Source of the DNA: Candidatus Saccharimonadota bacterium
GTDB taxonomy: Bacteria; Patescibacteriota; Saccharimonadia; Saccharimonadales; AQU-01
Direction of reading: 5' to 3'
Length of the DNA: 64,000 nucleotides
Assembly (NCBI GenBank): GCA_018499905.2
Contig: JAHBAU020000007.1
Coordinates: 11,408-75,407 of the forward strand
Every line of letters starts with the position of its first letter. Within the stretch, counting starts at the first letter, position 1. Both the position numbers and the translations under genes were made by a program. Under the pieces are notes generated by a model. The model was not told where the DNA came from and made no database searches. It worked only from the letters and a program-made list of their open reading frames with translations. Of this stretch, positions 1-64,000 are shown one piece after another.

Positions 1-164
1 AGGTCTTCCATTGGTGCAAATGGCTCAACTTTGGGGAGCCCACTATTGGCTGATACCAATTCCTGTAAGTCACTAATTACCAGGTCTACACGTTTCATCA
101 GAGCTTCCATAACAGGGAACTCGTCACGCTGTCTCAGTTGATCATAATCAAAACCTTCGGCCAT
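1..164 (-). CDS. Partial hypothetical protein; 3' end runs off the window
   Basis: Minus-strand ATG at 162-164 opens a frame that stays open to position 1 (MAEGFDYDQLRQRDEF...). It is too short to appear in the ORF track. Confidence 0.25.
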   Translation of the reverse strand, partial: MAEGFDYDQLRQRDEFPVMEALMKRVDLVISDLQELVSANSGLPKVEPFAPMED

Positions 165-340
165 AATTAGTGCAAACTATACAACAAGTTGAGAAAAAAG
201 CAATCTGAAAATCCACAAATGCTTTATTGTCAAAAAGATGAAAACCCTCCCTATAAAGCCGCCCTGCAATCCATTAAAATTCCCCAAGCAACGCCACCAA
301 CTGCAACAGCACAAACATCAACGTCAACGTTCGTTAGTAA

Positions 341-925
341 TTATTTGGTTTCAAATAGCTCGGGAGGGAAGCCGTATGCGGTTGCTTGTTCGGCTAGCAC
401 CGATTGTACGCCAGTCACTTGATCGGGGGTGGCTGCTCCGGCGCCGTATCCTTCCAAAGGCTTGTATATTGTCATGCCGGGCGGTACGACTTTTTCTTGC
501 TCATAGGCAGAAAGTAACTCTGGGTAGCCATCGGTCGGCAAGACTATAGTTGAACGCCGCCAACTGTTCGCAGCTTCACCGGGCACAACATGGGTCACAC
601 TAAACGGTGTCTCGATGACGCCTCCTGGCTGTTGCGGAGTCGGCTGGACATGGGGGAGGGAGTCGAGCACAGTGTCCCGATGAATAAGCATAAAACCGCC
701 GGGATCATCGGGTGATTCTGGGGTGAGCGGAACCTGTAACAGGTGCATGCCTTCGCGTACTTCAACGGCACTGACGCCTGGCACTAGGTCCGCTTGGTGT
801 GATAACGCCCAGTCAAGTGCTGCATTTGCGCTCGTTCGTAAATAGTCGCCGGCACGAACTAACTCCGGACTCACGGGTGCCCGTTGAAAGGTATTTGGTA
901 GTGGTTCGTGTTCAAAATCTGACAT
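341..925 (-). CDS. Hypothetical acidic, Pro-rich protein (194 aa)
   Basis: Longest ORF at this locus. It is divergent from 1081..2157 across a shared promoter gap. No motif recognised. Confidence 0.5.
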   Translation of the reverse strand: MSDFEHEPLPNTFQRAPVSPELVRAGDYLRTSANAALDWALSHQADLVPGVSAVEVREGMHLLQVPLTPESPDDPGGFMLIHRDTVLDSLPHVQPTPQQPGGVIETPFSVTHVVPGEAANSWRRSTIVLPTDGYPELLSAYEQEKVVPPGMTIYKPLEGYGAGAATPDQVTGVQSVLAEQATAYGFPPELFETK

Positions 926-1043
926 GTTTGTTTTGGATTAGTACTAGCCAATAATAACATAAACGCTAGCATTTGTAAACGATATTGTAAGTCAGGCGGC
1001 TTCAGCAGCAGCCTAAAATGAACAAATAACAGAGGTCATAGTG

Positions 1044-1072
1044 TTGACAAACGTGAGAGATTAATGCATAAT
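1044..1072 (+). promoter_or_regulatory. Sigma70-like promoter with leaderless geometry
   Basis: TTGACA at 1044-1049, a 17-nt spacer, then CATAAT at 1067-1072. The ATG at 1081 lies 8 nt after the -10 and has no SD. Confidence 0.45.
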
Positions 1073-1080
1073 AACTCCTT

Positions 1081-2157
1081 ATGTCAGTGGATCTCAATGA
1101 AATTCAGCGAAGAGCGCCAAGCTTTAATTTAACGGTGCCGTCCTATTTTGTGCCTGGCTCGATTGAGAGTCATGAATTTGAAGCCGGCATGTATGCGGCA
1201 ATTGCTCAAAGTGAAGAGCCAGAGACTTTTGCCGAAACCGCCTATCTGTACGCTGGTCATTTTAACCTAGGCATACCGATTAATCAGCTCATATTTTCGC
1301 TTGATCAGCCAAAACGCAAAGAAGTTTTTCAAAATGCGAGCAATCTGGCTCTGTTGTCTGGCCCAATGAGCTGGATGTTTCCGAATGAACTACAAGAAGG
1401 TGCCCAAAAGGCATTTCAAGATCTGGGCAGCACCCTGCTGTGGTCATTTGCTGTCATTGCCGCTAATGGTGGCCAGGTGGGGCCGAGCAGTGTGCCACTT
1501 ACGAGTGGTCGCGAAATTCCTGTCCGGGGCTTTACGCATGAGCAGGCTGTGCAAACGGCACAGGCCTTAACAGCCACTAGTTGGCTGATGCGAAATGTCG
1601 TGGCAAGTTATGACCGCTGGCCCGTGCAGCGCATGAATGAAACCGGCGCTTTTGGCATGTATCGCCTTGGGAAAGAAGGTGACGTGATTGCGACTGTCCG
1701 TCCGATGGCACAACCCGGCTATGATTCGGCGGTAGAGTACGGTTCAAGCAGCTATGGCTCCCAGGCAAGCATTGGCTTTAGCGTTGATCTTGAAGGGCCA
1801 TACTCTATCTATAAACGCGAGCATCAAAACCCCTTTTGTATCCGTATAGATAACGAAGGTGATCAGCTGGCACTCGATGTCGGCTCAATTTTGGGTAAGC
1901 CTGGCACGCTTGGCAAAGATGTTGCCGATCTTATTACTATTGGTGATTACGCCCGGCTTCAATCTCGGTTTCCTGAGCGGCATAGTGAACTTTCAATGAA
2001 CCATAGCAAACTGTACTTTGCGCAAGACATGGCTCAGCCTGAAACCTTTGCCCAAATGGTGGCACCGTTTGCCGCTCGATTGGAAAACAGATGGCAGGCT
2101 ACTCGCGGGGAGCTGCCTGCGCGCCTGCTGCTGCAAGCGCAAACAGCTGACGCATAG
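1081..2157 (+). CDS. Hypothetical protein (358 aa)
   Basis: Long ORF directly behind the promoter. Its 3' end overlaps the convergent TrmB-like gene by about 59 nt. No motif recognised. Confidence 0.55.
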   Translation: MSVDLNEIQRRAPSFNLTVPSYFVPGSIESHEFEAGMYAAIAQSEEPETFAETAYLYAGHFNLGIPINQLIFSLDQPKRKEVFQNASNLALLSGPMSWMFPNELQEGAQKAFQDLGSTLLWSFAVIAANGGQVGPSSVPLTSGREIPVRGFTHEQAVQTAQALTATSWLMRNVVASYDRWPVQRMNETGAFGMYRLGKEGDVIATVRPMAQPGYDSAVEYGSSSYGSQASIGFSVDLEGPYSIYKREHQNPFCIRIDNEGDQLALDVGSILGKPGTLGKDVADLITIGDYARLQSRFPERHSELSMNHSKLYFAQDMAQPETFAQMVAPFAARLENRWQATRGELPARLLLQAQTADA

Positions 2158-2860
2158 CTTCAGCAACCTGTGGGCTCTCGATGATCATACCAATTGCTTC
2201 TTCGCCAAAAGATATGATGCTGGTTTTGTCGCCATAAGTGCTTAGCTCCACTTTGCTTGTGTAGTCTTGAGGTTTAATCGGCAAACGATCAATACGGAAC
2301 TTCTTGTCTGATTCGGCATTCCATTGAGATGTGTCCGTACTAGAATTGAGCATATGCGTGGTGATGCCTTGCTTGGCACGGCGTTCCTTATAACGGATAT
2401 AGAAATCTAAACTCATCAGATCTTGGTCGTGAGGTGAACGCACGACGTAGATATCTTTATTAGTGCGGAGGGTGTCGTTATAGATCTCTTTGATGCCTTC
2501 GACACCCTGGTAGAACTTAATGCCAGGCTGCTCCGAAAATGTATAGAAATAGTTGAGAAGTGTTGGCAGCGCCGCTTGCACGGTACGCTCTCGTTCCAGG
2601 GCTTGTTGACGGGATTTTCGTGCCAATTGTTCTAAAGCGACGGGATTTTCGGGGCGGTAGACTAACTTCTTTTTGATTTCTTGTTTGCGACCTAACCCAA
2701 GTTCTACGAGTTGATCGAGTACTGCGTAGGCGTTAGTTCGGGTAATACCAATAAGACTAGCCAGTTGGGGCGGGGTAACCGAGCCATGTTTAACCTGGGC
2801 AATGTAGGCCCTTGCCTGGGTTTCGTTTAGGCCAAGAGAGACGAGTGTTGCGACATCCAT
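2099..2860 (-). CDS. TrmB-family transcriptional regulator
   Basis: N-terminal winged HTH reads LGLNETQARAYIAQVKHGSVTPPQLASLIGITRTNAYAVLDQLVELGL. I chose the internal start MDVATL at 2860. Confidence 0.6.
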   Translation of the reverse strand: MDVATLVSLGLNETQARAYIAQVKHGSVTPPQLASLIGITRTNAYAVLDQLVELGLGRKQEIKKKLVYRPENPVALEQLARKSRQQALERERTVQAALPTLLNYFYTFSEQPGIKFYQGVEGIKEIYNDTLRTNKDIYVVRSPHDQDLMSLDFYIRYKERRAKQGITTHMLNSSTDTSQWNAESDKKFRIDRLPIKPQDYTSKVELSTYGDKTSIISFGEEAIGMIIESPQVAEAMRQLFALAAAGAQAAPRE

Positions 2861-3038
2861 GGATACAGTAAAACAAAACAATCATATTTTGTCAATCAAA
2901 ATCTGACAAAAATTATTTACACATAACTTCTTAGAAATAATGTGCAGTAAACAGCAAATTGACTAAAACGTGAGTATATTTCATAATGTGCAGCCACGTG
3001 CGGGATAACACTGTACATGAATAATTGAAAGGATCTTT

Positions 3039-3503
3039 GTGAGTAGAGAAAGAAGTACATTACGCAGAGTGACAGTACCTGCCATTGTTGCATTGGGTGC
3101 AGCTTTAAGCGGCTGTGGTCTGGATGGAGAGCGAGCTGAACAAACCTGGCGGCTTGAAGTACAATGCCCCACCGATACCGATGAGCTACAAGTTATTAAT
3201 CTTGAAGCTAACGGGTCTCGCGGTGTGGATAGTATTGATTTTGCATGCGCCACTAGTGGCAGTTCTGATAGAGTAGCGCCTTTGTCAGTTGAGTTTACAG
3301 GAGCAATTGACGAAACGTTAAACGACCCCTACACACCCGAGGTAGCGAGGCACGTACTTGATCTATCGGTCTCGTTTCGGGAAGGTGGTTTGTTCGGAAC
3401 AAATCCTGCCGTTAGCGAGATCTCCATCGGCGATGCGTTTGCGACAGTGCATGTAGTTGGAGCTCTTATTGCTGGATCAGACGTCATTCGAGGGGAGAGC
3501 TAA
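3039..3503 (+). CDS. Putative lipoprotein
   Basis: GTG start. The signal peptide ends in the lipobox LSGC (VALGAALSGCGLDG). Confidence 0.5.
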   Translation: MSRERSTLRRVTVPAIVALGAALSGCGLDGERAEQTWRLEVQCPTDTDELQVINLEANGSRGVDSIDFACATSGSSDRVAPLSVEFTGAIDETLNDPYTPEVARHVLDLSVSFREGGLFGTNPAVSEISIGDAFATVHVVGALIAGSDVIRGES

Positions 3504-3507
3504 AACG

Positions 3508-4227
3508 ATGCGACGCGTTTATTCAATGGAACCCCATGATGGATATTCCCTAGATGAAACACTTCGCCTAGAGTTGGCCCAGGCCAGGATTAACCATGCC
3601 ATTCGATCAACACAAGTATTGACGCAGGATTTTCAGGCAGCGGTGCAAAAATGGCAACCACAAGTAGATCTGCAGTATGGTGTTATGCACAATGACAGCT
3701 TCCCATATGCATATACCAATGAGGCAAGAGCTTATTTAGTACGCGACCGCGCTGAAGAGCAGGCCAGGCTTGAGGAAGAGGCACGAGAAATCCCCATGGC
3801 CAGCAACTTGTATATAGGGGAGTGCTACAAGGTCCCCGTTAGCGACGCTCTAATTTCTGCAACTGGTGGTTCATTAGCACGCTATGCACTGGCACACGGG
3901 TTGGACGAAGATGCCAGCTCATTGCAGCACATTGTCGAGCTTGGCCATCGTAATCGCCCAGCAGACTATACCGACGTAGATTTGGAAAATGAAAGTCTTA
4001 ATCTGATTGGTGTAGCTGTGGTTGTAGATAAAGATCAAACCTTCCCGCGCCCGGAATGGGCGCATGTTGTCGTCCCTGAGCTGCCCGATGTGCAGCGATT
4101 TTCTCGATTTTGCATGCGTGAACTAGATTTTGGCCAAAACTCGGAAGAGTTTTTTGATCGTCAAGCCGATCTGTTCGCCGGCTCGCGTCTTGTTGTGGGA
4201 ACAGGTTTTAAAGAGATTTACGAGTAG
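3508..4227 (+). CDS. Hypothetical acidic protein
   Basis: ATG at 3508 lies 5 nt after the upstream stop. It is tightly packed with the flanking genes. Confidence 0.5.
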   Translation: MRRVYSMEPHDGYSLDETLRLELAQARINHAIRSTQVLTQDFQAAVQKWQPQVDLQYGVMHNDSFPYAYTNEARAYLVRDRAEEQARLEEEAREIPMASNLYIGECYKVPVSDALISATGGSLARYALAHGLDEDASSLQHIVELGHRNRPADYTDVDLENESLNLIGVAVVVDKDQTFPRPEWAHVVVPELPDVQRFSRFCMRELDFGQNSEEFFDRQADLFAGSRLVVGTGFKEIYE

Positions 4228-4235
4228 ATCTTGCT

Positions 4236-5534
4236 ATGAGAGTTACATCATTTGAAAACACAGCCGTTGCAGTGACAGTTATGCGACATAACGAAGCATT
4301 TGGTGCGGATCCGACTGAACTTGAGGACGGCAACATGATTCCACGTTTGTGTGCGGCTGTTGGCGCCGGAGTCTGCGCCAGAGCTTGTCAGCTGGAAGGT
4401 AATGAACGGGCTGAAGTTGGCAAGGCTTGCGCTGAAAACAACATAGCTGCAGCGCTTGAGTCTTTTGGTGTGCAGCCTGAACAGTTTGTATTAGCTGGCG
4501 CAACAAAAGATATTGTTCGATTCGGCGACAGTCTTTCAATAAAGGAGGTAAAGCAATCATCTGAAGGCTATAGCCAGGTACCTGATACCAATGCTTTCTT
4601 TTTCAGACCGGGTATTGATACTTTGCCGAATGGTAATTTTATCGAAGCGACCGGTATGCGCATGGCCGACTGTGGTGCCGTAAACTATCAGCTTACTGAC
4701 CATGATGGTAATCAGGTTGTTGGCATGGCGCATTTCTCACGAACGAATATGCGCGGACCAAGCAAATTTGAGCACACATTTCACGATGAACAAGCTAGTT
4801 GGTCGGACACAGTTATCGGGTCAGCCCTCGAGCATTATCAGGCTGATCCCAGCAGCGTATCGATTTACGTGAGCGCAGCGGTAGAAGGCAAGGACTTCAT
4901 CCATCATTACGATAACGTCGAGACAATGGAGGAGCATTATCCTGGCTGGAATGAACTTGGTTTTATGCATCCTCTTGGCGATCAGACAGAAGATTTTGAC
5001 TGTTTGATTGATTACCGGGAAATGATAGGCTGGCAGCTCGAGGGTTCTGCCCATAGGTTTGGCTTCACGCTTCATGACTCGCAGCTTGAGTCGGCGATCA
5101 ATACAGGTGATTTGTTGCTAGGGCATGCTTCACACCATGCCGCGACACACGATGAAATTGCTCACGGCAGAGACTTGTATATGGTTAAGGGAACGTCGCC
5201 CATCGATTACTACCAGCTAGCACTTGAGACTGCAGTTGCAAATGAGATAGTACGCATGCCGCTTGAAGCGGGCATGCCACAACTTGATCAAGATCCGTTT
5301 GTTGCACTCTATCAGCTGCGAATGGGTCACGCGCCACCCCCGCGACAACTCTGGGATACGCCAGATATCCGTGAAGCTGCCGAGGCCGAGGGGTTTCACC
5401 CGATGACCTATTGGCTCATGGACAGCGAGGTGCCCTCGGCTTCTGAAATGTACTCCCTATACGCTCAATGGCTGGAAGGGGTTAATCAGGCACAACAGAG
5501 AGACGGGGACAGTAGCATTAACGAGCAAGCATAA
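4236..5534 (+). CDS. DUF152/PgeF(YfiH)-like domain protein with a C-terminal extension
   Basis: GMRMADCGAVNY...VGMAHFSRTNMRG resembles the TADCxP...HAGWRG core of the family. About 130 extra C-terminal residues follow. Confidence 0.45.
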   Translation: MRVTSFENTAVAVTVMRHNEAFGADPTELEDGNMIPRLCAAVGAGVCARACQLEGNERAEVGKACAENNIAAALESFGVQPEQFVLAGATKDIVRFGDSLSIKEVKQSSEGYSQVPDTNAFFFRPGIDTLPNGNFIEATGMRMADCGAVNYQLTDHDGNQVVGMAHFSRTNMRGPSKFEHTFHDEQASWSDTVIGSALEHYQADPSSVSIYVSAAVEGKDFIHHYDNVETMEEHYPGWNELGFMHPLGDQTEDFDCLIDYREMIGWQLEGSAHRFGFTLHDSQLESAINTGDLLLGHASHHAATHDEIAHGRDLYMVKGTSPIDYYQLALETAVANEIVRMPLEAGMPQLDQDPFVALYQLRMGHAPPPRQLWDTPDIREAAEAEGFHPMTYWLMDSEVPSASEMYSLYAQWLEGVNQAQQRDGDSSINEQA

Positions 5535-5738
5535 CAAGCTCGCTACCGTTTGTAGAAATCTAGCTCTTGAAGGGCATCGGCTTCGTGCAAATGTCGTAAA
5601 AAATCGCCACACTTACTGGGTAATCATGATGACTTCGCAAAGCTTACGGCTGAAAACTACCTTGAGACATGTATGAATAATTTATAACATTAGCGCAATA
5701 AATCAAGTAAATGAGTCAGCTGGTATAGTGGAAGGGAA

Positions 5739-6947
5739 ATGATTTCGTTTCCAATTAAACGTTTGTATGTAAGTGAGTTGATTTCACAAAGTGTGGCAAT
5801 CTATCCACTTTACGCCATTATGTTTGGCGAACGCAGCGGGCTGACTCTAAGCCAGGTGGGTCTTATTTTGGGCTTGTTCTCGATTACTACTATAGTTGCT
5901 GAGGTGCCAACCGGTGCAATTGCCGACCGCTTTTCTCGGAAGTGGTCGCTCATACTCTCAAAGCTTATGCTAGCGGCTGCGATGGTAGTATGGCTTTTCT
6001 GGCCTGGTATGACAGGGTATTGCATCGGTATAGTGTTGATGGGCTTTGAAGAAGCGCTGTATAGCGGGGCGATGCAATCCTATCTGTATGAGCAGCTTGC
6101 TGATCGCAACAAAGAGTTTGCACACATAAATGCTCGGTTGTGGGCGATGATGATGGCTGGCTGGACGGTTGGTGCCGCGCTGGCTGCCCTGGTCGGGCCA
6201 AATTACAGACTCCTCCTCATCCTGAGCGTCATATCGCCATTAATCGGTGCTGCTATCACTGCCAGTCTGCCAAGTGATCGATTGGACATTGCTGCTCGCC
6301 ATGCAGAAACTGGTGGGTCACTGCTTGCAAATACCAAAGCCGCAGCGCACTACATTTTTAGTGCACGCACTGTGCTCTATGCCGTGCTGTCGATCGTATC
6401 GCTCAAATTATTGGTAGACGTACTTATTGAGTACATACCTCTGTACTACAAAGGTTCAGGGGTGAGTACTGAAACTATTCCACTGCTGTTCTTTGTCGGC
6501 AACGCTATCACAATCGGTCTATTCTGGTTTAGCCGTCAACTGTCTGCATTGGTTCGCAGACGGGAGCTGGCCATTGGAACAATCTTGGTAATCTTACTAC
6601 TAATTACCAGTCAGTTGGGCATGTGGGCCAGTATATTGGGCATGTTTTGGTACGTACGCGTGGTGCGCATGCTATTTGTTACGCAAGAGGGAGAGATCCA
6701 GCATTTGCTGATTGACCGTCATCGCGCCACCGTTACCTCAATATACTCGATGATTACCAGGCTTTTAATGGCCTTGTCATTGGTAATCATCGGGCGATTC
6801 GCTGTAGGCAGTAAAGGTGTTGTTGGCCCGATTCTAGTCTTTGTACCGCTTGTTTATCTCTGTTATGCGTTACTATACCGACAAAATCGTAACCACGTGC
6901 CAAGGTCGGGTATCGAGGCCTTGCCGCACGTGCACCCCACAGCCTAA
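5739..6947 (+). CDS. MFS-type transporter
   Basis: About 12 hydrophobic spans, with the loop motif GAIADRFSRKWS between TM2 and TM3. Confidence 0.6.
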   Translation: MISFPIKRLYVSELISQSVAIYPLYAIMFGERSGLTLSQVGLILGLFSITTIVAEVPTGAIADRFSRKWSLILSKLMLAAAMVVWLFWPGMTGYCIGIVLMGFEEALYSGAMQSYLYEQLADRNKEFAHINARLWAMMMAGWTVGAALAALVGPNYRLLLILSVISPLIGAAITASLPSDRLDIAARHAETGGSLLANTKAAAHYIFSARTVLYAVLSIVSLKLLVDVLIEYIPLYYKGSGVSTETIPLLFFVGNAITIGLFWFSRQLSALVRRRELAIGTILVILLLITSQLGMWASILGMFWYVRVVRMLFVTQEGEIQHLLIDRHRATVTSIYSMITRLLMALSLVIIGRFAVGSKGVVGPILVFVPLVYLCYALLYRQNRNHVPRSGIEALPHVHPTA

Positions 6948-7010
6948 AAAAGTTCTGGCAATTATATAAAAAAGTTGTATAATAATACTTTATTTTTATG
7001 GGATCAAAGC

Positions 7011-7484
7011 ATGCTATTTCCTAATGACGATATTCTTGGCCTCGAACATGTTTATTTACGAACACGGCAAACTTCCTTCAGTCGCGATTTGTTAGATAGT
7101 GGCGCCGCCGCCGCGATAGTTGCTTGCAATATGGAAGTCGGAGATGTGCGGTTATACCTAGATCCTTTGGGGCCCAATAGACTCTACGTACCGGCAATGA
7201 GCACGACTATGGTAGCAGCTGATGAAGGTCCGGACTCTGAAGCACAAATGCTGTCTCTGGCGTGCATCACTTACGTTCATCCGGAGCGTCCGTGCAGGGT
7301 AGATAACCTATACTATGTAGGTGCCCTCGATCAGGGTGGTGATTTCCTGGTATTTGATGCTGTCAGTGAAGGTCCCGCTGCTTTGGTTTGGGAGGCGGCA
7401 GCCGGACTCATGCAGGACCGAGAAGTATTACCTCACTTAAGCGACGATCTGCTGAAGATCGATCCTATCGCACCAATTCAATAA
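7011..7484 (+). CDS. Hypothetical protein
   Basis: The track ORF begins at a TTG inside a TATAAT box (6978-6983), so I prefer the ATG at 7011. Confidence 0.45.
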   Translation: MLFPNDDILGLEHVYLRTRQTSFSRDLLDSGAAAAIVACNMEVGDVRLYLDPLGPNRLYVPAMSTTMVAADEGPDSEAQMLSLACITYVHPERPCRVDNLYYVGALDQGGDFLVFDAVSEGPAALVWEAAAGLMQDREVLPHLSDDLLKIDPIAPIQ

Positions 7485-7492
7485 TCAAGTTT

Positions 7493-7960
7493 ATGGCTAT
7501 GGCTCAACCATCTTATGACGTGCAAGTAGCAACACTGCTGGACATGCAGCACTATATCTCCGGCGAGTTGTTTGAAACCAGAGCATCTGTCGAGGTTGTC
7601 GCTGCTGCCGCTACGCATGGTCCATGGTGGCGGCGTAGGGATTTGGGGCCAGTATTTGTCGACCGTGACTATGTGCCCGAGATCGTTCCAGCCGATGTCT
7701 TTCCAAAGCTCAGGCTAGTAGGTATTGAATTCGACAGCTCAGGCAGAAGAGTCGAGCAATCTTTCTGGAATATCGGTCCAATATTTGAAGGTGAGGCAGT
7801 CGCCATAGCCCCTGGCGTGCCGCAACGTGCCGCCGACATTGTGTATGATGCTGCCGTTTATCTGCAATCGCAACAACTGGCCGGAGTTTTGCCAGATCTC
7901 AGCCCAGACCTGACATATATTCGCCGCACACCGCTGCTAAATACCGATGTTGGCTTATAA
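7493..7960 (+). CDS. Hypothetical protein
   Basis: ATG at 7493 lies 9 nt after the upstream stop. Its C-terminus weakly resembles that of the upstream protein (LPHLSDDL versus LPDLSPDL). Confidence 0.45.
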   Translation: MAMAQPSYDVQVATLLDMQHYISGELFETRASVEVVAAAATHGPWWRRRDLGPVFVDRDYVPEIVPADVFPKLRLVGIEFDSSGRRVEQSFWNIGPIFEGEAVAIAPGVPQRAADIVYDAAVYLQSQQLAGVLPDLSPDLTYIRRTPLLNTDVGL

Positions 7961-8052
7961 TACAAAATTGACAAAAGCATAAGCTCATCGTTATATCGAG
8001 ATTTTGTAAAGGAAGTTCAACCGTAATCCCTAACAGCGTATAATAGTCATAG

Positions 8053-10710
8053 ATGGCAGATAAAAAACGTTTGGTGGTGATTGACGGTAAAAGTGTCTTT
8101 TACCGCGGCTACTACGCCATGCCCAATCTTTCGACCAACGATGGTACGCCAACTGGCGGCGTCTATGGCTTTGCCGTCATGGCGTTGGAAGTCATTAAAC
8201 GGCTAAAGCCGGATTATGTCTGTGTGGCCTGGGACAAGCCCAAAACCAACATTCGACGCCGACTCAAACTCTATCCAGATTACAAAGCTGGCCGCAAAGC
8301 CGCACCACCAGATTTTTATGCACAGATTCCCATGCTTCACGAACTCTTGGATGCTTTTGGTTGGCCGCTGTACGAATTGGATGATTACGAGGCCGACGAC
8401 ATAATGGGTTGTTTGGCAGTGCAGGCAAAAGCACAAGGACTCGAGACCTTACTGGTTACATCTGACATGGACATGCTGCAACTGGTGAACGGCGACGTGC
8501 ATGTCTACGCACTCAAAACTGGGCTTTCTAATATTGAACTGTATAACCCCAAATCGTTTGAGGCTAAATATGGTATTGGTGTAGAGCAATTTTTGGATTT
8601 AAAGGCCTTAAAGGGCGATAGCTCGGACAACATTCCAGGAGTGCCAGGCATTGGCGAAAAGGGTGCGATTGAGTTACTCAAAGCTTATAAGACGCTCGAT
8701 AACATTTATGACAACTTGGCGCTCATTAAGGATTCTTTGCGCAAAAAGTTAGAAGCTGGCAAAGAGCTAGCTTATTTGAGTAAAGAATTAGCCGACATTT
8801 GGACAGACGCCCCGCTCAAACTTGACCTGAAGGCAACTGATTTAGCCAATTGCCAACCAGAACAGGTGCTGGCAGTGCTGAACAAGCTTGAATTTAAAAG
8901 CCTGGCTAGGCAATTGCCAGAAGTAATGAAGGTCGACCCGTCGGTCGTGCCCGCCAGTTTGCCTACTGCAGCTAAAGAGCTGCCGGTTGGCAAGGTAACG
9001 GTTGTCACAAAAGATACGGATCTAACCTCAGTCATAATGGGGGAAGGCAAAGAAGTCGTGCTGCACACCCGCGCCGGTGGCAAGCATGGCCGTAACCCAC
9101 ATCTCATTATTATCAGCCCCTCCGAAGATCATACCTATGTGCTTGATATGACCAAGCTAAAGGTCGACCAGGTTGTCGAGCTGTTGGCTGGTGTGAAATC
9201 GCTGGTTGGCTATGACCTCAAATCGTCACTCAAAGTGCTCATAGAGCTGGGCGCTGCCTTACCACCGGTGGCGCACGACGTGCAAATTGGTGCGTTTTTG
9301 GTCAATTCACTGCGCCGAGATTTGTCTTTGAGTGAGCTGGCCAGCAGCGATCTTGGTTACGGCGGCTCACTGTTTGAAGATTTGGACGACGATGAACTCA
9401 TAAGTAGAGCAGGTGAAATCACTGCTGTCTTGCGTGGCCTAGCCAACCTGCAGGGTGAACAAATGAGTGAGCTTACCGGGCTTATTAAGGTGGCGGAAGA
9501 TATAGAGTGGCCGGTGATTCCGGTGCTAGCTCGTATGGAACATCAAGGCATTTATTTGGATACTGAGTACTTGAGCGGGATGGCCGAGCGGGTAGCCGAC
9601 AAAATTTCCGATCTCGAGCAAGAAATTTACGGGCATGCCGACCAAGAGTTCAATATTAGTTCACCGGCTCAGCTGGCGGACATCTTATTTGTAAAGTTGA
9701 ATTTGCCGCATGACGGCGTTAAAAAGGGCAAAACCGGCTATTCAACCGCCGCCGCCGAGCTCGACAAGCTGCGCGGCCTACATCCAATTATTGACCTTAT
9801 AACGAGCTACCGCGAAGTGACCAAACTCAAGAATACTTATATTGATCCGCTGCCCAAGATGGTTGATGAAGCATCGCGACTGCACACCACTTACGCTATG
9901 ACGGTGGCGCAGACTGGGCGCTTAAGTTCTAATGATCCAAATCTGCAGAACATACCGGTCCGCACTGAACTTGGCCGCGAAATCCGCACGGCGTTTGTAG
10001 CTGCCCCAGAACATACCCTGGTCAGTGCTGACTACAGCCAGTTCGAGCTGCGTTTAGCCGCCTATTTATGCGGTGACGAAGAATTAATGGATCAGTTCAA
10101 CCGCGACATCGATGTGCACTTGGCCACTGCCGCGCAGGTCTATGACCGCTCACCCGAAGACGTCACCAAAAATATGCGCCGCGATGCCAAGGCGGTGAAC
10201 TTTGGGATTATGTATGGCCAGGGCCCGCACGGGTTGGTGCAGACCACTGGTATGACGTACGAAGCTGCCAAGCAATTTATTGCCAAATACTTTGAAATTC
10301 GGCCCAAATTAAAGGCCTACATTGATTCAGTCAAAGACATGGCCAAAAACAAGGGTTATGTGGAGACCATGTACGGCCGCCGCCGCCCAACGCCCGATGT
10401 GCATTCCTCGAACTTTATTGTGCGTGAAGCAGCATACCGTGCTGCGGTGAATATGCCGTTCCAAGGTTCGGCTGCTGACATTATGAAACTGGGAATGATT
10501 GCCGTGCAAAAACGACTCGATGAAGAATTTGACGGGGAAGACCCGCCCCAGATTTTGCTACAAATCCACGACAGTTTAATTGTGGAATGCATCGCCTCAC
10601 AGGCCGAAAAAGTAGCCAAACTCATCAAAGAAACCATGGAAAACGTCGTCAGTCTCCCTATCAAACTAACCGTCGACACCTCCACCGGCGAAAACTGGGG
10701 CAAACTTTAG
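8053..10710 (+). CDS. polA: DNA polymerase I
   Basis: 885 aa with a 5' nuclease N-terminus. Pol A motifs are DYSQFELR, RRDAKAVNFGIMYG and QIHDSLIVE. Confidence 0.95.
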   Translation: MADKKRLVVIDGKSVFYRGYYAMPNLSTNDGTPTGGVYGFAVMALEVIKRLKPDYVCVAWDKPKTNIRRRLKLYPDYKAGRKAAPPDFYAQIPMLHELLDAFGWPLYELDDYEADDIMGCLAVQAKAQGLETLLVTSDMDMLQLVNGDVHVYALKTGLSNIELYNPKSFEAKYGIGVEQFLDLKALKGDSSDNIPGVPGIGEKGAIELLKAYKTLDNIYDNLALIKDSLRKKLEAGKELAYLSKELADIWTDAPLKLDLKATDLANCQPEQVLAVLNKLEFKSLARQLPEVMKVDPSVVPASLPTAAKELPVGKVTVVTKDTDLTSVIMGEGKEVVLHTRAGGKHGRNPHLIIISPSEDHTYVLDMTKLKVDQVVELLAGVKSLVGYDLKSSLKVLIELGAALPPVAHDVQIGAFLVNSLRRDLSLSELASSDLGYGGSLFEDLDDDELISRAGEITAVLRGLANLQGEQMSELTGLIKVAEDIEWPVIPVLARMEHQGIYLDTEYLSGMAERVADKISDLEQEIYGHADQEFNISSPAQLADILFVKLNLPHDGVKKGKTGYSTAAAELDKLRGLHPIIDLITSYREVTKLKNTYIDPLPKMVDEASRLHTTYAMTVAQTGRLSSNDPNLQNIPVRTELGREIRTAFVAAPEHTLVSADYSQFELRLAAYLCGDEELMDQFNRDIDVHLATAAQVYDRSPEDVTKNMRRDAKAVNFGIMYGQGPHGLVQTTGMTYEAAKQFIAKYFEIRPKLKAYIDSVKDMAKNKGYVETMYGRRRPTPDVHSSNFIVREAAYRAAVNMPFQGSAADIMKLGMIAVQKRLDEEFDGEDPPQILLQIHDSLIVECIASQAEKVAKLIKETMENVVSLPIKLTVDTSTGENWGKL

Positions 10711-10773
10711 ACTGTCCTCTGGGCTAACGCTACCTTACGAGATAATGTTTTACGTCTGTTAATTGGTAGGTAA

Positions 10774-11208
10774 CTAATCTAGTTGGCCAGAATAAACAGG
10801 ACTACAAAAGTCCTCACCTAATACACCGATCATGCTTGCATGATCGGTGAAGTAATAGTCACGTTCGTCTATTCGCATCGCATAACTTTGGGGGTCACTT
10901 TGGTCTTCAGGAGTTTTGACAACGGTGACCCAAGCGCTGCACGACCCGTTGCCCAAAGCAACATGAACAGAATCACCGCCGCTTCTCAAAAGAACATCGC
11001 CATTTGAATTCGGAACCATTTCGAACCCGTCTTGAACGGTGTTGTCGATAATTTCTTGTCTCGCCCGATCGCCGGCTTCATCTAAAGCGTGATCAAGACG
11101 CACCCCACCTGCAATTAAGCCTAAAACCACGACCGCTATCGCTGAAGGAATCCAGCCTTCATACTTTCCCTGATCCCTTTGAGTTTCAGCCAAACGTTGT
11201 TCTCCCAT
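10774..11208 (-). CDS. Membrane-anchored hypothetical protein
   Basis: Start MGEQRL at 11208 has AAGGAG upstream. One N-terminal TM segment. Confidence 0.45.
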   Translation of the reverse strand: MGEQRLAETQRDQGKYEGWIPSAIAVVVLGLIAGGVRLDHALDEAGDRARQEIIDNTVQDGFEMVPNSNGDVLLRSGGDSVHVALGNGSCSAWVTVVKTPEDQSDPQSYAMRIDERDYYFTDHASMIGVLGEDFCSPVYSGQLD

Positions 11209-11301
11209 AATGAGCACTCCTTTGAAAAGCAACTGTAATACAGAATATAATGCTGGTCAAAAGGTTATTATCACAACTTTAGGGGTGCTACACTTTAGAT
11301 C

Positions 11302-11883
11302 ATGATCAAGGCCATAATCTTTGACTGCTACGGCGTGTTGGTGGGGACGGGGTTTTGGAATATTTATAACCGTGCGGGTGGTGATGCCGACAAAGACAAG
11401 GTGTTTATTAATGATTGGCTGCATCGTAACAGCCTGGGCGAAGTTACTGGCGAAGAATTAACTGAGGCCATGGCCAAAGAGCTTGGTATAACTGTGGCTG
11501 AGTGGCGGCGGTACATTGAAGAAGACGAAGTGCCATCACCCCAGTTACTGGATTTAATTCGGACGCGGTTGCTGGGAAAGTATAAACTGGCGGTCATTAG
11601 CAATGCCGGCCGCGGCGCGCTTGATAGGAAGTTATCAAAAGAGCAACAAGCTTTGTTTGACGCAGTGATTGTGTCGGCCGAAGTTGGGTTAGTCAAACCT
11701 GACCCAGCAATCTTTGCCTACGCCTGCGAAAAGCTGGGTGTTGACCCCAAACAAACAGTGTTTATTGATGACCACGAGGAGTACCTGGCTGGTGCTCAAA
11801 GTCTTGGCATCAAAACCATTCTGTATAAAAATTTTGAAGATTGTCATAACCAGCTAGTACAATTGTTGGCTAAGGAGAGCTAA
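11302..11883 (+). CDS. HAD-superfamily hydrolase
   Basis: Motif I is IIFDCYGVL and motif IV is FIDD. It is 193 aa and a paralog of 14836..15417. Confidence 0.7.
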   Translation: MIKAIIFDCYGVLVGTGFWNIYNRAGGDADKDKVFINDWLHRNSLGEVTGEELTEAMAKELGITVAEWRRYIEEDEVPSPQLLDLIRTRLLGKYKLAVISNAGRGALDRKLSKEQQALFDAVIVSAEVGLVKPDPAIFAYACEKLGVDPKQTVFIDDHEEYLAGAQSLGIKTILYKNFEDCHNQLVQLLAKES

Positions 11884-11886
11884 ACA

Positions 11887-12444
11887 ATGCCGCTAGAGAG
11901 TGCAAAACCTTTCGGAATGCTGTCAATGCTTGTTACGGTGGCAGTTGTGATCGGGATGCTGGCGATATGGCCACACGAAAAAGGTAAATCAATCAGTCGA
12001 CACTCTGCCGCAGGCAGGGTGCCATACTTGTTGATGGCTCTGGTTCAAACTTTCGCATATCCGGCCTATCTATGGTTTGCCTTTCAGTGGTTTGTCCCAA
12101 CGTTTGACATAAACCCACTGTATCTAGTCCTGACTGTTCTTTCGGCAATAGGTTTGCTTGTCGCAGCGTGGGTTCCAGATGTGCCAGGGATCAGGCGCAG
12201 AATTCACGAAGTCTGTGCATATGGCGCTGCAGGACTATATATTCCTGCCACACTCATACTGGTACTGACACCAACTATTGTGCCGATGGCACGGGTTTTT
12301 GGAGCGTTGACTGCTGCCTACATGATTATAAATGTTTATGCTGGACTCAAAATCCCTAAAGCGCATGAGTACCACTTGCCATTGCAATCAATTTATATTG
12401 TGAGTTATTTTGCTGTCATTTTGCTCGCCACCTATGTAAGGTAA
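11887..12444 (+). CDS. Integral membrane protein, unknown function
   Basis: About 5-6 hydrophobic spans. It starts 4 nt after the HAD gene. Confidence 0.5.
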   Translation: MPLESAKPFGMLSMLVTVAVVIGMLAIWPHEKGKSISRHSAAGRVPYLLMALVQTFAYPAYLWFAFQWFVPTFDINPLYLVLTVLSAIGLLVAAWVPDVPGIRRRIHEVCAYGAAGLYIPATLILVLTPTIVPMARVFGALTAAYMIINVYAGLKIPKAHEYHLPLQSIYIVSYFAVILLATYVR

Positions 12445-12462
12445 TTTTATAGAGGAGGCCCG

Positions 12463-13281
12463 ATGGATATACCGAACATTCGTTTAAGTGACGGCAACAC
12501 AATCCCACAGATAGGACTGGGTTTATGGAAAAACCGATTGCCAAGCCATGTAACTCGAGCGGTAGAAGCTGCGCTCAAAGAGGGGTATCGGCATTTTGAT
12601 AGTGCGCAGATTTATGGCAATGAGCGATTCTTAGGGAGTGCCCTGCAGAAATTCGGTGTCAAGCGCGAGGAGTTGTACATAACGACTAAACTATGGAATG
12701 GCAACCAGTGGCCCGAAGATGCCCTTGATAGCTTTGACAAATCATTAGAACACCTCAAAACGGAATACATTGACTTATTCCTTGTGCATTTTCCCGTTAC
12801 CGAAACGCGGGCGATGGCTTGGCGGTCAATGGAAAAAATCCATGAATCTGGCCGAGCGAAATCAATCGGTGTCAGTAACTACACGATTCGCCATTTGGAA
12901 GAGTTATTAGCCAACTGTCGCGTAAAGCCGGTGATCAATCAAGTTGAGCTGCACGTCTATTTGCAGCAACCCGAGCTCGTAGCGTTCTGCAAAAAGCATG
13001 ACATTGTGGTCGAGGCTTACTCACCGCTGGCACATGCGCACGGCATGGACAATGAAGTACTTCAGGCGATTGCTGACAAGCATGGTAAATCTACGGCGCA
13101 AGTGATGATCCGCTGGTGCATCGAAAAGGGGTTGGTGCCATTGCCCAAATCAACTCACGCCGATCGTATTAAGGCCAATATTGAGGTGTTCGACTTTGCA
13201 CTTGATGCCGATGACATGGCCAAAATTGAGAAGCTAGAAGCTAATTTGCGGACTTGCTGGGATCCGACAAACGTCGCCTAA
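12463..13281 (+). CDS. Aldo/keto reductase
   Basis: GLGLWK, RHFDSAQIYGNE, LYITTKLWN and LVHFP are typical AKR motifs. AGGAGG lies upstream. Confidence 0.85.
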   Translation: MDIPNIRLSDGNTIPQIGLGLWKNRLPSHVTRAVEAALKEGYRHFDSAQIYGNERFLGSALQKFGVKREELYITTKLWNGNQWPEDALDSFDKSLEHLKTEYIDLFLVHFPVTETRAMAWRSMEKIHESGRAKSIGVSNYTIRHLEELLANCRVKPVINQVELHVYLQQPELVAFCKKHDIVVEAYSPLAHAHGMDNEVLQAIADKHGKSTAQVMIRWCIEKGLVPLPKSTHADRIKANIEVFDFALDADDMAKIEKLEANLRTCWDPTNVA

Positions 13282-13703
13282 TGGGGAATAGAGTTACCTA
13301 CAAGTACGGTGAGGACGGAAAGCTCGTGCGGAGTGGCAAGTTTGAGAGAATGCTTGCCGATGGTCAAGAGCCTGATTATGAGGTTGTGGCTGGCGACATG
13401 CTCATTGAGCGCACAATGCGAAAATTGCCTGAAGAACGCGATGAGTTTGGAGGAGGGGATAGAGCCCATAAAGTTGAAGAACTGGGTGATATGTTAGAGC
13501 TAGTTGAGTTTTTGGCATATCTGAGTGGCATCCCTATGTTTGAGGTTGCTCAAGCTCAAGAAGCAAAACGGCGGGTTGCAGGTGACTTTTTAGATGGCAT
13601 TGTCGTACGGGCGGTTACCGTCAATGAAGGCGATGAATGGGATAGATACTACGGTGAGCGCCCGGGTGTTTTTATACGACTGGAGCCTTCCCATGAGCCG
13701 TAA
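13281..13703 (+). CDS. MazG/HisE-like nucleotide pyrophosphohydrolase
   Basis: The start overlaps the upstream stop as TAATG. The motif EERDEF...VEELGDMLELVEFL is an EExxE/D-type helix pair. Confidence 0.5.
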   Translation: MGNRVTYKYGEDGKLVRSGKFERMLADGQEPDYEVVAGDMLIERTMRKLPEERDEFGGGDRAHKVEELGDMLELVEFLAYLSGIPMFEVAQAQEAKRRVAGDFLDGIVVRAVTVNEGDEWDRYYGERPGVFIRLEPSHEP

Positions 13704-14145
13704 ACCAAACATAGTGCAGCGTATTTCAATGAAAGCCGTGTTAGCCCACAAAGGCAAAGTGCTGATTCTCCGCAAGGCTAAGTATGATGGCAATGGCGGA
13801 CGGGAAGGCAAGTGGAATCTGCCGGGAGGCCGAATTGAAGTCGGTGAGCACTGGCAAGAAGCCTTAAAGCGAGAAGTGTTAGAAGAAACAGGCATCGCCG
13901 AAATTAACATCGAATACCCAATATATATTGGCGAGTGGCATCCGGTTATAAGCGGTGTCGAGAATCAGATTATTTGTACTTTTGTGGTGTGCTCTACTAG
14001 ACAGACAGACGTTACTTTGAATCACGAGCACGATAAATTCGCGTGGATCAAACCTGATAAGCGCCAAGACTATGAACTGCTCGATCCGGAATGGGACGTC
14101 ATTGATCGCTTCGCATCCTGGTCAACAAAGTTGAATATATCTTAA
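13693..14145 (+). CDS. NUDIX hydrolase
   Basis: The Nudix box reads GGRIEVGEHWQEALKREVLEETG. ATG at 13693 overlaps the upstream gene's end. Confidence 0.8.
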   Translation: MSRKPNIVQRISMKAVLAHKGKVLILRKAKYDGNGGREGKWNLPGGRIEVGEHWQEALKREVLEETGIAEINIEYPIYIGEWHPVISGVENQIICTFVVCSTRQTDVTLNHEHDKFAWIKPDKRQDYELLDPEWDVIDRFASWSTKLNIS

Positions 14146-14179
14146 TTTTATGTTATGATTTATGAGGTAGAATAAAAGT

Positions 14180-14788
14180 ATGAACAACGCATCTCGCTAT
14201 ATTGTCGGATTTTTACTCGTCGCTATTTTTGTTTTCTTTGGTGTTGCGATTTTTCGAAGTGCCACGAATAACGACGATAAAAAGCCTGAAACAGTTGCTA
14301 CTGTCGTGCAGGCCAAAACCCTGCCAGAGTATGCAGGTACCGATGCCGAAGTTAGCGTGAACGTTGTCGGTCCTATTATTGGCGAGGCAGAACACCGACA
14401 GATTCGCATTACCGTCAGCCGCGATCGCCGGACGCTTGACGTGCTTCAAGGATATCAAGGCCGTGTGATTAAAACTAAGAGTTACTTTAATGATCAGTCC
14501 GCTTACGATGTCTTTTTACGCGCATTGCAAGGACTTAACTTTACTGCTAGCAAAACACCTAAGATTGAGGATGAGTTTAAAGCCTGCCCGCTTGGTGTGC
14601 ATTATGAATACGCTCTTGATAAAACTGGTTCAGACGACGAAGATTTTAAACTGTGGTCAGTATCATGTGGGGTAGATATCGGAACGTTTGCCGGTGGCCC
14701 TGGCCCAACAATTCGGACGCTTTTCCAAAAACAAATTCCTGATTACGATGCCTTGGTAGAAGGCGTCAACGTCCAGCCCCTGCAATAG
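14180..14788 (+). CDS. Membrane-anchored or secreted hypothetical protein
   Basis: N-terminal TM segment (YIVGFLLVAIFVFFGVAIF). No motif recognised. Confidence 0.5.
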   Translation: MNNASRYIVGFLLVAIFVFFGVAIFRSATNNDDKKPETVATVVQAKTLPEYAGTDAEVSVNVVGPIIGEAEHRQIRITVSRDRRTLDVLQGYQGRVIKTKSYFNDQSAYDVFLRALQGLNFTASKTPKIEDEFKACPLGVHYEYALDKTGSDDEDFKLWSVSCGVDIGTFAGGPGPTIRTLFQKQIPDYDALVEGVNVQPLQ

Positions 14789-14835
14789 TATAAGCAGGCT
14801 ATCTGCAGGCCCGGTAAATTGGTAAAATAAACAGG

Positions 14836-15417
14836 ATGATTAAAGCCATTATTTTTGACTGTTTTGGGGTGCTTGCCCAAGATGGCTGGTTGCACTATTC
14901 AGAAACTAGGTTCAAAACACCCGTGGAGCGGCTGGCTGCCTCCGATTTACTCAAGCAACATGACGCTGGCTTTTTGACTGCCGAAGAGTTTGCGACTCAA
15001 GCTGCCGAGATGTCTGGTCTGCCCAAAGAAGAGTTGCAAAAAATAATCACTACGCACCAAAGCAAAAATGATAAGCTGCTGGGCCATATCGCTTCTCTTA
15101 AAAAAGCCGGTTACAAACTCAGCATTGTATCTAATGTGGGTGAAGATTGGTTGGATAATTTCTTGACCAAAGAAGAGCGTGGGCTGTTCGATGACATCTT
15201 GCTGTCATACAAAGTTAAGCTGCTCAAACCCGACCCGCTAATTTATATGATGGCGGCAGACCGGCTTGGCATATTAACCCGCGAGTGTGTTTTTATTGAT
15301 GACCGGCAAGTCTGTGTAGATGGCGCTAAGGCAGTTGATATGCAGGCCATCCGCTACCAAAGCTTCGATCAGTTTATTGCCGACTTGTCGACCATCTTAA
15401 CCAATACGGATTACTAG
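14836..15417 (+). CDS. HAD-superfamily hydrolase (paralog)
   Basis: IIFDCFGVL and FIDD motifs. It is 193 aa, the same length and N-terminus as 11302..11883. Confidence 0.7.
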   Translation: MIKAIIFDCFGVLAQDGWLHYSETRFKTPVERLAASDLLKQHDAGFLTAEEFATQAAEMSGLPKEELQKIITTHQSKNDKLLGHIASLKKAGYKLSIVSNVGEDWLDNFLTKEERGLFDDILLSYKVKLLKPDPLIYMMAADRLGILTRECVFIDDRQVCVDGAKAVDMQAIRYQSFDQFIADLSTILTNTDY

Positions 15418-15633
15418 CCGTTTATCGGTTTGGCACATTTCTTTAATGGTGTAGAGATGCGGCCGCAGTGCCCCAGCCATGGCCGCGCTTGGTGCATGAA
15501 TCGTAATAATTTTTTCATTCATACTGACCGCCACCAGCGCATCAAACATTTCCTTCACAAATTCCTTAATAATCACCATCTCAGGCGGTTCGGCAAATCT
15601 TTTTTGAGAAATAATATCGGCAATTGAACTCAT
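15397..15633 (-). CDS. Small protein, possibly DUF721-like
   Basis: I prefer the internal start MSSIADI at 15633, which avoids overlapping fpg. The family call is from memory and weak. Confidence 0.3.
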   Translation of the reverse strand: MSSIADIISQKRFAEPPEMVIIKEFVKEMFDALVAVSMNEKIITIHAPSAAMAGALRPHLYTIKEMCQTDKRLVIRIG

Positions 15634-15656
15634 TGTATCCCTAGTATAATAATGGA

Positions 15657-16526
15657 ATGCCGGAGTTACCAGAAGTCGAGACGGTTCGTCGGGGTTTAAG
15701 TGAGCTTTTGCCGGGTAAGCAAGTTGCTCGCGTTGATTTTGATTGGCCAAAGGGTTTCCCTAATGCCCCAGGAGACGTAGCCCAATTCCTGATCGGTGCC
15801 AAGGTGACGAGCGTAAAGCGTCGTGCCAAAGTGCTGCTCATTGAGCTTGATTCTGACTACACCTTGGTGATACATCTAAAAATGACCGGTCAACTGGTAT
15901 TTGTGGGCGAACAGCGTTTTGGAGCTGGACACCCAAATGACTCGCTAATCGGCGACTTGCCGGATACATCAACCAGAGTAACGTTTGCATTCAAAGATGG
16001 CTCGCAGCTGTATTTTAATGATCAACGAAAGTTTGGTTGGGTACGACTTTTGCCAACTGTCGAGGTTCCGAATATTGATTTTATGAAAAAAGTGGGGCCT
16101 GAACCGCTCGATGATAGCTTTATGGCCAAGCAGTTCGAGGAGCGTCTGCGGCGTCGTAATAATTCAAACATTAAAGCAGTCTTGCTCGATCAAACAGTGG
16201 TTGCCGGGATTGGCAATATCTATGCCGACGAGAGCCTATGGGGTGCAAAGATTCATCCAACAACGCTCGTGAAGGACTTGAGGACCAAGCAAATCGAAAC
16301 GCTTTTTACCGAGCTGCAGTTTGTGCTTAATCTGGCGATTGAGAAAGGCGGCTCGTCTGATAAGAACTATGTGAATGCCGAAGGCAAACGCGGCAGTTAT
16401 TTGCAATTTGCCCGTGTCTTTCGCCGAGAAGGTCAGGCTTGTCCGCGCTGCAACTCAGTTATTGAGAAATCGCGGGTTGCCGGCAGAGGTACACATATCT
16501 GCCCAAAATGCCAGAGACTATCCTGA
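15657..16526 (+). CDS. mutM: Formamidopyrimidine-DNA glycosylase
   Basis: N-terminal MPELPEVETVRRGL and a C-terminal zinc finger, CPRC...CPKC. Confidence 0.9.
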   Translation: MPELPEVETVRRGLSELLPGKQVARVDFDWPKGFPNAPGDVAQFLIGAKVTSVKRRAKVLLIELDSDYTLVIHLKMTGQLVFVGEQRFGAGHPNDSLIGDLPDTSTRVTFAFKDGSQLYFNDQRKFGWVRLLPTVEVPNIDFMKKVGPEPLDDSFMAKQFEERLRRRNNSNIKAVLLDQTVVAGIGNIYADESLWGAKIHPTTLVKDLRTKQIETLFTELQFVLNLAIEKGGSSDKNYVNAEGKRGSYLQFARVFRREGQACPRCNSVIEKSRVAGRGTHICPKCQRLS

Positions 16527-16994
16527 AACTACTCTCATATCGTCTGCGGGGGGCCCATCAAAGGGGTTGAAACCAACAAGATATTGCCATTCATCCGGTC
16601 CAATAACTAGATCTTGGCAAATACCATCGACTAACTCAGTATCGGTAGAACCCATGATGACGGTTCCAAACGTTTCCGGCAGTGGGCCGGAAAGAATACT
16701 CAAGCCTCCACCAACTTGACAGGTTATTCTACCTATCATATTTGGCTCGTCTGTGGTCTCGGCAACTAGCTTAATGGCTCCATCTTCGGTGCGTGCCAGA
16801 AGTAAAGAATTCTGAGCCAGGCCGGGGAATTGTGCCACAAAGTCCTCGCCAGCTTCTAGTTGGTATTCAATTTTTTCTTTTGACTGTGGGTCGCTCTCCC
16901 CAAGTGATTGTTGCATTCTTGAAAGGCCATATCCTGCTACCAGGCATACTGCCCCCACACCACCAATAGTTGCAACTGCTCTACTTTTACGCAT
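16518..16994 (-). CDS. Membrane-anchored hypothetical protein
   Basis: N-terminal TM segment. It is convergent with fpg and overlaps it by 9 nt. Confidence 0.45.
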   Translation of the reverse strand: MRKSRAVATIGGVGAVCLVAGYGLSRMQQSLGESDPQSKEKIEYQLEAGEDFVAQFPGLAQNSLLLARTEDGAIKLVAETTDEPNMIGRITCQVGGGLSILSGPLPETFGTVIMGSTDTELVDGICQDLVIGPDEWQYLVGFNPFDGPPADDMRVVSG

Positions 16995-17086
16995 AACTGC
17001 TCCCTAAAACAATAGTTCATTCTATCACACATTTTCTAACTATGCGCAAAATATTAATCTGAAAGTGTGTCTTTACAGACGTATCT

Positions 17087-19279
17087 TTAAGTACCGCTAT
17101 GGGCGAGTCGTTCAAGTAATGCGATGGCTTTTTCTTGGGAGGACAGGCGCCATTTGGCAGCAGTAACACCACGGCCGACCCGGATGCTGTAGCCTCGCCT
17201 AGGCAAAGCTTTGTACATTGACTCGTCGGTGTAATCGTCACCAATGGCCAGTACAAAATCGTACGTTTCAATCATAAAGAATTTAGTGGCTACACTCTTG
17301 TTCACTTGGCTGGATTTAATTTCCAGAATTTTATGGCCATTGTTCAATTGAAGCCCCATCTTTTTGACAATAGGCCCCAGGTTGCGCCGAATAATCGCAT
17401 TATATTTTTGCGCCATGTAGGGTGTTGATTTGCGGTAGTGCCACACCAGGGCGTGCTGTTTTTCTTCAACGAATGAGCCCGGGGCTTCTTTGGCGTATTT
17501 TTCGAGCGTTGGCTTTAGTGCCGCTTTCCACGTATTGTTTTCCTGGACGAGATGCTGCCACTTTTGGCCTGGAGCTGATTTGATGGCTGCTCCATGTTCG
17601 GCTGCGAGGGCAACTGGCGCATTACCAAGCCAGGCCTCGAGGTTCTCTTGGCTTCGTCCGCTAATGACTGCCACATCAGTATGTTTCTGCTTACTGAGTT
17701 TTTCGAGTAATTGCAGTAATGAAGACGAGGGAGCGGCTTTGGACGGGACGGAGCGGATTGGCGCTAAGACACCATCGTAATCAAGCAATAATAGCCGACG
17801 TTTTGCTGCCGTATAGTCAGATAATAATTTCTGTATACGGGCGCCATATAGCGGCAAGGTAATGCTGACCGTATGGGTGCTTGAACGTGACAAACTATGC
17901 ATAAAATCCTTCGTCCACGTTTGAACGGTATGAGCCGACAGGTGTTTTTGCATGCGTTTTAAGCGGAGTTGTAACTCTGGAGCCGGCATCATCAGGGCTT
18001 GTGCCAACGCGTTGCTCAGTTCCAGGGTTCTGTCAGGATTGACCAATAGTGCTTCTTTGAGCTCAGTCGCCGCTCCAGCTGTTCGGCTCAATATTAAGAC
18101 GCCGCTTTTGCCGGACTTGCTGGCAATATACTCTTTGGCAACGAGGTTCATACCATCTTTAATGGGCGAAACAAAGGCCACATGTGCCACCTGGTACAAG
18201 GCGCTCAATTTTTCAAAGGACACGCTGCGGTAATGGTAATCAATTGGCTTCCAGCCTCCCTTGCCAAAACGGTTATTGATTGTATCCACCATGGATTCCA
18301 CCTGATCACGCAGTTGCTGATACACCGGGATGTCGGTTCTGGACGGCACGGCCAACATAGACATGACAACTTTGCCGCGCCACTTAGGGTAGCGCTCCAA
18401 AAAGTCACGGTAGGCATTGAGCCGCTCCACAAACCCCTTAGTTGGGTCCAGCCGATCAACTGTCAGAATGACCTTTTTGCGGCCATATCGCTTGTGCAGC
18501 TTGGCGAGCTCGTGCTTGACCTTGGTGGACGAGCCAGCGCGGGCATATTTTAGATAATCGATACCTAACGGAAATGCAGTAACTTCTGTTTCGAGGGTGG
18601 AGGTAATGACGCGATCGGCGATAACTGCTCCAAGGCCGGCAATTTGACACGACTCCAAGAAATGCTGGGCATAGCCGTGGGTATGAAAACCAACCAGATT
18701 GCTGCCAAGCAACCCTTTTATTAGCGACCGATGGGTCGATAATTGGACCGCTTTGTCGGCCATGGGAAAAGGGATATGCATAAAAAAACCGATGTCGGCA
18801 TCTGGCCGTTGTTTGCGCAGCATGCGTGGCACTAACATTAGCTGGTAATCATGCACCCAGATTCGGCAACGATCATGGGCAAGCATAACAGTAACATCAG
18901 CGAACAGCTGATTCACTTCTCGATAAGCTCGCCAGGTCTTATCTTTGACATCCCGGTAATACTCCAGGTCATGCAAATATGGCCAGAGCACGGAATTGCT
19001 GTAGCCATTGTAATAATCTTCAATCTGGCGCCGAGTTAAGAACACGGGGTAGCAATTTTGGGTTGCTAGTCGCTCAGTCACATCCTGTTTCTCATCTTCT
19101 GATAAATCTTCTGCGGCAATCCCTGGCCAGCCAATCCAAACATTGGACTTTTCTTTGGTAAATGAAGACAAACCAGTAGCTAGCCCGCCGGAGCTTGGGT
19201 AGTACTCCAGCTTGCCTTTATTTCTCCTTACACTCACTGGTAGTCGGTTCGAGACAATGATGGTTTGCGGCATGCGCAT
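17087..19279 (-). CDS. Bifunctional trehalose-6-phosphate synthase/phosphatase fusion
   Basis: The N-terminal GT20-like part starts IIVSNRLPV. The C-terminal HAD-type TPP part carries LLLLDYDGVL and GDDYTDE. Confidence 0.85.
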   Translation of the reverse strand: MRMPQTIIVSNRLPVSVRRNKGKLEYYPSSGGLATGLSSFTKEKSNVWIGWPGIAAEDLSEDEKQDVTERLATQNCYPVFLTRRQIEDYYNGYSNSVLWPYLHDLEYYRDVKDKTWRAYREVNQLFADVTVMLAHDRCRIWVHDYQLMLVPRMLRKQRPDADIGFFMHIPFPMADKAVQLSTHRSLIKGLLGSNLVGFHTHGYAQHFLESCQIAGLGAVIADRVITSTLETEVTAFPLGIDYLKYARAGSSTKVKHELAKLHKRYGRKKVILTVDRLDPTKGFVERLNAYRDFLERYPKWRGKVVMSMLAVPSRTDIPVYQQLRDQVESMVDTINNRFGKGGWKPIDYHYRSVSFEKLSALYQVAHVAFVSPIKDGMNLVAKEYIASKSGKSGVLILSRTAGAATELKEALLVNPDRTLELSNALAQALMMPAPELQLRLKRMQKHLSAHTVQTWTKDFMHSLSRSSTHTVSITLPLYGARIQKLLSDYTAAKRRLLLLDYDGVLAPIRSVPSKAAPSSSLLQLLEKLSKQKHTDVAVISGRSQENLEAWLGNAPVALAAEHGAAIKSAPGQKWQHLVQENNTWKAALKPTLEKYAKEAPGSFVEEKQHALVWHYRKSTPYMAQKYNAIIRRNLGPIVKKMGLQLNNGHKILEIKSSQVNKSVATKFFMIETYDFVLAIGDDYTDESMYKALPRRGYSIRVGRGVTAAKWRLSSQEKAIALLERLAHSGT

Positions 19280-19330
19280 ACATATTATACGCTAAATGGG
19301 CACTACAAACGGTAGAGAGGGGTAAACCAC

Positions 19331-20260
19331 GTGGGAGTAACGGTTCTGTGTGGGCCAAACGATTATGCGCGAAGCCGTGAGCTTTCCAAGCTTACCTCGG
19401 CTTTTATTGAGGCGTATGGCGACATCGGCCTGGAACCAATAGACGGTGAATCGGTCACGCCAACGCGGCTACAGGAGGCGATAACCAGCTTGCCGTTCTT
19501 GGCTGCTAAAAAAATGGTGGTTGTCAAAAACCTGAGCGGCAACAAAGCGGCAGTCGAGAAAATCGATGAGCTATTGAGTGCTATTTCAGATACCACCGAC
19601 TTCGTGCTCGTTGAGTCTAAGGTTGATAAGCGGAGCGTGTATTATAAATTGCTTAAGAAACAGCCCACCTTTATCGCCTGTGAACCGTTAGATCAGCCGG
19701 CGCTTGCCAAGTGGGCGACCCAGTATGCCAAAGAAAAATCCGGCACTCTGGCCACAAACGATGCTAACTATCTGATTGGGCGCCTGGGTGATTCTCAGCA
19801 GCTGCTGGCCAGCGAGATTGACAAGCTACTACTCTATAACAAAGCTATTACCCGCCAATCAATCGATTTATTGACCGAGCCTACCCCCAGCAGTACAGTG
19901 TTTGAGCTGCTCGGAGCCGCCTTTGAAGGACGGACCAAGGCTGCGATAGGGATTTATGAAGAACAGCGTCGATTACGGGTTGAGCCCCAAGCCATTTTGG
20001 CGTTGATTGCTTGGCAACTCCATCTACTATCGCTTATCAAAACGGCCAAAGATCGCTCCTCGGCTGATATTGCTCGGGCGGCTGGAGTCAGTCCCTTTGC
20101 CGTAGGGAGGAGCATGACCATCGCCCGCCAGATAAGTGCTGCTGACTTAAAACACTTGGTCCACGAAACTCTGATTCTCGACACCCGACTCAAATCTGAA
20201 AGCATCGACACAGACGGAGCCATGAAAAACCTCCTTCTCAAAATCGCCAACATACAATAA
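19331..20260 (+). CDS. holA: DNA polymerase III delta subunit
   Basis: GTG start. Length and pattern are HolA-like (LPFLAAKKMVVV...). Confidence 0.75.
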   Translation: MGVTVLCGPNDYARSRELSKLTSAFIEAYGDIGLEPIDGESVTPTRLQEAITSLPFLAAKKMVVVKNLSGNKAAVEKIDELLSAISDTTDFVLVESKVDKRSVYYKLLKKQPTFIACEPLDQPALAKWATQYAKEKSGTLATNDANYLIGRLGDSQQLLASEIDKLLLYNKAITRQSIDLLTEPTPSSTVFELLGAAFEGRTKAAIGIYEEQRRLRVEPQAILALIAWQLHLLSLIKTAKDRSSADIARAAGVSPFAVGRSMTIARQISAADLKHLVHETLILDTRLKSESIDTDGAMKNLLLKIANIQ

Positions 20261-20322
20261 ACGTAAGCTTGACCAAAAAGCAAAAGCATGATATATTGAT
20301 ATGCAAACCCAAAAACATACAT

Positions 20323-21927
20323 ATGCCAGAAAACAGATTCGTACCACCAGTCGAACATTTCCAAAATCAAAATGGTAGTTTGTTCAGTCGTGACCCGTAC
20401 TACGATCCGAGCGTAAGTGACTTACTAACTGTACGTCATACATTTCGCGAAATCGGTAATCATCAGGCGATGAATGACATCTCGCGCAGTGTAGTTCAAG
20501 CGTATTTAGGCAATAGAGGATTTGACGATTCTATTTTGAGTGAAATAGTGCAGGTAATACGCGATGATGATCTAGGTGAGATGGTCACAAAAATTGAAGG
20601 TGAACAGGCCACGGGAAACCAGGCGGCTAAGGAACATCAGCAAAGATTTGAAAGCTACCGAGATAGGTATCTTGGCACCATTCGGGAGGCGGCAACTAAA
20701 GGCTTGCCCGTGAACGCAGACCTAGCGTTTAGTGCCTTGGCCGCTACGCATATAAGTATCATAAGCAAAGAGACGGCACTGCTAAACGGCTATGATGCCG
20801 CATTCCAGCCCAAGAACGGCAGAATCCAGTTTCAGCCATCTTACGGGGCCGCAGAAATTGATCAGTATGTCAGCTTCCACGAATTCACCCATGCAGTAAC
20901 GGGCTTTCACGTGAGAAAAATCGACGAAGACAGAATAATGGACGATTTACAGCATCAGGGAGTTCGACACCGTCAATATTCGAGAACCGAACCTGGAGAA
21001 GCTGGGTCGCAACCAGAGAAAGAACAAGACAAACGCGATCTATTTGACGAAATATTCACTGATCAAATTGCTAGAATCTTGTTTCGGGCATACCAGACTG
21101 GCGATATGCCTGATTTCCGAACCATGACGGTAGCGCAATTTTTTGAACGAGAAAACCAACCTGATGATGGTGCAGCACGAAAGGTAGGATGGGAAGTGGT
21201 GAAAAATGTTTTTGAGCGGATTCCTGAATCAGAAAAACCGATACAGAAACTTCTGGCGCTGCAATTTGAGTACTATGACCCTTCTCGGCCGGCCGGTCAG
21301 CGCGCTCCAGCTCATCGTGAGTTTTGGCAGATGGCCGACAAGTTCACCAACATCAATAAGGTTGATCAAATTGCTAGTGCAAAAGGTCATGCGGCGGCAA
21401 AAGAGTATGTACTTTCTGCTCAGTATGATGAAGACTTACGCGCAAAACAGCGTCGGAATCCAAATTACTCGTCAAACGAAGGGGTTAATTCTGGGCCGAG
21501 CCTTGCTGACATCCTGACCACACTTAATAAAGCCGAGCGCAGATCAAAGACACAGGCCAGGCACGGCTATCAACGGCGCGAATCAAGTAATCGTTTCCGG
21601 CAGTCAGTTGGTGCTATGCGGGCACAGCATACTGATGAATATGTTACGAGTACACTTGCTGCGATGGAAGCACGCGGCATGACACCGGCGCAGATCAAGA
21701 AAGCAATTGCCAAGCAGTGGCATCCGGATGTAACTGGTGGCGATAGTCGTCGTGCGGAATATTTGAAGACTGCTAACAACCGGCTTTCACGTCTAGAAGC
21801 CGGCGCCCGGCATAAGCGTCCTCAGCACAGGCAAGGAGGATCGGCACAGCCAAAAGAAAATCGTGCAACTGACCACAACGCTGCTGCGGATAGCAAAGAG
21901 CCAGCTGAATTAACAACTGGCTCATAA
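20323..21927 (+). CDS. HExxH metalloprotease-like protein with a C-terminal J domain
   Basis: HEFTH lies at 20878-20892. The J-like segment TPAQIKKAIAKQWHPDVTGGD has HPD at 21721-21729. ATG at 20323 is preferred over the TTG at 20269. Confidence 0.55.
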   Translation: MPENRFVPPVEHFQNQNGSLFSRDPYYDPSVSDLLTVRHTFREIGNHQAMNDISRSVVQAYLGNRGFDDSILSEIVQVIRDDDLGEMVTKIEGEQATGNQAAKEHQQRFESYRDRYLGTIREAATKGLPVNADLAFSALAATHISIISKETALLNGYDAAFQPKNGRIQFQPSYGAAEIDQYVSFHEFTHAVTGFHVRKIDEDRIMDDLQHQGVRHRQYSRTEPGEAGSQPEKEQDKRDLFDEIFTDQIARILFRAYQTGDMPDFRTMTVAQFFERENQPDDGAARKVGWEVVKNVFERIPESEKPIQKLLALQFEYYDPSRPAGQRAPAHREFWQMADKFTNINKVDQIASAKGHAAAKEYVLSAQYDEDLRAKQRRNPNYSSNEGVNSGPSLADILTTLNKAERRSKTQARHGYQRRESSNRFRQSVGAMRAQHTDEYVTSTLAAMEARGMTPAQIKKAIAKQWHPDVTGGDSRRAEYLKTANNRLSRLEAGARHKRPQHRQGGSAQPKENRATDHNAAADSKEPAELTTGS

Positions 21928-21945
21928 TACTGGCGATGGCTGGGG

Positions 21946-22287
21946 TTATTTTTTCTTGGCTGGAGCTTTTTTAGCAGCAGGCTTCTTCGCAGGGGCTTTC
22001 TTGGCTGGAGCTTTGGCGGCCTTTTTGGCAGCAGCGGTTGGTTTGACGCCAGCGGCTTTGGCGGCGCGGGCGAGCTGACGCTGTTTGCGGGCTGCTTTAT
22101 TCTTGTGCATCAAGTTCTTCTTAGCGGCTGTGTCTAGAGCGCTTTGGGCTTTGCGGGCATCGCTGCCAGATTTGGTGCGACCGAAGGCCTTCAGGGCAGA
22201 TTTGAGGCTGCGCTTGGTGCGGACATTTCGCTTGGTGGCCTTAGCGGCAACACGAACGCGCTTTTTAGCAGATTTGATAATTGGCAT
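21946..22287 (-). CDS. rpsT: 30S ribosomal protein S20 with a Lys/Ala/Pro-rich tail
   Basis: MPIIKSAKKR...LMHKNKAARKQ is the S20 core. About 27 residues of AKKP-type repeats follow. Confidence 0.85.
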   Translation of the reverse strand: MPIIKSAKKRVRVAAKATKRNVRTKRSLKSALKAFGRTKSGSDARKAQSALDTAAKKNLMHKNKAARKQRQLARAAKAAGVKPTAAAKKAAKAPAKKAPAKKPAAKKAPAKKK

Positions 22288-22339
22288 ATACTTTTTATCC
22301 TTTGTAACTTATACGTTGTTATTGATACGTCGATTGCCA

Positions 22340-22368
22340 ACTATACAGGGGTGGAACAATTTTGTCAA
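22340..22368 (-). promoter_or_regulatory. Sigma70-like promoter of rpsT
   Basis: On the minus strand, TTGACA (22363-22368), a 17-nt spacer, then TATAGT (22340-22345). Confidence 0.45.
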
Positions 22369-22467
22369 AGTGGTGGTGGACAAGAGTAGCCATAAGTGGT
22401 ACGCTGATTTTTAAGGATCAATGCTAAAATAAACATAAGCTTTAAAACATAGGCAAACGCTACATAA

Positions 22468-24045
22468 ATGGACCCGAACAATAACTTCGCTAATCCTGCA
22501 CCGCAACCTTTTGCTCAGAATCCGTTAAATCCGACAACGGTTCCAGCGCCAACACCTCCCTCAGGTGCAACTGATCCAAAAGCCCAAATTCTGGAGCGAC
22601 TAAAAGGTTCGGTCAATGTGCTTGTTACCGTTAGTAACAACCCGTCAGTCGATCAATTGGCAGCGGCGATTGGGTTTACGTTGGTGCTCAATAAGCTGAA
22701 AAAGCACGGTACGGCAGTATTCAGCGGCCAGATTCCTTCAACGATTGAATTCTTACAGCCCGAGAAAACTATCGAAAAGAACACTGATAGTCTGCGTGAT
22801 TTCATCGTGGCGCTCGATAAAGCCAAGGCCGATAAGCTGCGCTACAAGATCGAAGATAAGTTCGTTAAGATTTTCATTACCCCGTATCACACCTCTTTGA
22901 GCGAAAAGGACCTGGAATTCGGACAAGGGGACTTGAACGTTGACGTTATTTTGGCGGTAGGTGTTAATCATCGCGACGAGCTTGACCAGGCGGTGACGGC
23001 TCATGGCCGAATTTTGCACGACGCTACCATTGTGAGCATCACCCGGCAGCAAGCCGATGATATCGGTACGATCAATTGGCATGTGCCAAGCGCCAGCAGT
23101 TTCTCGGAAGTGTTAGTTGATCTGAGCGAAGGCCTGAAATCGCCTGAAATTGAGCTGTTCGATCAACAGATTGCCACGGCATTTTTGACCGGTATTGTGG
23201 CCGAAACAGACCGATTTAGTAACGATAAAACGACACCACAGACAATGAGCATTTCCGCCATCCTTATGAAGGCTGGCGCCAACCAACAATTAATTGCTAA
23301 CAAGCTAGAAGAGCCAGAGCCAATTCCTGAAGCGGTCGATATGCCAAGGCCATTGGCCCAAGCTGCTCCAGCTCCGGCAGCACCCATGCCTGCACAACCG
23401 CCAAAGCCAAACGATGGATCGTTGGAGATTCCACACGAAGACATTCCCGTCGAACCCGAAACAGCCGAACCCGAAGCAGTGGAGGCGGCAGATATTGAGA
23501 TTGATGACGAAGGTCGCCTGAAACTCAAGCCTGAGGATGCCCCCGACACTAGCGCTCCAAGTGGCGATATGCTCCCGCCTGTTATGGGGTCGAGTGGTGC
23601 GGCTAACACTGTAAATACTGACGACCAAACGCTAGAAGATATCGAAAAGTCGGTCAATAGCCCGCACTTGGCTCAAGCCGGGATTACGCCGGCTGCCCCA
23701 GCTCCGAATAGTGACCTGTCGGGCGCAGCGCCAGTAGTACCGACGAGCGATGTTCCGTCGGTGCCAGCACCTGCACCAGCACTGCCGGATGAAGTGCCGC
23801 ATATCACCGAAGCCGAAGCTCGGATGAAGGTAGAAGAGGCCGAACAAAGCAGCCCAGATGAAGTGCTCGATGCATTATCTAAGCCAATTGCTGCCCTCAA
23901 CAGCGTCCCGGTTGATCTGAACATGGGTCACGACAATCCACCGACTAGTCCTATGCCGCCGGCCAGCCCAGGCGGCACGCAAGCACCTGGCACGCCACCG
24001 CCACCACCTGTGGCGCCACCGTGGACGCCTCCCGCTGCTCCTTGA
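22468..24045 (+). CDS. DHH/NrnA-like N-terminal domain protein with a long Pro/Ala-rich tail
   Basis: The N-terminal 280 aa weakly resemble DHH phosphoesterases, but no DHH motif is seen. The C-terminal 250 aa are Pro/Ala/Glu low complexity. Confidence 0.4.
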   Translation: MDPNNNFANPAPQPFAQNPLNPTTVPAPTPPSGATDPKAQILERLKGSVNVLVTVSNNPSVDQLAAAIGFTLVLNKLKKHGTAVFSGQIPSTIEFLQPEKTIEKNTDSLRDFIVALDKAKADKLRYKIEDKFVKIFITPYHTSLSEKDLEFGQGDLNVDVILAVGVNHRDELDQAVTAHGRILHDATIVSITRQQADDIGTINWHVPSASSFSEVLVDLSEGLKSPEIELFDQQIATAFLTGIVAETDRFSNDKTTPQTMSISAILMKAGANQQLIANKLEEPEPIPEAVDMPRPLAQAAPAPAAPMPAQPPKPNDGSLEIPHEDIPVEPETAEPEAVEAADIEIDDEGRLKLKPEDAPDTSAPSGDMLPPVMGSSGAANTVNTDDQTLEDIEKSVNSPHLAQAGITPAAPAPNSDLSGAAPVVPTSDVPSVPAPAPALPDEVPHITEAEARMKVEEAEQSSPDEVLDALSKPIAALNSVPVDLNMGHDNPPTSPMPPASPGGTQAPGTPPPPPVAPPWTPPAAP

Positions 24046-24159
24046 GGTCGCGAATCCTACAATTTTTGCCTCCCATATTGATTTATAGAAGTAAATACGC
24101 TAGAATAACCCCTAGCAATTACTTATCTCTTAAGTTAACAAGGTAAGAAGAAGGATTAC

Positions 24160-24426
24160 ATGATTAGTTCAGAGAAGAAGAGTGTGGTGGTAAAAGATCT
24201 ACAAGCCCACAAAACTGACACAGGCTCACCTGAGGTACAAGTAGGCATTCTCACCGAGAGAATCAAAGAATTGACCGAACACCTCAAAGTAAACAAGAAA
24301 GATTTTGCTGCTCGTCGTGGATTACTCCAGATGGTTGGTAAGCGACGCCGTTTACTGCGTTACTTGGCTAGCAAGAACAGCAAGTCCTATCTTGACCTGA
24401 TTCAAAAGCTCGGCATTCGTAAGTAA
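24160..24426 (+). CDS. rpsO: 30S ribosomal protein S15
   Basis: 88 aa with [22 protein letters not shown], typical of S15. Confidence 0.95.
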
Positions 24427-24609
24427 TTTGGATACTGGACAGCGGGCGCCTGCACAATTGGCGATGTACTAACCAACAACAGTGTGCCCGAATCTAGAAC
24501 CCAAATTCTAGAGCACTTTATTAACAGGGGTGATAAAGCACAGCTTTCCGCCAATATGACGGACGGTTGAACCTTGTTACCCCTCTAAAAACAAAGGAGG
24601 TTCCATACT

Positions 24610-26745
24610 ATGGCAACCATTAATCCTCTTGGAAAAGATATTATCAAAGTAGAAACAGACTGGTGCGGCCGCACACTCAGCCTCGAAGTCGGCCGCGTTG
24701 GCTTTCGAACAACTGCCAGCGTCATTGCTCGGTACGGCGACACCGTGGTTCTCGGTACTGCCATGGTCGGCAGTGAGCCACTACAGGGGATGGATTACTT
24801 CCCGCTCAGTATTGATTATGAAGAGCGCTTTTATGCAGCTGGCAAGATCAGCGGCAGCCGCTTTATCAAGCGCGAAGGACGCCCATCTGATGATGCTATT
24901 CTGATTGGTCGCTTAATCGACCGCCCTATTCGTCCATTATGGCCAAAGGGCTACCGTCATGAAGTGCAGGGTGTGGCAACTGTTTTGTCGATGGACCCGG
25001 CTTTTCGGCCAGATATGGTCGCAATGTTGGCTATGAGCGCCGCCTTCATGCTGACTGGTGCACCATTTGACGGTCCAGTAGCCGGCGTTCGTGTTGGTAT
25101 GGTGGATGGCAAACTCACGGCGTTTGCACCTGCCGAAGAACTAGAGAACGGCAAGCTTGACTTGGTTGTAGCCGGTACCGGCGATGCCATTATGATGGTC
25201 GAAGCTGGTGCGAACGAAGTTACCGAAGAAGAAGTTGCCGAAGCGCTCGAGTTTGCGCACAAAGCGTTGCAGCCAGCTATTGCGCTGCAACAAGAGCTTT
25301 TAAAGAAAATCCCTGTTACAAAACAAGAGTATGTCTTGAGCCTGCCTGATGAGGCAGTCCAAAAGGAAGTTGACGCCTGGGTTGACGGCAAATTGGGCGA
25401 AAAGGTCCGCGTTGCCTATCCAGAGCGAAACGAACTGGTCAACGCCCTACGGACTGAGATGCACGCTGCATTCTCTGAAAAACTAGGTGAAGATGAATTT
25501 AAGGCTGTTCGCAGTCACTACGATGAGGCATTCCAGACGGCCGTCCACAAAGATGTCCGAGCCGGAATCATCAAGGATAATATTCGTCCCGATGGCCGCA
25601 AATTTGATGAAGTCCGCACGCTTTCCAGTGAAGTTGGCATTTTGCCTCGTGCGCATGGTTCAAGTTTGTTCACCCGCGGCGTGACCCAGGCTATGAACAT
25701 CGTGACATTGGCGCCGCTTAGCTACTCGCAGATGCTCGACACCATGGAGCGCAACGACACCCAGAAACGCTACATGCACCACTACAACGCTCCTGGCTAC
25801 ACTGTTGGTGAAGTCCGCCGTCTCGGCAGCCCCGGCCGCCGCGAAATCGGCCACAGCTACCTGGCAGAGCGGGCAATCACTGCCGTACTCCCCAGCGAAG
25901 AAGAGTTCCCTTATGCTATCCGCTCGGTTACCGAAATCATGTCTCAGAATGGCTCAACTTCTATGGCTGCTACGTGTAGCAGCTGTTTGGCGCTGATGGA
26001 TGCTGGTGTACCTTTGAAATCGCCTGTCAGCGGCATCGCCATGGGGCTAATCATGGACAATGGCAAGCCGCACATCTTGAGCGATATTGCTGACGCTGAA
26101 GACTTTGCCGGCGATATGGATTTCAAGGTTACCGGTACTCCCAAGGGTATTACGGCGTTGCAGATGGACATGAAAGTCCATGGCTTGGCGCCAGAGATCC
26201 TCAAGGCTGCGCTGATGCAGGGCAAGGAAGGCCGTGCTTTTATCTTAAAGCACATGCTCGAAACTATCCCTGGTCCACGCAAAGACATGAGTCCGTATGC
26301 ACCGCGTGTTGAATCCATCAAGATTAATCCTGATAAGATTCGCGAAGTGATTGGTAAAGGTGGTGAAACAATCCAAAAGATTACCGCCGAAACCGACACT
26401 GACATCGATATTAAAGATGACGGAACTATCATGATTGCCAGCCCGGACAAGGCTAAGATTGAAGCCGCTAAACAGTGGATTCAAACTATTACCGCCGAGC
26501 CAGAAGTAGGCAAGATCTACAAAGACGTGCCAGTTGTCAGTGTCATGGACTTTGGCGCTTTCGTACAGATCATGCCGGGCAAAGATGGTCTGGTGCATGT
26601 GTCGGAAATGAGCGAAGATCGCGTCGAAAAACCGAGTGATGTTGTCAAAGAAGGTGACAGGGTGACCGTTAAGCTGGTGGCTATCGATGATCGTGGCCGT
26701 CTGCAATTAAGCATGAAGGCTGCGGCTCGCGAACTAAATAGCTAG
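24610..26745 (+). CDS. pnp: Polyribonucleotide nucleotidyltransferase (PNPase)
   Basis: 711 aa with two RNase PH domains plus KH and S1 domains. AAAGGAGG lies upstream and the gene follows rpsO. Confidence 0.95.
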   Translation: MATINPLGKDIIKVETDWCGRTLSLEVGRVGFRTTASVIARYGDTVVLGTAMVGSEPLQGMDYFPLSIDYEERFYAAGKISGSRFIKREGRPSDDAILIGRLIDRPIRPLWPKGYRHEVQGVATVLSMDPAFRPDMVAMLAMSAAFMLTGAPFDGPVAGVRVGMVDGKLTAFAPAEELENGKLDLVVAGTGDAIMMVEAGANEVTEEEVAEALEFAHKALQPAIALQQELLKKIPVTKQEYVLSLPDEAVQKEVDAWVDGKLGEKVRVAYPERNELVNALRTEMHAAFSEKLGEDEFKAVRSHYDEAFQTAVHKDVRAGIIKDNIRPDGRKFDEVRTLSSEVGILPRAHGSSLFTRGVTQAMNIVTLAPLSYSQMLDTMERNDTQKRYMHHYNAPGYTVGEVRRLGSPGRREIGHSYLAERAITAVLPSEEEFPYAIRSVTEIMSQNGSTSMAATCSSCLALMDAGVPLKSPVSGIAMGLIMDNGKPHILSDIADAEDFAGDMDFKVTGTPKGITALQMDMKVHGLAPEILKAALMQGKEGRAFILKHMLETIPGPRKDMSPYAPRVESIKINPDKIREVIGKGGETIQKITAETDTDIDIKDDGTIMIASPDKAKIEAAKQWIQTITAEPEVGKIYKDVPVVSVMDFGAFVQIMPGKDGLVHVSEMSEDRVEKPSDVVKEGDRVTVKLVAIDDRGRLQLSMKAAARELNS

Positions 26746-26756
26746 TTGTTAAGAAT

Positions 26757-26975
26757 ATGAAAATCGTCAAAACCAGCGCCTCACGTTCCACAGATCGATT
26801 AGTCGCAATCTTCGGCATATTGATTGCGGCAATCGGCCTGAATATCGGAACCGGGGCGCAGGCAGGCGATGTGCCGGAACCTCACTATCGATGGCTGATA
26901 GGCTTTGGTCTATTTGTTAGCGGTGTTATGTTGGCGCGGGCATTTTGGTTGAAAAATAAGGGAGGGGAGTCATGA
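26757..26975 (+). CDS. Small membrane protein
   Basis: Two hydrophobic spans. It overlaps the next ORF by 4 nt. Confidence 0.35.
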   Translation: MKIVKTSASRSTDRLVAIFGILIAAIGLNIGTGAQAGDVPEPHYRWLIGFGLFVSGVMLARAFWLKNKGGES

Positions 26976-27181
26976 GTAAATCATCAATGTTTAGCCTTCA
27001 GAACCCGAAAGCCAAGATCGGGTATAAGATATTAGCCTGTCTACTGATGGCTTATGGCGCAGCCTCCTGGGCTATCGACAACGGCAGCCCTTGGCTCTAC
27101 ATCATCACAATAGTGTTTTGTTATGCTGCGGTTCAATACTTTTCAGCGCTTGTAAAGGAAGTCAGAAGTGGCAAACACTAA
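26972..27181 (+). CDS. Small membrane protein
   Basis: Two hydrophobic spans. The ATGA overlap suggests translational coupling to the upstream ORF. Confidence 0.35.
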   Translation: MSKSSMFSLQNPKAKIGYKILACLLMAYGAASWAIDNGSPWLYIITIVFCYAAVQYFSALVKEVRSGKH

Positions 27182-27241
27182 CTATGTTAGCGAAACGATT
27201 TCTGGCCGACATCTTTTCCATAGCGATTTTTCAGCAGATTA

Positions 27242-27838
27242 ATGATCCGGGGTCAGGAACGAGTGACAAACGTAAAAAGTAAACAAATCCAGCTTGACCA
27301 AATTAAGGCAGATATTTTAAGTCAAAATATCTGCCAGGAGTTGGCCAAGCAAGCCACACAGCTCGTGTTTGGAGATGGCAGCCCCAATGCCGACATCGTT
27401 TTTATCGGCGAAGCGCCAGGCAAAAATGAAGACATCCAAGGCATTCCCTTTGTGGGGGCCGCCGGCAAGTTCTTAAACGAAATGCTGGAAATGATCGGAA
27501 TGAATCGTGACGATATTTATATCACCAATATCGTCAAGTACAGACCGCCAAATAACCGAGACCCGTTGCCAGAAGAGAAGCAGGCATTTCTGCCGTTTCT
27601 CGAAGCGCAGCTGCAGGTAATCCAGCCCAAACTGGTCATTACACTCGGTCGGCATAGTATGGATAGTCTGCTGCCCGGGCTCAAGATCAGCCAGGTCCAT
27701 GGCCAGCCCAAACGCTACAAAGGCCAGGTATACCTGCCATTGTTTCATCCAGCGGCGGCACTATACAACGGGGGAATGCGTCAAACACTTATAGACGACT
27801 TCATATCAATTCCCGCCATTCTTAAGAAAATTACATAA
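27242..27838 (+). CDS. Uracil-DNA glycosylase, family 4
   Basis: FIGEAPGKNEDIQGIPFVGAAGKFL and HPAA motifs. The exact start is uncertain. Confidence 0.8.
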   Translation: MIRGQERVTNVKSKQIQLDQIKADILSQNICQELAKQATQLVFGDGSPNADIVFIGEAPGKNEDIQGIPFVGAAGKFLNEMLEMIGMNRDDIYITNIVKYRPPNNRDPLPEEKQAFLPFLEAQLQVIQPKLVITLGRHSMDSLLPGLKISQVHGQPKRYKGQVYLPLFHPAAALYNGGMRQTLIDDFISIPAILKKIT

Positions 27839-27873
27839 ATTTTAACTTCATCAAAAATATTTAAGGAGATTCA

Positions 27874-29961
27874 ATGAATCCTAACGAACAAAACAACCAA
27901 AATCGGCCCAGACGTGGCCAAGGCCAAGGTGGTCAAAACCGTGGCAACAACAATCGTCAGAATCGCCCCAATCGGGGCAATAATCAAGGTAGCCAGCCGC
28001 AACAAAACAGCGGCGGCGCACCCAAAGTATCTCGTGGTGCGGCTATTCGCGCCCAGAAACGCAATCAGGAAGACGCCCATAAAATTGTCAGTCAATACGT
28101 GAATGCAGCAGCCAACCCGCGCAGCGGCCGAGCTAATCAAATTGTCGACGCTTTTGACAAGCTCAAGCTCACCTTCTTGGGTGGCTTGGAGGATGTCGGT
28201 GAAAAGAACATGGCAGTCCTAGAGTGGCAGAATGACGCGCTCATCATCGACTGCGGTAACAACCTTGGCGTCGATCTGCCAGGGGTTAATTATGAGATTA
28301 ACGACCCGGCGTATCTCGAGACAATTAAGCATAAAATTCGCGGGTATGTCATTACCCATGGTCACCTTGATCACATCGGTGGCTTGCGGCACATTGTGCC
28401 AATGTACCCGGCGCCGATGTATGGATCACGCTATACCATAGGTGTTGTCGAAAAGACTTTCGAGGACGAGGCAGCTGAAACTGGCGTGATGTTCAAGCCC
28501 GAAACGGTCACCATGAACATGGAAGGCCACGAAAAGCTCAAGCTGGGCGTGTTTATGATTGAATTCATTCGAATTACGCACTCCATTCCTGATGCGTCCG
28601 CTATTTGTATCGATACGCCTGTCGGCAAGATAATTACAACTGGTGACTTTCGACTTGATCCTGAGCCACTTGACCACCATCCAAGCGACACGGCTCGTCT
28701 GGAAGAGCTCGGTCGAGAAGGCGTCTTGCTACTGATGTCAGATAGTAGTTACTCAGACGAAGAGGGGCGAACACCTACGGAGCACACTCTACAGGATAGC
28801 TTTCATGACGTGATTGCCAAGGCACCTGGCCGTATCTTTGTGGCTATTTTCTCTAGCAATATGAATCGCATCCAGATGGTGATTAACGGGGCGGTCAACG
28901 CTGGCCGCAAAGTTGCTCTCGATGGCCGCAGCATGATGAGCTACGCTGAGATTGCAGTTCGACAGGGTATTTTGAAGGTGCCAAAAGGGGTTATCATCCC
29001 TATGCGTGATGTTGCCAATGTGCCTGAAGACCAACTACTGGTGGTCTGTACAGGCGGCCAAGGCGAGCCTGGTGCTGCGCTCCAGCGAATGAGTGAAGGC
29101 GACCACAAATATATCAAGCTCCAAGGTGGCGATACGGTTGTCATCAGCTCTTCACCAATTCCCGGCAATGAGATCAGATATGACATGATCAGTAATAATC
29201 TTGCCAAGACTGGTGTCCACCTCTATAGGCATCCTACCCATGAGGTTGACGGTTGCGGCCCATTGCACGTGTCTGGGCATGCACGGCGTGGCGAAATGCG
29301 CGATATGCTGCACATGACACAGCCGAAGTTTTTCATCCCTGTTCATGCTGGCATGCACAGGCGCAAATACCACGCTGAGTTAGCTGTCGAAGAAGGCTGG
29401 CCGCGTAACCGTGTGCTGCTCCCCAATAATGGTGATAGCCTGGTGTTTACCGCAGACACCGTAGTAGAAGCCGGCCAAGTGCCGCACGGCAGCCTGCTGG
29501 TCGACCAAACCGGATCTCTGGTCAGCAACATCGTAGTTAAAGACCGCCTAATGCTCTCTGAAGAAGGTCTGGTGGCCGTTATCTTAACTATCGATAAGAA
29601 ATCGGGTAACCTGTTAACCAGCCCTGATATCATCAGTCGCGGATTCATCTACATGCGAGATAGTGAGGAGCTGATGAATGATTTCCGCAGCGAGCTACGC
29701 CGGGCGGTGACGCAGCGGTTTAAGCGCATTGACCTAGATCGTTTCAAAGCTGAACTCAAAGATCACATCACGCATTTCTTGTTCGAACGCACCCAGCGTA
29801 GTCCAATCGTCATCCCAGTGGTGAACGTCATTGGTAGCAAGGGTGAAGCGCAAACGGTACACAGTAATGGCCGCAAAACCGAAGAAGAGCTCATGGCCGA
29901 ACAGCAAAAGCGCTTCATGGCCATGCGCGCCCGTCTTTTGGGTTCCGACCAAGCTGACTAG
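27874..29961 (+). CDS. rnj: Ribonuclease J with an N/Q/R/G-rich N-terminal extension
   Basis: Metallo-beta-lactamase motif ITHGHLDHIGG and beta-CASP architecture. About 95 low-complexity residues precede the conserved LTFLGGLEDVGEKNM. Confidence 0.9.
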   Translation: MNPNEQNNQNRPRRGQGQGGQNRGNNNRQNRPNRGNNQGSQPQQNSGGAPKVSRGAAIRAQKRNQEDAHKIVSQYVNAAANPRSGRANQIVDAFDKLKLTFLGGLEDVGEKNMAVLEWQNDALIIDCGNNLGVDLPGVNYEINDPAYLETIKHKIRGYVITHGHLDHIGGLRHIVPMYPAPMYGSRYTIGVVEKTFEDEAAETGVMFKPETVTMNMEGHEKLKLGVFMIEFIRITHSIPDASAICIDTPVGKIITTGDFRLDPEPLDHHPSDTARLEELGREGVLLLMSDSSYSDEEGRTPTEHTLQDSFHDVIAKAPGRIFVAIFSSNMNRIQMVINGAVNAGRKVALDGRSMMSYAEIAVRQGILKVPKGVIIPMRDVANVPEDQLLVVCTGGQGEPGAALQRMSEGDHKYIKLQGGDTVVISSSPIPGNEIRYDMISNNLAKTGVHLYRHPTHEVDGCGPLHVSGHARRGEMRDMLHMTQPKFFIPVHAGMHRRKYHAELAVEEGWPRNRVLLPNNGDSLVFTADTVVEAGQVPHGSLLVDQTGSLVSNIVVKDRLMLSEEGLVAVILTIDKKSGNLLTSPDIISRGFIYMRDSEELMNDFRSELRRAVTQRFKRIDLDRFKAELKDHITHFLFERTQRSPIVIPVVNVIGSKGEAQTVHSNGRKTEEELMAEQQKRFMAMRARLLGSDQAD

Positions 29962-30036
29962 TTACGCTGCTGGCCTCGGCCAGTTAGCGAGCGATTTTTG
30001 GCTGTTGCTCCAGAGTTTTTGATAAGTCTACAAACT

Positions 30037-30774
30037 CTATCCGAGGGTAGTCGTGGCTGCAGCAGCGGCTGCCTGTTGATCGAGGTAGGCCTCTGTAGCA
30101 ATGAAGAACTGGTCAACGATAATGTCACTTTTGGTGTACATTCCAGTGGCAGGGTCCACAGTCACGATATCGAATATAAGTCCGAACTCATTACCGACGA
30201 CACCAACTTTGGCTAAATTTTCCTCAGTTAATCTTTCTTGAGAGATTTCGCTCGCTCCCGATCCTCCACTAGCAAATCCCCAGCCACTTATAAGGGTTTC
30301 AGAATAACCCTCAATTGAGAAGACTTCTTGATACGGCGCGTCGGGCGTCACAAGGAACCCAGGCTGTGTCGCACCATGAATGCTGTCATCCATAGAGTCT
30401 TGTTTCATGCCATCAAACCCGACTCTAGTTGCTTCTAAAGAAACGTCAGCATGAAGGTGTTCGACAAACACTAGTGGTGCAGCTGCGGGGTCTGTAGATT
30501 CGCCCTCGGCAGGAATGACTGAAAGGGAAATGTTGACTGTCTTCGGTTCTGTAATTTTCCATTGCTTGATAGCATAATCAGTAGAGTACTCAGTTCGGAT
30601 TACAACGCCATTCTCTAATGTATGATCAAAAGTTACCGTTCCGTCATCTGTAGTAATTCCCTCAATTGGTCTCTCTGTCGTTGGATCCACTTCGTCATCG
30701 CCAGTACAGCCAGCCAGCCCCATAGCAAGGGCCGAAGTTAGAACTAATGTCTCACCAAATCCCGGTCGTCTCAT
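30037..30774 (-). CDS. Putative lipoprotein
   Basis: Start MRRPGF at 30774 has AAGGAG upstream. The lipobox is LAGC. Confidence 0.5.
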   Translation of the reverse strand: MRRPGFGETLVLTSALAMGLAGCTGDDEVDPTTERPIEGITTDDGTVTFDHTLENGVVIRTEYSTDYAIKQWKITEPKTVNISLSVIPAEGESTDPAAAPLVFVEHLHADVSLEATRVGFDGMKQDSMDDSIHGATQPGFLVTPDAPYQEVFSIEGYSETLISGWGFASGGSGASEISQERLTEENLAKVGVVGNEFGLIFDIVTVDPATGMYTKSDIIVDQFFIATEAYLDQQAAAAAATTTLG

Positions 30775-30899
30775 AGTACTCCTTAAATAAGTGTGGAAAT
30801 TATACAATAGTATTGGCTCATACAAAATTGTTTGTGCTTAAAAAGCCCAGCAAAGTTTATGGCTATCTATCCGGTTTGATTTTGCTACAATACCTGCGT

Positions 30900-31418
30900 A
30901 TGAAAAAAGACTTGTTGCTAATTATTGACCTGCAAAAGGGGTGGCGGCATCGGACGGCTACTGAAAAAGTGATGCAAAAGACAGTGCAACTCGCCCAGCG
31001 GTTTAAGGGTGATGTCATTCACAGTTGTTTTAAGAATGATCCCAAAAGCCTGTTTTATACGCAGCTTAACTGGTCGCGCTTTAGCGAACCACGAGACACC
31101 GATCAGATCCCGGAAATAGCTGAGCTAAAGCTGCCTATTTATTGGCGGAATACCTATAACTGCGTCACCGATGAAACACTGCCACTATTCAAAAAATACA
31201 AGCACATCTATATAGCAGGCGTGTTTACCGATATCAGTGTGCACGCCACTGCCCTATGCCTCTTTGATAATGGCATTCAAGTGAGTGTAGTTAAAGATGC
31301 CATATGCACACTCCATGGAAATGATGTACATTCGGTGTATCTAAAGTCCCTCGAGATGGCTCTGGATAGAAAACACGTGGTTACGAGTAAAAGCCTTCTG
31401 TCAAAATCGCCAGAGTAG
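30900..31418 (+). CDS. Isochorismatase-family (cysteine hydrolase-like) protein
   Basis: LLLIIDLQKGW and IYIAGVFTDISVHATAL match the family. The usual catalytic Cys position appears to read Ser. Confidence 0.55.
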   Translation: MKKDLLLIIDLQKGWRHRTATEKVMQKTVQLAQRFKGDVIHSCFKNDPKSLFYTQLNWSRFSEPRDTDQIPEIAELKLPIYWRNTYNCVTDETLPLFKKYKHIYIAGVFTDISVHATALCLFDNGIQVSVVKDAICTLHGNDVHSVYLKSLEMALDRKHVVTSKSLLSKSPE

Positions 31419-31419
31419 G

Positions 31420-32667
31420 CTACTCTTCCACCACCCCAATAAAAGAAGTGTTGGCATTTTCTGAAAGCAGGCTCGTAGCTTGTTTAGTGGAAGTATTATA
31501 CGAAGCTATCTGGAGGTTAGGATAATCACCGCTCTCGGTAATGACGAGGTCTTTGCTAAGGTAACCGACACGCTGTATGGTTTTCTCGGCATCGAACAGT
31601 ACTTTTTTATCGGCCAACGTATAGATCTTTGAACCGAGGGCGTAATAGCCAGTACCATCGTCGCCATAGCCTGTACCCCACACGTACAGATCTGCTTCTT
31701 CAAGCAGCTTTGTTGCTTTACCAATGGCCCGGTCATATACGAAGATTTCATAAGGCGGGCCGGCGCCTAGGCCTTCATCAGAAATAGCGCCAAGTGCGTA
31801 CACCAGCTCACTGCCATCCTGCTTCACGCCAACTGATAACAAGTACTGGTTGGTTGCTGTAACTACTTCCGTTTCCTGGTTAGCGAGTAAGTCGCGGCGG
31901 TAAAGTGGTACGCCGGTGTTGCCGTCACAATTAAAGCAGCCGGTTGTGTAGTATAGCTCCAGTTTGGCGCTGTCATAACTCGTTAAAAACACGCCGACTT
32001 TGTCTGACGTGAACAGGTCTTTGATCTGGGTGTCGGCCAAATTCAATTCTTTGACGGTGTTGACTCCATTCGTGCCGTACACAGCGAACAGTAACCGTTT
32101 TTGATCATGCGAGAATATGAGACTTGTAATCTGTTCTCCAAGAGCATCCCCAGTCCCTGCGTTGCCCGACCAAACTTTTTGGTACATCTTTCCACTATCT
32201 GAACTTAGCCACACCGATGGCCCGTTTTTGCCCTCAACGCTCAAAGCCACATATTGGCTTGCGGCTTGGTAACCGGTCAGGTAATCATCGACAGACAGCT
32301 TCAAGACGCTGACAGCCTTGCTACTGCCGTCAAGAGGCTTACGGTAAATCTCGTATTGGCTGTTATCATCTTTGCGCCCTGCGTACACAATAGCCGATGG
32401 TTTGGTTTCGCCAGATTGATTCTCGGAAATATAGCCAATTTTGTTTGAAGCAGTATTAGTGGTTTGTTGGACAGGTTCTGGATCCGCCTTTATTAAGGCA
32501 TACCAGACGCCAAAGCCCAGCCCGCCGGCGACCAGTAGTGAAACAATGGCAATGAGTGGCTTTTTGAGCCGGTTTGACCTTTGAACAGGTGAGATATTTG
32601 GGAAAGACTGGGGGCTTTCGGATTCTGGGGTGGTGTTTGTTGGCGGTTGTGACGAATTATCTTCCAT
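31420..32667 (-). CDS. Membrane-anchored protein, beta-propeller-like (TolB/PD40-like?)
   Basis: N-terminal TM segment followed by repeated beta-rich segments. The family assignment is weak. Confidence 0.4.
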   Translation of the reverse strand: MEDNSSQPPTNTTPESESPQSFPNISPVQRSNRLKKPLIAIVSLLVAGGLGFGVWYALIKADPEPVQQTTNTASNKIGYISENQSGETKPSAIVYAGRKDDNSQYEIYRKPLDGSSKAVSVLKLSVDDYLTGYQAASQYVALSVEGKNGPSVWLSSDSGKMYQKVWSGNAGTGDALGEQITSLIFSHDQKRLLFAVYGTNGVNTVKELNLADTQIKDLFTSDKVGVFLTSYDSAKLELYYTTGCFNCDGNTGVPLYRRDLLANQETEVVTATNQYLLSVGVKQDGSELVYALGAISDEGLGAGPPYEIFVYDRAIGKATKLLEEADLYVWGTGYGDDGTGYYALGSKIYTLADKKVLFDAEKTIQRVGYLSKDLVITESGDYPNLQIASYNTSTKQATSLLSENANTSFIGVVEE

Positions 32668-32811
32668 ACTTAAAGTATAGGGCTGTAGCTGCCTTTTTAC
32701 TATTAATAAAGCAAACGGATCGTTGTACGAAATAGATAAACGTTAGCACAATTGACTAATGATGTAAAAATTGCTATAATAGTATTTGTAGCATGGTAAA
32801 ATAGACAGGCA

Positions 32812-35007
32812 ATGGCTAAAAAGAAAAAACGCAAGAGCTCTAAGAAGGAAATACCCGCCGAGAAGTCGCCGTTTTGGGCACAGGCTGGCGCCATTTTCTT
32901 GATGTTGTTTGGCATCTTCTTTTTGCTTGGCGTCTTTGGTACAGGTGGCAACTTGCCGGTCACCTTATACAGCGGCGCCTATGCGGCTCTTGGCTGGGCG
33001 GCTATTATGAGCCCGATCGCCTTATTCTACTTTGGAATTCTTAAATTTAAGAGCGAAGACCACCAAATTCCATTAAGCAAGTTTAGTAGCATGCTGGCAG
33101 CCCTTGGTTTCTCGGGGGCTTTCTTGCACACCATGTTTGCCGTTCAAGAAGCCGTTCCGGGCGGATTTGAAGGTGGTCACGGTGGCGCCATCGGCAGATT
33201 GTTTGGCAATGCAGCTCTTGGGATCTTGGACAAATGGCCAGCAAGTCTATTATTCCTGGTGTTTGCAACCGTTTCATATTTCTTTGCTTTTGGCATCTCG
33301 CTAAAAGTACTAACCAAGTTTTTGATTATTTTTCAGCGTCCGGAGCGTGAAGAGGATACCGACCTGGGTGCTCTCAAACAGCGGGCTACTGACAGCACTT
33401 TTAAATTGAACGAAGGTGTGCCAGTCGAGCACCATACTCCTGCCTCTCGGTTAAGTAGCATGAAGAACACGGCCGAAAAACAGCTAGCGCCAACGGAATC
33501 TCACCAAGCTTTGACCATTGCCAGCGACCCTGATTGGAAATTTCCAACTGTCAATCTCTTGAATCAAAAGCAGGATAAGGCTGATGCTGGTGACGTTGAG
33601 GGCAATGCCGAAACTATCAAAGAGACTTTTGCCAACTTCAGCATTAACGTCGAGATGGAAGGGGCCAATATCGGGCCACGTGTGACGCAGTACACTTTAA
33701 AGCCACCGGCAGGTGTCAAGTTGACCAAGATTGCCTCGCTAGACAACAACTTATCACTTGATCTAGCCGCCCAGTCTATCCGTATCGAAGCGCCGATTCC
33801 GGGCAAGCGAGCGGTTGGTATTGAAGTGCCAAATGTGAAGGCTGCGACGGTACGTATGGCGGGGATAATGACCAGTCCTGAATGGGCGGGCATCAGTAAT
33901 CCCTTAGGTTTTGCGATTGGACGCGATATCTCTGGTTCGCCAGTGGTAGGTGCGCTCGACAAAATGCCGCACCTTTTAGTAGCCGGTCAAACTAACTCTG
34001 GTAAGTCCGTTATGATCAACACCTTGCTGATCAGTATGCTGTACCGCAACAGCCCAAGTGATCTCAAACTCATTCTGGTGGATCCCAAGCACGTCGAATT
34101 ATCGCCATACAACGACATCCCTCATCTGCTAACTGAAGTGATAACTGAACCCGAAAAATGTATCAGCGCGCTTAAATGGGCCGTTGCCGAGATGGAGCGT
34201 CGCTATCGTACGCTGGCAGAAGCCAAGCAACGCAACATTGCCGACTACAATAGCCTGAAAAAAGACGAGGGTATGCCGTACATCGTGATTGTGATTGATG
34301 AGTTGGCTGATCTGATGATGATGGCAGCTCGCGATGTTGAGGCACTGATTGTTCGTATCGCCCAAAAGGCCCGGGCCGTCGGTATTCACCTGGTATTGGC
34401 CACGCAGCGTCCGTCAGTCGATGTCATTACCGGTCTGATCAAAGCTAACATTCCAGCTCGCATTGCCTTTACCGTTGCTAGCCAAGTTGATAGCCGAACT
34501 ATCATCGATCAAGTAGGTGCAGAAAAACTGCTCGGTATGGGTGACATGCTGTTTAGTACCGCTGACATGCCCAAGCCGCGCCGCGTCCAAGGTGCCTTAA
34601 TTACAACCGAAGAAATCCAGAAGGTTACTGACTATCTGCGTGAACAACGGGCGCCGCAATATGATGATGAAGTTGTGTCACAGCCTGTTCAGCTGGGTGG
34701 TGGCCGAGGCAATATGGTCACCGAAATCGACACAGACGATGAACCTCTCTTCAAAGACGCAGTACAAGTGGTGATTGATGCCGGCAAGGCCAGCACCAGC
34801 CTGTTACAACGTCGTTTGCGAATTGGTTATGGCAAAGCCGCCCGCATGATCGAAAATATGGAAGAACAGGGCATAGTTGGGCCGGCTGATGGCTCACGAC
34901 CGCGTGAAGTGCTGGTGCATTCACTCGATGAAGTTTTCGGCGGCGGCGGGACTGCAGCGAGCGCTGAACCCGATGCCTACGACGAAATCCCGGTTAACGA
35001 AGAATAG
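32812..35007 (+). CDS. ftsK: DNA translocase FtsK
   Basis: N-terminal TM domain, Walker A AGQTNSGKS, VIVIDELADLMM, and a C-terminal gamma wHTH (LLQRRLRIGYGKAARMIE). Confidence 0.9.
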   Translation: MAKKKKRKSSKKEIPAEKSPFWAQAGAIFLMLFGIFFLLGVFGTGGNLPVTLYSGAYAALGWAAIMSPIALFYFGILKFKSEDHQIPLSKFSSMLAALGFSGAFLHTMFAVQEAVPGGFEGGHGGAIGRLFGNAALGILDKWPASLLFLVFATVSYFFAFGISLKVLTKFLIIFQRPEREEDTDLGALKQRATDSTFKLNEGVPVEHHTPASRLSSMKNTAEKQLAPTESHQALTIASDPDWKFPTVNLLNQKQDKADAGDVEGNAETIKETFANFSINVEMEGANIGPRVTQYTLKPPAGVKLTKIASLDNNLSLDLAAQSIRIEAPIPGKRAVGIEVPNVKAATVRMAGIMTSPEWAGISNPLGFAIGRDISGSPVVGALDKMPHLLVAGQTNSGKSVMINTLLISMLYRNSPSDLKLILVDPKHVELSPYNDIPHLLTEVITEPEKCISALKWAVAEMERRYRTLAEAKQRNIADYNSLKKDEGMPYIVIVIDELADLMMMAARDVEALIVRIAQKARAVGIHLVLATQRPSVDVITGLIKANIPARIAFTVASQVDSRTIIDQVGAEKLLGMGDMLFSTADMPKPRRVQGALITTEEIQKVTDYLREQRAPQYDDEVVSQPVQLGGGRGNMVTEIDTDDEPLFKDAVQVVIDAGKASTSLLQRRLRIGYGKAARMIENMEEQGIVGPADGSRPREVLVHSLDEVFGGGGTAASAEPDAYDEIPVNEE

Positions 35008-35062
35008 GCGTTAAGTTAATAAAGGTTGCTATTCAGCAGCGGGCCTGTTAACCTTCCCCCTT

Positions 35063-35776
35063 GTGCCTGGAATTTATAAAACAGTACCATTGAACGCAGA
35101 TTTGTCTGCTGAACTAATTGACCCGTGGGTTGAACGGTGGCGTTTTGCTGAAGCCGTCGCCAAAGACCCTGTGGCTATGGCCGCCATGAATCTTGGCCCT
35201 AACATCTCGCGGTTTGGAGAGACTGGCAAGGCGCTTTATTGTATGGATCAATTAGCAGAGTGGACGGATGTTGGCTTAGTTGCGGCTTCGTTTCTGGTTG
35301 AAGTGCCACTTGAAGTACCACCGACAGAAACCGAAAATGAAGAAGCGCAAAGACCACACATTGTAGGAATCGCCACTGCCGAACCAGATGCTTCGATTTC
35401 ATATCTCCCCAAAACCAGATCAAGGTGGCGGGATGTTGAAGCAGCGCAACCAATTACCAGAGTAGAAGCATGTGTGGTTGGGGATGATAAATTCAATAAG
35501 ATGCACGAGCTATTATCAAAAGTGGTTGCACGAGCGGCTGAAGTGTTTGTGGCAGATCCCGCTACTCCACCAGTCGAGTTCGTTGCCATATTACCCGATC
35601 AACTTTCTGACAAAAGCTATCCAGATGTGAGGGCGGGGATTGGCAGCGTGATACCTTTTCAGCTTGCCGCCGGCAACTATGCCTGGGCTGACAGAAAAAA
35701 ACGATTCAGCGGCAGAACGTCTGTGCTTGGCAGCAGCTACAAACTACTTGGTAGCGGGCTTGACCAACAGAGGTAA
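35063..35776 (+). CDS. Hypothetical protein
   Basis: GTG-start ORF of 237 aa. No motif recognised. Confidence 0.4.
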   Translation: MPGIYKTVPLNADLSAELIDPWVERWRFAEAVAKDPVAMAAMNLGPNISRFGETGKALYCMDQLAEWTDVGLVAASFLVEVPLEVPPTETENEEAQRPHIVGIATAEPDASISYLPKTRSRWRDVEAAQPITRVEACVVGDDKFNKMHELLSKVVARAAEVFVADPATPPVEFVAILPDQLSDKSYPDVRAGIGSVIPFQLAAGNYAWADRKKRFSGRTSVLGSSYKLLGSGLDQQR

Positions 35777-35858
35777 TTAGGGTAGAATACAGCGGCAATA
35801 TCAATTTCAGTTCGCATCCTCTAGGGAGTGCGGGCTTTAACCAAAGGAAGGAGAGCAC

Positions 35859-36251
35859 ATGGTTTCTCAGTATGAAGTTGCTGTGTTATACCATCCCGAT
35901 CTGGAAGCAGATTTGGACAAGGCGACAACCAAGATCGAAAAGTTGTTTAAAGACAACGGCGGTAAGGTTGTAAACACCGATAACTGGGGCAAGCGCAAGT
36001 TGGCGTATACCATTAAGAAACAAGATTATGGTATCTATGTTTTTTATACGGTTGATATGCCCGGCGAAAACGTTGCCAAGCTGGAATCAAGCCTCAATAT
36101 CACTGACGAAGTGATCCGGTTCTTGATTACCAAGCCAGACCTGAAGGCTATCGCCAAAGCCGAAGCTGCCAAAGCCGACAAGGCCAAAAAAGCAGCCGAG
36201 CGCGGCGAAAAGTCATCTGATGATGAATCAGACGACGGTGAAGAAGAGTAA
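35859..36251 (+). CDS. rpsF: 30S ribosomal protein S6 with an acidic tail
   Basis: YEVAVLYHPDLE...WGKRKLAY is the S6 core. An SD lies upstream. Confidence 0.9.
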   Translation: MVSQYEVAVLYHPDLEADLDKATTKIEKLFKDNGGKVVNTDNWGKRKLAYTIKKQDYGIYVFYTVDMPGENVAKLESSLNITDEVIRFLITKPDLKAIAKAEAAKADKAKKAAERGEKSSDDESDDGEEE

Positions 36252-36367
36252 AATATTAATAGTTTGTGAAAACAAAAAAGCTTATGCTTGACGACAGTCT
36301 GGCAGGAGCAGTACGGTGGAAGTACAAATTAATCTAAGACATATGTCTTATAAGGAGGGAGCCATCT

Positions 36368-36853
36368 ATGGCACGATCATTTAACCAAGTAATTTTAATG
36401 GGTAACCTGACCCGCGATCCGGAACTCAGGCAAATCCCCAGCGGCCAAAGCGTCTGTAGCTTTAGCTTAGCGCTCAACCGCAGTTACAAAGGATCTGATG
36501 GCCAATGGCAAGAGGCAACCGACTTCGTTGATGTTGTTGCCTGGGGCCCCTTGGGCGAGCGCATTGCCCAATACGTCACCAAAGGCCGACCGGTGTTAGT
36601 GAACGGACGCCTGCAAAGCCGCAGTTGGGAACAAGATGGTCAGAAGCGCAGCAAGCTAGAGGTTGTCGCGCAGGATGTCACATTCTTAGGTGGCCGTGGA
36701 GGCGGTGGTGAGGGCGAAGACGGTGGCTACCAAGCACCCGTTTCAGCCGAAGCGTCTAGCAAGCCAAAGCCAAGCAAGGGCGCCAAGAAGGACGAGGTTG
36801 AGATTGAGGATATTGGCAATGAGCCTATTAACCTCGACGACATACCTTTTTAA
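36368..36853 (+). CDS. ssb: Single-stranded DNA-binding protein
   Basis: The OB fold begins NQVILMGNLTRDPELR. A Gly-rich linker leads to the acidic tip DDIPF. Confidence 0.9.
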   Translation: MARSFNQVILMGNLTRDPELRQIPSGQSVCSFSLALNRSYKGSDGQWQEATDFVDVVAWGPLGERIAQYVTKGRPVLVNGRLQSRSWEQDGQKRSKLEVVAQDVTFLGGRGGGGEGEDGGYQAPVSAEASSKPKPSKGAKKDEVEIEDIGNEPINLDDIPF

Positions 36854-36860
36854 CAAATTT

Positions 36861-36963
36861 ATGGCTGCACATTTTGGGCGAAAGCCTGCGTCAAAAGTTC
36901 TCACCGTATATTAAATACGGCTCAAACTTTGTGCTCGGCTTTCATCCCAAACTGCACTAGCCA
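36861..36963. repeat. Long imperfect inverted repeat (about 100-nt hairpin) downstream of ssb
   Basis: Arms at 36861-36910 and 36915-36963 pair in blocks: gaaagcc/ggctttc, tttggg/cccaaa and ccgtat/atacgg. The loop is ttaa. Confidence 0.4.
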
Positions 36964-37023
36964 AAATTCGTTAAAACTGACACGGGATTGGGCTTGAAGG
37001 AAGCTCAATAAAATATAGACAAC

Positions 37024-37437
37024 ATGAGCAAATCATACGAATTCACTGATTTACGTTTTGCAGGGTTTGTTGTACCGCCAAGTGAGACCTTTGCAGACAC
37101 TATGCGGCTCGAGTATGGGTGGACAACACCTGGCCCAGAAATGCAGCGTGCGGTACCGTATCTAGCAGTAAGTGACGGGGCTGAGGCGCATATTGATGCA
37201 ATGCAAGCGTTTGTTACAAAGACTGTGGAGTACTTTGGGCTCGACGCTCAATCACAGCCGACAATCAACGAAGTACAGGCGTATGTAGCCGACTATGACA
37301 ACCAAGTAGGTGTTGGAGTCTATACTTTCTTGGACGAAGTGGCGATGGTGGCGCATAGATACCTTATTGGTGAAGGAGATGACTATAGGCTTCTCGGAGA
37401 ATTAGCAGACAGAGATAGGCATAGAATATTAGTGTAA
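37024..37437 (+). CDS. Hypothetical protein inserted between ssb and rpsR
   Basis: 137-aa ORF with no recognised motif. It interrupts the usual rpsF-ssb-rpsR order. Confidence 0.45.
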   Translation: MSKSYEFTDLRFAGFVVPPSETFADTMRLEYGWTTPGPEMQRAVPYLAVSDGAEAHIDAMQAFVTKTVEYFGLDAQSQPTINEVQAYVADYDNQVGVGVYTFLDEVAMVAHRYLIGEGDDYRLLGELADRDRHRILV

Positions 37438-37455
37438 GATTTTTAGGAGATAACA

Positions 37456-37659
37456 ATGGCGAAGATTTTTAAACACCGGACAGATGTTGCTTATTTTGAC
37501 TACAAGGACTACAAGACCTTGCAGCGATACGTAAATGTCTACGGACAAATTGAAACCCGCAAAAAGACCGGCCTGACCGAGAGTCAGCAGCGTCATTTGG
37601 CACGAGCTATCAAGCGAGCACGGCACATTGCATTGCTAGCGTTTGTGGCCACGAACTAA
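37456..37659 (+). CDS. rpsR: 30S ribosomal protein S18
   Basis: FDYKDYKTLQRYVNVYGQIETRKKTGL...QQRHLARAIKRARHIALL matches S18. Confidence 0.9.
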   Translation: MAKIFKHRTDVAYFDYKDYKTLQRYVNVYGQIETRKKTGLTESQQRHLARAIKRARHIALLAFVATN

Positions 37660-37736
37660 AGAGTAATAATTCTTCCACTATGGCACCTGAGCAGGGTGTA
37701 TCATGGTAGAATTAAGGTGTAAAAGAGGATTTGGAT

Positions 37737-38051
37737 ATGTCTGATGACCCACTATACGATCCATTGCACAAGCAAGCGATCCAGCTAGATCACAAAGTGC
37801 GGGATTTCATTGGCGGTGATCATTCGCACCCGAGTGCTTCTATGCTGCAGCGCGAAGTTCGCCAGTTACAAGAAGACTTTGAGATGCGTAAACACCCCCG
37901 GACAATTGAAGGTCGAATCAAAACCATCCAAAACCAGTTGCGTCAGTCGCAGAATTTATCAAACTCATACATGAACTATAACGAGTTTGATTACCTGCAC
38001 GACACGTTTGAAGATATGCGTATGAATTTACGCAAACTCAGAAATTACTAG
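37737..38051 (+). CDS. Hypothetical small protein
   Basis: ATG at 37737 follows AAGAGGA. The sequence looks helical or coiled-coil-like. Confidence 0.45.
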   Translation: MSDDPLYDPLHKQAIQLDHKVRDFIGGDHSHPSASMLQREVRQLQEDFEMRKHPRTIEGRIKTIQNQLRQSQNLSNSYMNYNEFDYLHDTFEDMRMNLRKLRNY

Positions 38052-38114
38052 CCGACGGCGTAATTTTGATCTAAAGAAGATAATGGTAATTGTTGTCTAA
38101 AGAGGAAGTGTGTA

Positions 38115-38681
38115 ATGGCTTTTGGTATAACTGATTTACGAAAAGGGGCGATTTATCAGCAGGACGGCGTGCCGTATAAGGTGCTGGAATATTCGCAAAA
38201 AGTGATGGGCCGCGGCGGCTCAATTGTGAGTGTTAAGGTCAAGAGCCTGATTGACGGCAAAGTCCTGGACCGCACCTACAAGGGCAACGAACAGATTGAG
38301 TATGCCGATGTAGCTAATAAGAATGTGCAGTACCTCTACAAAGATGGTGACATTTTCCATTTTATGGATCAGGACACCTACGAGCAATTCGAAGTTAATT
38401 CCGACATTGTTGGTGATGGTGCAGGCTATCTAAAAGAGGGCGACGAAGTACAGGCTCAGCTGTTCAACGGTCAGGTTATGAATATTGAGCTGGCCAAAAA
38501 CGTACCGCTGCTTGTGACCTACACCGAAAATGCTGTAAAAGGTGATACTTCCAGCAGCATCACCAAAGACGCCACGCTAGAAACCGGTATTTCTATCCGT
38601 GTCCCCGCCTTTATAAAACAAGGCGACCTCATCAGCGTCAACACCGAAGACGGCACCTACCGCGAACGCGTAAGAGGCTAA
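38115..38681 (+). CDS. efp: Elongation factor P
   Basis: 188 aa with typical EF-P sequence (DLRKGAIYQQDGVPYKVLEY...KGDT). Confidence 0.95.
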   Translation: MAFGITDLRKGAIYQQDGVPYKVLEYSQKVMGRGGSIVSVKVKSLIDGKVLDRTYKGNEQIEYADVANKNVQYLYKDGDIFHFMDQDTYEQFEVNSDIVGDGAGYLKEGDEVQAQLFNGQVMNIELAKNVPLLVTYTENAVKGDTSSSITKDATLETGISIRVPAFIKQGDLISVNTEDGTYRERVRG

Positions 38682-38684
38682 AAA

Positions 38685-39071
38685 ATGGCCGGCGTGGTAT
38701 TCGACCCATTTGAAGGTCTCACTCCATTATTCCCAGAACTGCTACAGTTGGAGCGCACGTCAGTTAACTCATTTGATGCAATTGATTGTTTGGGCATGGT
38801 AGGCCTCGATACGGAACTAGAATCTAGAGTTGTCGCGGAGCTATTTTTTGCTCAACGAGCTGGAGTTGAGGTTCCTGATTGGCATATTTCCGAACCACTT
38901 CCACAGTCCGTTGTCTGCGACCCAAAAGCTGATGGGCTGGTCAACGCCGTGGGTCGGCTGGATCAATGGCATGATTCGTGGAATTCACGTCCTCCCGACT
39001 CAATTTGCGGAGATGAAAGCCTAGCCCGTAAGTGTCTAAAGGTATGCATTAACTTGACCGACCTCCCTTAA
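38685..39071 (+). CDS. Hypothetical protein
   Basis: Starts 4 nt after efp. No motif recognised. Confidence 0.4.
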   Translation: MAGVVFDPFEGLTPLFPELLQLERTSVNSFDAIDCLGMVGLDTELESRVVAELFFAQRAGVEVPDWHISEPLPQSVVCDPKADGLVNAVGRLDQWHDSWNSRPPDSICGDESLARKCLKVCINLTDLP

Positions 39072-39212
39072 AGGCCTTGTAGCTACAAACAAAGCCAACA
39101 ACAAAAATGACATCTACCGTGCAGATGTCAAATAATCAACAAATGAAGAATTAGTCTTTCCAAAAACATCACCGCAGTTTAGTATTTGTAGCAAATATAT
39201 GAGGTCGCCGAC

Positions 39213-39911
39213 GTGCGAGAATTAGTTGATGCTGTGGTGGTTGACTGGGAGCCTGCGCAATGGCAAAAAAATCAACGACGTAAAGTCAGCTCTGTTGTGG
39301 TGCCCGCTCTTTTTGATGCTCAAGCTTACTTAAGAGAAGTTCTAGAAATCCAGCCCCCGCCAGCACGTCTAGTACCGTACCTTGCGCCCTTAGCTAGTGC
39401 AGAATTTGCCCATAGTATTTCGGCAACTGAGATGTGGCTGCACGTAACCGGCTCCGAGGTTGATCATTACCGGAAGCTCGCGAGACGCTCTGACGAGATT
39501 ACGGGTCAGATGGTGCACGAGATGGTTCATTGTGTGATGTTTGGTCAGAATAGAGACAATACTTTGCTTGAAAAGGCAGCAGGCGAGGGGGTGGCCTATG
39601 TTGCCCAGGCCTATGTTTGCCATGAAATGCTAGACGTTCCATTGGATCAAACGCTCTTGGGCGTCCCGGTTGATGCCGAAGATTTACTCGAGGGATTTTA
39701 TCAATGTCCACATCTGGAAGTTGATCTCGCAACTGAAGACAAAGGCGTCCAGGCTGCATTTAAAGAATGGATAACGGGTGATGTGTACCCTGGAACTTAC
39801 ATAGGGTATGGTGAGGCTTTAGGGGTGGCGTGTGTTCGTTCCTGGGTCCAGGACTATGGTTACGATCTGGCAACAATTATTCAGTGGCCAGCCGAAAAAA
39901 TTATCTCCTGA
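39213..39911 (+). CDS. Hypothetical protein with a HExxH motif
   Basis: GTG start. HEMVH lies at 39516-39530. Confidence 0.4.
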   Translation: MRELVDAVVVDWEPAQWQKNQRRKVSSVVVPALFDAQAYLREVLEIQPPPARLVPYLAPLASAEFAHSISATEMWLHVTGSEVDHYRKLARRSDEITGQMVHEMVHCVMFGQNRDNTLLEKAAGEGVAYVAQAYVCHEMLDVPLDQTLLGVPVDAEDLLEGFYQCPHLEVDLATEDKGVQAAFKEWITGDVYPGTYIGYGEALGVACVRSWVQDYGYDLATIIQWPAEKIIS

Positions 39912-39990
39912 ACTATTGAAAAGAATAAAGCACTGTGTTGAGTTTTGGGGCGTTCAACACTGTCTCTGAAATGTGAGACAATCTAAGCTA

Positions 39991-40707
39991 ATGTACAATC
40001 GTTTAGACAAATTTTTATTCCAGAGAGAATTGGTAGCGACGCGGTCGCAGGCGGAGTCTTATATTCGGTTGGGCCAGGTGACGGTTAACGGCAAAGTTGT
40101 AACCAAGCCCGGGCACGAGGTGCGTGACAATGATACGGTCAAGTTGCTGGCAAAAGAACAGTATGTCTCTCGGGCTGGGCTAAAGCTGGCATCGGTTGCG
40201 CAAAAGCTGGCGCTCGATTTTAGGGACAAAGTGGTGCTGGATGTTGGTAGCAGTACAGGTGGATTCACCGAATACGCCATTACGCATGGTGCCGCCAAAG
40301 TCTATGCCGTTGATGTCGGCACCGAACAGTTGCATCCCTCCCTTCGGTCAAACCCCAAAATTGAACTGCACGAGCAAACCGATATCCGTGATTTTAAGCC
40401 AGCAGACATTCCTGACATTGTGGTGATGGACGTTTCATTTATTAGTCTTCGCGAAATCCTGCCGCACATTGCTAAAGTTTCCGGCAAAGACACCCACATA
40501 ATTGCCATGCTCAAACCGCAGTTCGAAGCTGGCCGCGACCAAGTGAACAAAGGCATCATAAAAAACGATCGTGTCCGCCGCCAAATCCTCAAAGATTTTG
40601 AGACCTGGGCCATGCAATACTTTGTTATCCGTGATAAACACGACTCCGAAGTCGCCGGCACCAAAGGCAACCTCGAGCGATTCTATCTCTTAAAGAAACT
40701 AAACTAG
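39991..40707 (+). CDS. tlyA: TlyA-family rRNA 2'-O-methyltransferase
   Basis: S4-like N-terminus (RLDKFLFQRELVATRSQAESYIRLGQVTVNGK) and SAM motif VLDVGSSTGGFT. ATG at 39991 is preferred over the upstream GTG. Confidence 0.8.
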   Translation: MYNRLDKFLFQRELVATRSQAESYIRLGQVTVNGKVVTKPGHEVRDNDTVKLLAKEQYVSRAGLKLASVAQKLALDFRDKVVLDVGSSTGGFTEYAITHGAAKVYAVDVGTEQLHPSLRSNPKIELHEQTDIRDFKPADIPDIVVMDVSFISLREILPHIAKVSGKDTHIIAMLKPQFEAGRDQVNKGIIKNDRVRRQILKDFETWAMQYFVIRDKHDSEVAGTKGNLERFYLLKKLN

Positions 40708-40755
40708 TACTGTCTTGGCTCGTTTCGCACCTTACAGTCTGGAACTGGCGTGCGC

Positions 40756-40812
40756 GCCGGTATATGTATGTCGTAAGATACGCAAGCGTATTTACGACAT
40801 ACATATACCGGC
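40756..40812. terminator. 57-bp near-perfect palindrome; candidate bidirectional terminator
   Basis: GCCGGTATATGTATGTCGTAA (40756-40776) is the exact reverse complement of 40792-40812. An inner ATACGC/GCGTAT pair adds to the stem. It lies between convergent tlyA and the crp-like gene. Confidence 0.55.
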
Positions 40813-40872
40813 CCAACCCTAAGTTTCATCTATCGCTTAGCAACAGAAGCGGAGAGGGTGCGAAACGAGGGT

Positions 40873-41520
40873 CTACAGGTGTGATTTGAGCTTTTCGATA
40901 TCGAGTAGCAGAACTTTTGACTGGTTGTTTCTAATCAAGCCTTTGCGCTCTAAGTAGGCCATTTCACGGCTGGCGGTCTCACGAGAGGAATTGATGGAAC
41001 TGGCAATATCCTGATGCCGCAGAGGAGCAGTAATCTGGATACCTTCGGGTGTTTCTTCTCCAAAATGTTTCGCCATGGTAATCAAAAATGAGATAACGCG
41101 TTCGCGGACAGAGCGATATTCAAGGTTAAGTAGCCGTTCAGAATGAATGCGGTAGTTCTCGACAACCATGTCCAGAATTGGTGCAAGATTGTTGTCTGGG
41201 GAGTAGAGATAATCTTGATAGACTTTTCGGCTAATGCGCCAAACAGTTGTTGGCTCCAAAGCTTCGTAGTTAATGTCGCGTTCTTCGCCAGTGATGGCCC
41301 AAATCAGGGGGAAGATGTCGTGGCTTCGGCGGATAATAAGCAGATTCTCTTCGCCGTATTTACTGATGTCATAGGCCTTGACCAGGCCTTCGTCAATATA
41401 AAAAACACCCGATGGTTGTTCCCCCGGGCGTATGATTTGCTCTCCCTTTTTGTAGGTCAGCTTAGTGCCAGATTTAAACAGCTTGATCAAAGATTCGACC
41501 TGCTGCTTGGTTGCTAACAT
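40873..41520 (-). CDS. Crp/Fnr-family transcriptional regulator
   Basis: cNMP-binding-like N-terminus and a C-terminal HTH (LRHQDIASSINSSRETASREMAYLERKGLI). Confidence 0.8.
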   Translation of the reverse strand: MLATKQQVESLIKLFKSGTKLTYKKGEQIIRPGEQPSGVFYIDEGLVKAYDISKYGEENLLIIRRSHDIFPLIWAITGEERDINYEALEPTTVWRISRKVYQDYLYSPDNNLAPILDMVVENYRIHSERLLNLEYRSVRERVISFLITMAKHFGEETPEGIQITAPLRHQDIASSINSSRETASREMAYLERKGLIRNNQSKVLLLDIEKLKSHL

Positions 41521-41561
41521 GTGCGACTATTTTACACCATTTCTTATCTGTTGGCAACCTA

Positions 41562-41582
41562 TGTCACATGAGAAATGTGACA
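41562..41582. promoter_or_regulatory. Palindromic candidate operator upstream of the crp-like gene
   Basis: TGTCACAT-gagaa-ATGTGACA is a perfect 8-bp inverted repeat. It contains TCACA/TGTGA half-sites and sits 42 nt upstream of the regulator's start. Confidence 0.4.
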
Positions 41583-41669
41583 AAAATCTTAAAAATGCGG
41601 TGATGCATGGTACGGTACTGTGTCGATCTTGCTGTCATCATAGGGGTACAAGGTGAGAGGGAGAACATT

Positions 41670-42236
41670 ATGATATCACTACAAGAGGTTGAGGCACGCT
41701 TGGCCAATGCCGGGCTCAAAAACCGTTACTGGGGCCGCGCTGAAGTGCGTGAACTCACCAACATTATTCTTCCTGACGAGGCAGTGTTTCATGCGGTTAA
41801 TGGTCGCTATGAAGGCGGGAACGCCTTGCTAGTGGCTACCGATCGCCGATTATTATTGATTGATAAGAAGCCCATGTTTCTGAACCTGCAAGATGTCCGT
41901 TACGACAGCATTGCCGAAGTTGATTATTTTGCCCGCCTATTAGACGCTACGGTTGCCATCAGAACCGTCAACAAAATGCTCAAATTTAGAACCATGCGTC
42001 AAAATGCTCTGCGCCGTTTGACTACAGCGGTACAAGAAGCGGTTATGGATCTTCGTCAAATTATGAACACCCCCCAGCCGATGACAGCCTACGCTGAAGA
42101 CCCGACAACCGGCCAGTTATCGCCAGTTAATACCCTCAATTTTGTCCTACCTGGGCACGTGTCGCCTATGGGCATGTCATCCCAGCAGGCCGTTACTTTC
42201 CGAAAACGAGTGTCTAAGTTTCACCCAATTGTTTAA
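41670..42236 (+). CDS. Bacterial PH-domain (YokE/bPH-like) protein
   Basis: The start at 41670 has GGTGAGAGGGAG upstream. NGRYEGGNALLVATDRRLLLIDKKP matches the bPH pattern as I remember it. Confidence 0.5.
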   Translation: MISLQEVEARLANAGLKNRYWGRAEVRELTNIILPDEAVFHAVNGRYEGGNALLVATDRRLLLIDKKPMFLNLQDVRYDSIAEVDYFARLLDATVAIRTVNKMLKFRTMRQNALRRLTTAVQEAVMDLRQIMNTPQPMTAYAEDPTTGQLSPVNTLNFVLPGHVSPMGMSSQQAVTFRKRVSKFHPIV

Positions 42237-43321
42237 TTATTAAACCGAAACTCTACTACATCATTCGGTGACATAATGTAGGTTTTTCCTTCGGTGCGAA
42301 CTTTACCCGCAGCTTTGGCTGCTTGCTCTGAACCGGCGGCGATAAGGTCGTTGTAATCAATCACCTGTGCGGCAATAAAACCCTTTTCAAAATCACCATG
42401 AATAACACCGGCGGCCTGTGGGGCAGTGGCGCCAACTGGAATAGTCCAGGCGCGCACTTCTTTTTCTCCGGCGGTTAAGTAGCTCTGTAGTCCCAAAATC
42501 TCATACGCCGCATGAATCAGCTGCACCAAGCCTGACTCTTTCACGCCGTAACTTTCAAGTAACTCAACTCGGTCACCCTCGTCCAACCCACGAAGTTCAT
42601 CTTCCAGCTTGGCATTGACGAATAAGGCTCTAGCAGGGGACACCATCGTCTGTAGTTCGGCTTGTTTGGCGCTGTCTCCGAGCATCGCCTCATCAACATT
42701 AAACAAATAAATCACCGGCTTAAGGGTAAGTAGCTGCAATTCTTTGCGCAACCACTCGGCCAGCTCGCCCATCATAAACTGCTCGTAGGCCCACAGCGGT
42801 TTGCCGGAATCTAGGGCTTGCTTGGCGCTGGCCAAGAATTCTGCCTGTGGTTTCAGTTTTGGATTGGCACGAGCTTCTTTTTCAATGCGCGGCAAGACTC
42901 GCTCCACCGTTTGCAGGTCCGCCAGCACCAGCTCGGTGTTAATGACGTCAATGTCATGACGTGGGTCTCTAGAAGAATCGCTTCGCAAGACGTCGGCATC
43001 TTCAAATACCCGTACAACCTGAACAATGGCGTTGCAGGTCCGAATGTGGCTCAAAAACTGATTCCCAAGGCCCTCGCCCTTGCTCGCCCCGGCGACAAGA
43101 CCGGCAATATCCACAAAACTGACGGTTGCGGGTTTGATGGGGGCACTACCATATAACTGGCTTAAGCTTTGCAGGCGCTCATCTGGCACCGGCACAATAC
43201 CGGTGTTCGGTTCAATGGTGGCAAACGGATAATTCGCCGCCAAAATGTTGTTGTCTGTCAGGGCATTAAACAGTGTCGACTTCCCAACATTCGGCAGCCC
43301 AACAATCCCAATACTTAGCAT
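42233..43321 (-). CDS. ychF: Ribosome-binding ATPase YchF
   Basis: GIVGLPNVGKSTLFNALT G1 motif, 362 aa, with a TGS-like C-terminus. Confidence 0.95.
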   Translation of the reverse strand: MLSIGIVGLPNVGKSTLFNALTDNNILAANYPFATIEPNTGIVPVPDERLQSLSQLYGSAPIKPATVSFVDIAGLVAGASKGEGLGNQFLSHIRTCNAIVQVVRVFEDADVLRSDSSRDPRHDIDVINTELVLADLQTVERVLPRIEKEARANPKLKPQAEFLASAKQALDSGKPLWAYEQFMMGELAEWLRKELQLLTLKPVIYLFNVDEAMLGDSAKQAELQTMVSPARALFVNAKLEDELRGLDEGDRVELLESYGVKESGLVQLIHAAYEILGLQSYLTAGEKEVRAWTIPVGATAPQAAGVIHGDFEKGFIAAQVIDYNDLIAAGSEQAAKAAGKVRTEGKTYIMSPNDVVEFRFNN

Positions 43322-44969
43322 CTAACCCAACCTGTTCTTGTTTATTTGCTTGTGTTGTGTCTCTTGTATCGCTATGCTCAACATCTAACCCTACCTTGTT
43401 TACAGTTAATGAAGTAGCATATGCTGGTATTTTTCCGCATATTCTTACGTTCTCCTTCGTTGCTATTATTTTATCAACTATTTTCCTCACAGTAAAAAGC
43501 TTGTCCTCGTAGCCCAGATTATTTAGGTACTTCTTGAATGGCTCTACGGAGGTTTCTAGATCAATCTCTCTTAATTGTGCTAACTTATTGGCTTCAGGCT
43601 TATTCATCAAGTCTGTAAGCTCTTTACGGCGTCTGGCGACACTGTTCATCTGGTCTGTATACACAGCTTCTGACATTGTGCCCAGACCCCAAGCTTTAAC
43701 GTAACGGCGTTCTTCTTGTTCAAGTGCTTTGAGTTGCATTCTCAGCTCATCTTTTTTAGGGCTTTGACCTGCTTGTAACTTCTTTTCTTCAGCGTAACGA
43801 TCGAGTTGCTGTTGTAACAGGGTAGGGTCTGTCATCAATTCACAGAGTTTAGCCCAGCCAATAGCATCTAGTACCTGCACATTCACACCAGCCTCAAAGC
43901 AAGTACGAGGCTTAGGGAATTTCAGCAAGCGATCTGTGCAGCGGTAGTAGAAGTGACCGTTCTGACCCTCGCCAGTTCTTGTAGCTCCACAAGGACAAGA
44001 TATTAAACCACCAAAAAGATAGGGATTTTTCTTGAAGCGTTGACTGAGCTTACCGTTGCTTTTAATTTGTGCATTGGCTTTCTGGAATAGCTCATCAGTA
44101 ATGATGCGAGGCACTTCTACTTCAATCCACTCATCACGTGGTCTGGTTTTACGACTGCCTTTTAATGAGTGACGATTCTGATATTTCTTCTGAGTTTTAG
44201 CAGTTGGATTTTTTGTTATCACACTTTCTGACTTGTAGTAGTAGTGTTTGCCAGTGTAAGTTTCATTTTTCAGCATGCGATGCAGAGGACCGTTAGTCCA
44301 AGTATCACGCTTCTGTTTCTTAGGTTGTATACCTAGATCGTATAAGCGACGAATGACCTCTTTAATTGATACACACTCAACACCAATCCACTCAAAAATC
44401 ATTCTTACTACTTTGGCTTCTTCTTCGTTAATCACGAATTGACCGTTGATTTTATCTAAGCCTTTGCCCTTGATCGGAATATAATCATAGCCATAAGGAG
44501 ATTGATAACCCAGCAACTTACCCGAACGTACCTTATTGAGTTTACCAATACGAAAACGTTCTGAAATTTTCATACGTTCGTATTCATGGAATATGCCCAT
44601 TACACCACCCATGAGCTTTTCTTCTGCTGAAATACCGTTAATGTCGTGCAGGCTCTTAAATGTAATTTCTAAATTGGTTAATTCTTCAATGACGATCTCT
44701 TGGTATACATACTTACGGGCTAAACGCCCCTTATCGTAGACATACAAAATATCAAACTTCTTCTCACGTGCATCAGCCCTCATATTATCTAGTGCAGGGC
44801 GTTCAAGTATTGCACCTGACCAACCTTCATCAACATACTCACAGCTTTCGAGAAGGGTATTACCGTCATCAATTATGGCTTTTCGTATTTCAGTTAATTG
44901 GTTTTGTACAGTTTCTTCATCTTTCTGAAGTTCAGTACTTACTCTTGCGTACAGTGCAGCACGTAACAT
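43266..44969 (-). CDS. Large serine recombinase
   Basis: Catalytic N-terminus AALYARVSTELQ, then a recombinase domain and a zinc ribbon (CPCG...YYRC) followed by a coiled-coil-like region. The 3' end overlaps ychF by 56 nt. Confidence 0.9.
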   Translation of the reverse strand: MLRAALYARVSTELQKDEETVQNQLTEIRKAIIDDGNTLLESCEYVDEGWSGAILERPALDNMRADAREKKFDILYVYDKGRLARKYVYQEIVIEELTNLEITFKSLHDINGISAEEKLMGGVMGIFHEYERMKISERFRIGKLNKVRSGKLLGYQSPYGYDYIPIKGKGLDKINGQFVINEEEAKVVRMIFEWIGVECVSIKEVIRRLYDLGIQPKKQKRDTWTNGPLHRMLKNETYTGKHYYYKSESVITKNPTAKTQKKYQNRHSLKGSRKTRPRDEWIEVEVPRIITDELFQKANAQIKSNGKLSQRFKKNPYLFGGLISCPCGATRTGEGQNGHFYYRCTDRLLKFPKPRTCFEAGVNVQVLDAIGWAKLCELMTDPTLLQQQLDRYAEEKKLQAGQSPKKDELRMQLKALEQEERRYVKAWGLGTMSEAVYTDQMNSVARRRKELTDLMNKPEANKLAQLREIDLETSVEPFKKYLNNLGYEDKLFTVRKIVDKIIATKENVRICGKIPAYATSLTVNKVGLDVEHSDTRDTTQANKQEQVGLDAKYWDCWAAECWEVDTV

Positions 44970-45160
44970 TATTTTGTTCCCTTCGTTTTTGTTGTGCGTT
45001 TTGCGATGAATGAATCTAAAGCCTGTTGACTAATACGATAACCCTTACCGAGTTTTACAGCTTCTAGCTCTCCTTTTTTGATGTAGGTTAGGACACTCTG
45101 CCAGTGAAGTTGGAGCAAATCTGCTACGTCCTGTACGGTGTAATATTTTTTGTCTACCAT
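44969..45160 (-). CDS. Excisionase-family (HTH_17-like) DNA-binding protein; candidate directionality factor
   Basis: YYTVQDVADLLQLHWQSVLTYIKKGELEAVKLGKGYRI matches the family. Its stop overlaps the recombinase start as TAATG. Confidence 0.65.
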   Translation of the reverse strand: MVDKKYYTVQDVADLLQLHWQSVLTYIKKGELEAVKLGKGYRISQQALDSFIAKRTTKTKGTK

Positions 45161-45201
45161 AATACTCTCCATTATAAACATTTATAAATAAATATCAATG
45201 A

Positions 45202-45336
45202 CTACTCCTTAGAATCATTTTCTAATTGTTTGAAGTAACGATCAAATAAATAGTTGAACGCTTCTGCAACAGCACTCGTATCACCGTCATCGACGAACTC
45301 GTATTCTATAACTGGTGATACGGGTTTACGTGCCAT
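45202..45336 (-). CDS. Possible 44-aa acidic mini-protein
   Basis: ATG at 45334-45336 lies 4 nt after the primase stop and reads MARKPVSPVIEYEFVDDGD.... It is below the ORF-track cutoff. Confidence 0.25.
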   Translation of the reverse strand: MARKPVSPVIEYEFVDDGDTSAVAEAFNYLFDRYFKQLENDSKE

Positions 45337-45339
45337 TGT

Positions 45340-47529
45340 TTAAGCCTTTGGTTGCTCCAAATTAGTAACCCCACCATGCTCACCACTATATTGTTCTGGC
45401 TCAATTAGTTGAGGGAAGATAAGTTTGTTGCGTTTATCGTAGGGGTCTTTTTCTTGGGTTATCAAGCCAGCTGCTTCGAGCATCGGTAAGATTTGACGAC
45501 GAAGAATATCGTCATTAGGCAAGCGATTTTCAAGTTCATAGTGACGATGAATGATCTCTTTGCGACTGACACCAGCATCGTCTCCAATTTGTTTAGAGTT
45601 CGGCTCACGATCTGCATTCTTTGCTACATAGATAGGCACAATGTATTTCTTGTAGAACTCGTAAGTATAGGGCGGTATGTTAAGCTCTTGGCTCTTGTTT
45701 ATCTTTTGCCAAACCTCAAATCCTTGATCAATGTCAGATTGAGTTGCAACTACATTTCCATTATCAGCACGGCGATACCAGACATTAAGCAGGGTTATGC
45801 ACTTGATAATTGATAGAAGGTGGCTCACATCACGCTGGTGACGTGGCTTAGTTGATTGAACATGGCTTAAGAAGCGACGCTCAATGATATTGGGGTCGGG
45901 TACTACAATGTCGTCTACGTGCTCTTGTTTAATCGCCAGTACACGGTCTTTAAGTTGCTGACGTTCTGGGCTTGCCTCAATTTTCGCCAAGAACTCAGCT
46001 TTGTTGGCATTACGGAGCGTAGCCATATGCACACCCTCTTGTACTTTTTCAATAGTTGTTTCGGGGCTCAACAATATCGCACGAGTCGCTTCTTGCTCAT
46101 CGAGACGCATACCTGCTGAACAAAAAATTGTTGCAGGAAATCCACGAATAATAATGTTTTTCGCACGGTTAGAACCTTTTTGGTTCTTATCTGTTATCTT
46201 GTAAGAAATCTCTTTCTTGTCATGAGACATTACAGGACGTAAGTTCTCCTGCAATTTGGGATTTGGCTGCTCAAGAAACACTAGAATCTTACGCTCAAGA
46301 TCAACAATGTAGCAGTTACGATCCTTATCAAAGCTGGCGTTATCATGGAAAAACGCCGTTGGTGATGCACCACCAAATTGACGTACATCTGCATCTGGGA
46401 AGTATTGAGCTACTTGGGTTGGAATGTAGGTCTTACCAGTCGATGACGGTGCATTGAAGCTTACATTTAGCTGACTGTCTTCTGTGTAGGCTGATAGCAT
46501 GCACAAGAAGCTGACTAGCTTATTCTCGTTGTCATGCTTGATTGTTAGATCGAGCACTGATGCTAGTTCTGAAGTTGTAATTTCTTTGAAGGTACTGACA
46601 TCTATCGGTTTTGGACCAGAGCGTAATTCTGCATACTTATCAAATAGATCGCTTGGATCAGCGTTTGGTAATTTGAAGTAATCTGTAATATCGCCATGTG
46701 CACCAACTTCGTGGGGGAGGGAAATTTGCAGTACTGAAGTTGAGGGTAGTGCTTGCGATAGTTTTTCGATAAGCTCGTTAGCACCTTGTTCGCCAGCCTC
46801 ATCGTTATCGAAGCATATGTATAAATGACGCACAGACGTGAGCTGATCAATCCATTCTTGTTTGAAGGTACGAGCACCAGCAGTAGAAGATATGGCTGGT
46901 ATACCAAATGCACGCAATACTAAGCAATCAAATTCACCTTCACAAATTACTAGTTGGTCAGGTTTTTCTTTTAAGATTTCAGCATTGAATATTGCACCTT
47001 CACCACCAGTAGACATATATTTTGCACTTCCAGAAGCTACGAAAGGGTCTTGACGTAATTTCATGAATTGCACAGTGCCAGAAGCATCACGAACGGGGAT
47101 CGTTACCCAGCTCTTACCGTAGAATTCGCCGTAGCCTAGTTCATAATCATCAATATCTTCCTCTAGCAATAAGCGATCATTTTTCAGCCACTCACGAATG
47201 TTTAGTGGCAGCTGATTGTGGTATTTTGTAGCTAATTTCGTAGGGCTAGAGGGTTGGTCAAAAGTTTGACGGGTGAGAGTTTCAGGAGTGATTCCGAATG
47301 CTTTATTTAAGCCATTCATACCGCCATTTTCTCCGCACTTGTGACAATAATATTGACCCGTATTGGCATTTATATATAAATGGGCTTCATTCCCACGGCT
47401 ATCAGCATCGCAGTCGTTGAAAATACAGTGGGTGATTAGTTCATTGCCACGTTCACGAAAATCTATATTGCTGTCTTTGAGCATGTCTTTAATGTTTTGA
47501 GTAGGGTAGGAATTCATAGCGAACTCCAC
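45340..47529 (-). CDS. Primase-helicase-like replication protein (Zn finger, TOPRIM, P-loop)
   Basis: Zn finger HCIFNDCD...YYCHKCG. TOPRIM motifs ICEGEFDCLV and ICFDNDEAGEQG. Walker A FNAPSSTGKTY. Confidence 0.7.
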   Translation of the reverse strand: MEFAMNSYPTQNIKDMLKDSNIDFRERGNELITHCIFNDCDADSRGNEAHLYINANTGQYYCHKCGENGGMNGLNKAFGITPETLTRQTFDQPSSPTKLATKYHNQLPLNIREWLKNDRLLLEEDIDDYELGYGEFYGKSWVTIPVRDASGTVQFMKLRQDPFVASGSAKYMSTGGEGAIFNAEILKEKPDQLVICEGEFDCLVLRAFGIPAISSTAGARTFKQEWIDQLTSVRHLYICFDNDEAGEQGANELIEKLSQALPSTSVLQISLPHEVGAHGDITDYFKLPNADPSDLFDKYAELRSGPKPIDVSTFKEITTSELASVLDLTIKHDNENKLVSFLCMLSAYTEDSQLNVSFNAPSSTGKTYIPTQVAQYFPDADVRQFGGASPTAFFHDNASFDKDRNCYIVDLERKILVFLEQPNPKLQENLRPVMSHDKKEISYKITDKNQKGSNRAKNIIIRGFPATIFCSAGMRLDEQEATRAILLSPETTIEKVQEGVHMATLRNANKAEFLAKIEASPERQQLKDRVLAIKQEHVDDIVVPDPNIIERRFLSHVQSTKPRHQRDVSHLLSIIKCITLLNVWYRRADNGNVVATQSDIDQGFEVWQKINKSQELNIPPYTYEFYKKYIVPIYVAKNADREPNSKQIGDDAGVSRKEIIHRHYELENRLPNDDILRRQILPMLEAAGLITQEKDPYDKRNKLIFPQLIEPEQYSGEHGGVTNLEQPKA

Positions 47530-47804
47530 AGAATCATCTGATAGTTTAAGTTCATGATTTCGGCAATGAATTTATCTTCATCTATCTGTAGTAGGCGTTT
47601 ACTCCAATCATTAGCAGCTTGCTCGATGCTGCTGGTTATCTTGAAATGATAAATAAAGCTTGAGTTGAGGCTACGACTACGTTTTTTGGTGGGGTGCATA
47701 CTTATCATTTCGTAACCTTTGCTTAGAAGTGCAGCAGCCAATGCTAAATCCTCAGTATCAAAGGAACTGATGCCTTCATCGATTTTTCTTATTACTTTCT
47801 TCAT
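47514..47804 (-). CDS. Small protein, DUF5659-like (from memory)
   Basis: FDTEDLALAAALLSKGYEM...FIYHF resembles small phage/plasmid proteins. It overlaps the primase start by 16 nt. Confidence 0.4.
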   Translation of the reverse strand: MKKVIRKIDEGISSFDTEDLALAAALLSKGYEMISMHPTKKRSRSLNSSFIYHFKITSSIEQAANDWSKRLLQIDEDKFIAEIMNLNYQMILWSSL

Positions 47805-47993
47805 TTCTTGTGTCCTTTCTTAAGACGCACTGAACAGACCGATAGAGCACAATGCCTTACCGAATCGTTCTTAATAATTGATTTCTGACCACCAAGTTTT
47901 CTAACTTAAATGTGTCTATTTTAATTTTACGCAGCCAGAAGAAAACCCGCTTGGTACGCTGAATTAGTCTGAAAAACAGACTCTTATTCTGAG

Positions 47994-48782
47994 TTATTCT
48001 GAGATTTTGGTGCTTGTTTCGGCTATTATCGCAATTTGTTGATCTGTAAGATTGGTTGTTTTTCTCACCCGAATACTTTTTGGTGAAGTAGTCATGAAAG
48101 GACTGAGTGCGTTATTTTTACCAAAAATCGATTTATATGTATCGTTATTGAAATTACTCAATCCAAATACACTGATGCCTGCTTTTTTCATTTCTACTTT
48201 GAGATCGTCAAGGTTGACATCTTGATTGGGGTGTTTAGCCAAACAAAATGAAATAACGTTGTACGCCAGACCTTCTCGCATAGGAGTTAAGTAATACTTA
48301 GTATCGCCAATAGTAATCACGGGTACTACAATGCTTTCAAATGATAACTTTGCGTACATTTTATCTAGCTCAGCCTTAAATGTAGCGACGTTTTTATCTG
48401 ATTCATCAATTATTGTTTTCATTTCTGGGGTGAGATCGGGTATTTTTTTACCAGCTTTAATACACAGTCTGCTGACGCTTGAGTTATGTGCTTCACCATA
48501 GTCTCCTCCGCTGTGGGTGAATTCTATAGCTGGTACAAATTCGTGGGCTTGCTCTAAATTATCTAGTACACGCCAGCAGATACCTCCTCCAAGTTTTTTT
48601 AGTTCTGGCTGACGATCATATATTTGTTTTAGCTCATCTACCATTAAGATGTAGCTACGGTTGACGGCTGAAAGGTCAGGGGTGCTTCTATTATCAACAA
48701 CCATAGTGAAGATATTGATCACACGATCATTCAGAATTTTCGCTAGTGCGTAATCGTTGGCAGTATCGGTATTTTTGCTCAT
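47994..48782 (-). CDS. Hypothetical protein (262 aa)
   Basis: Clear ORF, divergent from the 76-aa HTH gene. No motif recognised. Confidence 0.45.
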   Translation of the reverse strand: MSKNTDTANDYALAKILNDRVINIFTMVVDNRSTPDLSAVNRSYILMVDELKQIYDRQPELKKLGGGICWRVLDNLEQAHEFVPAIEFTHSGGDYGEAHNSSVSRLCIKAGKKIPDLTPEMKTIIDESDKNVATFKAELDKMYAKLSFESIVVPVITIGDTKYYLTPMREGLAYNVISFCLAKHPNQDVNLDDLKVEMKKAGISVFGLSNFNNDTYKSIFGKNNALSPFMTTSPKSIRVRKTTNLTDQQIAIIAETSTKISE

Positions 48783-48877
48783 TTGCTAACTATTATAAGT
48801 GATTTGCAACATCTAGCAGAATAGCCAATCTGTCATAATTAAAAGAGAAGGCTGAAACAAAAAATGAGGTTAAGTTA

Positions 48878-49108
48878 ATGATAAAAAATAGAATTAGTAA
48901 TAGGCATAAGGTTACCTACCTGACTTTAATTAACATTGCTGATGATATACAGCGTAATGCTACAGTGACCGAGACATGTCGAAAGAATAATATTTCAAGA
49001 GACACATTCTACCGATACTTGAAAAATGAACCTGAATTTACTGAGCTTATAATTAAAGCGTATAAGTACCAGAGCGAAGTACCTACACCATTTTTTACAA
49101 CCCGTTGA
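48878..49108 (+). CDS. Small HTH protein
   Basis: TVTETCRKNNISRDTFYRYLK is a helix-turn-helix of the resolvase/terminase-small/transposase-N type. Confidence 0.45.
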   Translation: MIKNRISNRHKVTYLTLINIADDIQRNATVTETCRKNNISRDTFYRYLKNEPEFTELIIKAYKYQSEVPTPFFTTR

Positions 49109-49232
49109 TCTGACAGTTATGCGAAAACTCCCTTACTTTTGTGGGGTTATCTTCAATTTTGTGTAAGATCACTACTCCTGTTAGTATGAAAATATGACAC
49201 GAGAAAAAAGAAGAAAACCGCAGCTTGAGACT

Positions 49233-49401
49233 GATGAAATAATTACGGTAATCTTACCCGTTATCAACAGCTAAATCTGGAAAAAAATTTGTAAGCAGTT
49301 GCACTACATTTTTACTGATGTAAAAAGTGAACGACATAACCTCAAATAATATACCCTCTAGGATCTACATAGAGGTCATAAGAGGTGTTTTTGGACAAAA
49401 G
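49233..49401 (+). repeat. Direct repeat copy 1 (about 170 bp)
   Basis: Aligns with 55971-56140. Exact shared runs are aaaaagtgaacgacataacct (21 nt), agaggtcataagagg (15 nt) and acggtaatctta (12 nt). Confidence 0.8.
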
Positions 49402-49505
49402 TTGAGTGTAGGTGTGTTCTCACAAAAGCAGACATAATTTCAAAACCTTTCCTAATATACTTTCTGCTCTGTAAAGACTTAGGCTAACAAGCTATAATTA
49501 TCTAT

Positions 49506-50369
49506 ATGCAAGAAAAACATGATGAAGTCATTGAGGGTGTTGAAAATAATGAACAGAAACCTACCAAAAAGCACAAACTAGGTAAGCGTTCGAAGATAGT
49601 AGTAGCTCTGTTAGTCGTCGCTGTGCTTTTACCTCTATCTTATGCTGGCTATGTATATGCTGCTTCACCTGACGTTATTCGTAAACCCAAGCTAGAACAC
49701 TATCATTTTAGAATGCAGGTATTGGTTGACGGTAAAGCGGAAGACTTTAGTACTCAGGGCTACCAGACAGGCTACGCCAAAGACCAATGTAACGCTAACC
49801 TGCCAGAACAGCCTATTCACTTCCACGACAATAAAGACCAGTTTACCCATATTCACTGGGAAGGCATGACAGGCGGTATGGTTATGAAGTATTACGGTTG
49901 GGACTTTATAGGTGGTATGAAAAATGCACTGGGCTATAAGCTAGATAATCCGAAAGACCCGCAGAAAGTAACCACGCACGGTAACTACCTGCCAGCCATT
50001 CCGAACGATGCAAGGTTCTATATTTATACTGGTGATGAAAATGGCTATCAAGAAAAGAACTTTGAGGATTGGAAAAACCAAGACCTTGAGCAGTTCTTTA
50101 ATAAGACCAGCAACTTCCCAGCTCACGAACAAAACAAACAATCTAGCTTATTAGATAAAGTCTTCCCTAAAGCTAATGCTCATGGCGGCGAAGATGACGG
50201 CAATGATGGTGAGCCTGGCGAAGAAACCGAACAAGAAAAGCTAACTCGTATCAATAATATGGTAGGAAATGTCGTTATTTTTGTGCAAAAAGACAAGCCT
50301 ACCGACCAGCAAATTAAAGAGCGTTTTAATGACCTTGAACCACTTACGGACAGTACATGCGGCGGTTAA
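49506..50369 (+). CDS. Membrane-anchored secreted protein with His motifs
   Basis: N-terminal TM segment. HYHFRMQVLVDGK...PIHFHDNKDQFTHIHWE, then an acidic C-terminus. TATAAT lies 7 nt upstream of the ATG. Confidence 0.5.
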   Translation: MQEKHDEVIEGVENNEQKPTKKHKLGKRSKIVVALLVVAVLLPLSYAGYVYAASPDVIRKPKLEHYHFRMQVLVDGKAEDFSTQGYQTGYAKDQCNANLPEQPIHFHDNKDQFTHIHWEGMTGGMVMKYYGWDFIGGMKNALGYKLDNPKDPQKVTTHGNYLPAIPNDARFYIYTGDENGYQEKNFEDWKNQDLEQFFNKTSNFPAHEQNKQSSLLDKVFPKANAHGGEDDGNDGEPGEETEQEKLTRINNMVGNVVIFVQKDKPTDQQIKERFNDLEPLTDSTCGG

Positions 50370-50695
50370 GCAAAATCACTTTGAAAACATTTGCCACACT
50401 TTTTGTAGGTGTGCTTTTGCTCACTTGCTCATTGGGTGTTTTGTCTTCACACACAGGTGAGGCAAGCCAGCAGAAAGTAAGTTGTAGTTCGTCTTGTCAT
50501 TCTCATGGACAATCAACAGCTATAAACAGTCAAGCTAATAAAGACGAAGATGATAAAGAGCCTACGCCACCACCGTTTAGCTGGTTTCAAATACCCGCCA
50601 ACCTAGCGTTGTTATATGTAATGCCAGTTTTTGGTGTTTTATGGTTCGTTAGTAATAAGCAAAAGATACTACTGACCACGCAACTCAGATTTTGA
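50357..50695 (+). CDS. Small membrane protein with a CxxxC motif
   Basis: Signal/TM segment, CSSSCHSH, an acidic stretch and a C-terminal TM segment. It is a paralog of 56472..56840. Confidence 0.45.
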   Translation: MRRLSKITLKTFATLFVGVLLLTCSLGVLSSHTGEASQQKVSCSSSCHSHGQSTAINSQANKDEDDKEPTPPPFSWFQIPANLALLYVMPVFGVLWFVSNKQKILLTTQLRF

Positions 50696-50740
50696 GATTA
50701 CTTAAGTATCCAGAGTAATTTTAAAAATAAGGAGTTTGTT

Positions 50741-51394
50741 ATGAGCGGTAAAGGATTTTGGATTGTATTAGCGGTAATTTTAATAGGCTTCATTGGTGTT
50801 ATAACCTATACCAAAAAAGATAAAGCGGCAGAGAGTGGCTCAACAGCTAGTTCGCAAGGCTCGCAGAACTATTACGGCAAAATGGATAGCCCCGTTACTA
50901 TTACGGAGTTTGTAGATTTTCAGTGTGAAGCTTGTTATGCCTACTACCCGTATGTTAAGCAAGTAAAAGAAATTTACAAAGACAAAGTACGTTTTCAAGT
51001 ACGTAATTTTCCTATAACATCAGGGCATCAGTTTGCTTTCCAAGCTGCCAGATCAGCGGAGGCTGCTGCACGACAAGGCAAGTTCTGGGAAATGCACGAC
51101 AAGATTTTTGAAGGACAAAAACAATGGGAGCAAACCCAAAACCCACAAAGCTACTTTGATCAATACGCCGAAGATATTGGCTTAGACATGGAAAAATACC
51201 GTACTGATCGTGATAGTTCAGATGTAGCAGCCGTCATCAATAAAGACTTGGCAGATGTGAAAGAAATCGGTGGAACTGGGACGCCAACTTTTGCGATAAA
51301 TGGAGTGAAAGTAGACAAAACAGAGCCTAGTGTAGAAGGACTTTCCAAGATGATTGACGATGCACTTGCAAATCAAGGTGGAAGCAATGAGTAG
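50741..51394 (+). CDS. DsbA-family thiol:disulfide oxidoreductase
   Basis: N-terminal TM segment, active site FQCEACY (CxxC) and a cis-Pro loop GTGTPTF. Confidence 0.8.
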   Translation: MSGKGFWIVLAVILIGFIGVITYTKKDKAAESGSTASSQGSQNYYGKMDSPVTITEFVDFQCEACYAYYPYVKQVKEIYKDKVRFQVRNFPITSGHQFAFQAARSAEAAARQGKFWEMHDKIFEGQKQWEQTQNPQSYFDQYAEDIGLDMEKYRTDRDSSDVAAVINKDLADVKEIGGTGTPTFAINGVKVDKTEPSVEGLSKMIDDALANQGGSNE

Positions 51395-51899
51395 TAAAAA
51401 GAAAACAATACTGTTTTTTCTCCTCCTATTTTTTACAGCCGTAATTACAATTGCAATACAGGCAGCAGTTCAGAGCAGCACCTCAAAAAACGATCAGGAA
51501 AATACCGCTGCGTCTGCTCACGATGAAACAAACAGCGACGGTCATCATAATAGCGACAGTGAAGAATTAGGTGACGTAGTTGATTTGACGAATCAAAACG
51601 AAGTCTCAATGGACATAAAAGATTTTAAGTATGAGAAATCGAACATAAAGATAAAAAAAGGTACGAATGTAACGTGGACTAATCAAGACGAAGTCCAGCA
51701 CAATGTAATGCAAGAACACGAAAACGATAATGACGCTCACGATGCACCGTCTAAAGATGAAGAAAAGCCTGATGTTTTAGCAAGTCGATTGCTATCTAGA
51801 GGAGAAAGCTACAGTTACACGTTCAATGAAGTCAGCACTAGCCCATACCACTGTTCTCCACACCCCTATATGAAAGGCTCGGTAACTGTCGTTGAATGA
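51387..51899 (+). CDS. Amicyanin-like cupredoxin
   Basis: Signal peptide. The type-1 Cu ligand pattern is QHNV...YHCSPHPYMKGSVTV. The start overlaps the dsbA-like stop. Confidence 0.8.
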   Translation: MSSKKKTILFFLLLFFTAVITIAIQAAVQSSTSKNDQENTAASAHDETNSDGHHNSDSEELGDVVDLTNQNEVSMDIKDFKYEKSNIKIKKGTNVTWTNQDEVQHNVMQEHENDNDAHDAPSKDEEKPDVLASRLLSRGESYSYTFNEVSTSPYHCSPHPYMKGSVTVVE

Positions 51900-52593
51900 T
51901 CAAGACTTCTCTAATGTTAATAGCGTAAAAAAGCATAAGATAATTTTTGCGATCGGGGTGTTTCTTGTAGTGGTTTTAATGACTCTGGTTTCTTTACGAG
52001 TAATTTCAAAGATACCTGATACACCAACAGAATCGGTTACTGAGTCTACCACACAAACGCCTAGCAGTGATCCGTTAGCTTCTATGATTCAGCCTGTACA
52101 AGGTGCTGTAGGAGATGAGTTTGATGCGAAATACGTCGAGTTATTATTTGTGCATAATGCAATCAGTACAGCAATGGCTAATTTAGTTAAAGATAGCCAA
52201 GATAAGGAGATTCGAGAATTTGCAGACTATATAATACGCTCAAATGTGGCAAGTAATGAAAAACTTCTTACGTGGTCTAAAGATCTGAAGGCAAGTACTA
52301 GTCCACCGAAACAAACAGACGTAGACACGATTGTTGCAAACCTGACAAGCAATTCAGGTGAGGAGCGGGATCATCAGTTCGTTTTGGATATTATTGACCA
52401 TCTAGCGGGCTCAACAACGTTGTCAAAGTATGCAATATCTAATAGTGACAACAGCGAAATTAAGAATTTTGCTAATCAACTAATTACTGATGAAAGTACT
52501 CAAGCTGAGACTTTTCAAAAATGGGCACGAACCGTCAGTTTCGATAGCGATGACAGACAAACTTTTAACCATGACAAGCATGATAATTATTAA
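51892..52593 (+). CDS. DUF305-like protein with degenerate His motifs
   Basis: TTG start overlaps the cupredoxin stop. It has the two-repeat layout of DUF305, but reads FVHNAISTAMA and IIDHLAGSTTL instead of HHxGA(I/V)xMA. Confidence 0.45.
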   Translation: MNDQDFSNVNSVKKHKIIFAIGVFLVVVLMTLVSLRVISKIPDTPTESVTESTTQTPSSDPLASMIQPVQGAVGDEFDAKYVELLFVHNAISTAMANLVKDSQDKEIREFADYIIRSNVASNEKLLTWSKDLKASTSPPKQTDVDTIVANLTSNSGEERDHQFVLDIIDHLAGSTTLSKYAISNSDNSEIKNFANQLITDESTQAETFQKWARTVSFDSDDRQTFNHDKHDNY

Positions 52594-52704
52594 ATGATGA
52601 GGGGGATAATAACGTGGGTAAGATAAGAATCTTTGTCAGTCTCAATGCACTTTATGAAGATGAAGTAATGTCAGACACTTTAGAGCTAAGGTTGTTGAAT
52701 AAAT

Positions 52705-54042
52705 ATGCCAATTGATACTGATGCTGCAAGGGCTTTAATGGCGGATAGTCTCGGCTTTCATATCATTTTTGCGTTGCTTGGTGTTGGATTGCCATTGGTA
52801 ATATTGCTTATAGAACAGCTTGGGTTACGAAGAAAAGACCCGCTTATTTTAGAGCATGCCAAGCGACTATCTTACGCTACGGTAATCTTGGTTGTTGCAG
52901 GCGTAGCATCTGGTACTATCATTTCAATTCAAATGTCACTAATGTGGGGTAACTTGATTGAGTTCGGTGGCCAAATTATGGGACTTGCTTTCGGTTGGGA
53001 AGGTTACGCTTTTATGTTGGAGGCTGTGTTCCTTGCGTTTTATGTTTCTACCTGGGGTATAATAAAGGGCTGGAAGCATTGGTTGCTAGGCGTACCTGTA
53101 GCTATTGGCTCGTTTGGGTCAGCATTTGCAATTACTCTTGGCAATGCTTGGATGCAGAATCCAGGTGTGCTTAATGTTGTTGAAGGCGTGGTACAGACCG
53201 ACAATCCAGTACGAGAATTGTTCACTAAAACCGCATTCTTTATGGTTAGTCATTCGGTTGCTGGCTATTACCTTGCCACGCTACTGTGCGTACTTGGGAT
53301 TTATGCCTTTTATACATTGAAATTTAAGCCTAGCGGCAAAGACCAAAATGCTGTCAGGCAGATTATGTTTCGTCTGTCGGCTACTGCGGTGTTCTTTGTT
53401 GCTGTTACTGCAGTGCTTGGACACTTCCAGTCGCAATACTTAGCAGAGTCGCAGCCCAGAAAGTTCGCAGCGATAGAACTAAACGAGGAAACTCGTACGA
53501 ACGCACCGTACATTATTGGGGGACACTGGAAAGAGGACGGCACAGTTGAAGGCGGTATTCGTATACCAAATATGCTAAGTATCTTGGCTGGCAACAGTCT
53601 ATCTACGGAGGTTAAAGGTTTACAAGACTTCCCGAAAGATACGTGGCCAATGCTTTTTGTGAATATCTTGTTTGAGTCAAAGTTGCTCCTAGTCGCCATT
53701 GTATCTAGTGTGTCAATTTTGTTTACGGTATTACATTATAAAAGGCTAAACGAAAAGTACCGTGCTTGGCGATACAAAAAACCACTACTTATTGCGTTAT
53801 TGCCGCTCGGTCCATTAACGATAATAATCGTAGAACTTGGCTGGATGGTAGCAGAATTTGGTCGCCAACCATTCGTGGTTAATGGCTATATGCGTACTGA
53901 CCAAGCCTTTTCGGGACAGATAGGCTCATGGGGTTACATATTCCCAATACTATTCGTAGTTCTCTTTATTGTTACCACAATAGCCCTCTGGTTGCTGTTT
54001 AAGAAACAGGGCAAAATTAAACCAGCGAAAGGCTTGCTGTAG
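52705..54042 (+). CDS. cydA: Cytochrome bd-type oxidase subunit I
   Basis: 445 aa. TM1 carries a His (LGFHIIFALLG). GWEGYAFMLEAVFLAFY and FGRQPFVV also match CydA. The Q-loop is short. Confidence 0.8.
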   Translation: MPIDTDAARALMADSLGFHIIFALLGVGLPLVILLIEQLGLRRKDPLILEHAKRLSYATVILVVAGVASGTIISIQMSLMWGNLIEFGGQIMGLAFGWEGYAFMLEAVFLAFYVSTWGIIKGWKHWLLGVPVAIGSFGSAFAITLGNAWMQNPGVLNVVEGVVQTDNPVRELFTKTAFFMVSHSVAGYYLATLLCVLGIYAFYTLKFKPSGKDQNAVRQIMFRLSATAVFFVAVTAVLGHFQSQYLAESQPRKFAAIELNEETRTNAPYIIGGHWKEDGTVEGGIRIPNMLSILAGNSLSTEVKGLQDFPKDTWPMLFVNILFESKLLLVAIVSSVSILFTVLHYKRLNEKYRAWRYKKPLLIALLPLGPLTIIIVELGWMVAEFGRQPFVVNGYMRTDQAFSGQIGSWGYIFPILFVVLFIVTTIALWLLFKKQGKIKPAKGLL

Positions 54043-54560
54043 TGTCTGCCCTCTGGTTCGTTGTCGTGCCACTAATGGTTTACATACCGATGTTTCTAGT
54101 TGAGCTGTATATTGCATTTCGTCGCATCGGTAAGCCATTAGACAAGGGGGGTGAGTATCTTCATGCCACTTGGGAGGCAACCCATACTTTTCTGGTATTG
54201 GCACTCAACTATTTTATGTGGTTATACAGTTCAGCAATAGTTGATGTTGCGAGGTCAGTATTTATCCCGCTCATAATGTTTGGTGCTGTTTTTATTGTTC
54301 GGGCAATCCTGTACATTTACTTGTTCTATATAAAAAAATCTACCAAGCCCAACCTAATAGCGGATTGGGCTTTTGCCTTGTGCCATGTCGTAATGCTTGT
54401 CTGTATAAGTTACGTAACTATTACGACTGCCCAAATACTGCTTGGCGGTGACTATGAATCAAATCACATCCTACTACCATTGTTGTATCCAGGGCTATTT
54501 TTGATGATTCCGCTAGTGAGTGTGCCGCTTTACTTCTTGTACAAGACGAGGGGCAAATAG
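54042..54560 (+). CDS. Small polytopic membrane protein; possible non-canonical oxidase partner
   Basis: GTG start overlaps the cydA stop as TAGTG. At 172 aa and about 5 TM spans it is half the canonical CydB size. ATWEATHTFLVL faintly recalls the CydB WDGNEVWL motif. Confidence 0.35.
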   Translation: MSALWFVVVPLMVYIPMFLVELYIAFRRIGKPLDKGGEYLHATWEATHTFLVLALNYFMWLYSSAIVDVARSVFIPLIMFGAVFIVRAILYIYLFYIKKSTKPNLIADWAFALCHVVMLVCISYVTITTAQILLGGDYESNHILLPLLYPGLFLMIPLVSVPLYFLYKTRGK

Positions 54561-54563
54561 ACT

Positions 54564-55046
54564 ATGGATAGGATCACAATTTTTGCTGCTCAATATTTGA
54601 TATACATAATAGCGATTACTATACTTTTTTACGTATTACTTAGGTTACCAAGAGGCGAACTAAAAACATTTATCACCTTGTGTGGTATGGGCATAGTAGC
54701 GGCATTCATTATGGTTAAGGTAGCTGGAAGCATTTACTACAATCCACGTCCATTTGTAGACGGTAATTTTATGCCATTATTTCCGCACAGCTCTACAAAC
54801 GGCTTTCCTTCAAACCACACAGTAGCGGCAGTTCTGGCTGCGTTATTGTTATGGCGGTATAGTAGAAATGTTGCAGTAGGATTGTTTATCGCTGCATGTT
54901 TAGTTGGACTGGCTAGGGTATTAGCTAGCGTTCATCACATAGAAGACATTATCGGGGGCATTGTCATAGCAACCTTTGCAGCTTTATTCGCTAACCTAGT
55001 ACTTCACCATATTTCGAATCGTAAAGTATCCAAGACAGATAACTGA
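54564..55046 (+). CDS. PAP2-family phosphatase
   Basis: Motifs YYNPRP, PSNH and RVLASVHHIEDI (SR-x5-H-x3-D type). Confidence 0.7.
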   Translation: MDRITIFAAQYLIYIIAITILFYVLLRLPRGELKTFITLCGMGIVAAFIMVKVAGSIYYNPRPFVDGNFMPLFPHSSTNGFPSNHTVAAVLAALLLWRYSRNVAVGLFIAACLVGLARVLASVHHIEDIIGGIVIATFAALFANLVLHHISNRKVSKTDN

Positions 55047-55058
55047 TAGAATTACACT

Positions 55059-55949
55059 ATGGCACACTCACACAAAACAGAAATAAAAGACGGTAGTATA
55101 AAGTTCGGGCTTGTCCTCAACAGTTTGTATACGATAGTTGAGTTTGGCTTTGGTTTATTTACAGGCTCTCTAGCTTTAATTGCCGACGCTACACATAATC
55201 TCACTGATACTTTTACGCTAAGTGTTTCTTATGGTGCTAATCGGCTGGCAAGACGTGAAGCAAACGAGAGCAAAACATTTGGATATGGACGTGCCACAAT
55301 CCTTGCGGCATTACTCAATGCCAGCGTAATGATTGCAGTCGCAGTCTTTATTGCTTTTGAAGCTATACAGCGATTACAGAACCCTGTAGAGATTGAGGGT
55401 GGTATTGTTGCAGCAGTTGCAGCAGTAGGTATAGTGGTGAATGGCTCAATAGCTTATGTGCTGTCAAAGAACCGTAAAGACCTGAATATGCGGAGTGCCT
55501 TTATAGATATGGCATTCGACGCTTTATCTTCGTTTGGAGCAATGATAGCTGGTTTGATTATGTTATTCACAGACATACTGTATGTAGATAGTGTAGTTGG
55601 CTTACTAATTGCAGGACTCTTGCTATACAACACGCTTAAAATACTAAAAGAAGCGGTGCAGATATTACTTGAGGGAACTCCCAAAGACTTAGACATAACA
55701 GCCATCACACAAGCAATAAATGATACAGATAAAGTACTATCAGTTGATGATATGCACGTCTGGACGATACGTTCTGGTTATAACGCACTTAGCTGCCACA
55801 TTGCTATTGATGAAAAAGACCTAACAGAAAGTCGCAATATAGTAGAGTCAGTAAAAGCCAAGCTACGGAATGTACACGATATTCAGCACGCTACTATTGA
55901 AGTTGAGCTAGAAGACTGCACCACACACGAAGAACACGAAAGCCACTAG
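55059..55949 (+). CDS. Cation diffusion facilitator (CzcD/ZitB-like) exporter
   Basis: TM2 has ADATHNLTD and TM5 has IDMAFDAL. A C-terminal cytoplasmic domain and a His-rich tail (HEEHESH) follow. Confidence 0.85.
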   Translation: MAHSHKTEIKDGSIKFGLVLNSLYTIVEFGFGLFTGSLALIADATHNLTDTFTLSVSYGANRLARREANESKTFGYGRATILAALLNASVMIAVAVFIAFEAIQRLQNPVEIEGGIVAAVAAVGIVVNGSIAYVLSKNRKDLNMRSAFIDMAFDALSSFGAMIAGLIMLFTDILYVDSVVGLLIAGLLLYNTLKILKEAVQILLEGTPKDLDITAITQAINDTDKVLSVDDMHVWTIRSGYNALSCHIAIDEKDLTESRNIVESVKAKLRNVHDIQHATIEVELEDCTTHEEHESH

Positions 55950-55970
55950 AGCAGTTAAGACGTACTAGCA

Positions 55971-56140
55971 GACGAAATAATCACGGTAATCTTATTCGTG
56001 ATTGATAGCAATAATTGAGGGGAAAAAATTGTGAGCAGATACTTTACATTATTCTGGTTCAAAAAGTGAACGACATAACCTTAAATAATCTACCCTTCAG
56101 AAGTTACACAGAGGTCATAAGAGGGGTGTGATGACAAAAG
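55971..56140 (+). repeat. Direct repeat copy 2 (about 170 bp)
   Basis: Same orientation as 49233-49401 and shares its exact runs. Confidence 0.8.
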
Positions 56141-56149
56141 ATAAATAAG

Positions 56150-56179
56150 TTGACTAATACCCCTAGGGGGTATTAAGAT
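56150..56179 (+). promoter_or_regulatory. Promoter with an embedded CsoR-type operator
   Basis: TTGACT at 56150-56155 and TAAGAT at 56174-56179. The perfect palindrome ATACCCCTAGGGGGTAT (56157-56173) fills the spacer. The ATG lies 6 nt after the -10. Confidence 0.6.
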
Positions 56180-56185
56180 AATTGT

Positions 56186-56470
56186 ATGAGAACTGACATC
56201 AAAAAACGGGCAAGCCACCGCACTAAGATTATTGAAGGCCAGATCAAGGGCTTGCAGAAAATGATTGATAACGAAGACTATTGCATGGACATACTGACTC
56301 AAAGCCTTGCTATTCAGAAGTCACTCTCCTCTCTTAATAAGCTAGTTTTAGAAAATCATATAACCACTCACATCACTGATATGCTTGCTTCTGGAAAAGA
56401 AAATGAACAAACAAAAGCTCTGGATGAACTTATGAAACTTTACGAGCTTAATAACATTAGGGGTAAATAA
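56186..56470 (+). CDS. CsoR/RcnR-family metal-sensing repressor
   Basis: RTKIIEGQIKGLQKMI...DYCMDILTQSLAIQ...ENHITTHI. The ligand positions read Cys33, His58 and His62. Confidence 0.85.
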   Translation: MRTDIKKRASHRTKIIEGQIKGLQKMIDNEDYCMDILTQSLAIQKSLSSLNKLVLENHITTHITDMLASGKENEQTKALDELMKLYELNNIRGK

Positions 56471-56471
56471 C

Positions 56472-56840
56472 TTGAAGCACCTATTCGCCCTTAAGAACAT
56501 AGCCGTAATAGTTGCGGTATTGTTTCTAAATTCAGTAGCTTCTTTAGCTCACACTTCTGCAATGCCAGCAATGACGCATGAGGTGAATGGTGGTATGAAG
56601 TACAGCTCAAGTGATTCTGCCTCGTGTGCCACGCTGTGCCGAACAGCCGTGCTTAATAAAGATGAATCTATAGATTCTGATTATGACGAAGAAAATGATG
56701 AACCTGCCGTACCTTTCTATTTGCTTACCAAAGCTGAGCAGTTTAACGACAACACAGTAAACCAAAAGATATATGCAGAATCCGTAAAGCCACCACCTAA
56801 GATACCGATATATATTCTCTACGGTGTCTTTAGGGTTTAG
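56472..56840 (+). CDS. Small secreted/membrane protein with a CxxxC motif
   Basis: TTG start 2 nt after the csoR-like stop. Signal segment, CATLC and an acidic stretch. It is a paralog of 50357..50695. Confidence 0.4.
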   Translation: MKHLFALKNIAVIVAVLFLNSVASLAHTSAMPAMTHEVNGGMKYSSSDSASCATLCRTAVLNKDESIDSDYDEENDEPAVPFYLLTKAEQFNDNTVNQKIYAESVKPPPKIPIYILYGVFRV

Positions 56841-56889
56841 GATTCGTTCTACGCTTTAACGACATTCTTAAATTTAATCTGGAGAACAT

Positions 56890-57570
56890 ATGAAAAAGAA
56901 TAAAAGTAATAAGAACAACATCATTGTAGTGGCGATTGTCGCCATAGTAGCGATAGCAGGAGTCAGTATCTATGCTATGAGTAATGATGATGGGATGATG
57001 GGCGACAACAATATGATGGGTAATAACTCATCACAACAAGCAAGTTCAAGCAGTCTCGTAGACAAGAACTCAGCTGAATACAAAATGTACATCGAACTTA
57101 CTAGTGATGACTATGACCGTATGTTTATTGCCAATATGATTGAGCATCATAAGGGTGCTGTCGACATGGCAGAACTAGCGTTAACCAATGCAAAACACCA
57201 AGAGCTAAAAGATATGGCTAATAACATCATAGCGGCTCAAAGCAAAGAAATAACAAACATGGAAGCTTGGCAGAAGGATTGGGGATACCCAAGTAGTAGC
57301 GGTGAGATGATGATGGATCACTCGGCAATGGGTATGATGGCTGATATGGGTCAAATGACTGAAGAGCTAAAGAGTTTAACGGGCGATGCTTTTGACAAGG
57401 CTTTTTTGGCTTCAATGATTGAGCACCACCAGTCGGCAATAAATATGGCTTACCCAGGTCAGACAAATGCTAAGCACGATGAGGTAAAAACATTAACACA
57501 GGCAATCGTAGACGCTCAGAGTAGTGAAATTGCCCAGATGAGGCAATGGCAAAAAGACTGGGCTTACTAG
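56890..57570 (+). CDS. DUF305-family protein (canonical)
   Basis: Signal/TM segment. Two repeats read FIANMIEHHKGAVDMA and FLASMIEHHQSAINMA. The N-terminal region is Met-rich. Confidence 0.8.
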   Translation: MKKNKSNKNNIIVVAIVAIVAIAGVSIYAMSNDDGMMGDNNMMGNNSSQQASSSSLVDKNSAEYKMYIELTSDDYDRMFIANMIEHHKGAVDMAELALTNAKHQELKDMANNIIAAQSKEITNMEAWQKDWGYPSSSGEMMMDHSAMGMMADMGQMTEELKSLTGDAFDKAFLASMIEHHQSAINMAYPGQTNAKHDEVKTLTQAIVDAQSSEIAQMRQWQKDWAY

Positions 57571-57581
57571 GTTAAAGTACT

Positions 57582-59600
57582 ATGGACCATTCTCAACATG
57601 AACACCACCGAACGGAGCATCAGGAGCACGACAAACATGCTGGTCATTCAGTAGCAATGTTCAAAGATAAGTTCTGGTTGTCATTGTTACTAACTATACC
57701 CGTGCTCATATATAGCGAAATGATACAGCACTGGCTCGGCTTCACGCCACCAGCATTTCCTGGCTCGCAATATGTGCCGTTTGTGTTTAGTACCATCATC
57801 TTTTTCTATGGCGGAATTGTGTTCATAAAGGGTGCTATTAGTGAGCTAAGGGCTAGATTGCCAGGGATGATGACACTTATCAGCTTGGCAATTATCACAG
57901 CCTACGCATACAGCGTTGCTACACAGTTCTTCATTGACGGAGAGGGTTTCTTTTGGGAACTCGCAACCCTAGTAACAATTATGTTGCTAGGGCACTGGCT
58001 AGAAATGGCTTCAGTCGCAAAAGCTGAGAATGCCCTAGACGCAATATCACAGTTGCTACCTGACAAGGCAGAAAAGCTAGTCAATGGCAAACCAAAACAA
58101 GTGTTAGTTAGTGAGCTTAGTGTTGGTGACTTAGTACTAGTACGTCCAGGAACAAGAATACCGATTGACGGTGTAATAACAGACGGTAGCTCATCGATTG
58201 ATGAAGCGGCTATTACAGGTGAATCAAAGCCTGTAAGTAAGACAGTTAATGATGAGGTTGTTGCAGGTACAGTGAATCAGGACGGCTCAATAACAGTGAA
58301 AGTTACCAAGCTAGGAGACGACACAGCACTAGCAGGAATTATGCGACTAGTTGCCGAAGCCCAAAGCTCAAAATCTAATGTTCAAGTGCTGGCGGATAAA
58401 GCAGCTTTTTACCTAACGATCATAGCTATAAGTACTGCTATTGTTACTTTCGTTTACTGGTTGGTTGCTAAAGATATGAATTTCGCTCTAGAACGAGCCG
58501 TTACGGTACTAATTATTGCTTGTCCTCACGCACTTGGTTTGGCGATACCTCTAGTTGTATCAATATCAACTGCATTATCAGCAAAGAATGGATTACTCGT
58601 TCGTAAAAGACTGGCTCTTGAATCAGCACGTAAATTAGATTGGGTGCTATTTGACAAGACTGGCACACTGACTAGAGGCGAACACGGCGTTACAGACATA
58701 TGGGCTACAAAAGGCTATAACAAAGAAGACATAATCCATCTCACTGCAAGCCTTGAGCAAAACAGTGAACATATTGTTGGTAAAGGCATTGTACGAAAAG
58801 CCGAAGAAGACCATATTCATCTAGATAAAGTAACCAATTTTAAGGCTTTGCCAGGTCTAGGCGTGCAAGGTTCTCTACATGGTAGTGAAGTGTATATTGC
58901 AGCCAGCTATCGATACGTTGAAGAAAACAAGCTAACAGTTCCTGCTGACATAGCTAAAGTAGTTAAGCAAGCTGCAGAAGAGGGCAAAACAGAGGTTTAT
59001 CTGATAAAAAATAATAAAGTTGTTGGAGCATTAGGATTAGCCGACATAGTACGTGAACAATCTAAGCATGCCATAAGAACACTCAGAGAAATGGGTATTA
59101 AGACAGCTATGATTACAGGTGATTCTGATGAGGTTGCAGCATATGTATCAAAGCAGCTTGGCTTGGACCAGTACTTTGCAGAGGTTAGACCAGAAGACAA
59201 GGCTGCCAAGGTAAAGGAATTGCAGAAAAATGGACAAAAAGTCGCTATGGTAGGAGATGGTATCAATGACGCACCAGCCCTTACACAAGCAGACATAGGC
59301 ATAGCTATTGGTGCGGGTACTGATGTGGCTATTAAGTCGGCAGATATTATTCTCGTAAAAAGCGATCCCCAAGACGTAGTAAAGGTAATAAACCTATCAA
59401 AAGCTACGTATAGGAAAATGAGCCAGAATCTAGTTTGGGCTACTGGTTATAACGTCTTTGCGATACCTTTGGCTGCTGGTGTGTTGTATGGAGCTGGCAT
59501 AGTGCTTGCCCCTGCACTTGGAGCAATCCTAATGTCGGTTTCAACAGTTGTTGTAGCAATAAACGCACAATTACTTCGCAAAGCAAAGCTTAGTTCATAA
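57582..59600 (+). CDS. copB: P1B-type ATPase, CopB-like (CPH motif, His-rich N-terminus)
   Basis: N-terminus MDHSQHEHHRTEHQEHDKHAGH. TM6 CPH at 58521-58529, DKTGT at 58653-58667 and GDGINDAP. Confidence 0.9.
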   Translation: MDHSQHEHHRTEHQEHDKHAGHSVAMFKDKFWLSLLLTIPVLIYSEMIQHWLGFTPPAFPGSQYVPFVFSTIIFFYGGIVFIKGAISELRARLPGMMTLISLAIITAYAYSVATQFFIDGEGFFWELATLVTIMLLGHWLEMASVAKAENALDAISQLLPDKAEKLVNGKPKQVLVSELSVGDLVLVRPGTRIPIDGVITDGSSSIDEAAITGESKPVSKTVNDEVVAGTVNQDGSITVKVTKLGDDTALAGIMRLVAEAQSSKSNVQVLADKAAFYLTIIAISTAIVTFVYWLVAKDMNFALERAVTVLIIACPHALGLAIPLVVSISTALSAKNGLLVRKRLALESARKLDWVLFDKTGTLTRGEHGVTDIWATKGYNKEDIIHLTASLEQNSEHIVGKGIVRKAEEDHIHLDKVTNFKALPGLGVQGSLHGSEVYIAASYRYVEENKLTVPADIAKVVKQAAEEGKTEVYLIKNNKVVGALGLADIVREQSKHAIRTLREMGIKTAMITGDSDEVAAYVSKQLGLDQYFAEVRPEDKAAKVKELQKNGQKVAMVGDGINDAPALTQADIGIAIGAGTDVAIKSADIILVKSDPQDVVKVINLSKATYRKMSQNLVWATGYNVFAIPLAAGVLYGAGIVLAPALGAILMSVSTVVVAINAQLLRKAKLSS

Positions 59601-59629
59601 GTAGAATACGTCGTTGGTGGCATTAAAGT

Positions 59630-60361
59630 TTACTGAATAGGCTTAGCACTACGCTTACTATCTACATTAAAATGCCACACATCGTCATGTTCATACCTTG
59701 CAAGTGCAATGGTAAGATTAGGTGCAGTTGGCTTACTAAGATATATGACTCTTGCAATATCTAATGCTGGTAGTTGATACCAGACTACGTATACATCCGC
59801 AAATACCTCTATTGCTTGTTTTGCACCCTTGCGGATTCCTTCAATCTCTATCTCACCTGCTTGACTGTATATATTTACAATCAATGCACAGTTATCAGGA
59901 TAATCAGCACGCCTAGCAGCCTTCTTGTTGATTTGTGTAATTACGTGAGCATTGCTTACCTTTGTTGCTGGAAAATAGCCCTGCACCATTACCTGCTGGA
60001 CAAGCATTTTTGCGTGAGCTTGATCATGCCATATAGCACCGTCTGATAATACATTTTCAGTCTGAGCCTTTGCAGAATCTTCAATACCTACGAAGGCTTG
60101 GTAAGTGTTTTTTGTACCTGCTTGCTCTGCAACCCATTGATAGTACGAAACAACAGCTCCAAGACCCATTAGCTCACCTGCGTTAAGGTCGATGGTTGTA
60201 CCGCTTGCAAAATTCGCTGGCAAATCAATTGAGTTTAATTTAGCAATGGGACGATTATTGAGCAGTAAGCTTATCTTGTCTTTCGTAGACTTACCGTCGT
60301 ACATACCTAAGACTATCTTAATTGCGTTATCTGGGTGTAGACCAACTCCATCAAAATTCAT
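59630..60361 (-). CDS. Hypothetical protein (243 aa)
   Basis: Clear ORF convergent with copB. No motif recognised. Confidence 0.45.
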   Translation of the reverse strand: MNFDGVGLHPDNAIKIVLGMYDGKSTKDKISLLLNNRPIAKLNSIDLPANFASGTTIDLNAGELMGLGAVVSYYQWVAEQAGTKNTYQAFVGIEDSAKAQTENVLSDGAIWHDQAHAKMLVQQVMVQGYFPATKVSNAHVITQINKKAARRADYPDNCALIVNIYSQAGEIEIEGIRKGAKQAIEVFADVYVVWYQLPALDIARVIYLSKPTAPNLTIALARYEHDDVWHFNVDSKRSAKPIQ

Positions 60362-60458
60362 ACTAACAGTATACTGCTAATCAGTGGAGCGTGGCTTGGC
60401 CATGGCCAAGAATTAGCGTTGTGGTATGGAGTATTAAATATAGTGGTGAGTGTGGTGG

Positions 60459-60540
60459 GGTAGCAAAAATCTGGGAAAAAAATTTTCGCAGGGTTACCAA
60501 CCTATATTTTGGGCAAAAAGATGAAAGAACATATTCCTGA
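60459..60540 (+). repeat. Degenerate third copy of the island repeat
   Basis: aaatctgggaaaaaaatt and caaaaagatgaaagaacata align with the core of copies 1 and 2, at roughly 60 percent identity by eye. Confidence 0.45.
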
Positions 60541-60544
60541 GTAT

Positions 60545-60745
60545 TTACCACTTACCGCCAGCAGTTTCTTGTAGTTCTTTGATCTGTTGAGGAGTGTAGC
60601 CACGTGTTCTTTTATCTAGTGGAGGCATCAAGAAGGTTATATCGAATGGTATGGTTGCGTCTTGTGAATACCAATAGATAAGCTCATAGGTGTGCATTAT
60701 ATCCGACAAATCCTCTTGGGTACATTGAAGTGTTTGCAAAATCAA
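60545..60745 (-). CDS. Hypothetical small protein (66 aa)
   Basis: AT-rich ORF at the presumed right end of the island. No motif recognised. Confidence 0.3.
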   Translation of the reverse strand: MILQTLQCTQEDLSDIMHTYELIYWYSQDATIPFDITFLMPPLDKRTRGYTPQQIKELQETAGGKW

Positions 60746-60812
60746 TGTAATTGTCAGGATTCGTTCATAAATCAGTTGCTATACTAGAGGATAATTAGCA
60801 TAAGTAGAATCT

Positions 60813-62144
60813 ATGAAATTTCTTTCGAAGCAGTTTTTTATTGTTGTTATGGTGCTACTCATTGTGGCGGCTTCGGCTTCGACGTGGTATGCAGTCACCC
60901 AGTCTGGGCGCCAGCTTAAAGATTCATTGCTCGGCCGTGTTTCTTCCATGAGCGCCTTCGTCGACCCATCACTTATCCAAGCACTGAAGGGGGATGAGAC
61001 AGATCTGGAACGCCCAGAGTATGCTGAGCTCAAGAAGAGTTTAAAGTCTGCAGTAAGGTTGAATGCCGATGTCCGTTTTGTCTACCTCATGGCAAAAGAC
61101 CAGGACGGTGTGTACTTTTTAGCAGACTCGACCGATCCGACAAGCGAGGACTACTCGGCGCCAGGTGATCGTTACCCAGAGGCATCACCTGAGCTTATTG
61201 CCAGCTTTGACAGAGCTGACGAATTTATTGAAGGCCCGGCTAGCGACTCGTTTGGGACGTGGCTGTCAGGGCTTTCGCCAGTATACAATGCAGAAGGCAC
61301 TGTCATTGCGATGCTTGGTATGGACATCGACTATTCTGTTTATGAAGCCCAAGTAACAAGGGCGGCTCTCGTCCCGATTGGCATATTCCTCTTCTTGATA
61401 AGCCTAGACTTTTTTGGTGTGTATGTCCGACGACAGGAGCAGGACGCCGCTAACCTTAAGGCCGAACTTGTATCGATTGCTTCCCATGATCTGCGTTCGC
61501 CACTCACTGGCATAGAGTGGGCTGCAAAGGCCATTGCCGAAAACCCACAAGATGAAAACAACGCCCGAGAAATGGGAATTGCCGTCGCCACCACTACCAC
61601 CGAACTACGCAATACCGTGAACACCATTTTGCAGATGGCTGTCGAAGGACGGGGGATTGACACCGGTATTCATAAAGAAATCCTCAGCCTCAAGCAGCTA
61701 CTGACTGAATCGGCTGATGTGTTTCGGTTGCCTGCACAGTCGCACAAAACTAAAATTATCCTGAGTACATCGGTGACTGACGAAATTAGCGTGTTTGTCG
61801 ACAAAGAAAAATTCAAACGTGCCTTGTCGAACCTTATTAATAATGCGGTCAAATACACACGGCCAGACACTGAAATTTCCATTGAGTACGAGCTAAAGGA
61901 TAACCAGCATGTTATTGGCATTCGCGACCAAGGAGTCGGTATACCGGTTGCCGATCAAGAAAAAGTCATGGCAGGTTATCATCGGGCGGCTAATGTCGCA
62001 CGTTCTGGGATTGAAGGAACGGGTCTGGGCATAATTCTTACGAGAAAAATCATCGAAGCCCATGGCGGAACACTGACATTTGAAAGCACCGAGAATGTCG
62101 GCACTTGCTTCTACATACACCTACCAGCGTCCGAGCAGGCTTAA
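60813..62144 (+). CDS. Sensor histidine kinase
   Basis: Two TM spans flank an extracytoplasmic domain. H-box SIASHDLRSPL, N-box NLINNAVKYT, G-boxes RDQGVGIP and GTGLGI. Confidence 0.85.
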   Translation: MKFLSKQFFIVVMVLLIVAASASTWYAVTQSGRQLKDSLLGRVSSMSAFVDPSLIQALKGDETDLERPEYAELKKSLKSAVRLNADVRFVYLMAKDQDGVYFLADSTDPTSEDYSAPGDRYPEASPELIASFDRADEFIEGPASDSFGTWLSGLSPVYNAEGTVIAMLGMDIDYSVYEAQVTRAALVPIGIFLFLISLDFFGVYVRRQEQDAANLKAELVSIASHDLRSPLTGIEWAAKAIAENPQDENNAREMGIAVATTTTELRNTVNTILQMAVEGRGIDTGIHKEILSLKQLLTESADVFRLPAQSHKTKIILSTSVTDEISVFVDKEKFKRALSNLINNAVKYTRPDTEISIEYELKDNQHVIGIRDQGVGIPVADQEKVMAGYHRAANVARSGIEGTGLGIILTRKIIEAHGGTLTFESTENVGTCFYIHLPASEQA

Positions 62145-62156
62145 AACGAGTTACAC

Positions 62157-62516
62157 TTAGATATAGTTACGAACGGTGTCAAACAGGGCGTTTACGTCAA
62201 AATCATTTTTGTTGAAGTATTCGTACACACCTAGCTGTAGGGCGCGGTTCACTTTTTCGACTGTTTCGTCAGAAGTTAAGATAATCGCTGGCCAGTGTTT
62301 GCCTTGTCTGCGCAAGCTATCAATTAAATCCAACCCGCCAATGCCTGGCATGTTAAGATCAACAATCATCAGACCAAACTCTTCTTTTTTGGCTGTTTCA
62401 ATTGCACTCTGTCCGTTTTCGCACTCCACCACCTTGTAACCAGCAACTGTGAGCTGACGACTCACGGCGTTACGAAATGCTTGGTCATCGTCTACGAGTA
62501 AGATTGTGTGATTCAT
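62157..62516 (-). CDS. Stand-alone response-regulator receiver (CheY-like)
   Basis: ILLVDDD, VDLNMPG and ILTS motifs. It is 119 aa with no output domain. Confidence 0.85.
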   Translation of the reverse strand: MNHTILLVDDDQAFRNAVSRQLTVAGYKVVECENGQSAIETAKKEEFGLMIVDLNMPGIGGLDLIDSLRRQGKHWPAIILTSDETVEKVNRALQLGVYEYFNKNDFDVNALFDTVRNYI

Positions 62517-62589
62517 AGCATTGAGTATAAGTCATTATTACCAGTCAGGCGAAATCAATCTTTGTAATCACTTGACCTAAGGAGTGGTC

Positions 62590-64000
62590 CTACAAGCCGA
62601 CGACGTAGTTGAAAGCGCTTCTCTGGCCGTTAAAGTAGTTGCTGGTGTCGTTCCAAAGTTCGATAAGCAAAGTGGGGATGCCGTGTTTGTCGTGCAGCCA
62701 GTCTTCGAAGGCGCCGGTTGTATCGTAGTTAAAGGTGGTGCCGAGTTCGCTGTTTTTTCGGGCCCACAAACCAGACTTTTTACCGTAGTTATACGTGATG
62801 TCCCAAGAGTTGCCGGATTCGTTGGCAATCACCATGCCGCCCGATGAGTGATAGGTCAGCACTAACACCGGATCTTGGGCCAGGACATAATTAGCCAAGG
62901 CGCTGGATTCTGGTTCGCTTAACGGTGCGGTGCCGCCGCCGTAATCTAAGAACTCACCGTTTGGCATGCTCACCCCAGGTTTCCAGCTGTTAGAAGGGAA
63001 ATTGCGGTTGAGGTCAACGTTGTTGGCATTGGTTCGGCGATTCTGGGCATAGCCGTCGGGGTTTAGATTAGGAATAATGATGATGCTGTTGCTGCTGGCG
63101 ATTGTGCTGGGGTTGGCTTCTAAATGATCAATAAGAGAATTCAGCGTGTAAACCGAGCTTTTTTCGTTGCCGTGGGTGCCGCCAACAAAGATGATGTTTT
63201 TGCCGCCGCTGCCAAAACGGTAGGCGTTTATGCTGCGCCCCAACACACTGGAACCAATGCTAAATACTGTCTGGCAGGTGGTGCGTGAGCCGTACTGCCA
63301 CGCCTGGCCGCCGCCAATACCGTAATTGTTTATGAGGCCAGCCTGTACCCGGACGGTAAAGCTCACACACTTGCCTAAGGCTGCCGGTGTAATGAACAGC
63401 TGGTTGCCTGAGGCCGACACGCCAGCGGTAATTGGTGCGCCATTGGCCTCAACGGAGACAAAACTAGCGAAGTTTTGGCCGCTCTGCAGAACGCTGTCAA
63501 ACGTGATGCCAATTTTGGTGCCGGGAGCTACTTTATAACTACCAATGCTGACACCGCTCACTTTGGGCCCGCCGGAAGTCGTAAACGGCAGAACGTATGG
63601 TGCGGCCAGCTGGCTTTGGTCGGTAGCTTCAACTTGATCGATAATCAAGTGGTAAGTGGTTTCACGACCCAGCGGCGCGGCAAATTTGACGATAATAACG
63701 CTCTCTTGAATTTCGTAGGTGGTTGCCACCACCTGGTTGCCGCTGTTCGTGATGGCTTCCAGGCGCAGGTTAGTGGCAGACGTCACCGGCTTGTTTAACG
63801 TCAGGATCAATGTGTCTGGGGCGTCATACACCGTTGTGCTTGGGGCGACGCTGGACGATACAACGGTCACTGGTTCGATGGTGGTGATGGTGCCGCTATA
63901 GACATCGCTTAGGCGGGCATCTTTGTAATATCGCTCCAAAGTAACCGAATAACTTTGACCTTGAGTGAGGTTGAGCGGCTCGAGCTCGCAAGCGAGGTTG
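62590..64000 (-). CDS. M14 carboxypeptidase-like protein with N-terminal Ig-like region (5' end partial)
   Basis: FVGGTHGNEKSS (HxxE zinc motif) and IPNLNPDG. The frame stays open upstream of the TTG at 63939 to the window edge. Confidence 0.7.
   Translation of the reverse strand, partial: NLACELEPLNLTQGQSYSVTLERYYKDARLSDVYSGTITTIEPVTVVSSSVAPSTTVYDAPDTLILTLNKPVTSATNLRLEAITNSGNQVVATTYEIQESVIIVKFAAPLGRETTYHLIIDQVEATDQSQLAAPYVLPFTTSGGPKVSGVSIGSYKVAPGTKIGITFDSVLQSGQNFASFVSVEANGAPITAGVSASGNQLFITPAALGKCVSFTVRVQAGLINNYGIGGGQAWQYGSRTTCQTVFSIGSSVLGRSINAYRFGSGGKNIIFVGGTHGNEKSSVYTLNSLIDHLEANPSTIASSNSIIIIPNLNPDGYAQNRRTNANNVDLNRNFPSNSWKPGVSMPNGEFLDYGGGTAPLSEPESSALANYVLAQDPVLVLTYHSSGGMVIANESGNSWDITYNYGKKSGLWARKNSELGTTFNYDTTGAFEDWLHDKHGIPTLLIELWNDTSNYFNGQRSAFNYVVGL

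Follow-up and report, generated by a model that had tools for sequence, protein, structure and literature searches.

Gene Content of the Element

The window, a stretch of 64,000 nucleotides from Candidatus Saccharimonadales, contains an AT-rich element of 17,363 bp at about 43,308-60,670 (Table 1). The GC content of the element is 0.406, compared to 0.487 for the remainder of the window, and the 1-kb GC windows are disjoint, with an element maximum of 0.442 lying below the host minimum of 0.448 (Mann-Whitney p = 1.5e-9). The tetranucleotide distance between element and host is 0.311, while it is at most 0.114 for equal-size host chunks. By both profiles the compositional shift pointed out in a first-pass annotation of this DNA is sharp, and its guess of a Patescibacteria-like host was right, the host belonging to Saccharimonadales.

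Table 1. Features of the element and its insertion site, in order of position.
Feature	Position	Strand	Evidence or remark
Rebuilt ychF, 362 aa	42233..43321	-	ORF list; starts MLSIGIVGLPNVGKS
LSR, integrated form, 567 aa	43266..44969	-	Pfam Resolvase 1.5e-26, Recombinase 6.8e-18
attL core ATTGGGATT	43304..43312	-	attL/attR comparison; inferred crossover GG at 43309-43308
Second, degenerate attP left-arm copy (VGLDVEHSD...)	43368..43396	-	Direct repeat D7, 79% identity
HTH_17/excisionase-family protein, 63 aa from ATG 45160	44969..45160	-	Pfam HTH_17 1.7e-12
Promoter-like site TTGATA-16-TATAAT	45171..45198	-	11/12 match; precedes HTH_17, LSR, ychF
Conserved mini-ORF, 44 aa	45202..45336	-	39-45-aa homologues in relatives
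DnaG-like primase, 729 aa	45340..47529	-	Toprim_2 7e-12; PHROG DNA primase 3e-26
Small protein, 96 aa	47514..47804	-	Weak DUF5659 match, 21.7 bits, below the 23.6 cut-off
Backbone orphan, 262 aa	47994..48782	-	47-52% identical in L100, L106, L084
Divergent HTH protein, 76 aa	48878..49108	+	Weak HTH_28 and HTH_7 matches
Repeat, ~170 bp	49233..49401 (+) and 55971-56140		79-80% identity (repeats D1, D3, D5)
Cargo operon 1	49506..55949	+	Pfam
CsoR-type operator ATACCCCTAGGGGGTAT	56157..56173	+	Perfect; within cargo operon 2 promoter
Cargo operon 2	56186..59600	+	CsoR/RcnR-family repressor, 122-aa orphan, DUF305, CopB-type P1B ATPase
Orphan, 243 aa	59630..60361	-	Right end of element, downstream of stranded ychF promoter
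Inverted repeat, 25 nt	60437..60461 and 45368-45392		92% complementary; second arm in 3' end of primase gene
Detached recombinase tail ORF (SQDATIPFDITFLMPPLDKRTRGYTPQQIKELQETAGGKW)	60545..60670	-	In LSR frame once attP re-formed
attR core ATTGGTATT	60675-60667	-	GG at 60672-60671
attR region	60667..60703	-	Native ychF -10 box TATAAT 60703-60698, ATG 60687, codons 1-7 (MSLSIGI)

The element belongs to a family whose members are 10-17 kb in size and share a backbone of a mini-ORF, an HTH_17 gene, the gene for a large serine recombinase (LSR) and that for a DnaG-like primase, while the cargo differs among relatives. Every backbone ORF is intact in the window element. Besides its two main Pfam domains the LSR displays a weak Zn ribbon in Pfam and a PHROG integrase match (2.9e-82), and the model of its homologue P0040 has matches among serine integrase cryo-EM structures (E = 5e-18). 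Its best NCBIfam match is CcrB, but since the score is only 97 bits against a cut-off of 900, identification as a Ccr was rejected.

The stop codon of the HTH_17 gene overlaps the start of the recombinase gene, and the two genes adjoin in the relatives L084, L100, L102, L104 and L106 as well. The protein scores 43.1 bits against TIGR01764 (cut-off 28.8) and is a candidate directionality factor or autoregulator; sharing an operon with the recombinase is unusual for a directionality factor, which needs separate regulation. Homologues of the mini-ORF occupy the same position in the same relatives. The primase contains a Cys/His zinc-finger-like motif and a Toprim domain, to which the PDB matches are confined. 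Its C-terminal 430 aa hold a Walker-A-like APSSTGKT motif and gave no HMM or PDB match. The primase part of the earlier label "primase-helicase" stands, while neither a helicase nor an initiator domain was found. The protein is a candidate replication protein. The DUF5659 assignment of the 96-aa protein is likewise weak, although the gene in the same position in L102 has a precomputed match to this family. The 76-aa HTH protein is 88, 75, and 49% identical to those of L100, L106, and L084, respectively. The 25-nt inverted repeat is also kept in L106.

Pfam was run on all 20 ORFs, PHROGs on the backbone genes and those ORFs that had no Pfam match, and NCBIfam and PADLOC on partly overlapping subsets of the ORFs. 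Pfam bore out the first-pass gene content (LSR, excisionase-type HTH, mini-ORF, divergent orphan and HTH genes, metal/redox genes). As that annotation had also stated, no capsid, terminase, portal, relaxase or type IV secretion families were found among the element ORFs by the four collections, and neither the 262-aa nor the 243-aa orphan matched any family in them.

Copper and Redox Cargo

The first part of cargo operon 1 encodes two orphans of 287 and 112 aa, a DsbA-like thioredoxin (Thioredoxin_4/DsbA), a cupredoxin and a DUF305 protein. These are followed by a homologue of cytochrome bd subunit I (445 aa), a 172-aa partner, a PAP2 phosphatase and a CDF cation efflux pump. The corresponding operon of L100 has an identical gene order except that the DUF305 gene is missing; most of the proteins are 61-88% identical, PAP2 43%. 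In cargo operon 2, Pfam identifies Trns_repr_metal (1.7e-22), DUF305 (6e-42) and E1-E2_ATPase (1e-51). The P1B ATPase has a His-rich N-terminus and a CPH motif, and matches the copper ATPase family TIGR01511 with 590 bits. Even when three mismatches are tolerated, only 0.09 matches to the CsoR-type operator would be expected by chance. One copy of the ~170-bp repeat is found upstream of each cargo operon. The most likely role of the two operons taken together is to shield the cell envelope from copper and oxidative stress.

Insertion into ychF

The junctions are found at 43,308/43,309, inside codon 6 of ychF, and at 60,670/60,671. The first-pass annotation had placed the element at 43266-60780; its size of about 17.4 kb was right, but neither end was. 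Position 43,266 belongs to the recombinase stop codon and lies within host DNA, while 60,780 is 110 bp too far to the right, the intervening DNA being the native promoter of ychF with codons 1-7. That annotation had proposed to look for an empty site in relatives, and one is present in L097, so the outcome it had named as speaking against an insertion did not occur. In L097, RR-HK/ychF-bPH_3-Crp are contiguous and the histidine kinase adjoins ychF. When the element is removed, the flanks in the window give a single collinear match to L097 of 5,784 bp with 78% identity across the junction. The host proteins are 88-97% identical, YchF 89%. At the uninterrupted site, promoter and gene start hardly differ from the attR remnant, and YchF of relatives begins MSLSIGIVGLPNVGKS, which is what the remnant gives when it is put back in front of the host-derived part of ychF. 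The presence of a mobile island within the start of ychF is thus confirmed, with corrected boundaries.

At the sequence level, these comparisons show attB to be the Gly-6 codon of ychF (ATT-GG/N-ATT-GTT-GG...), and recombination there puts the element between codon 5 and the remainder of the gene. GG is the sole dinucleotide that the att sites of four elements all have in common. As a dyad centre it scores highest in three of the four attP sites, with symmetries of 12, 20 (L104), and 14 of 24, and comes second in L084 (10 of 24). The exact attB and attP sequences were not found when searched for in public collections.

The element contributes 43321-43308 to the rebuilt ychF, namely the ATG and codons 1-5 with two further bases, and the remainder is host DNA; the gene stays intact because the left end of the element brings a new ATG and five codons. 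The left arm of attP is dual-coding, specifying VGLDAKYW in the recombinase frame and ATG-CTA-AGT-ATT-GG in the ychF frame, with the consequence that the rebuilt protein reads MLSIGIVGLPNVGKS. Stranded 17.4 kb off at attR are the native promoter and the seven codons that followed it. Insertion at the ychF start had been recognized earlier, while its position inside codon 6 and the rebuilding of the gene start had been overlooked. The motif aaatgtttataat of the promoter-like site is kept in L100 and L084, and in L102 with one change (aaatgcttataat), and no terminator-like site is found on the same strand between it and ychF. Judging from this geometry, ychF may now be transcribed from a strong, conserved element promoter together with the HTH_17 and recombinase genes.

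The Recombinase and Its Exchanged Tail

The final 14 codons of the integrated LSR gene (43307-43269) are out-of-frame ychF sequence. The LSR belongs to a large Patescibacteria family, and 112 of its 120 top homologues (46-92% identity) end in a codon-degenerate signature of frame-shifted ychF, indicating that this site is the target of the entire family. Of the 120 homologues, 87 have the 9-residue core of the signature in their C-terminal 60 aa, and none of 2,400 internal control segments has it. Adjacency of the LSR gene and ychF was seen directly in L100, L102, L104, and L105.

The re-joined element ends show that a circular form would carry a GG-centred attP within the recombinase ORF, towards its 3' end, a feature missed by the first-pass annotation. 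On insertion the recombinase exchanges a conserved C-terminal tail of ~40 residues for 14 out-of-frame ychF residues. No published precedent for a tail-replacing attP inside a serine integrase gene was found. The detached tail ORF at attR in the window is still open. In L084 and L085/L086 its motif, PF[DE]xxxxMPPxDxxxRGY[ST], continues the LSR reading frame; in the window and L104 it lies apart, at attR. It is the internal motif that is conserved, and not the extreme C-terminus. Third codon positions are the least conserved in five of six pairwise comparisons, and the tail is by this measure under protein-level selection. A profile search with the tail retrieved 59 more sequences, ~21 of which are LSR C-terminal fragments with the tail and ~38 attR-type ORFs; these further sequences come from Saccharibacteria and Patescibacteria contigs of up to 1.3 Mb. 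In a tandem array in L106, the LSR of the upstream element retains its tail at an attP-like joint. The AlphaFold model of P0040 displays a disordered attP-coding linker (513-533), followed by the tail as a strand (534-542) and a helix (555-566) with pLDDT 65-74.

The degenerate copy of the attP left arm lies 63 bp upstream of the active arm. It is found in a subfamily of the homologues and is missing from P0022 and P0025. The contigs with an unintegrated recombinase, L084 and L085, are short and have no terminal overlap, and could stem from tandem arrays instead of free circles.

Probable Spread between Hosts

Between the window and L100, element proteins share 80-92% identity (LSR 89%, HTH_17 92%, primase 85%, CydA 88%), although YchF of the two hosts is only 69% identical and a flanking host gene 64%. 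The protein comparison is in line with horizontal transfer of the element and not with vertical descent. At the nucleotide level the identities are of a similar order, 70-79% for the element and 66-80% for host genes. The transfer was therefore not very recent, and the argument for it rests on the protein identities.

Nature of the Element

Taken together, it is very probable that this is a non-phage, non-conjugative, LSR-driven integrative element of a Patescibacteria family targeting the P-loop-coding 5' end of ychF. The first-pass interpretation is supported overall, and its description of a compact integrative, possibly replicative island fits better than a prophage or ICE because phage structural, relaxase and secretion genes were not found. 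After excision the element would replicate by means of its DnaG-like primase, and it may move from cell to cell without machinery of its own, for instance by natural transformation or with a helper. The HTH_17 protein or the mini-ORF product might act as excision cofactor. Owing to the tail swap, the free and integrated states would have different forms of the enzyme, and this difference probably biases direction or stability.

Other explanations have to be weighed against this. In a phage satellite of the PICI type, a helper would induce excision and primase-driven replication and provide the capsid, and the 76-aa HTH protein would be small-terminase-like or regulatory. The size of the elements in the family, a terminal integrase gene, a primase-type gene, divergent small HTH regulators and the absence of own transfer machinery all suit such a satellite, as do the S24 LexA/CI-like repressor of the distant relative L085 and the weak small-terminase matches of the 76-aa protein (PHROG 2.4e-5; Pfam Sf6_terminase 0.0022, below cut-off). 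However, a complete small terminase would be longer than 76 aa, and the stretch with these matches is matched by generic HTH families as well. The element has no capsid-morphogenesis or packaging-interference genes, a search of IMG/VR found no relatives of it, no helper phage is known, and its cargo is metal resistance, whereas PICIs typically carry phage-interference or virulence genes. A satellite is thus unlikely. It is highly improbable that the element is a decayed prophage or an old, immobile island inherited vertically: the backbone ORFs and the tail ORF at attR are open, the closest host relative lacks the element, phage structural genes were not found by Pfam and PHROGs, and element proteins are far more alike between hosts than YchF is. 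What would speak for decay is the similar nucleotide divergence of element and host between the window and L100, the degenerate second attP arm, and the recombinase of L106, which is split into 387-aa and 159-aa pieces.

The tail itself might be a separate small gene or a binding site at the DNA level, an extended right arm of attP that is in frame by chance. Its first ~8 codons do overlap the attP right arm, and gene callers annotate ORFs of 47-90 aa at attR of integrated copies. These ORFs, however, lack a conserved start codon and begin with out-of-frame ychF sequence. Every copy with an intact attP has the tail in the LSR frame without a stop, and the frame is kept across LSR bodies that are only 46-57% identical to that of the window. 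The conservation moreover extends 40-85 bp past the crossover, exceeding a normal attP of ~50 bp, and the variable third codon positions also point to a protein. This alternative is accordingly improbable, and the tail is best regarded as part of the recombinase.

Relation to Known Systems

A mobile element adjoining ychF is also known from Streptococcus pneumoniae, where the int-proximal end of a prophage remnant influences ychF expression (PMC8637289, citing Chen et al. 2019). As far as that secondary account goes, the remnant differs in having a tyrosine integrase and an intergenic attB upstream of ychF, and the gene is not rebuilt. SCCmec resembles the ychF element in being a non-phage, non-conjugative resistance island whose entry into the end of a conserved housekeeping gene is driven by an LSR. 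SCC elements are found in Staphylococcus at the 3' end of rlmH, use CcrAB pairs or CcrC, and have their att sites outside the recombinase genes. For phiRv1 of Mycobacterium tuberculosis, Bibb and Hatfull in 2002 reportedly described a small LSR element with an excisionase-type HTH directionality factor, a combination similar to that seen here. phiRv1 is prophage-like and inserts in the repeated REP13E12 sequence; it is not known to have attP inside int or an operon fusion of the Xis gene with int.

An attP within the integrase gene, which is partitioned by integration, is shared with the SSV1-type integrases of Sulfolobus fuselloviruses, archaeal-virus tyrosine recombinases that target tRNA genes. 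There integration leaves two large pieces of the gene, while here the post-domain tail alone is exchanged and the LSR keeps all catalytic and DNA-binding domains. The integrase of mycobacteriophage BPs is a tyrosine recombinase as well. BPs and its relatives display integration-dependent immunity, in which the split repressor loses an ssrA-like degron tail (PMC4557955). In both cases attP lies inside an ORF and the C-termini of the integrated and free forms differ, giving a built-in sensor of the integration state. In BPs it is the repressor that is split, here the serine recombinase itself, and the tail, with its conserved internal motif and unconserved extreme C-terminus, is unlike a terminal degradation tag.

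SPbeta inserts in spsM and the skin element in sigK. The Listeria phage A118/phi10403S is a serine-integrase element inserting inside comK (PMC3556126). These elements and the ychF element have in common an LSR, a short attB within a coding sequence, a 2-bp crossover, and the absence of long terminal direct repeats. The former are phages or phage relics, while the ychF element has no virion genes. Insertion in comK, spsM or sigK breaks the gene until excision; the ychF element instead brings a replacement start codon and five codons, leaving its target intact but stripped of its own promoter.

The Integration Site in ychF

The island has a GC content of 0.406 (43,304-60,666) against 0.487 for the rest of the window. 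When 1-kb windows are compared, the GC values of element and host do not overlap (Mann-Whitney p = 1.5e-9), and the tetranucleotide distance between element and host is three times as large as for any host chunk of matching length. The host is a Candidatus Saccharimonadales bacterium: a YchF identical to its own is known from a Saccharibacteria MAG at NCBI, and Saccharimonadales give the best genome matches. The sharp compositional shift described in the first-pass annotation was thus borne out, and its proposal of a serine-recombinase integrative element at the start of ychF holds in substance, with the boundaries now placed at base-pair precision.

The present ychF gene starts ATG CTA AGT ATT GGG ATT GTT GGG CTG CCG... 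(MLSIGIVGLPNVGKS). At the other end of the element the minus strand reads ATG AGC TTA TCT ATT GGT ATT (MSLSIGI), preceded by a TATAAT box. The YchF N-terminus of relatives is MSLSIGIVGLPNVGKS, and their genes have a -10 box 7-10 nt upstream. Since the remnant matches both the ychF start and the -10 box of the relatives, the right-end sequence represents, judged by this match, the promoter and 5' end that ychF originally had, and the element lies inside the gene.

An empty site, by which the annotation had proposed to check the insertion, was found in contig L097 (JGI 3300043411), reached by a YchF protein search followed by contig look-up. Its YchF is 89-90% identical to that of the window, and the genes for a response regulator, a histidine kinase, YchF, a bPH_3 protein and Crp form an uninterrupted run. 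When the element is deleted, the window flanks align collinearly with L097 in a single 5,784-bp match of 78% identity that crosses the junction unbroken. Other routes gave less: exact searches for the 25-mer attB in metagenome_contigs and for the attP joint in viral_contigs gave 0 matches, and a search of metagenome_contigs with the histidine kinase reached only loci of 26-31% identity, with no empty site among them. An exact-protein look-up of the kinase returned no record, and look-up of the bPH_3 neighbor gave only contigs of 1.2-1.6 kb ending short of the junction. The same species is present in the read sets SRR14479781, SRR14479782, and SRR29782972. L001-L004 from the genome collection (YchF identity 66-73%) have ychF with its own promoter and no recombinase; they are not decisive for the empty site because the kinase side is not syntenic. 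Scans for tRNA genes and Rfam families over the whole window gave no match, so the island is not a tRNA-targeting one.

Positions (in the window) and strands of the features of the element and its flanks
Feature	Position	Strand	Remarks
Host bPH_3 gene	41607..42236	+	3' end overlaps that of ychF by 4 bp (42233-42236)
Present ychF start	43,321	-	
Crossover GG, left (inferred)	43,309-43,308		
Crossover GG, right (inferred)	60,672-60,671		
attP left arm and its duplicate	43305-43333 and 43368-43396		63 bp apart
Large serine recombinase	43266..44969	-	567 aa
HTH_17/TIGR01764 excisionase-family protein	likely start 45,160	-	63 aa, same length as in L100
Promoter TTGATA-16-TATAAT	45,198-45,171		near-consensus
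Mini-ORF		-	44 aa
DnaG-like Toprim protein		-	729 aa
DUF5659-like protein		-	weak match
262-aa orphan and 76-aa HTH protein			divergent from the minus-strand gene set
Inverted repeat, 25 nt	45368-45392 and 60437-60461		92% complementary
Direct repeat, ~170 bp	49233-49401 and 55971-56140		79-80% identity
Cargo operon 1		+	two orphans, DsbA-like thioredoxin, cupredoxin, DUF305, cytochrome bd subunit I homologue, 172-aa partner, PAP2, CDF pump
CydA-like pair	52705-54560	+	in cargo operon 1
CsoR-type palindrome, 17 bp	56157-56173		ATACCCCTAGGGGGTAT
Cargo operon 2		+	CsoR-family repressor, orphan, DUF305, CopB-type P1B ATPase
243-aa orphan		-	last element gene
Stop of tail ORF	60,547-60,545		
Stranded ychF 5' end	60,687-60,667	-	
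TATAAT box of stranded ychF	60,703-60,698		
-10 box to ATG	60698-60687, 45176-45160, 56175-56186		5-10 nt apart

Attachment Sites and Crossover

The only sequence common to both element ends is ATTGGKATT. Attachment sites were compared for four members, namely the window element, the element of L104 (both ends visible), and those of L084 and L085 (recombinase unintegrated). GG, bases 1-2 of the Gly-6 codon, is the sole dinucleotide present in all att sites of the four, and it is the top dyad center in three of the four attP sites (12/24, 20/24, and 14/24 symmetric positions), with L104 the most symmetric at 20/24. It is also non-palindromic, as serine integrases demand. On these grounds the crossover is inferred to take place at GG, which gives an element of 17,363 bp with one GG counted. 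The predicted attP joint of the free circle is ...GCTAAGTATTGGTATTCACAAGACGCAACC... and the predicted empty attB is ...GAGCTTATCTATTGGGATTGTTGGGCTGCC.... Short sites, a 2-bp non-palindromic crossover, an attP forming an imperfect inverted repeat and the lack of a long end duplication are expected of a serine integrase, and the putative sites display all of them. An AT crossover at 43306-43305 was considered first, since the attB of L097 has GGT. It was rejected on three counts: the attP of L084 has no AT at this position, AT forms a palindrome, and the attP sites have their dyad axis on GG.

The left arm of attP is duplicated within the 3' end of the recombinase gene. The duplicated stretch codes for VGLDVEHSDTRDTTQ...QEQVGLDAKYW. 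Its upstream copy is similar to the beginning of the right arm as well and so looks like an older attP. The duplication is found in one subfamily, in free as well as integrated forms, and is not found in relatives of 538-546 aa.

The Recombinase and Its ychF-Targeting Family

The recombinase contains a resolvase-type catalytic domain with a serine nucleophile (PF00239, 1.5e-26, residues 4-151), in which R9-V10-S11-T12 are invariant across 19 family members, and a Recombinase domain (PF07508, 6.8e-18). The zinc ribbon PF13408 scores 17.5 bits, under the cut-off of 25.3, but C325, C327, C344, and C357 are invariant. An AlphaFold model of the homologue P0040 (32 sequences, mean pLDDT 72.5) displays the usual serine integrase domains, with long helices predicted at 379-451, in keeping with the coiled coil inserted in the zinc-ribbon domain of these enzymes, and it matches the structures of SPbeta-type, phiC31, and Bxb1 integrases (E = 5e-18 to 7e-14). 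By its domains, fold, and att sites the element is mechanistically an ordinary serine-integrase element. The HTH_17 (TIGR01764) protein and the conserved mini-ORF are candidates for the directionality factor.

At E <= 1e-20 the recombinase has 756 homologues. The best of these share a conserved ...VGL[DNH]AK[YH][WR] followed by short variable C-terminal peptides, which turn out to be the ychF codons for I-G-I-V-G-L-P-N-V-G-K read one base out of frame. Of the 120 best homologues (46-92% identity), 112 carry this codon-degenerate signature at their C-terminus. In 87 of these 120 proteins the nine-residue core of the signature falls within the last 60 aa, and none of 2,400 random internal segments contains it. 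Two of the eight lacking the signature carry instead the tail peptide described below. The motif VGL[DNH]AK is itself dual-coding: shifted by one base it gives (stop) ATG/GTG-CTA-AGT-ATT-GG, a replacement start for ychF. Adjacency of recombinase and ychF was directly seen in four contigs (L100, L102, L104, L105). One family member is labeled Nomurabacteria by its source, so the family reaches beyond Saccharibacteria within Patescibacteria. IMG/VR scans with the recombinase and with the family alignment gave nothing.

Probable Expression of the Rebuilt ychF

A near-consensus promoter is found directly before the likely start of the HTH_17 gene, and its core motif aaatgtttataat is kept in L100 and L084, while L102 has one change (aaatgcttataat). 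HTH_17, recombinase, and ychF follow each other on the same strand; the recombinase start overlaps the HTH_17 stop, ychF overlaps the recombinase end by 56 nt, and no terminator-like site was seen between the three on that strand. As the genes overlap and lack a terminator, ychF has most likely exchanged its native promoter for that of the element. The native promoter left behind is now directed toward the tail ORF and the 243-aa orphan. YchF, an ATPase under redox regulation, is reported to hold back the translation of leaderless mRNAs under stress (PMC8138138). By replacing the promoter of this gene, the element may change how a stress regulator of the host is controlled, besides adding resistance genes.

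At three starts in the window, and before ychF in L001, L004, L007, and L097, the -10 box lies only 5-10 nt before the ATG. This short spacing suggests that these Saccharimonadales use leaderless mRNAs or mRNAs with very short leaders, a point of interest in view of the reported effect of YchF on leaderless translation. The tight convergence of ychF with the host bPH_3 gene is also found in L097.

The attP Site Inside the Recombinase Gene

When the window ends are joined at the crossover, the recombinase ORF is extended by 40 codons (SQDATIPFDITFLMPPLDKRTRGYTPQQIKELQETAGGKW), and the reconstructed free form would be 595 aa against 567 aa for the integrated one. By this reconstruction the attP site lies within the ORF, free and integrated forms encoding different C-termini. 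Homologous peptides end two other homologues, P0040 (55% identity; ...QQPFELKLTMPPTDRGGRGYSDEY...) and P0091 (47% identity; ...LPFELTANMPAYDSPGGYSKEF...), and in their contigs, L084, L085, and L086, the recombinase is followed by element genes and not by ychF. A test of these three contigs for circularity found no terminal overlap. In L104 the attR carries the tail peptide ...LPFEIHFLMPPTDRGRRGYS... behind the ychF remnant, 10.5 kb from the recombinase.

When the four tails are compared, codon position 2 is mostly the best conserved and position 3 the least in five of six pairs, and the conservation extends well past a 50-bp attP. The pattern and its reach place the constraint on a peptide and not on a DNA site. 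A profile built from the four tails retrieved 81 short proteins. About 21 are C-terminal recombinase fragments with the tail fused in-frame, and about 38 are short ORFs at attR that begin with the ychF remnant read out of frame (NEFIYWY, YELIYRY...). The contigs they come from reach 1.3 Mb. No Pfam family matches the tail peptides. In the P0040 model the attP-encoding linker (513-533) is predicted to be disordered, and the tail to form a strand (534-542) and a helix (555-566) with pLDDT 65-74.

There are two tail subtypes. Elements with recombinase bodies that share no more than ~46% identity with that of the window (P0249) nevertheless have a nearly unchanged version of the window's tail subtype, which indicates that element halves have been exchanged at the att site. 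L106 contains two related elements in tandem at ychF (8349-20480). The upstream recombinase is split into ORFs of 387 and 159 aa, with the tail retained at an attP-like joint, and the downstream element has the backbone of the window element and another cargo. As read from its sequence, this tandem is evidence for accretion and for att-site exchange of element halves, and illustrates a way in which such an exchange can come about.

Tentatively, and as a rather doubtful possibility, the tail might serve the enzyme as an internal sensor of its integration state and so determine in which direction recombination runs. The free circle would produce the recombinase with the tail, tethered by the disordered linker. 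The tail would then either enable synapsis of attP and attB, or mask in cis the site for the HTH_17 or mini-ORF cofactor, and integration would be possible despite the presence of the cofactor. In the integrated state, the gene being cut at attP, the tail-less enzyme and the same cofactor would only excise. One constitutive operon would thus suffice for directional control in a minimal element, and the host would not be able to silence it because the same operon is proposed to drive ychF. If true, such a sensor would explain both the exchange of tail and cargo sides between very different recombinase bodies (P0249) and the tandem arrays (L106).

Relation to Known Elements and Significance

Several classes of mobile element can be compared with the island. 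For the prophage class, every ORF was searched with Pfam, and PHROGs were applied to the backbone genes and to those ORFs that Pfam had left unmatched. No capsid, portal, large terminase, tail, or lysis genes were found, and the only matches of this kind are an integrase, an excisionase, a primase, and a weak small-terminase-like HTH. A phage satellite of the PICI type would combine an integrase, a primase/replication module, and a master repressor with helper-dependent induction and genes that redirect packaging; here an integrase, a primase, and small HTH genes are present, and no packaging genes were recognized. An ICE or IME finds no support in the protein families, as none of 20 ORFs matches relaxase, VirB4, VirD4, or TraG families, though an oriT may be present. 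The likeness to SCC elements is one of lifestyle; the element is not a Ccr/SCC member, as the CcrB model gives 97 bits against a cut-off of 900. A118 and SPbeta also insert within genes, but they break the gene, while the window element rebuilds ychF.

For an attP inside an ORF, the SSV1-type archaeal viruses, reportedly with split integrase genes, are a further parallel. Both these and the mycobacteriophage BPs use tyrosine recombinases. The closest conceptual parallel is the integration-dependent immunity of BPs (PMC4557955). A pneumococcal study (PMC8637289) offers a loose parallel, in that ychF is controlled by a neighboring element. In the searchable full-text literature of 7.7 million texts no paper was found on the element family, on a ychF-targeting serine integrase or on an attP within a serine integrase gene, and this absence is not proof of novelty.

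The mobile elements of Patescibacteria/CPR are barely described, and the present family is widespread, with a defined attP, attB, and crossover. Three points are of interest: the conserved target in a universal gene, the dual-coding end that rebuilds this gene, and the recombinase tail that can be detached. As attB the element uses the stretch at the start of ychF that codes for the P-loop, and ychF is among the most conserved bacterial genes, so the recombinase with its ~50-bp sites is a candidate tool for site-specific integration in Saccharibacteria, for which genetic tools are scarce. A detachable tail with attP in the integrase gene predicts direction control without a separately regulated cofactor, which would be relevant for serine-integrase engineering.

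Backbone, Cargo, and Spread

The gene list of the first-pass annotation was confirmed by Pfam, PHROGs, and NCBIfam, and so was its statement that capsid, terminase, relaxase, and type IV secretion genes are lacking, none being matched in these databases. Its primase-helicase is correct as to the DnaG-like Toprim part; the helicase is not established, since searches of Pfam, PHROGs, NCBIfam, PDB, and plasmids with the C-terminal domain matched nothing beyond Toprim. PADLOC found nothing significant among the orphan proteins. In relatives the 76-aa HTH protein, the 262-aa orphan, the DUF5659-like protein, the primase, the mini-ORF, HTH_17, and the recombinase make up a constant backbone, while the cargo zone between attR and the 76-aa HTH gene varies.

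Relative to L100, the identities of element proteins are 89% for the recombinase, 92% for HTH_17, 85% for the primase, 88% for CydA, and ~80% for the DsbA-like, CDF, and 287-aa orphan proteins, against 69% for the host YchF and 64% for a flanking host gene. Element proteins being closer than host proteins, and the nearer host L097 being without the element, the sequences indicate horizontal spread among divergent Saccharimonadales.

Cargo operon 2 has the features of a CsoR-regulated copper efflux operon, as predicted from a repressor of the family (PF02583, 1.7e-22), a perfect CsoR-type palindrome that lies in the repressor's own promoter, flanked by a -35-like and a -10-like hexamer, and a P1B ATPase (TIGR01511, 590 bits) with the CPH motif and His-rich N-terminus of CopB-type pumps. 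The sensor residues of the repressor, C33/H58/H62, correspond to x-C-H-H and not to the copper-type x-C-H-C, so the sensed metal is uncertain and copper specificity unproven. In cargo operon 1 the cytochrome bd subunit I homologue (CydA, 4e-92; 445 aa) has as partner a 172-aa membrane protein that is not a full subunit II (CydB match of 24.1 bits, below the cut-off of 35.6), and the NCBIfam equivalog scores for cytochrome bd are far below the cut-offs. This CydA-like pair, 88 and 81% conserved in L100, occurs in an organism that is not expected to respire. One copy of the direct repeat precedes each cargo operon; the two may serve as a common regulatory region or be a scar of cassette-like cargo acquisition.

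The copper/redox genes are shared with L100. Among divergent Saccharimonadales the family also carries an ADP-ribosylglycohydrolase set (L106) and methyltransferases with an M78/HTH pair (L104). L102 contains a diversity-generating-retroelement-like pair of RVT_1 reverse transcriptase and bAvd (467-1756). L085, a distant GC-rich unintegrated member, encodes an S24 LexA/CI-like repressor, a Fic protein, and an Mrr-like nuclease (5047-8975), and may belong to a family branch that is phage-like or under different regulation.

The inverted repeat has one arm at the 3' end of the primase gene and the other in the spacer that separates the stop of the tail ORF from the 243-aa orphan, and its chance expectation is roughly 4e-4. 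The pair is conserved in L106 (10487-10511, 19144-19166), whereas L104 and L084 lack it. If the element is circular, one long transcript could include both arms; candidate roles are a replication origin, pairing of RNA, or a site for a protein.

Follow-up and report, generated by a model that had tools for sequence, protein, structure and literature searches.

A conserved non-coding repeat heads cargo gene blocks in integrative islands of Saccharibacteria

The window (the whole 64-kb stretch of DNA analysed) contains an integrative island with three copies of REP, a conserved non-coding element of about 150–215 bp that heads blocks of cargo genes. Our leading reading, to which we give slightly less than an even chance, is that REP acts in cis to control the rightward cargo arm that it heads in Saccharibacteria integrative islands, and that arrays of REP and cargo form by tandem island integration followed by loss of backbone. 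Most likely, REP marks blocks joined from once-separate islands and is not a site at which cassettes were inserted.

Copies 1 and 2 are clearly homologous, with nhmmer E-values of about 1e-23 (2e-23 to 5e-23 in searches within the 64-kb window). They align over 49233–49401 and 55971–56140, the roughly 170 bp proposed from inspection of the sequence alone, with ungapped blocks of 92 nt at 80 % identity and 39 nt at 79 % identity and exact common runs of 21, 15 and 12 nt. The family profile extends them to 49206–49406 (profile positions 2–217) and 55963–56142 (positions 21–214). The degenerate third copy suggested by the same sequence-only reading was marginal with queries drawn only from the window (E 0.011 to 5.1). 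With a profile that drew exclusively on other genomes, and that also left out the right-end copy of locus L001, the three window copies were the three best matches (E 2.5e-20, 1e-11 and 4.2e-06), the third at 60463–60528. Because this independent profile ranks it among the three best, copy 3 is a real but partial copy, and chance similarity is set aside. It comprises the left half only (60463–60531; profile positions about 86–153) and ends directly after TGAAA (60522–60526), the equivalent of the TGAAC found in other copies; L001 carries a homologous partial copy at the same place. All three copies lie on the + strand, and neither nhmmer nor the profile search located a copy in the host part of the window.

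The copies fall at the edges of the cargo. The first gene of module A (49506–55949, + strand) starts 100 bp past the end of copy 1; the module encodes a 287-aa protein of unassigned function, a 112-aa protein, DsbA-like, cupredoxin and DUF305 proteins, cytochrome bd I/II-like proteins, PAP2 and a CDF transporter. Copy 2 begins about 15 bp past the stop codon of the CDF gene (55949), the last of module A, and ends 44 bp before csoR (56186), the first gene of module B (56186–59600, + strand), which encodes CsoR, a 122-aa protein, DUF305 and a P1B-type ATPase. Module B is followed by a 243-aa ORF on the minus strand (59630–60361) with no family match, and then by a conserved right-end block. This block includes a 26-mer (60437–60462, + strand) that is identical in L001 and had no match in viral contigs, and copy 3, 135 bp inward of the island's right att core. 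An inverted copy of the 26-mer, matching at 23 of 25 positions, was also noted at 45368–45392, at the 3′ end of the primase gene.

Searches beyond the window extended the family to 41 copies across 31 related Saccharibacteria loci plus the window. All 41 share the strand of the gene for HTH76, a 76-aa helix-turn-helix protein (48878–49108, + strand, in the window). This gene opens the rightward cargo arm, with REP as its constant neighbour; the first REP copy usually lies 60–100 bp 3′ of it, and in one subfamily it is found between the recombinase and HTH genes, where the promoter of the HTH gene must be. Adjacency to REP was seen in 28 of 33 loci with the HTH gene, the remaining five being contigs of about 1.6 kb or less or weak HTH matches. 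Across diverged islands the minimal set retained was HTH76, REP and an integrase. The integrase is a serine recombinase, from one of two clades, or, in locus L079, a tyrosine integrase. Same-strand genes follow most copies within about 40–350 bp, with exceptions at L005, L056, L060 and window copy 3, and a few copies (L005, L056 and window copy 3) are followed by opposite-strand genes. A literature search on Saccharibacteria islands returned nothing.

The cargo itself does not account for the repeat. REP was found in only 2 of 45 loci with the 287-aa gene, so that the element is not simply the 5′ region of one cargo gene family, a possibility that the sequence-only reading had itself raised. 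A cargo-specific leader is excluded because the genes 3′ of REP are functionally unrelated among islands, and include metal resistance, purE/purC, an MmeI-type restriction–modification enzyme and an ADP-ribosylglycohydrolase. Extra REP copies lie at junctions of cargo modules that vary among islands, and the proposed placement of the repeats at module boundaries thereby holds, the modules being interchangeable among related islands. L001, for example, keeps copy a, module A and copy b, followed by an unrelated three-gene module and then a third partial copy, while in L051 the HTH gene and REP are followed directly by csoR. A 1480-aa helicase-like cargo gene lies 3′ of REP in L049/L080 and in L058, at different positions.

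The layout of the element suggests a control function. Its motifs are an A-tract, a AAAATGGCGTTA motif and TGAAC. The left half comprises the A-tract, TTGCT, a 17-nt spacer and a -10-like hexamer that ends in the invariant TGAAC, and the right half could fold into a hairpin ahead of TTTT. In copy 1 the A-tract is at 49281–49290, TTGCAC at 49299–49304, the -10-like AAAAGT at 49323–49328, TGAAC at 49328–49332 and the right half at 49351–49406; TGAAC of copy 2 is at 56067–56071. Spacer length was constant in 35 of 36 copies and spacer sequence was fully unconserved. Counts at the -35 position, again from 36 copies, were T29 T22 G18 C26 T27; at the -10 position the last T was present in every copy and A at position 2 in only 24. 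The commonest best promoter register placed TTGCTn 17 nt ahead of a -10 that ended at the invariant T, and was among the three best in 12 of the 36 copies. One subfamily has TAAATA in place of TTGCTn.

From this we infer that REP has promoter or other regulatory activity, probably exerted by the DNA itself and not by a structured transcript or an encoded peptide. The left half would have a sigma-70-type promoter layout, with an upstream A-tract, TTGCTn, a fixed 17-nt free spacer and a -10-like hexamer, and the right half would be a transcribed leader able to form a hairpin before UUUU. The small HTH protein encoded beside REP probably reads or controls it. The retention of internal copies at junctions where other intergenic DNA is <30 nt fits this reading. 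Against it, the hexamers are only moderate matches, and a plain sigma-70 promoter leaves the invariant GAAC after the -10 unexplained. An ECF-type promoter with TGAAC as its -35 was rejected, since the next conserved block lies a variable distance of about 7 to 30 nt away, and a sigma-54 promoter was rejected on spacing by inspection of the alignment.

Several cargo genes have good promoters of their own 6–7 nt before the ATG and downstream of REP. In the window these are TATAAT at 49493–49498, 7 nt before the ATG of the 287-aa gene, and TTGACT-18-TAAGAT at 56150–56179 (+ strand), outside the repeat and 6 nt before the ATG of csoR; a further case is found in L066. Because these promoters lie between REP and the ATG, REP is not the proximal promoter for those genes. 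The spacer of the csoR promoter contains a near-palindrome, ATACCCCTAGGGGGTAT (56157–56173), which, judged by what is generally known of such sites, may be a CsoR operator. REP was also considered as a CsoR operator and dismissed, as the CsoR-type palindrome lies outside the repeat and REP also precedes non-metal cargo.

The closest parallels to the favoured control region are the lambda Q gene followed by PR'-qut-tR' and the late promoters of P2/P4 activated by the 72-aa Ogr, where a small regulator gene is followed by a conserved promoter or leader that heads accessory or late genes. In these phage and satellite systems, too, the noncoding block recurs before several operons and doubles as a place of module exchange. 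HTH76 shows no sequence relation to Q or Ogr, Pfam and PHROGs giving only generic HTH and small-terminase-like matches, and we know of no counterpart of the invariant TGAAC motif.

Neither a peptide nor a conserved RNA fold was evident in REP. RTG-initiated ORFs (from RTGAAC), including a 36-aa ORF over copy 1, range from 4 to 73 aa and yield no conserved peptide or frame. The only coding part of the repeat is its left-most portion, formed by the 3′ part of a 26-aa small ORF (49194–49274, MTREKRRKPQLETDEIITVILPVINS). This ORF follows by 6 nt a promoter-like TTGTGT-17-(TGT)TAGTAT, the two together spanning 49159–49274 on the + strand; it is conserved with synonymous changes in L001 and L005 and also occurs in other loci. 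Copy 2 retains a start-less remnant of it from about 55971.

A small RNA, or a structured RNA leader or attenuator, is in our judgement very unlikely, including the version in which transcription from the left-half promoter would stop early, at the hairpin and U-run of the right half, unless an antitermination-like control allowed read-through. The right half does fold somewhat better than shuffled sequence (mean z -0.93, with z below -1 for 47 % of copies), runs into TTTT in most of them, and has a proposed stem in which 68–77 % of cells form standard pairs. A known structured RNA, LOOT, for which a literature text search found nothing, also lies 100–143 nt past REP in two related islands. 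However, RNAalifold returned 0 pairs and no consensus structure for the whole element or either half on either strand, and the left half showed no excess folding (mean z -0.23). Stem pairing in the right half was not above that of shuffles, 78/500 and 370/500 of which reached the observed percentage, and no significant compensatory changes were present; the folding and covariation check proposed in the sequence-only reading therefore gave no covariation-supported fold. That it could not assign the repeat to any known RNA family agrees with Rfam, which had no match in the window at gathering score and, for the two copy regions at E up to 10, only chance snoRNA matches at E >= 1.8. A terminator scan of the window did not call the right half. 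A metal-sensing leader, such as a NiCo/czcD-type riboswitch, was rejected separately, since Rfam gave no match and REP also precedes non-metal cargo. A terminator-like hairpin and T-run does lie just past HTH76 (49131–49146, + strand) and is conserved in L001, L046 and L051.

HTH76 itself raises a different possibility. It has weak small-terminase (TerS) and HTH matches in Pfam and PHROGs, including four PHROG small-terminase families, and among folds it best matches the Sf6 small terminase, gp1, over that protein's N-terminal DNA-binding domain (TM 0.68, rmsd 1.5 Å over 59 residues; Foldseek E about 1). REP could accordingly be the cognate site of a TerS-like protein for a non-transcriptional DNA transaction, the main candidate being a pac-like signal by which a helper phage packages the island as a minimal phage satellite, with extra copies as relics of island fusion. 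Some pac sites have an A-tract and conserved boxes at fixed spacing, as REP does, and pac sites lie by terminase genes, much as REP lies next to the gene for a protein with a TerS-like DNA-binding fold. The minimal conserved set of integrase, HTH76 and REP would suit such a satellite, and the window island also encodes an excisionase-like HTH protein and a primase, a layout resembling that of phage-inducible chromosomal islands. On balance we consider packaging unlikely. HTH76 has only 76 aa and four helices. It comprises the DNA-binding domain plus one helix but not the regions through which a terminase small subunit oligomerizes and binds TerL, and fold-search E-values lie near 1. No REP or close HTH76 relative was found among 2.9 million viral contigs, which is weak negative evidence on packaging, and a packaging site gives no reason for several copies per island, one before each module, nor for the 17-nt free spacer.

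The ends of the island were placed by two empty sites (L122 and L123), whose sequences agree with the window as far as 43312, the match resuming at 60667. They define a 9-bp recombination core, AAT(C/A)CCAAT, inside ychF, present at the left as AATCCCAAT (43304–43312; ychF codons 5–8, the island starting at 43313) and at the right as AATACCAAT (60667–60675), after which comes the displaced original ychF start (MSLSIGI, minus strand). The sole recombinase of the island is a large serine recombinase (43266–44969, minus strand; 567 aa in the integrated form) with Pfam Resolvase and Recombinase domains, whose final 13 codons are read from host ychF DNA; no IntI is encoded. Rebuilt in frame across attP, its ORF encodes 595 aa; once the island is excised as a circle, the right arm of attP (60545–60666, minus strand) supplies the stop codon and the 41 aa before it. 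Over 42 aa, the product of this arm shares 97.6 % identity with the C-terminal end of the recombinase that comes second in L057. A 66-aa ORF at 60545–60745, considered as an island gene or second-island relic, is in fact this 3′ portion of the recombinase gene from the attP side, joined to the displaced ychF start. The D5 repeat (42820–42851 and 60394–60425) was likewise rejected as the island ends, since its first copy lies in intact ychF and the empty sites place the ends elsewhere.

These results bear on the proposal in the sequence-only reading that REP is an att-like site regenerated at each insertion. Such a site for cassette capture and excision, integron-like or SCC-like, could explain why direct-orientation copies bracket modules that differ among islands, why short copies in four independent loci all end directly after the invariant TGAACG, why homology between L058 and L059 decays just past TGAACG, and why left-half and right-half subtypes combine differently among loci. 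We nevertheless regard it as highly improbable. A pattern search placed no copy of the att core in or near 49206–49406, 55963–56142 or 60463–60531, and REP occurs with serine or tyrosine integrases alike. The left boundaries of internal copies vary, falling within the small ORF, at its -10 element, at motif 1 or at the A-tract, unlike a fixed crossover point, and between L058 and L059 the sharp drop from 100 % identity lies upstream of the small-ORF promoter and not within REP. Copies within an island are as diverged (53–62 % identity) as copies of different islands (mean 52 %), and no dyad symmetry, attC-like fold, single-cassette circle or alternative junction was seen. The likeness to integron attC sites, such as the Vibrio cholerae repeats, lies in direct repeats of about 100–200 bp between interchangeable modules, first noticed as unexplained intergenic repeats. 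However, attC sites are imperfect palindromes that fold single-stranded, mark the 3′ end of single-gene cassettes that mostly lack a promoter, and depend on IntI and attI, whereas REP, in an island that has no IntI, lacks dyad symmetry or a fold and heads multi-gene modules with their own promoters.

Stepwise accretion, the other part of that proposal, is plausible without REP as the att-like site, and tandem-island intermediates are visible. L057 has two successive islands at a single core, and each of them contains an HTH gene, REP and cargo; in L005 a second recombinase directly follows module A. Accretion is also favoured by the variable left boundaries of internal copies, by the start-less ORF remnant in copy 2 and by the divergence of copies inside an island, which matches that between islands. 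Under the control-region and tandem-accretion reading, each copy would be the head of a former separate island's cargo arm. Related islands would integrate successively at the same 9-bp ychF core, and we infer that the redundant backbone of the inner island, from recombinase to HTH gene, is then deleted, which would leave cargo 1, then REP, then cargo 2. Copies 1 and 2 of the window, which are each other's nearest relatives (76–77 %), would have been homogenized later by gene conversion or have arisen by recent duplication, and copy 3 would be a left-half-only copy belonging to the conserved right-end block. Three independent junctions lie within 30 nt of the CDF stop codon, a clustering that needs deletion bias or selection as an explanation, and no partly deleted inner backbone was present among the loci examined. 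SCC/SCCmec elements (CcrAB) offer a close comparison, with a serine recombinase, successive integration at one housekeeping-gene site, as in the L057 tandem at the ychF core, and a cargo array in one orientation. They differ in that the repeats separating their blocks are themselves short att-derived direct repeats, whereas here the separating repeat, a 150–215-bp element, has no att core and is found with a tyrosine integrase as well.

REP is much more divergent than either flank: the flanking backbone of the window is 93–100 % identical to that of L046 and L001, and inside REP identity falls to 30–50 %. This divergence could fit a selfish or neutral repeat, whether MITE-like, transposon ends or functionless relic DNA. 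We find this extremely improbable. Relative to the HTH76 gene, all 41 copies point the same way, and the short motifs and their exact spacing are kept across HTH76 subfamilies with only 41–54 % protein identity. The absence of copies from the host part of the window also speaks against it. Transposon ends, the alternative origin offered in the sequence-only reading, fare no better, since the copies lack terminal inverted repeats, flanking target duplications and inverted arms, and no transposase domain is encoded in the island. A last and more exotic reading, which we rate as quite unlikely, is that REP and HTH76 form a dedicated cargo-handling system of candidate-phyla-radiation bacteria, a docking site for module capture, exchange or packaging. 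REP would then have a preferred breakpoint just past TGAACG and an integrase-independent function like that of an integron or a satellite signal, unrelated to either.

How candidate-phyla-radiation bacteria such as Saccharibacteria, with their tiny genomes, acquire genes is poorly understood. The island family described here brings metal resistance, restriction–modification and purine-synthesis genes into one fixed site in ychF, and a search for REP is a simple way to recognize where each cargo block starts, by which metagenomic islands can be found and their cargo divided into modules. Should REP be a promoter or control region read by the island's own small HTH protein, it would show how foreign operons are connected to one shared switch for expression; should it serve for capture or packaging, it would represent a gene-mobilization device of a new sort.

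The repeat (REP) proved to be real in the window. Copy 1 (49233-49401) and copy 2 (55971-56140) were homologous, aligning as first described with exact shared runs of 21, 15 and 12 nt, two ungapped blocks (92 nt, 80 % identity; 39 nt, 79 %), and nhmmer E values of 2e-23 to 5e-23 in the 64 kb window. Copy 3 was marginal with window-only queries (nhmmer E of 0.011 to 5.1). The three best matches of a profile built only from copies in other genomes were the three window copies, at E values of 2.5e-20, 1e-11 and, for copy 3, 4.2e-06; copy 3, which the sequence-only reading had called degenerate, is therefore a genuine partial copy. It comprises the left half of the element only (60463-60531), and all three copies lie on the plus strand. 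Copies 1 and 2 were mutual nearest relatives in both halves (76-77 % identity), an unusual situation compared with other islands that points to gene conversion or recent duplication in the window lineage.

The source is a Saccharibacteria (Saccharimonadales) genome, in which the copies occupy an integrative island, a low-GC stretch (0.40 versus 0.48-0.50). In two related genomes with empty sites (L122 and L123), ychF stands directly beside a histidine-kinase gene; their matches to the window extend to 43312 and resume from 60667, and the island therefore spans 43313-60666. It is flanked by a 9 bp core, AAT(C/A)CCAAT, within ychF codons 5-8. The island supplies a new ychF start (MLSIGIV), leaving the original start (MSLSIGI) at the right junction (43304-43321 and 60667-60687). 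The serine recombinase gene spans attP, the joined island ends of the excised circular form (43266-43312 and 60545-60675). Joining the ends yields an in-frame 595-aa recombinase ORF ending ...DATIPFDITFLMPPLDKRTRGYTPQQIKELQETAGGKW, with its stop codon at 60545-60547 on the minus strand, whereas in the integrated state the ORF has 567 aa, its last 13 being another sequence encoded by ychF DNA; the recombinase C-terminus is thus exchanged on integration. A second sequence mimicking the ribosome-binding site and start of ychF (ATCGCTATGCTCAACATCTAACCCTACCT, 43368-43396) occurs 63 bp inside the left end of the island and might be left over from an earlier junction.

The leftward arm of the island encodes, in order, the large serine recombinase, an excisionase-like helix-turn-helix protein, a Toprim primase, a 96-aa ORF and a 262-aa ORF. 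The rightward arm starts with the gene for a 76-aa helix-turn-helix protein (HTH76), a terminator-like hairpin, a leaderless-type 26-aa small ORF, copy 1 and module A (a 287-aa protein, a DsbA-like protein, cupredoxin, DUF305, cytochrome bd-like proteins, PAP2 and a CDF transporter). It continues with copy 2, module B (CsoR, a 122-aa protein, DUF305 and a P1B-type ATPase), a 243-aa ORF on the minus strand, a conserved 26-mer, copy 3 and the attP right arm. Both modules carry a promoter-like -10 hexamer of their own, downstream of REP and 6-7 nt ahead of the first ATG. The module A hexamer lies at 49493-49498; the module B element (56150-56179), the csoR promoter, has a CsoR-type near-palindrome (ATACCCCTAGGGGGTAT) in its spacer. 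In several island genes the ATG follows a -10 hexamer by 6-7 nt and there is no Shine-Dalgarno sequence (49182-49194, 49493-49506 and 56174-56186; L066, 2600-2620), which suggests leaderless mRNAs. The small ORF (MTREKRRKPQLETDEIITVILPVINS, 49194-49274) is conserved with synonymous changes across many islands; in L061 (6437-6565) a short REP is followed by a 58-aa homologue that has a hydrophobic segment at its N-terminus. The 26-mer at the right-hand end of the cargo (AATATAGTGGTGAGTGTGGTGGGGTA, 60437-60462) has an inverted 23/25 copy within the 3'-terminal part of the primase gene (45368-45392). Its 16-nt core occurs twice in the window, where chance would give 0.14. The 26-mer is identical in L001 (12197-12224), with a further occurrence in L057 (15161-15184). 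A promoter-like TTGCTA-18-TATATT directed at the 243-aa ORF overlaps it on the minus strand.

Two sets of related loci were searched for REP: 45 genome contigs with the gene for the 287-aa protein that opens module A, and 33 metagenome contigs with HTH76. Only two loci of the first set, L001 (three copies in a window-like layout) and L005, had the repeat, versus 28 of the 33 in the second, where the other five either were short contigs (about 1.6 kb at most) or gave weak matches. The idea that REP forms the 5' region of a single cargo gene family was rejected on these counts and because the cargo past it is functionally diverse. Iteration gave a family of 41 copies from 31 loci plus the window, all on the HTH76 strand, and further copies were found in L079-L082. 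The usual place of the first copy is 60-100 bp past HTH76, except in one diverged subfamily, which has it between the recombinase and HTH76. In L079 the HTH76-REP pair is inside an island with a tyrosine integrase, where about 680 bp without a called gene (10232-10915) separate the two; an Rfam search of that interval found no family at gathering score. REP is thus part of the island backbone and tied to HTH76, not to a cargo gene family or a particular recombinase. The island att core is absent from REP, which also occurs with different integrase types; REP is therefore not the att site of the island, and a role as an att-like cassette site is very unlikely. Transposon ends were discounted on its single orientation and the lack of inverted repeats and a transposase. 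The main rival to the reading favoured below, though unlikely, is that REP would be the cognate site of HTH76 for another DNA transaction, such as packaging. In its favour, the closest structural match to HTH76 was the DNA-binding domain of the Sf6 small terminase, and weak small-terminase profile matches recur; against it, the protein has only 76 aa and no close relatives turned up in the viral contigs searched.

Comparison of islands placed the repeats at module boundaries. L001 keeps HTH76, the small ORF, REP, module A and REP, followed by three unrelated genes and a right-end block shared with the window (identical 26-mer, partial left-half REP and attP arm). In L051 the first REP is followed directly by csoR. 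L049 and L080 carry a diverged REP, module A, a complete small-ORF promoter, small ORF and REP, and a large helicase-like gene that in L058 follows a second REP. L058 and L059 show about 100 % identity until shortly before the small-ORF promoter and 80-97 % across the small ORF and REP left half, and are unrelated past the right half. Compared with L046 and L001, the window has 93-100 % identity in the backbone as far as the small ORF; identity drops to 30-50 % inside REP and then rises in module A. Short copies at four independent loci all stop right after TGAACG. Cargo of sister islands includes purE, purC, an MmeI-type restriction-modification enzyme with helicase and an ADP-ribosylglycohydrolase (L054, 5994-7521; L059, 13033-17828; L057, 13423-14511); the lineage is generally regarded as lacking nucleotide synthesis, which makes the purine genes notable.

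Copies inside one island generally shared 53-62 % identity and were as diverged as those of unrelated islands (mean 52 %); it seems, therefore, that every module arrived with a REP of its own. L057 has two tandem islands at the same core (4380-20228), each with a recombinase, an HTH76 gene, a REP and a cargo arm, all in one orientation. Their recombinases belong to related but distinct clades. In L005 (12330-16800), a second recombinase gene abuts the module A end. Deletion of the inner backbone from such a tandem pair would leave the order cargo, REP, cargo. Copy 2 retains a start-less small-ORF remnant, and the left boundaries of internal copies vary from island to island, features that fit deletion end points, not a fixed crossover. 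The first interpretation thus stands for cassette boundaries and stepwise accretion, which the comparative evidence supports, but not for a regenerated att site or transposon end.

The conservation profile resolved the element into successive blocks: the small-ORF 3' part (one subfamily only); AAAATGGCGTTA, deleted in window copies 1 and 2; an A-tract, GAAAAAAATTT; GTTGCT; 17 positions without conservation and of constant length in 35/36 copies; aaaaagTGAACg, with invariant T, G and A; a linker of about 7-30 nt; and ATACCCTCTGt ... TAGGAc.gGTTTTagg.caaAAGatGaG. The left half fits a promoter register (TTGCTn, 17 nt, a hexamer ending in the invariant T), the commonest best-scoring register, whose hexamers are only moderate matches; TAAATA replaces TTGCTn in one subfamily. 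No conserved ORF starting from RTG was found in the copies. A structured RNA is improbable: RNAalifold returned no consensus structure on either strand, whether for the entire element or for each half, Rfam gave no match, and two hand-drawn right-half stems were not above shuffled controls and showed no significant compensatory change. Relative to shuffled sequence, folding was slightly better for the right half (mean z -0.93) but not for the left (mean z -0.23). An attC-like site was rejected, as REP has no dyad symmetry or fold. LOOT RNA (Rfam RF03000) scored above the gathering threshold in L062 (11337-11459), L073 (2732-2851) and L067 (13013-13135), 100-143 nt downstream of a REP copy in two of these three islands; the window had no match.

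We tentatively favour REP as a putative DNA-level control region heading the cargo arm, its left half of promoter type and its right half of leader type; HTH76 would probably read or control it. Being functional, it would be kept each time cargo arms fuse. REP is an undescribed element family, specific to one family of Saccharibacteria islands, and is a variation on a known theme, in which mosaic mobile elements carry conserved sequences of a regulatory or boundary kind.

Follow-up and report, generated by a model that had tools for sequence, protein, structure and literature searches.

A putative mobile operon of a Saccharibacterium combines predicted copper and thiol handling proteins with a minimal cytochrome bd-type oxidase candidate

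In a Saccharibacterium with a genome of 1.09 Mb, genes for a DsbA-like protein and a blue copper protein lie close to genes for a terminal oxidase. Do these genes encode a self-contained path for electrons from extracytoplasmic thiols or Cu(I) to oxygen, as a first-pass annotation of this DNA suggested? The window, a stretch of 64,000 nucleotides, contains the nine ORFs in question (module A) at positions 49506 to 55949 of the plus strand. They are co-directional and closely packed, and the family names given to them in the annotation are borne out by our searches. Judged by gene spacing alone, we treat module A as a putative operon.

Module A lies on an island with a GC content of ~ 40% (roughly 44-60 kb of the window) compared with ~ 48% on either side. 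At the island edge a large serine recombinase is encoded on the minus strand (43266..44969; Resolvase 1.5e-26, Recombinase 7e-18). The island also carries module B (56157..59600, plus strand), in which a CsoR operator is followed by genes assigned with Pfam to CsoR, a 122-aa Cys protein, a DUF305 protein and a P-type ATPase. Module B is a copper-sensing and efflux unit adjoining module A. Both modules are preceded at the 5' side by a copy of a non-coding direct repeat (49233..49401, plus strand, and 55971-56140; families D1/D2, ~ 80% identity). The palindrome ATACCCCTAGGGGGTAT, representing the CsoR operator, occurs only once in the window, at module B; the palindrome scan of the window found no CsoR operator at module A, and thus copper regulation of module A is only putative.

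The gene for CydA (52705..54042) starts 111 nt after the preceding gene and has a single base, 54042, in common with the gene of a 172-aa partner ("CydP", 54042..54560). CydA matches its Pfam family with 4e-92, aligns over its full length with 5DOQ_A (E 4e-67) and has a short Q-loop. In the clade alignment H19, E99, E106, H183, K253 and E258 are invariant, as is the GRQP motif. Since the quinol-binding residues Lys253 and Glu258 are retained, we read the protein as a quinol oxidase; a K/E quinol site and a spacing of six residues between the glutamates, as found here between E99 and E106, are criteria for this superfamily of oxygen reductases (qOR; bioRxiv 10.1101/2021.01.16.426971). The Met ligand of heme b558, which is retained in all outgroups, is replaced by Lys326 in 113 of 113 clade sequences. 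The clade is confined to Saccharibacteria (tree support 100/99). In all loci whose sequence continues 3' of cydA, the partner gene adjoins it, and residues His41, His48 and His115 of the partner are invariant. The partner matches Pfam CydB weakly (2.8e-5, under the gathering score), and hhalign relates it to CydB with a probability of 78% (E 1.9e-5). Its AF2 model (pLDDT 87.5) has five helices, with CydB 5DOQ_B as the best structural match (TM-score 0.60; E-value not significant). Outgroup partners have 310-386 aa compared with 172 aa here, and the protein most likely represents CydB reduced to its N-terminal half. Together, CydA and its partner are predicted to form a minimal cytochrome bd-type quinol:O2 oxidoreductase. 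The novelty of the locus is this oxidase, a Saccharibacteria-only clade with Lys at heme b558 and a half-size CydB-like partner.

With Lys instead of Met at heme b558 and only half of CydB left, the oxidase chemistry could have been altered or abolished. It is conceivable, if quite improbable, that oxygen reduction has been lost and that the pair is a degenerate or re-purposed membrane heme protein, which might for example act as a sensor, handle heme or quinone, or pass electrons to another acceptor. In canonical enzymes the channels for O2 and protons lie in CydB (bioRxiv 10.1101/2021.01.16.426971), the partner has invariant histidines of its own, and a search for ferrochelatase in the host genome was negative. 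However, sequence conservation is strong over more than 110 clusters, in which the three other heme ligands, both channel glutamates and the GRQP motif do not vary. Moreover, the archaeal CydAA' (qOR4a/4b) is a bd-type oxygen reductase that works without a canonical CydB (Murali et al., bioRxiv 10.1101/2021.01.16.426971), and the host keeps another heme-dependent oxidase together with a heme O synthase. In two chromosomal relatives (L073 and L030) a quinone-dependent dihydroorotate dehydrogenase (DHODH) is encoded directly 3' of CydA and its partner (NF003652, 305 bits against a cut-off of 267), which supports a role of the pair as quinol sink.

The first protein of module A, P1 (49506..50369), is a membrane-anchored, extracytoplasmic protein with the His motifs HYHF, HFHD and HIHW and two cysteines, Cys95 and Cys285; the His pairs and both cysteines are conserved among its relatives. 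Neither P1 nor P2 has a family match in Pfam or NCBIfam. The P1 family is small, with 121 clusters at 50% identity among 1.84 billion proteins, and its AF2 model (pLDDT 80, pTM 0.76) has no match in the PDB (best E 3.2). In genomes without this type of CydA, 12 of 17 P1 loci have a P-type ATPase gene within about 2 kb and 10 have CsoR. P1 is probably an accessory protein of copper homeostasis. The gene for P2 (50357..50695) overlaps that of P1 by 13 nt (50357-50369) and follows it in most loci. P2 is small, with hydrophobic segments at the N- and C-terminus and the motif CSSSCHSH, and shows weak similarity to the 122-aa protein of module B (E 0.002); it is probably a membrane-anchored Cys/His protein active on metals or thiols. 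After 45 nt the gene of a putative membrane-anchored DsbA-like thiol:disulfide oxidoreductase follows (50741..51394; Thioredoxin_4 7e-27, DSBA 1.9e-14) with the active site CEAC and the cis-Pro motif TP. This DsbA is an additional copy, as a paralogue with CPAC is encoded on the chromosome (40% identity, E 4e-58). The cupredoxin gene (51387..51899) overlaps the DsbA gene if translation starts at ATG 51387; its ORF opens at TTG 51354. Its product (Copper-bind 9e-18; TIGR02657 59 bits against a cut-off of 110) is a membrane-anchored type-1 (blue) copper protein with an acidic insert containing His. The earlier description as amicyanin-like is justified because the four type-1 ligands (His, Cys-x2-His-x2-Met) align to 1AAC with E 4e-13.

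The gene for the DUF305/CopM-like protein (51892..52593; DUF305 3e-17, CopM 3.5e-8) overlaps the cupredoxin gene at 51892-51899. The protein has been called degenerate, which is a fair term as the EHH pairs of the module B paralogue (18% identity) read VHN and DHL. A segment of ~ 790 bp with this gene (positions 51898-52690 of the window) is absent from the colinear modules of two other species, L012 and L017, and the DUF305 gene of module A may thus be a recent insertion, seen as an indel relative to these two loci. The two last genes of module A start after gaps of only 3 nt and 12 nt, respectively. The first encodes a PAP2 protein (54564..55046; Pfam PAP2 9e-17), a putative lipid phosphatase similar to undecaprenyl-diphosphatases (best NCBIfam match undecaprenyl-diphosphate phosphatase, 1e-15, under the cut-off). 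PAP2 genes recur near this type of CydA (L012, L017, L028, L029, L030, L033 and L073). The second encodes a CDF protein (55059..55949; TIGR01297 3e-74, over the cut-off; Cation_efflux 1e-42; ZitB 177 bits, under the cut-off), which is predicted to be a ZitB-like exporter of divalent cations.

The proposed path from thiols to oxygen has to be seen in the context of the host genome. That DsbB and VKOR are missing is true for the island, but the host has two VKOR genes elsewhere; DsbB was not found in the host genome. The annotation regarded an ordinary DsbB or VKOR and a quinone pathway in the host as speaking against its proposal: VKOR is present twice, and a quinone prenyltransferase was not found in the host genome, where the sole UbiA-family gene encodes the heme O synthase. 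VKOR is encoded in 74% of the order and in 7 of 7 genomes with this type of CydA; because it is so common across the order, this is no specific association. The host chromosome encodes, besides its DsbA, a bo3 quinol oxidase with the heme O synthase, so that a second electron sink is not strictly needed and heme must be obtained somehow. A candidate NDH-2-class flavoprotein is encoded near cyo. This picture agrees with a published soil Saccharibacterium that scavenges quinone and heme (PMC6031116). As VKOR, quinone and heme would have to come from the host, module A is not self-contained, and the route from DsbA via VKOR or DsbB and quinone to a terminal oxidase and O2 is the classical one (PMC10907172) and not new.

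We consider it very improbable that electrons pass from DsbA, or from Cu(I) via the blue copper protein, to the bd-like oxidase and O2 independently of quinone. In L012 and L017 the cupredoxin gene abuts cydA, as it probably did here before the DUF305 insertion, and a Lys at the electron-entry heme b558 might reflect another donor. The island without DsbB and VKOR and the negative search for a quinone prenyltransferase would also fit. However, the Lys/Glu pair of the quinol site is invariant, and Lys at b558 is found equally in chromosomal members without cupredoxin or DsbA that adjoin the quinone-dependent DHODH. The host VKORs argue against this route as well. For electron flow from cupredoxin or Cu(I) into the bd pair nothing was found in favor, and no more than about 5 of the 22 loci with this CydA type encode the cupredoxin. 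We know of no bd oxidase for which a cupredoxin or a protein of the thioredoxin fold serves as electron donor.

The families of module A do occur together elsewhere, repeatedly and on mobile DNA. The modules of L012 and L017 share 73-83% DNA identity with module A, and L012 lacks module B. A DsbA relative is encoded within 10 kb of this type of CydA in 13 of 22 Saccharibacterial loci, and the proximity persists across at least six different gene orders. Relatives adjoin genes of serine recombinases, relaxases and type IV secretion systems (T4SS). Of 401 sampled genomes only 7, which belong to 6 families, have this CydA type, and it is absent from each of four genomes of the host's own family. 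Observed directly are the family identities, the conserved residues of catalysis and of the quinol site, parts recurring in several orders on mobile DNA, and the two VKORs, second DsbA and bo3 oxidase of the host. From the earlier reading the recurrent linkage on mobile DNA remains, and the self-contained wire from thiols to oxygen does not.

Whether the linked genes also work together is a separate matter. A tentative second explanation is pure co-residence, in which the sub-modules share the cargo region of an island with no functional coupling. The bd pair would then scavenge O2 or respire with an NDH-2-type enzyme, for which the flavoprotein near cyo is a candidate. DsbA would be a dedicated foldase or Cu(I)-binder for Cys95/Cys285 of P1, both conserved, and the CxxxC of P2, comparable to DsbL/DsbI with AssT or SrgA with Pef fimbriae; such locus-specific Dsb pairs are documented (PMC10907172). 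P1, P2 and DsbA are also encoded together where the oxidase is missing, beside CsoR, ATPase and CDF genes (L048, L049), and CydA with its partner is also found without P1, P2 and DsbA among chromosomal housekeeping genes. The DsbA-linked loci are close kin in the tree, which points to one to a few capture events, and the linkage may reflect common descent of one island cargo and not selection for coupling. On the other hand, adjacency of DsbA and CydA across that many orders exceeds the inheritance of one arrangement, and an oxidase-type DsbA needs the quinone pool for re-oxidation anyway.

We favor, with modest confidence, the view that an integrative island of the serine-recombinase type carries module A as accessory cargo, and that this operon is a mosaic built from separable sub-modules, with the bd pair linked to the host VKORs. 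The mosaic structure is supported by genomes that lack this oxidase and have P1 next to genes of CsoR and copper-type ATPases, by CydA and its partner occurring without DsbA, and by the DUF305 indel and the lack of module B in L012. P1, P2 and the DsbA-like protein, here with the blue copper protein, would handle copper and thiols outside the cytoplasm; the degenerate DUF305/CopM-like protein, presumably a recent insertion, CydA with the five-helix half-CydB as putative minimal bd-type quinol:O2 oxidoreductase, the PAP2 lipid phosphatase and the CDF cation exporter would be the further sub-modules. We propose that electrons from a pool of scavenged quinone pass through the bd pair to O2. Quinone would thereby be kept oxidized for the chromosomal VKORs, which would re-oxidize the DsbA-like proteins. 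The literature gave no firm evidence connecting bd oxidases to tolerance of copper.

Several known systems resemble parts of module A. Dsb-like genes in a copper-induced operon have a precedent in Scs (scsABCD of Salmonella and relatives), which combines Dsb-like proteins of the thioredoxin fold with ScsA, a small putative two-helix membrane protein with a Cys motif, in copper stress (PMC10907172). Module A likewise pairs a Dsb-like protein with a small Cys-motif membrane protein, a likeness of gene content, but an ScsB/DsbD-type reductant partner was not found in module A. Module B is exactly of the type of CsoR copper efflux operons with DUF305/CopM proteins, and relatives of P1 and P2/B2 are embedded in such operons of other Saccharibacteria. 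In contrast, module A has no repressor, operator or ATPase and adds the oxidase, PAP2 and CDF. As in the DsbA-DsbB/VKOR-quinone-oxidase pathway, one genome encodes a DsbA-like protein with a membrane anchor, two VKORs and quinol oxidases; unlike there, DsbA and one oxidase are island-borne, VKOR is chromosomal and quinone is presumably scavenged. CydA itself resembles the short-Q-loop bd oxidases of G. thermodenitrificans (qOR3, 5DOQ) and M. smegmatis (bd-II, qOR2, 9R2G) over its full length (E 4e-67 and 2e-59), including His19, Glu99, Glu106, His183, the Q-loop Lys/Glu and the six-residue glutamate spacing. It differs from both in the axial Lys instead of Met at b558 across the clade, in a subunit II of about 172 aa and five helices compared with 310-390 aa, and in its location on a mobile island of a host in which quinone and heme synthesis genes were not found. 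In the archaeal CydAA' the partner is a paralogue of CydA, whereas the partner here resembles a truncated CydB by hhalign (78%), and the clade is bacterial and found in Saccharibacteria only.

The nine ORFs of module A, the metal and envelope-redox gene set of the island, all lie on the + strand at 49506-55949. The first-pass annotation had described them as nine co-directional, tightly spaced genes of named families, which the ORF coordinates and the family scans bear out. They encode P1 (49506-50369), a membrane-anchored protein with His motifs, P2 (50357-50695), a small CSSSCHSH protein, and then a DsbA-like protein, a cupredoxin, a DUF305 protein, CydA, a 172-aa CydA partner, a PAP2 phosphatase and a CDF protein. 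P1 and P2 overlap at 50357-50369 and a gap of 45 nt follows before the DsbA gene, which overlaps the cupredoxin gene provided that the latter starts at ATG 51387. Cupredoxin and DUF305 overlap at 51892-51899, the 111-nt gap between DUF305 and cydA is the largest in the module, cydA and the 172-aa gene have the single base 54042 in common, and PAP2 and CDF follow after 3 nt and 12 nt, respectively. With its co-directional genes, overlaps or short gaps and the lack of a convincing internal terminator on the + strand, module A is spaced like a single operon and is predicted to be one. A scan for promoters and terminators gave nothing usable, with promoter-like sites rarer than in shuffled sequences.

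CydA matches PF01654 (Cyt_bd_oxida_I) with 309 bits (cut-off 26; 4e-92) and aligns over its full length with the short-Q-loop enzyme of Geobacillus (5DOQ_A; E 4e-67, residues 9-434) and end to end with the qOR2 enzyme of M. smegmatis (E 2e-59). Across 113 full-length relatives no variation occurs at H19, E99, E106 and H183, which correspond to the active-site haem ligand and channel residues His21, Glu101 and Glu108 and to the b558 ligand His186 of the Geobacillus enzyme. The Q-loop residues Lys253 and Glu258 (Lys252 and Glu257 in E. coli) are invariant in the same 113 sequences, and the channel glutamates are six residues apart. Because of these conserved ligands, the Q-loop Lys/Glu pair and the glutamate spacing, the criteria of Murali et al. 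for quinol-oxidising bd enzymes (qOR; bioRxiv 10.1101/2021.01.16.426971) place CydA among the qOR enzymes, with quinol oxidation as its predicted activity. In 113 of 113 sequences of the clade, Lys is found at residue 326, where E. coli (Met393) and Geobacillus (Met325) have the axial Met that ligates haem b558, so that the axial b558 Met of qOR subunit I is replaced throughout what we call the Lys clade. All seven outgroup CydAs, taken from a second, canonical Saccharibacterial bd (L034), from Myxococcaceae and from Actinomycetota, kept Met at this position. In the tree, the clade combining Lys with a half-size partner is supported by 100/99, with the canonical Saccharibacterial bd as its sister group.

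The CydA partner (54042-54560) has 170-172 aa and a conserved N-terminus in every locus, and the outgroup partners have 310-386 aa. AlphaFold models it with confidence as a bundle of five helices (pLDDT 87.5). The match to Pfam CydB (2.8e-5, 24 bits) stays under the cut-off of 35.6, and hhalign pairs residues 43-116 with CydB 46-119 (73 columns, probability 78%, E 1.9e-5). The best structural superpositions are with CydB chains (5DOQ_B, TM-score 0.60), at non-significant Foldseek E-values, and the sequence of the partner gave no meaningful match in the PDB. Taking Pfam, hhalign and superposition together, we consider with moderate confidence that the partner corresponds to the N-terminal half of CydB; subunit II is thus half-size instead of a canonical full-length CydB. 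Both departures, at the b558 ligand and in subunit II, stand beside the invariant ligand, channel and Q-loop residues of CydA, and a role of the pair other than that of an oxidase appears quite improbable to us. We regard a clade-specific, predicted minimal bd variant, with Lys at the b558 ligand position and a putative half-size CydB, as a new element. In a literature search neither a bd variant of the Lys type nor such islands were described for CPR bacteria, and only generic “cytochrome bd” annotations were found. The partner has invariant polar residues of its own (Arg28, His41, Trp44, Glu45, His48 and His115), which might conduct protons or hold an additional cofactor.

The accessory genes belong to familiar families. 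The DsbA-like protein matches PF13462 (Thioredoxin_4, 95 bits) and PF01323 (DSBA, 54 bits) above the gathering score and contains the active site CEAC and the cis-Pro loop GTPTF; by fold domain, CxxC and cis-Pro it is a Thioredoxin_4/DSBA member and a predicted oxidoreductase. The cupredoxin (Copper-bind, 9e-18) has kept all four type-1 copper ligands in amicyanin spacing in the alignment to 1AAC/1MDA (E 4e-13), with the motifs HNV and YHCSPHPYM, the latter compared with YHCTPHPFM in amicyanin. A true amicyanin was rejected due to the score of 59 bits against the equivalog TIGR02657, below the cut-off of 110, and judged from its sequence the protein is an amicyanin-like cupredoxin. The DUF305 protein (PF03713, 63 bits, above cut-off, 3e-17; CopM, 3.5e-8) was rightly called degenerate in the first-pass annotation, as it has VHN and DHL where its paralogue in module B, the copper-type gene set downstream, has EHH pairs. 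A segment of ~790 bp with the DUF305 gene and its flanks (51898-52690) is absent from two otherwise colinear loci of other Saccharibacterial genomes, L012 and L017, in which cydA directly adjoins the cupredoxin gene; the segment is either a recent insertion in the window or a deletion in these two loci. The PAP2 phosphatase (54564-55046; 9e-17) is also encoded within a few kb of Lys-clade CydA in L028, L029, L030, L033, L072 and L073, which include both island-borne and chromosomal loci. The CDF protein scores 250 bits against TIGR01297 (cut-off 82; 3e-74) and contains the PF01545 (Cation_efflux) and PF16916 (ZT_dimer) domains of a CDF cation exporter; it is a putative cation exporter, and its score against the ZitB profile lies under the ZitB cut-off.

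Neither P1 (287 aa) nor P2 (112 aa) has a match in Pfam or NCBIfam. The P1 family is small, as 1.84 billion proteins contain only 121 clusters of it at 50% identity. P1 has a membrane helix at its N-terminus and three pairs of His, which are missing in some diverged members. The AlphaFold model of P1 is confident (pLDDT 80, pTM 0.76) and has no structural neighbour in the PDB (best E 3.2). With its two conserved cysteines, the invariant Cys95 and the nearly invariant C-terminal Cys285, P1 could plausibly be a substrate of the DsbA encoded nearby. P1 was found in 47 of 401 sampled genomes of the order, only 3 of which also encode Lys-clade CydA. Among 17 P1 loci of genomes without Lys-clade CydA, a P-type ATPase lies within ~2 kb of P1 in 12 and CsoR is present in 10; two P1 loci without Lys-clade CydA have the order P1-P2-DsbA-CDF. 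Because of these CsoR and P-type ATPase neighbours, P1 is by association a copper-homeostasis protein independent of the oxidase, and copper homeostasis is a first functional handle on this orphan family. We consider an orphan copper-associated P1 family as the second new element; like the bd variant, it is found in organisms that appear to rely on scavenged quinone and haem. In L054, L055, L057-L062 and L064 (P1 at ~8000 in each), all from genomes without Lys-clade CydA, P1 is located inside operons with CsoR and P-type ATPase in several gene orders.

The families of module A recur together elsewhere, on mobile DNA and as a mosaic, as the search for conserved co-occurrence suggested in the first-pass annotation has shown. 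In 22 Saccharibacterial loci examined from species-representative genomes, CydA and its partner are adjacent wherever downstream DNA exists, and in 13 of them Lys-clade CydA has a relative of DsbA no more than 10 kb away, usually as P1-P2-DsbA and in at least six different gene orders. L012 and L017 have the gene order of the window in colinear DNA of 73-83% identity, minus the DUF305 segment, and relatives adjoin serine recombinase, relaxase and T4SS genes. The 13 DsbA-linked loci were rejected as independent cases since the tree shows them to be close kin, and the linkage of DsbA and CydA thus reflects one to few capture events. Among 401 evenly sampled genomes of the order, Lys-clade CydA (called at ≥ 65% identity) was found in seven genomes of six families and in none of the four genomes of the host's own family. 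More diverged members of the clade (64-66% identity) lie among housekeeping genes and without DsbA. The operon is therefore a mobile mosaic in which metal and envelope-redox genes of familiar kinds are combined; it is not a new pathway, and in that part it is ordinary. The main rival to the functional reading that we favour below starts here: the sub-modules would only be co-resident in the cargo region, with DsbA serving P1 and P2. The few capture events and the independent distribution of P1 speak for mere co-residence, which we nevertheless consider less probable than that reading. In L073 and L030, the CydA-partner pair is directly followed by a quinone-dependent dihydroorotate dehydrogenase (DHODH) above two equivalog cut-offs, which provides independent genomic support for a quinol-sink role of the pair. 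In this chromosomal cluster (L073 4191-13046, also L030), DHODH is followed by three small ORFs and then by flavodoxin, PAP2, DUF2127, FMN_bind, ApbE and an NQR/Rnf-like NAD-binding reductase. As a whole, the cluster has the look of a compact redox neighbourhood linked to quinone within a CPR genome.

The island has a GC content of 40% at ~44-60.5 kb, compared with 48% in the flanks. At its left end a large serine recombinase adjoins ychF and a Toprim primase-like gene is present, and a repeat of ~170 bp precedes each of the modules A and B. Module B (56157-59600, + strand) lies downstream of module A and consists of a CsoR operator and the genes for CsoR, a 122-aa Cys protein, a DUF305 protein and a P-type ATPase. 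The CsoR-type operator is a perfect 17-bp palindrome (56157-56173), ATACCCCTAGGGGGTAT, within a TTGACT/TAAGAT promoter. This site before module B is the single copy in the window, and no CsoR operator was found upstream of module A. A 25-nt inverted repeat with 92% complementarity (45368-45392 and 60437-60461) connects the 3' end of the primase-like gene region with the right end of the island. Comparing L012 (7977-12315) with 55949-60542 of the window, module A and the right end of the island (81% over 60542-60693) are common to both and module B is absent from L012; therefore, cargo modules have been swapped between related islands.

The host genome comprises 1.09 Mb, is 91% complete and encodes proteins matching Candidatus Saccharimonadales. 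It contains two unfused VKOR genes above cut-off on contigs C31 and C21, outside the island, so that a membrane re-oxidant is present in the same organism as the DsbA-like protein. The first-pass annotation had stated that neither DsbB nor VKOR is present; this holds inside the island, which has no VKOR, but not for the host with its two VKORs, and only DsbB is absent throughout the 91%-complete assembly. VKOR as a specific partner of Lys-clade CydA was rejected as evidence because it occurs in 298 of the 401 genomes (74%). A second, chromosomal DsbA-like gene (CPAC) is 40% identical to the island copy. The chromosome also encodes a bo3-type quinol oxidase (CyoA-like, COX1 with 463 bits) with a haem O synthase above equivalog cut-off. 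The latter, next to cyoA, is the sole UbiA-family gene and was rejected as a quinone prenyltransferase, so the suggested check for quinone biosynthesis found no prenyltransferase in the 91%-complete assembly. Of the two host functions that, according to the first-pass annotation, would make the linkage unnecessary, the ordinary VKORs are thus present. Neither a ferrochelatase nor a canonical CydB or second CydA was found in this assembly. A candidate NDH-2/SQR-class flavoprotein, cut by the contig end, is located ~7 kb from cyo. On the same contig, C33, a weak cupredoxin-like match lies ~6 kb from the cyo-type oxidase.

In the classical route, electrons pass from DsbA via VKOR or DsbB to quinone, oxidase and O2 (PMC10907172). 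We lean, with modest assurance, towards a reading of module A as a variation of this route, in which the bd pair would serve as quinol:O2 sink for VKOR and DsbA, combined with extracytoplasmic copper handling. The pair would oxidise quinol from a scavenged pool and reduce O2, and could in this way maintain the supply of quinone to the VKORs of the chromosome, by which DsbA-like proteins are re-oxidised. Extracytoplasmic copper may be bound or buffered by P1, P2, the cupredoxin and DUF305, whereas CDF would export a divalent cation and PAP2 might recycle a lipid pyrophosphate carrier. The first-pass annotation had instead placed a blue-copper protein, DsbA and a terminal oxidase in a self-contained path from thiols or Cu(I) to O2. 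This path was not borne out: the quinol site is kept, VKORs are encoded in the host chromosome and the cupredoxin occurs in a minority of loci. We regard its direct, quinone-free wire from DsbA or the cupredoxin to bd as very improbable because the quinol site of CydA is invariant, the change to Lys is equally found in members without cupredoxin or DsbA, and the cupredoxin occurs in a minority of loci only. No firm link between bd oxidase and copper tolerance was found in the literature; bd is lowered under Co in Geobacter and raised under Ag in Acinetobacter. Going beyond the sink reading, we tentatively speculate that CydA(Lys326) and the five-helix half-CydB form an undescribed, minimal bd subfamily restricted to Saccharibacteria, with His/Lys instead of His/Met ligation at the electron-entry haem, of which one branch was captured by mobile copper/zinc islands. 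Together with the extra DsbA and P1, it might provide epibionts of reduced genome with a portable O2-linked sink that keeps a scavenged quinone pool in the oxidised state, so that disulfides can form outside the cytoplasm under metal stress.

Saccharibacteria are ultra-small epibionts. Of interest in them is the use of quinone-dependent enzymes such as VKOR, bo3, bd and DHODH, with no genes for quinone or haem synthesis found. For the bd field, a naturally minimal enzyme, with only half of CydB and with Lys instead of Met at b558, would be a useful natural experiment. It could reveal what an oxidase can do without in subunit II and how electron donor and redox potential are tuned by the ligation of b558. 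Oxidases of the bd type are studied as drug targets. The island is also an example of the exchange of sizeable cargo for metal handling and envelope redox among CPR bacteria via integrative elements.

The nearest functional precedent for module A, by analogy only, is Scs, a copper-induced system of Dsb-like proteins with a small Cys-motif membrane protein (PMC10907172). An Scs-type system has copper-induced expression and a DsbD/ScsB-type partner; no CsoR operator precedes module A. The complement of the host agrees with the picture of a soil Saccharibacterium that possesses NDH-2, a blue-copper protein and bo3 and is presumed to scavenge quinone and haem (PMC6031116).
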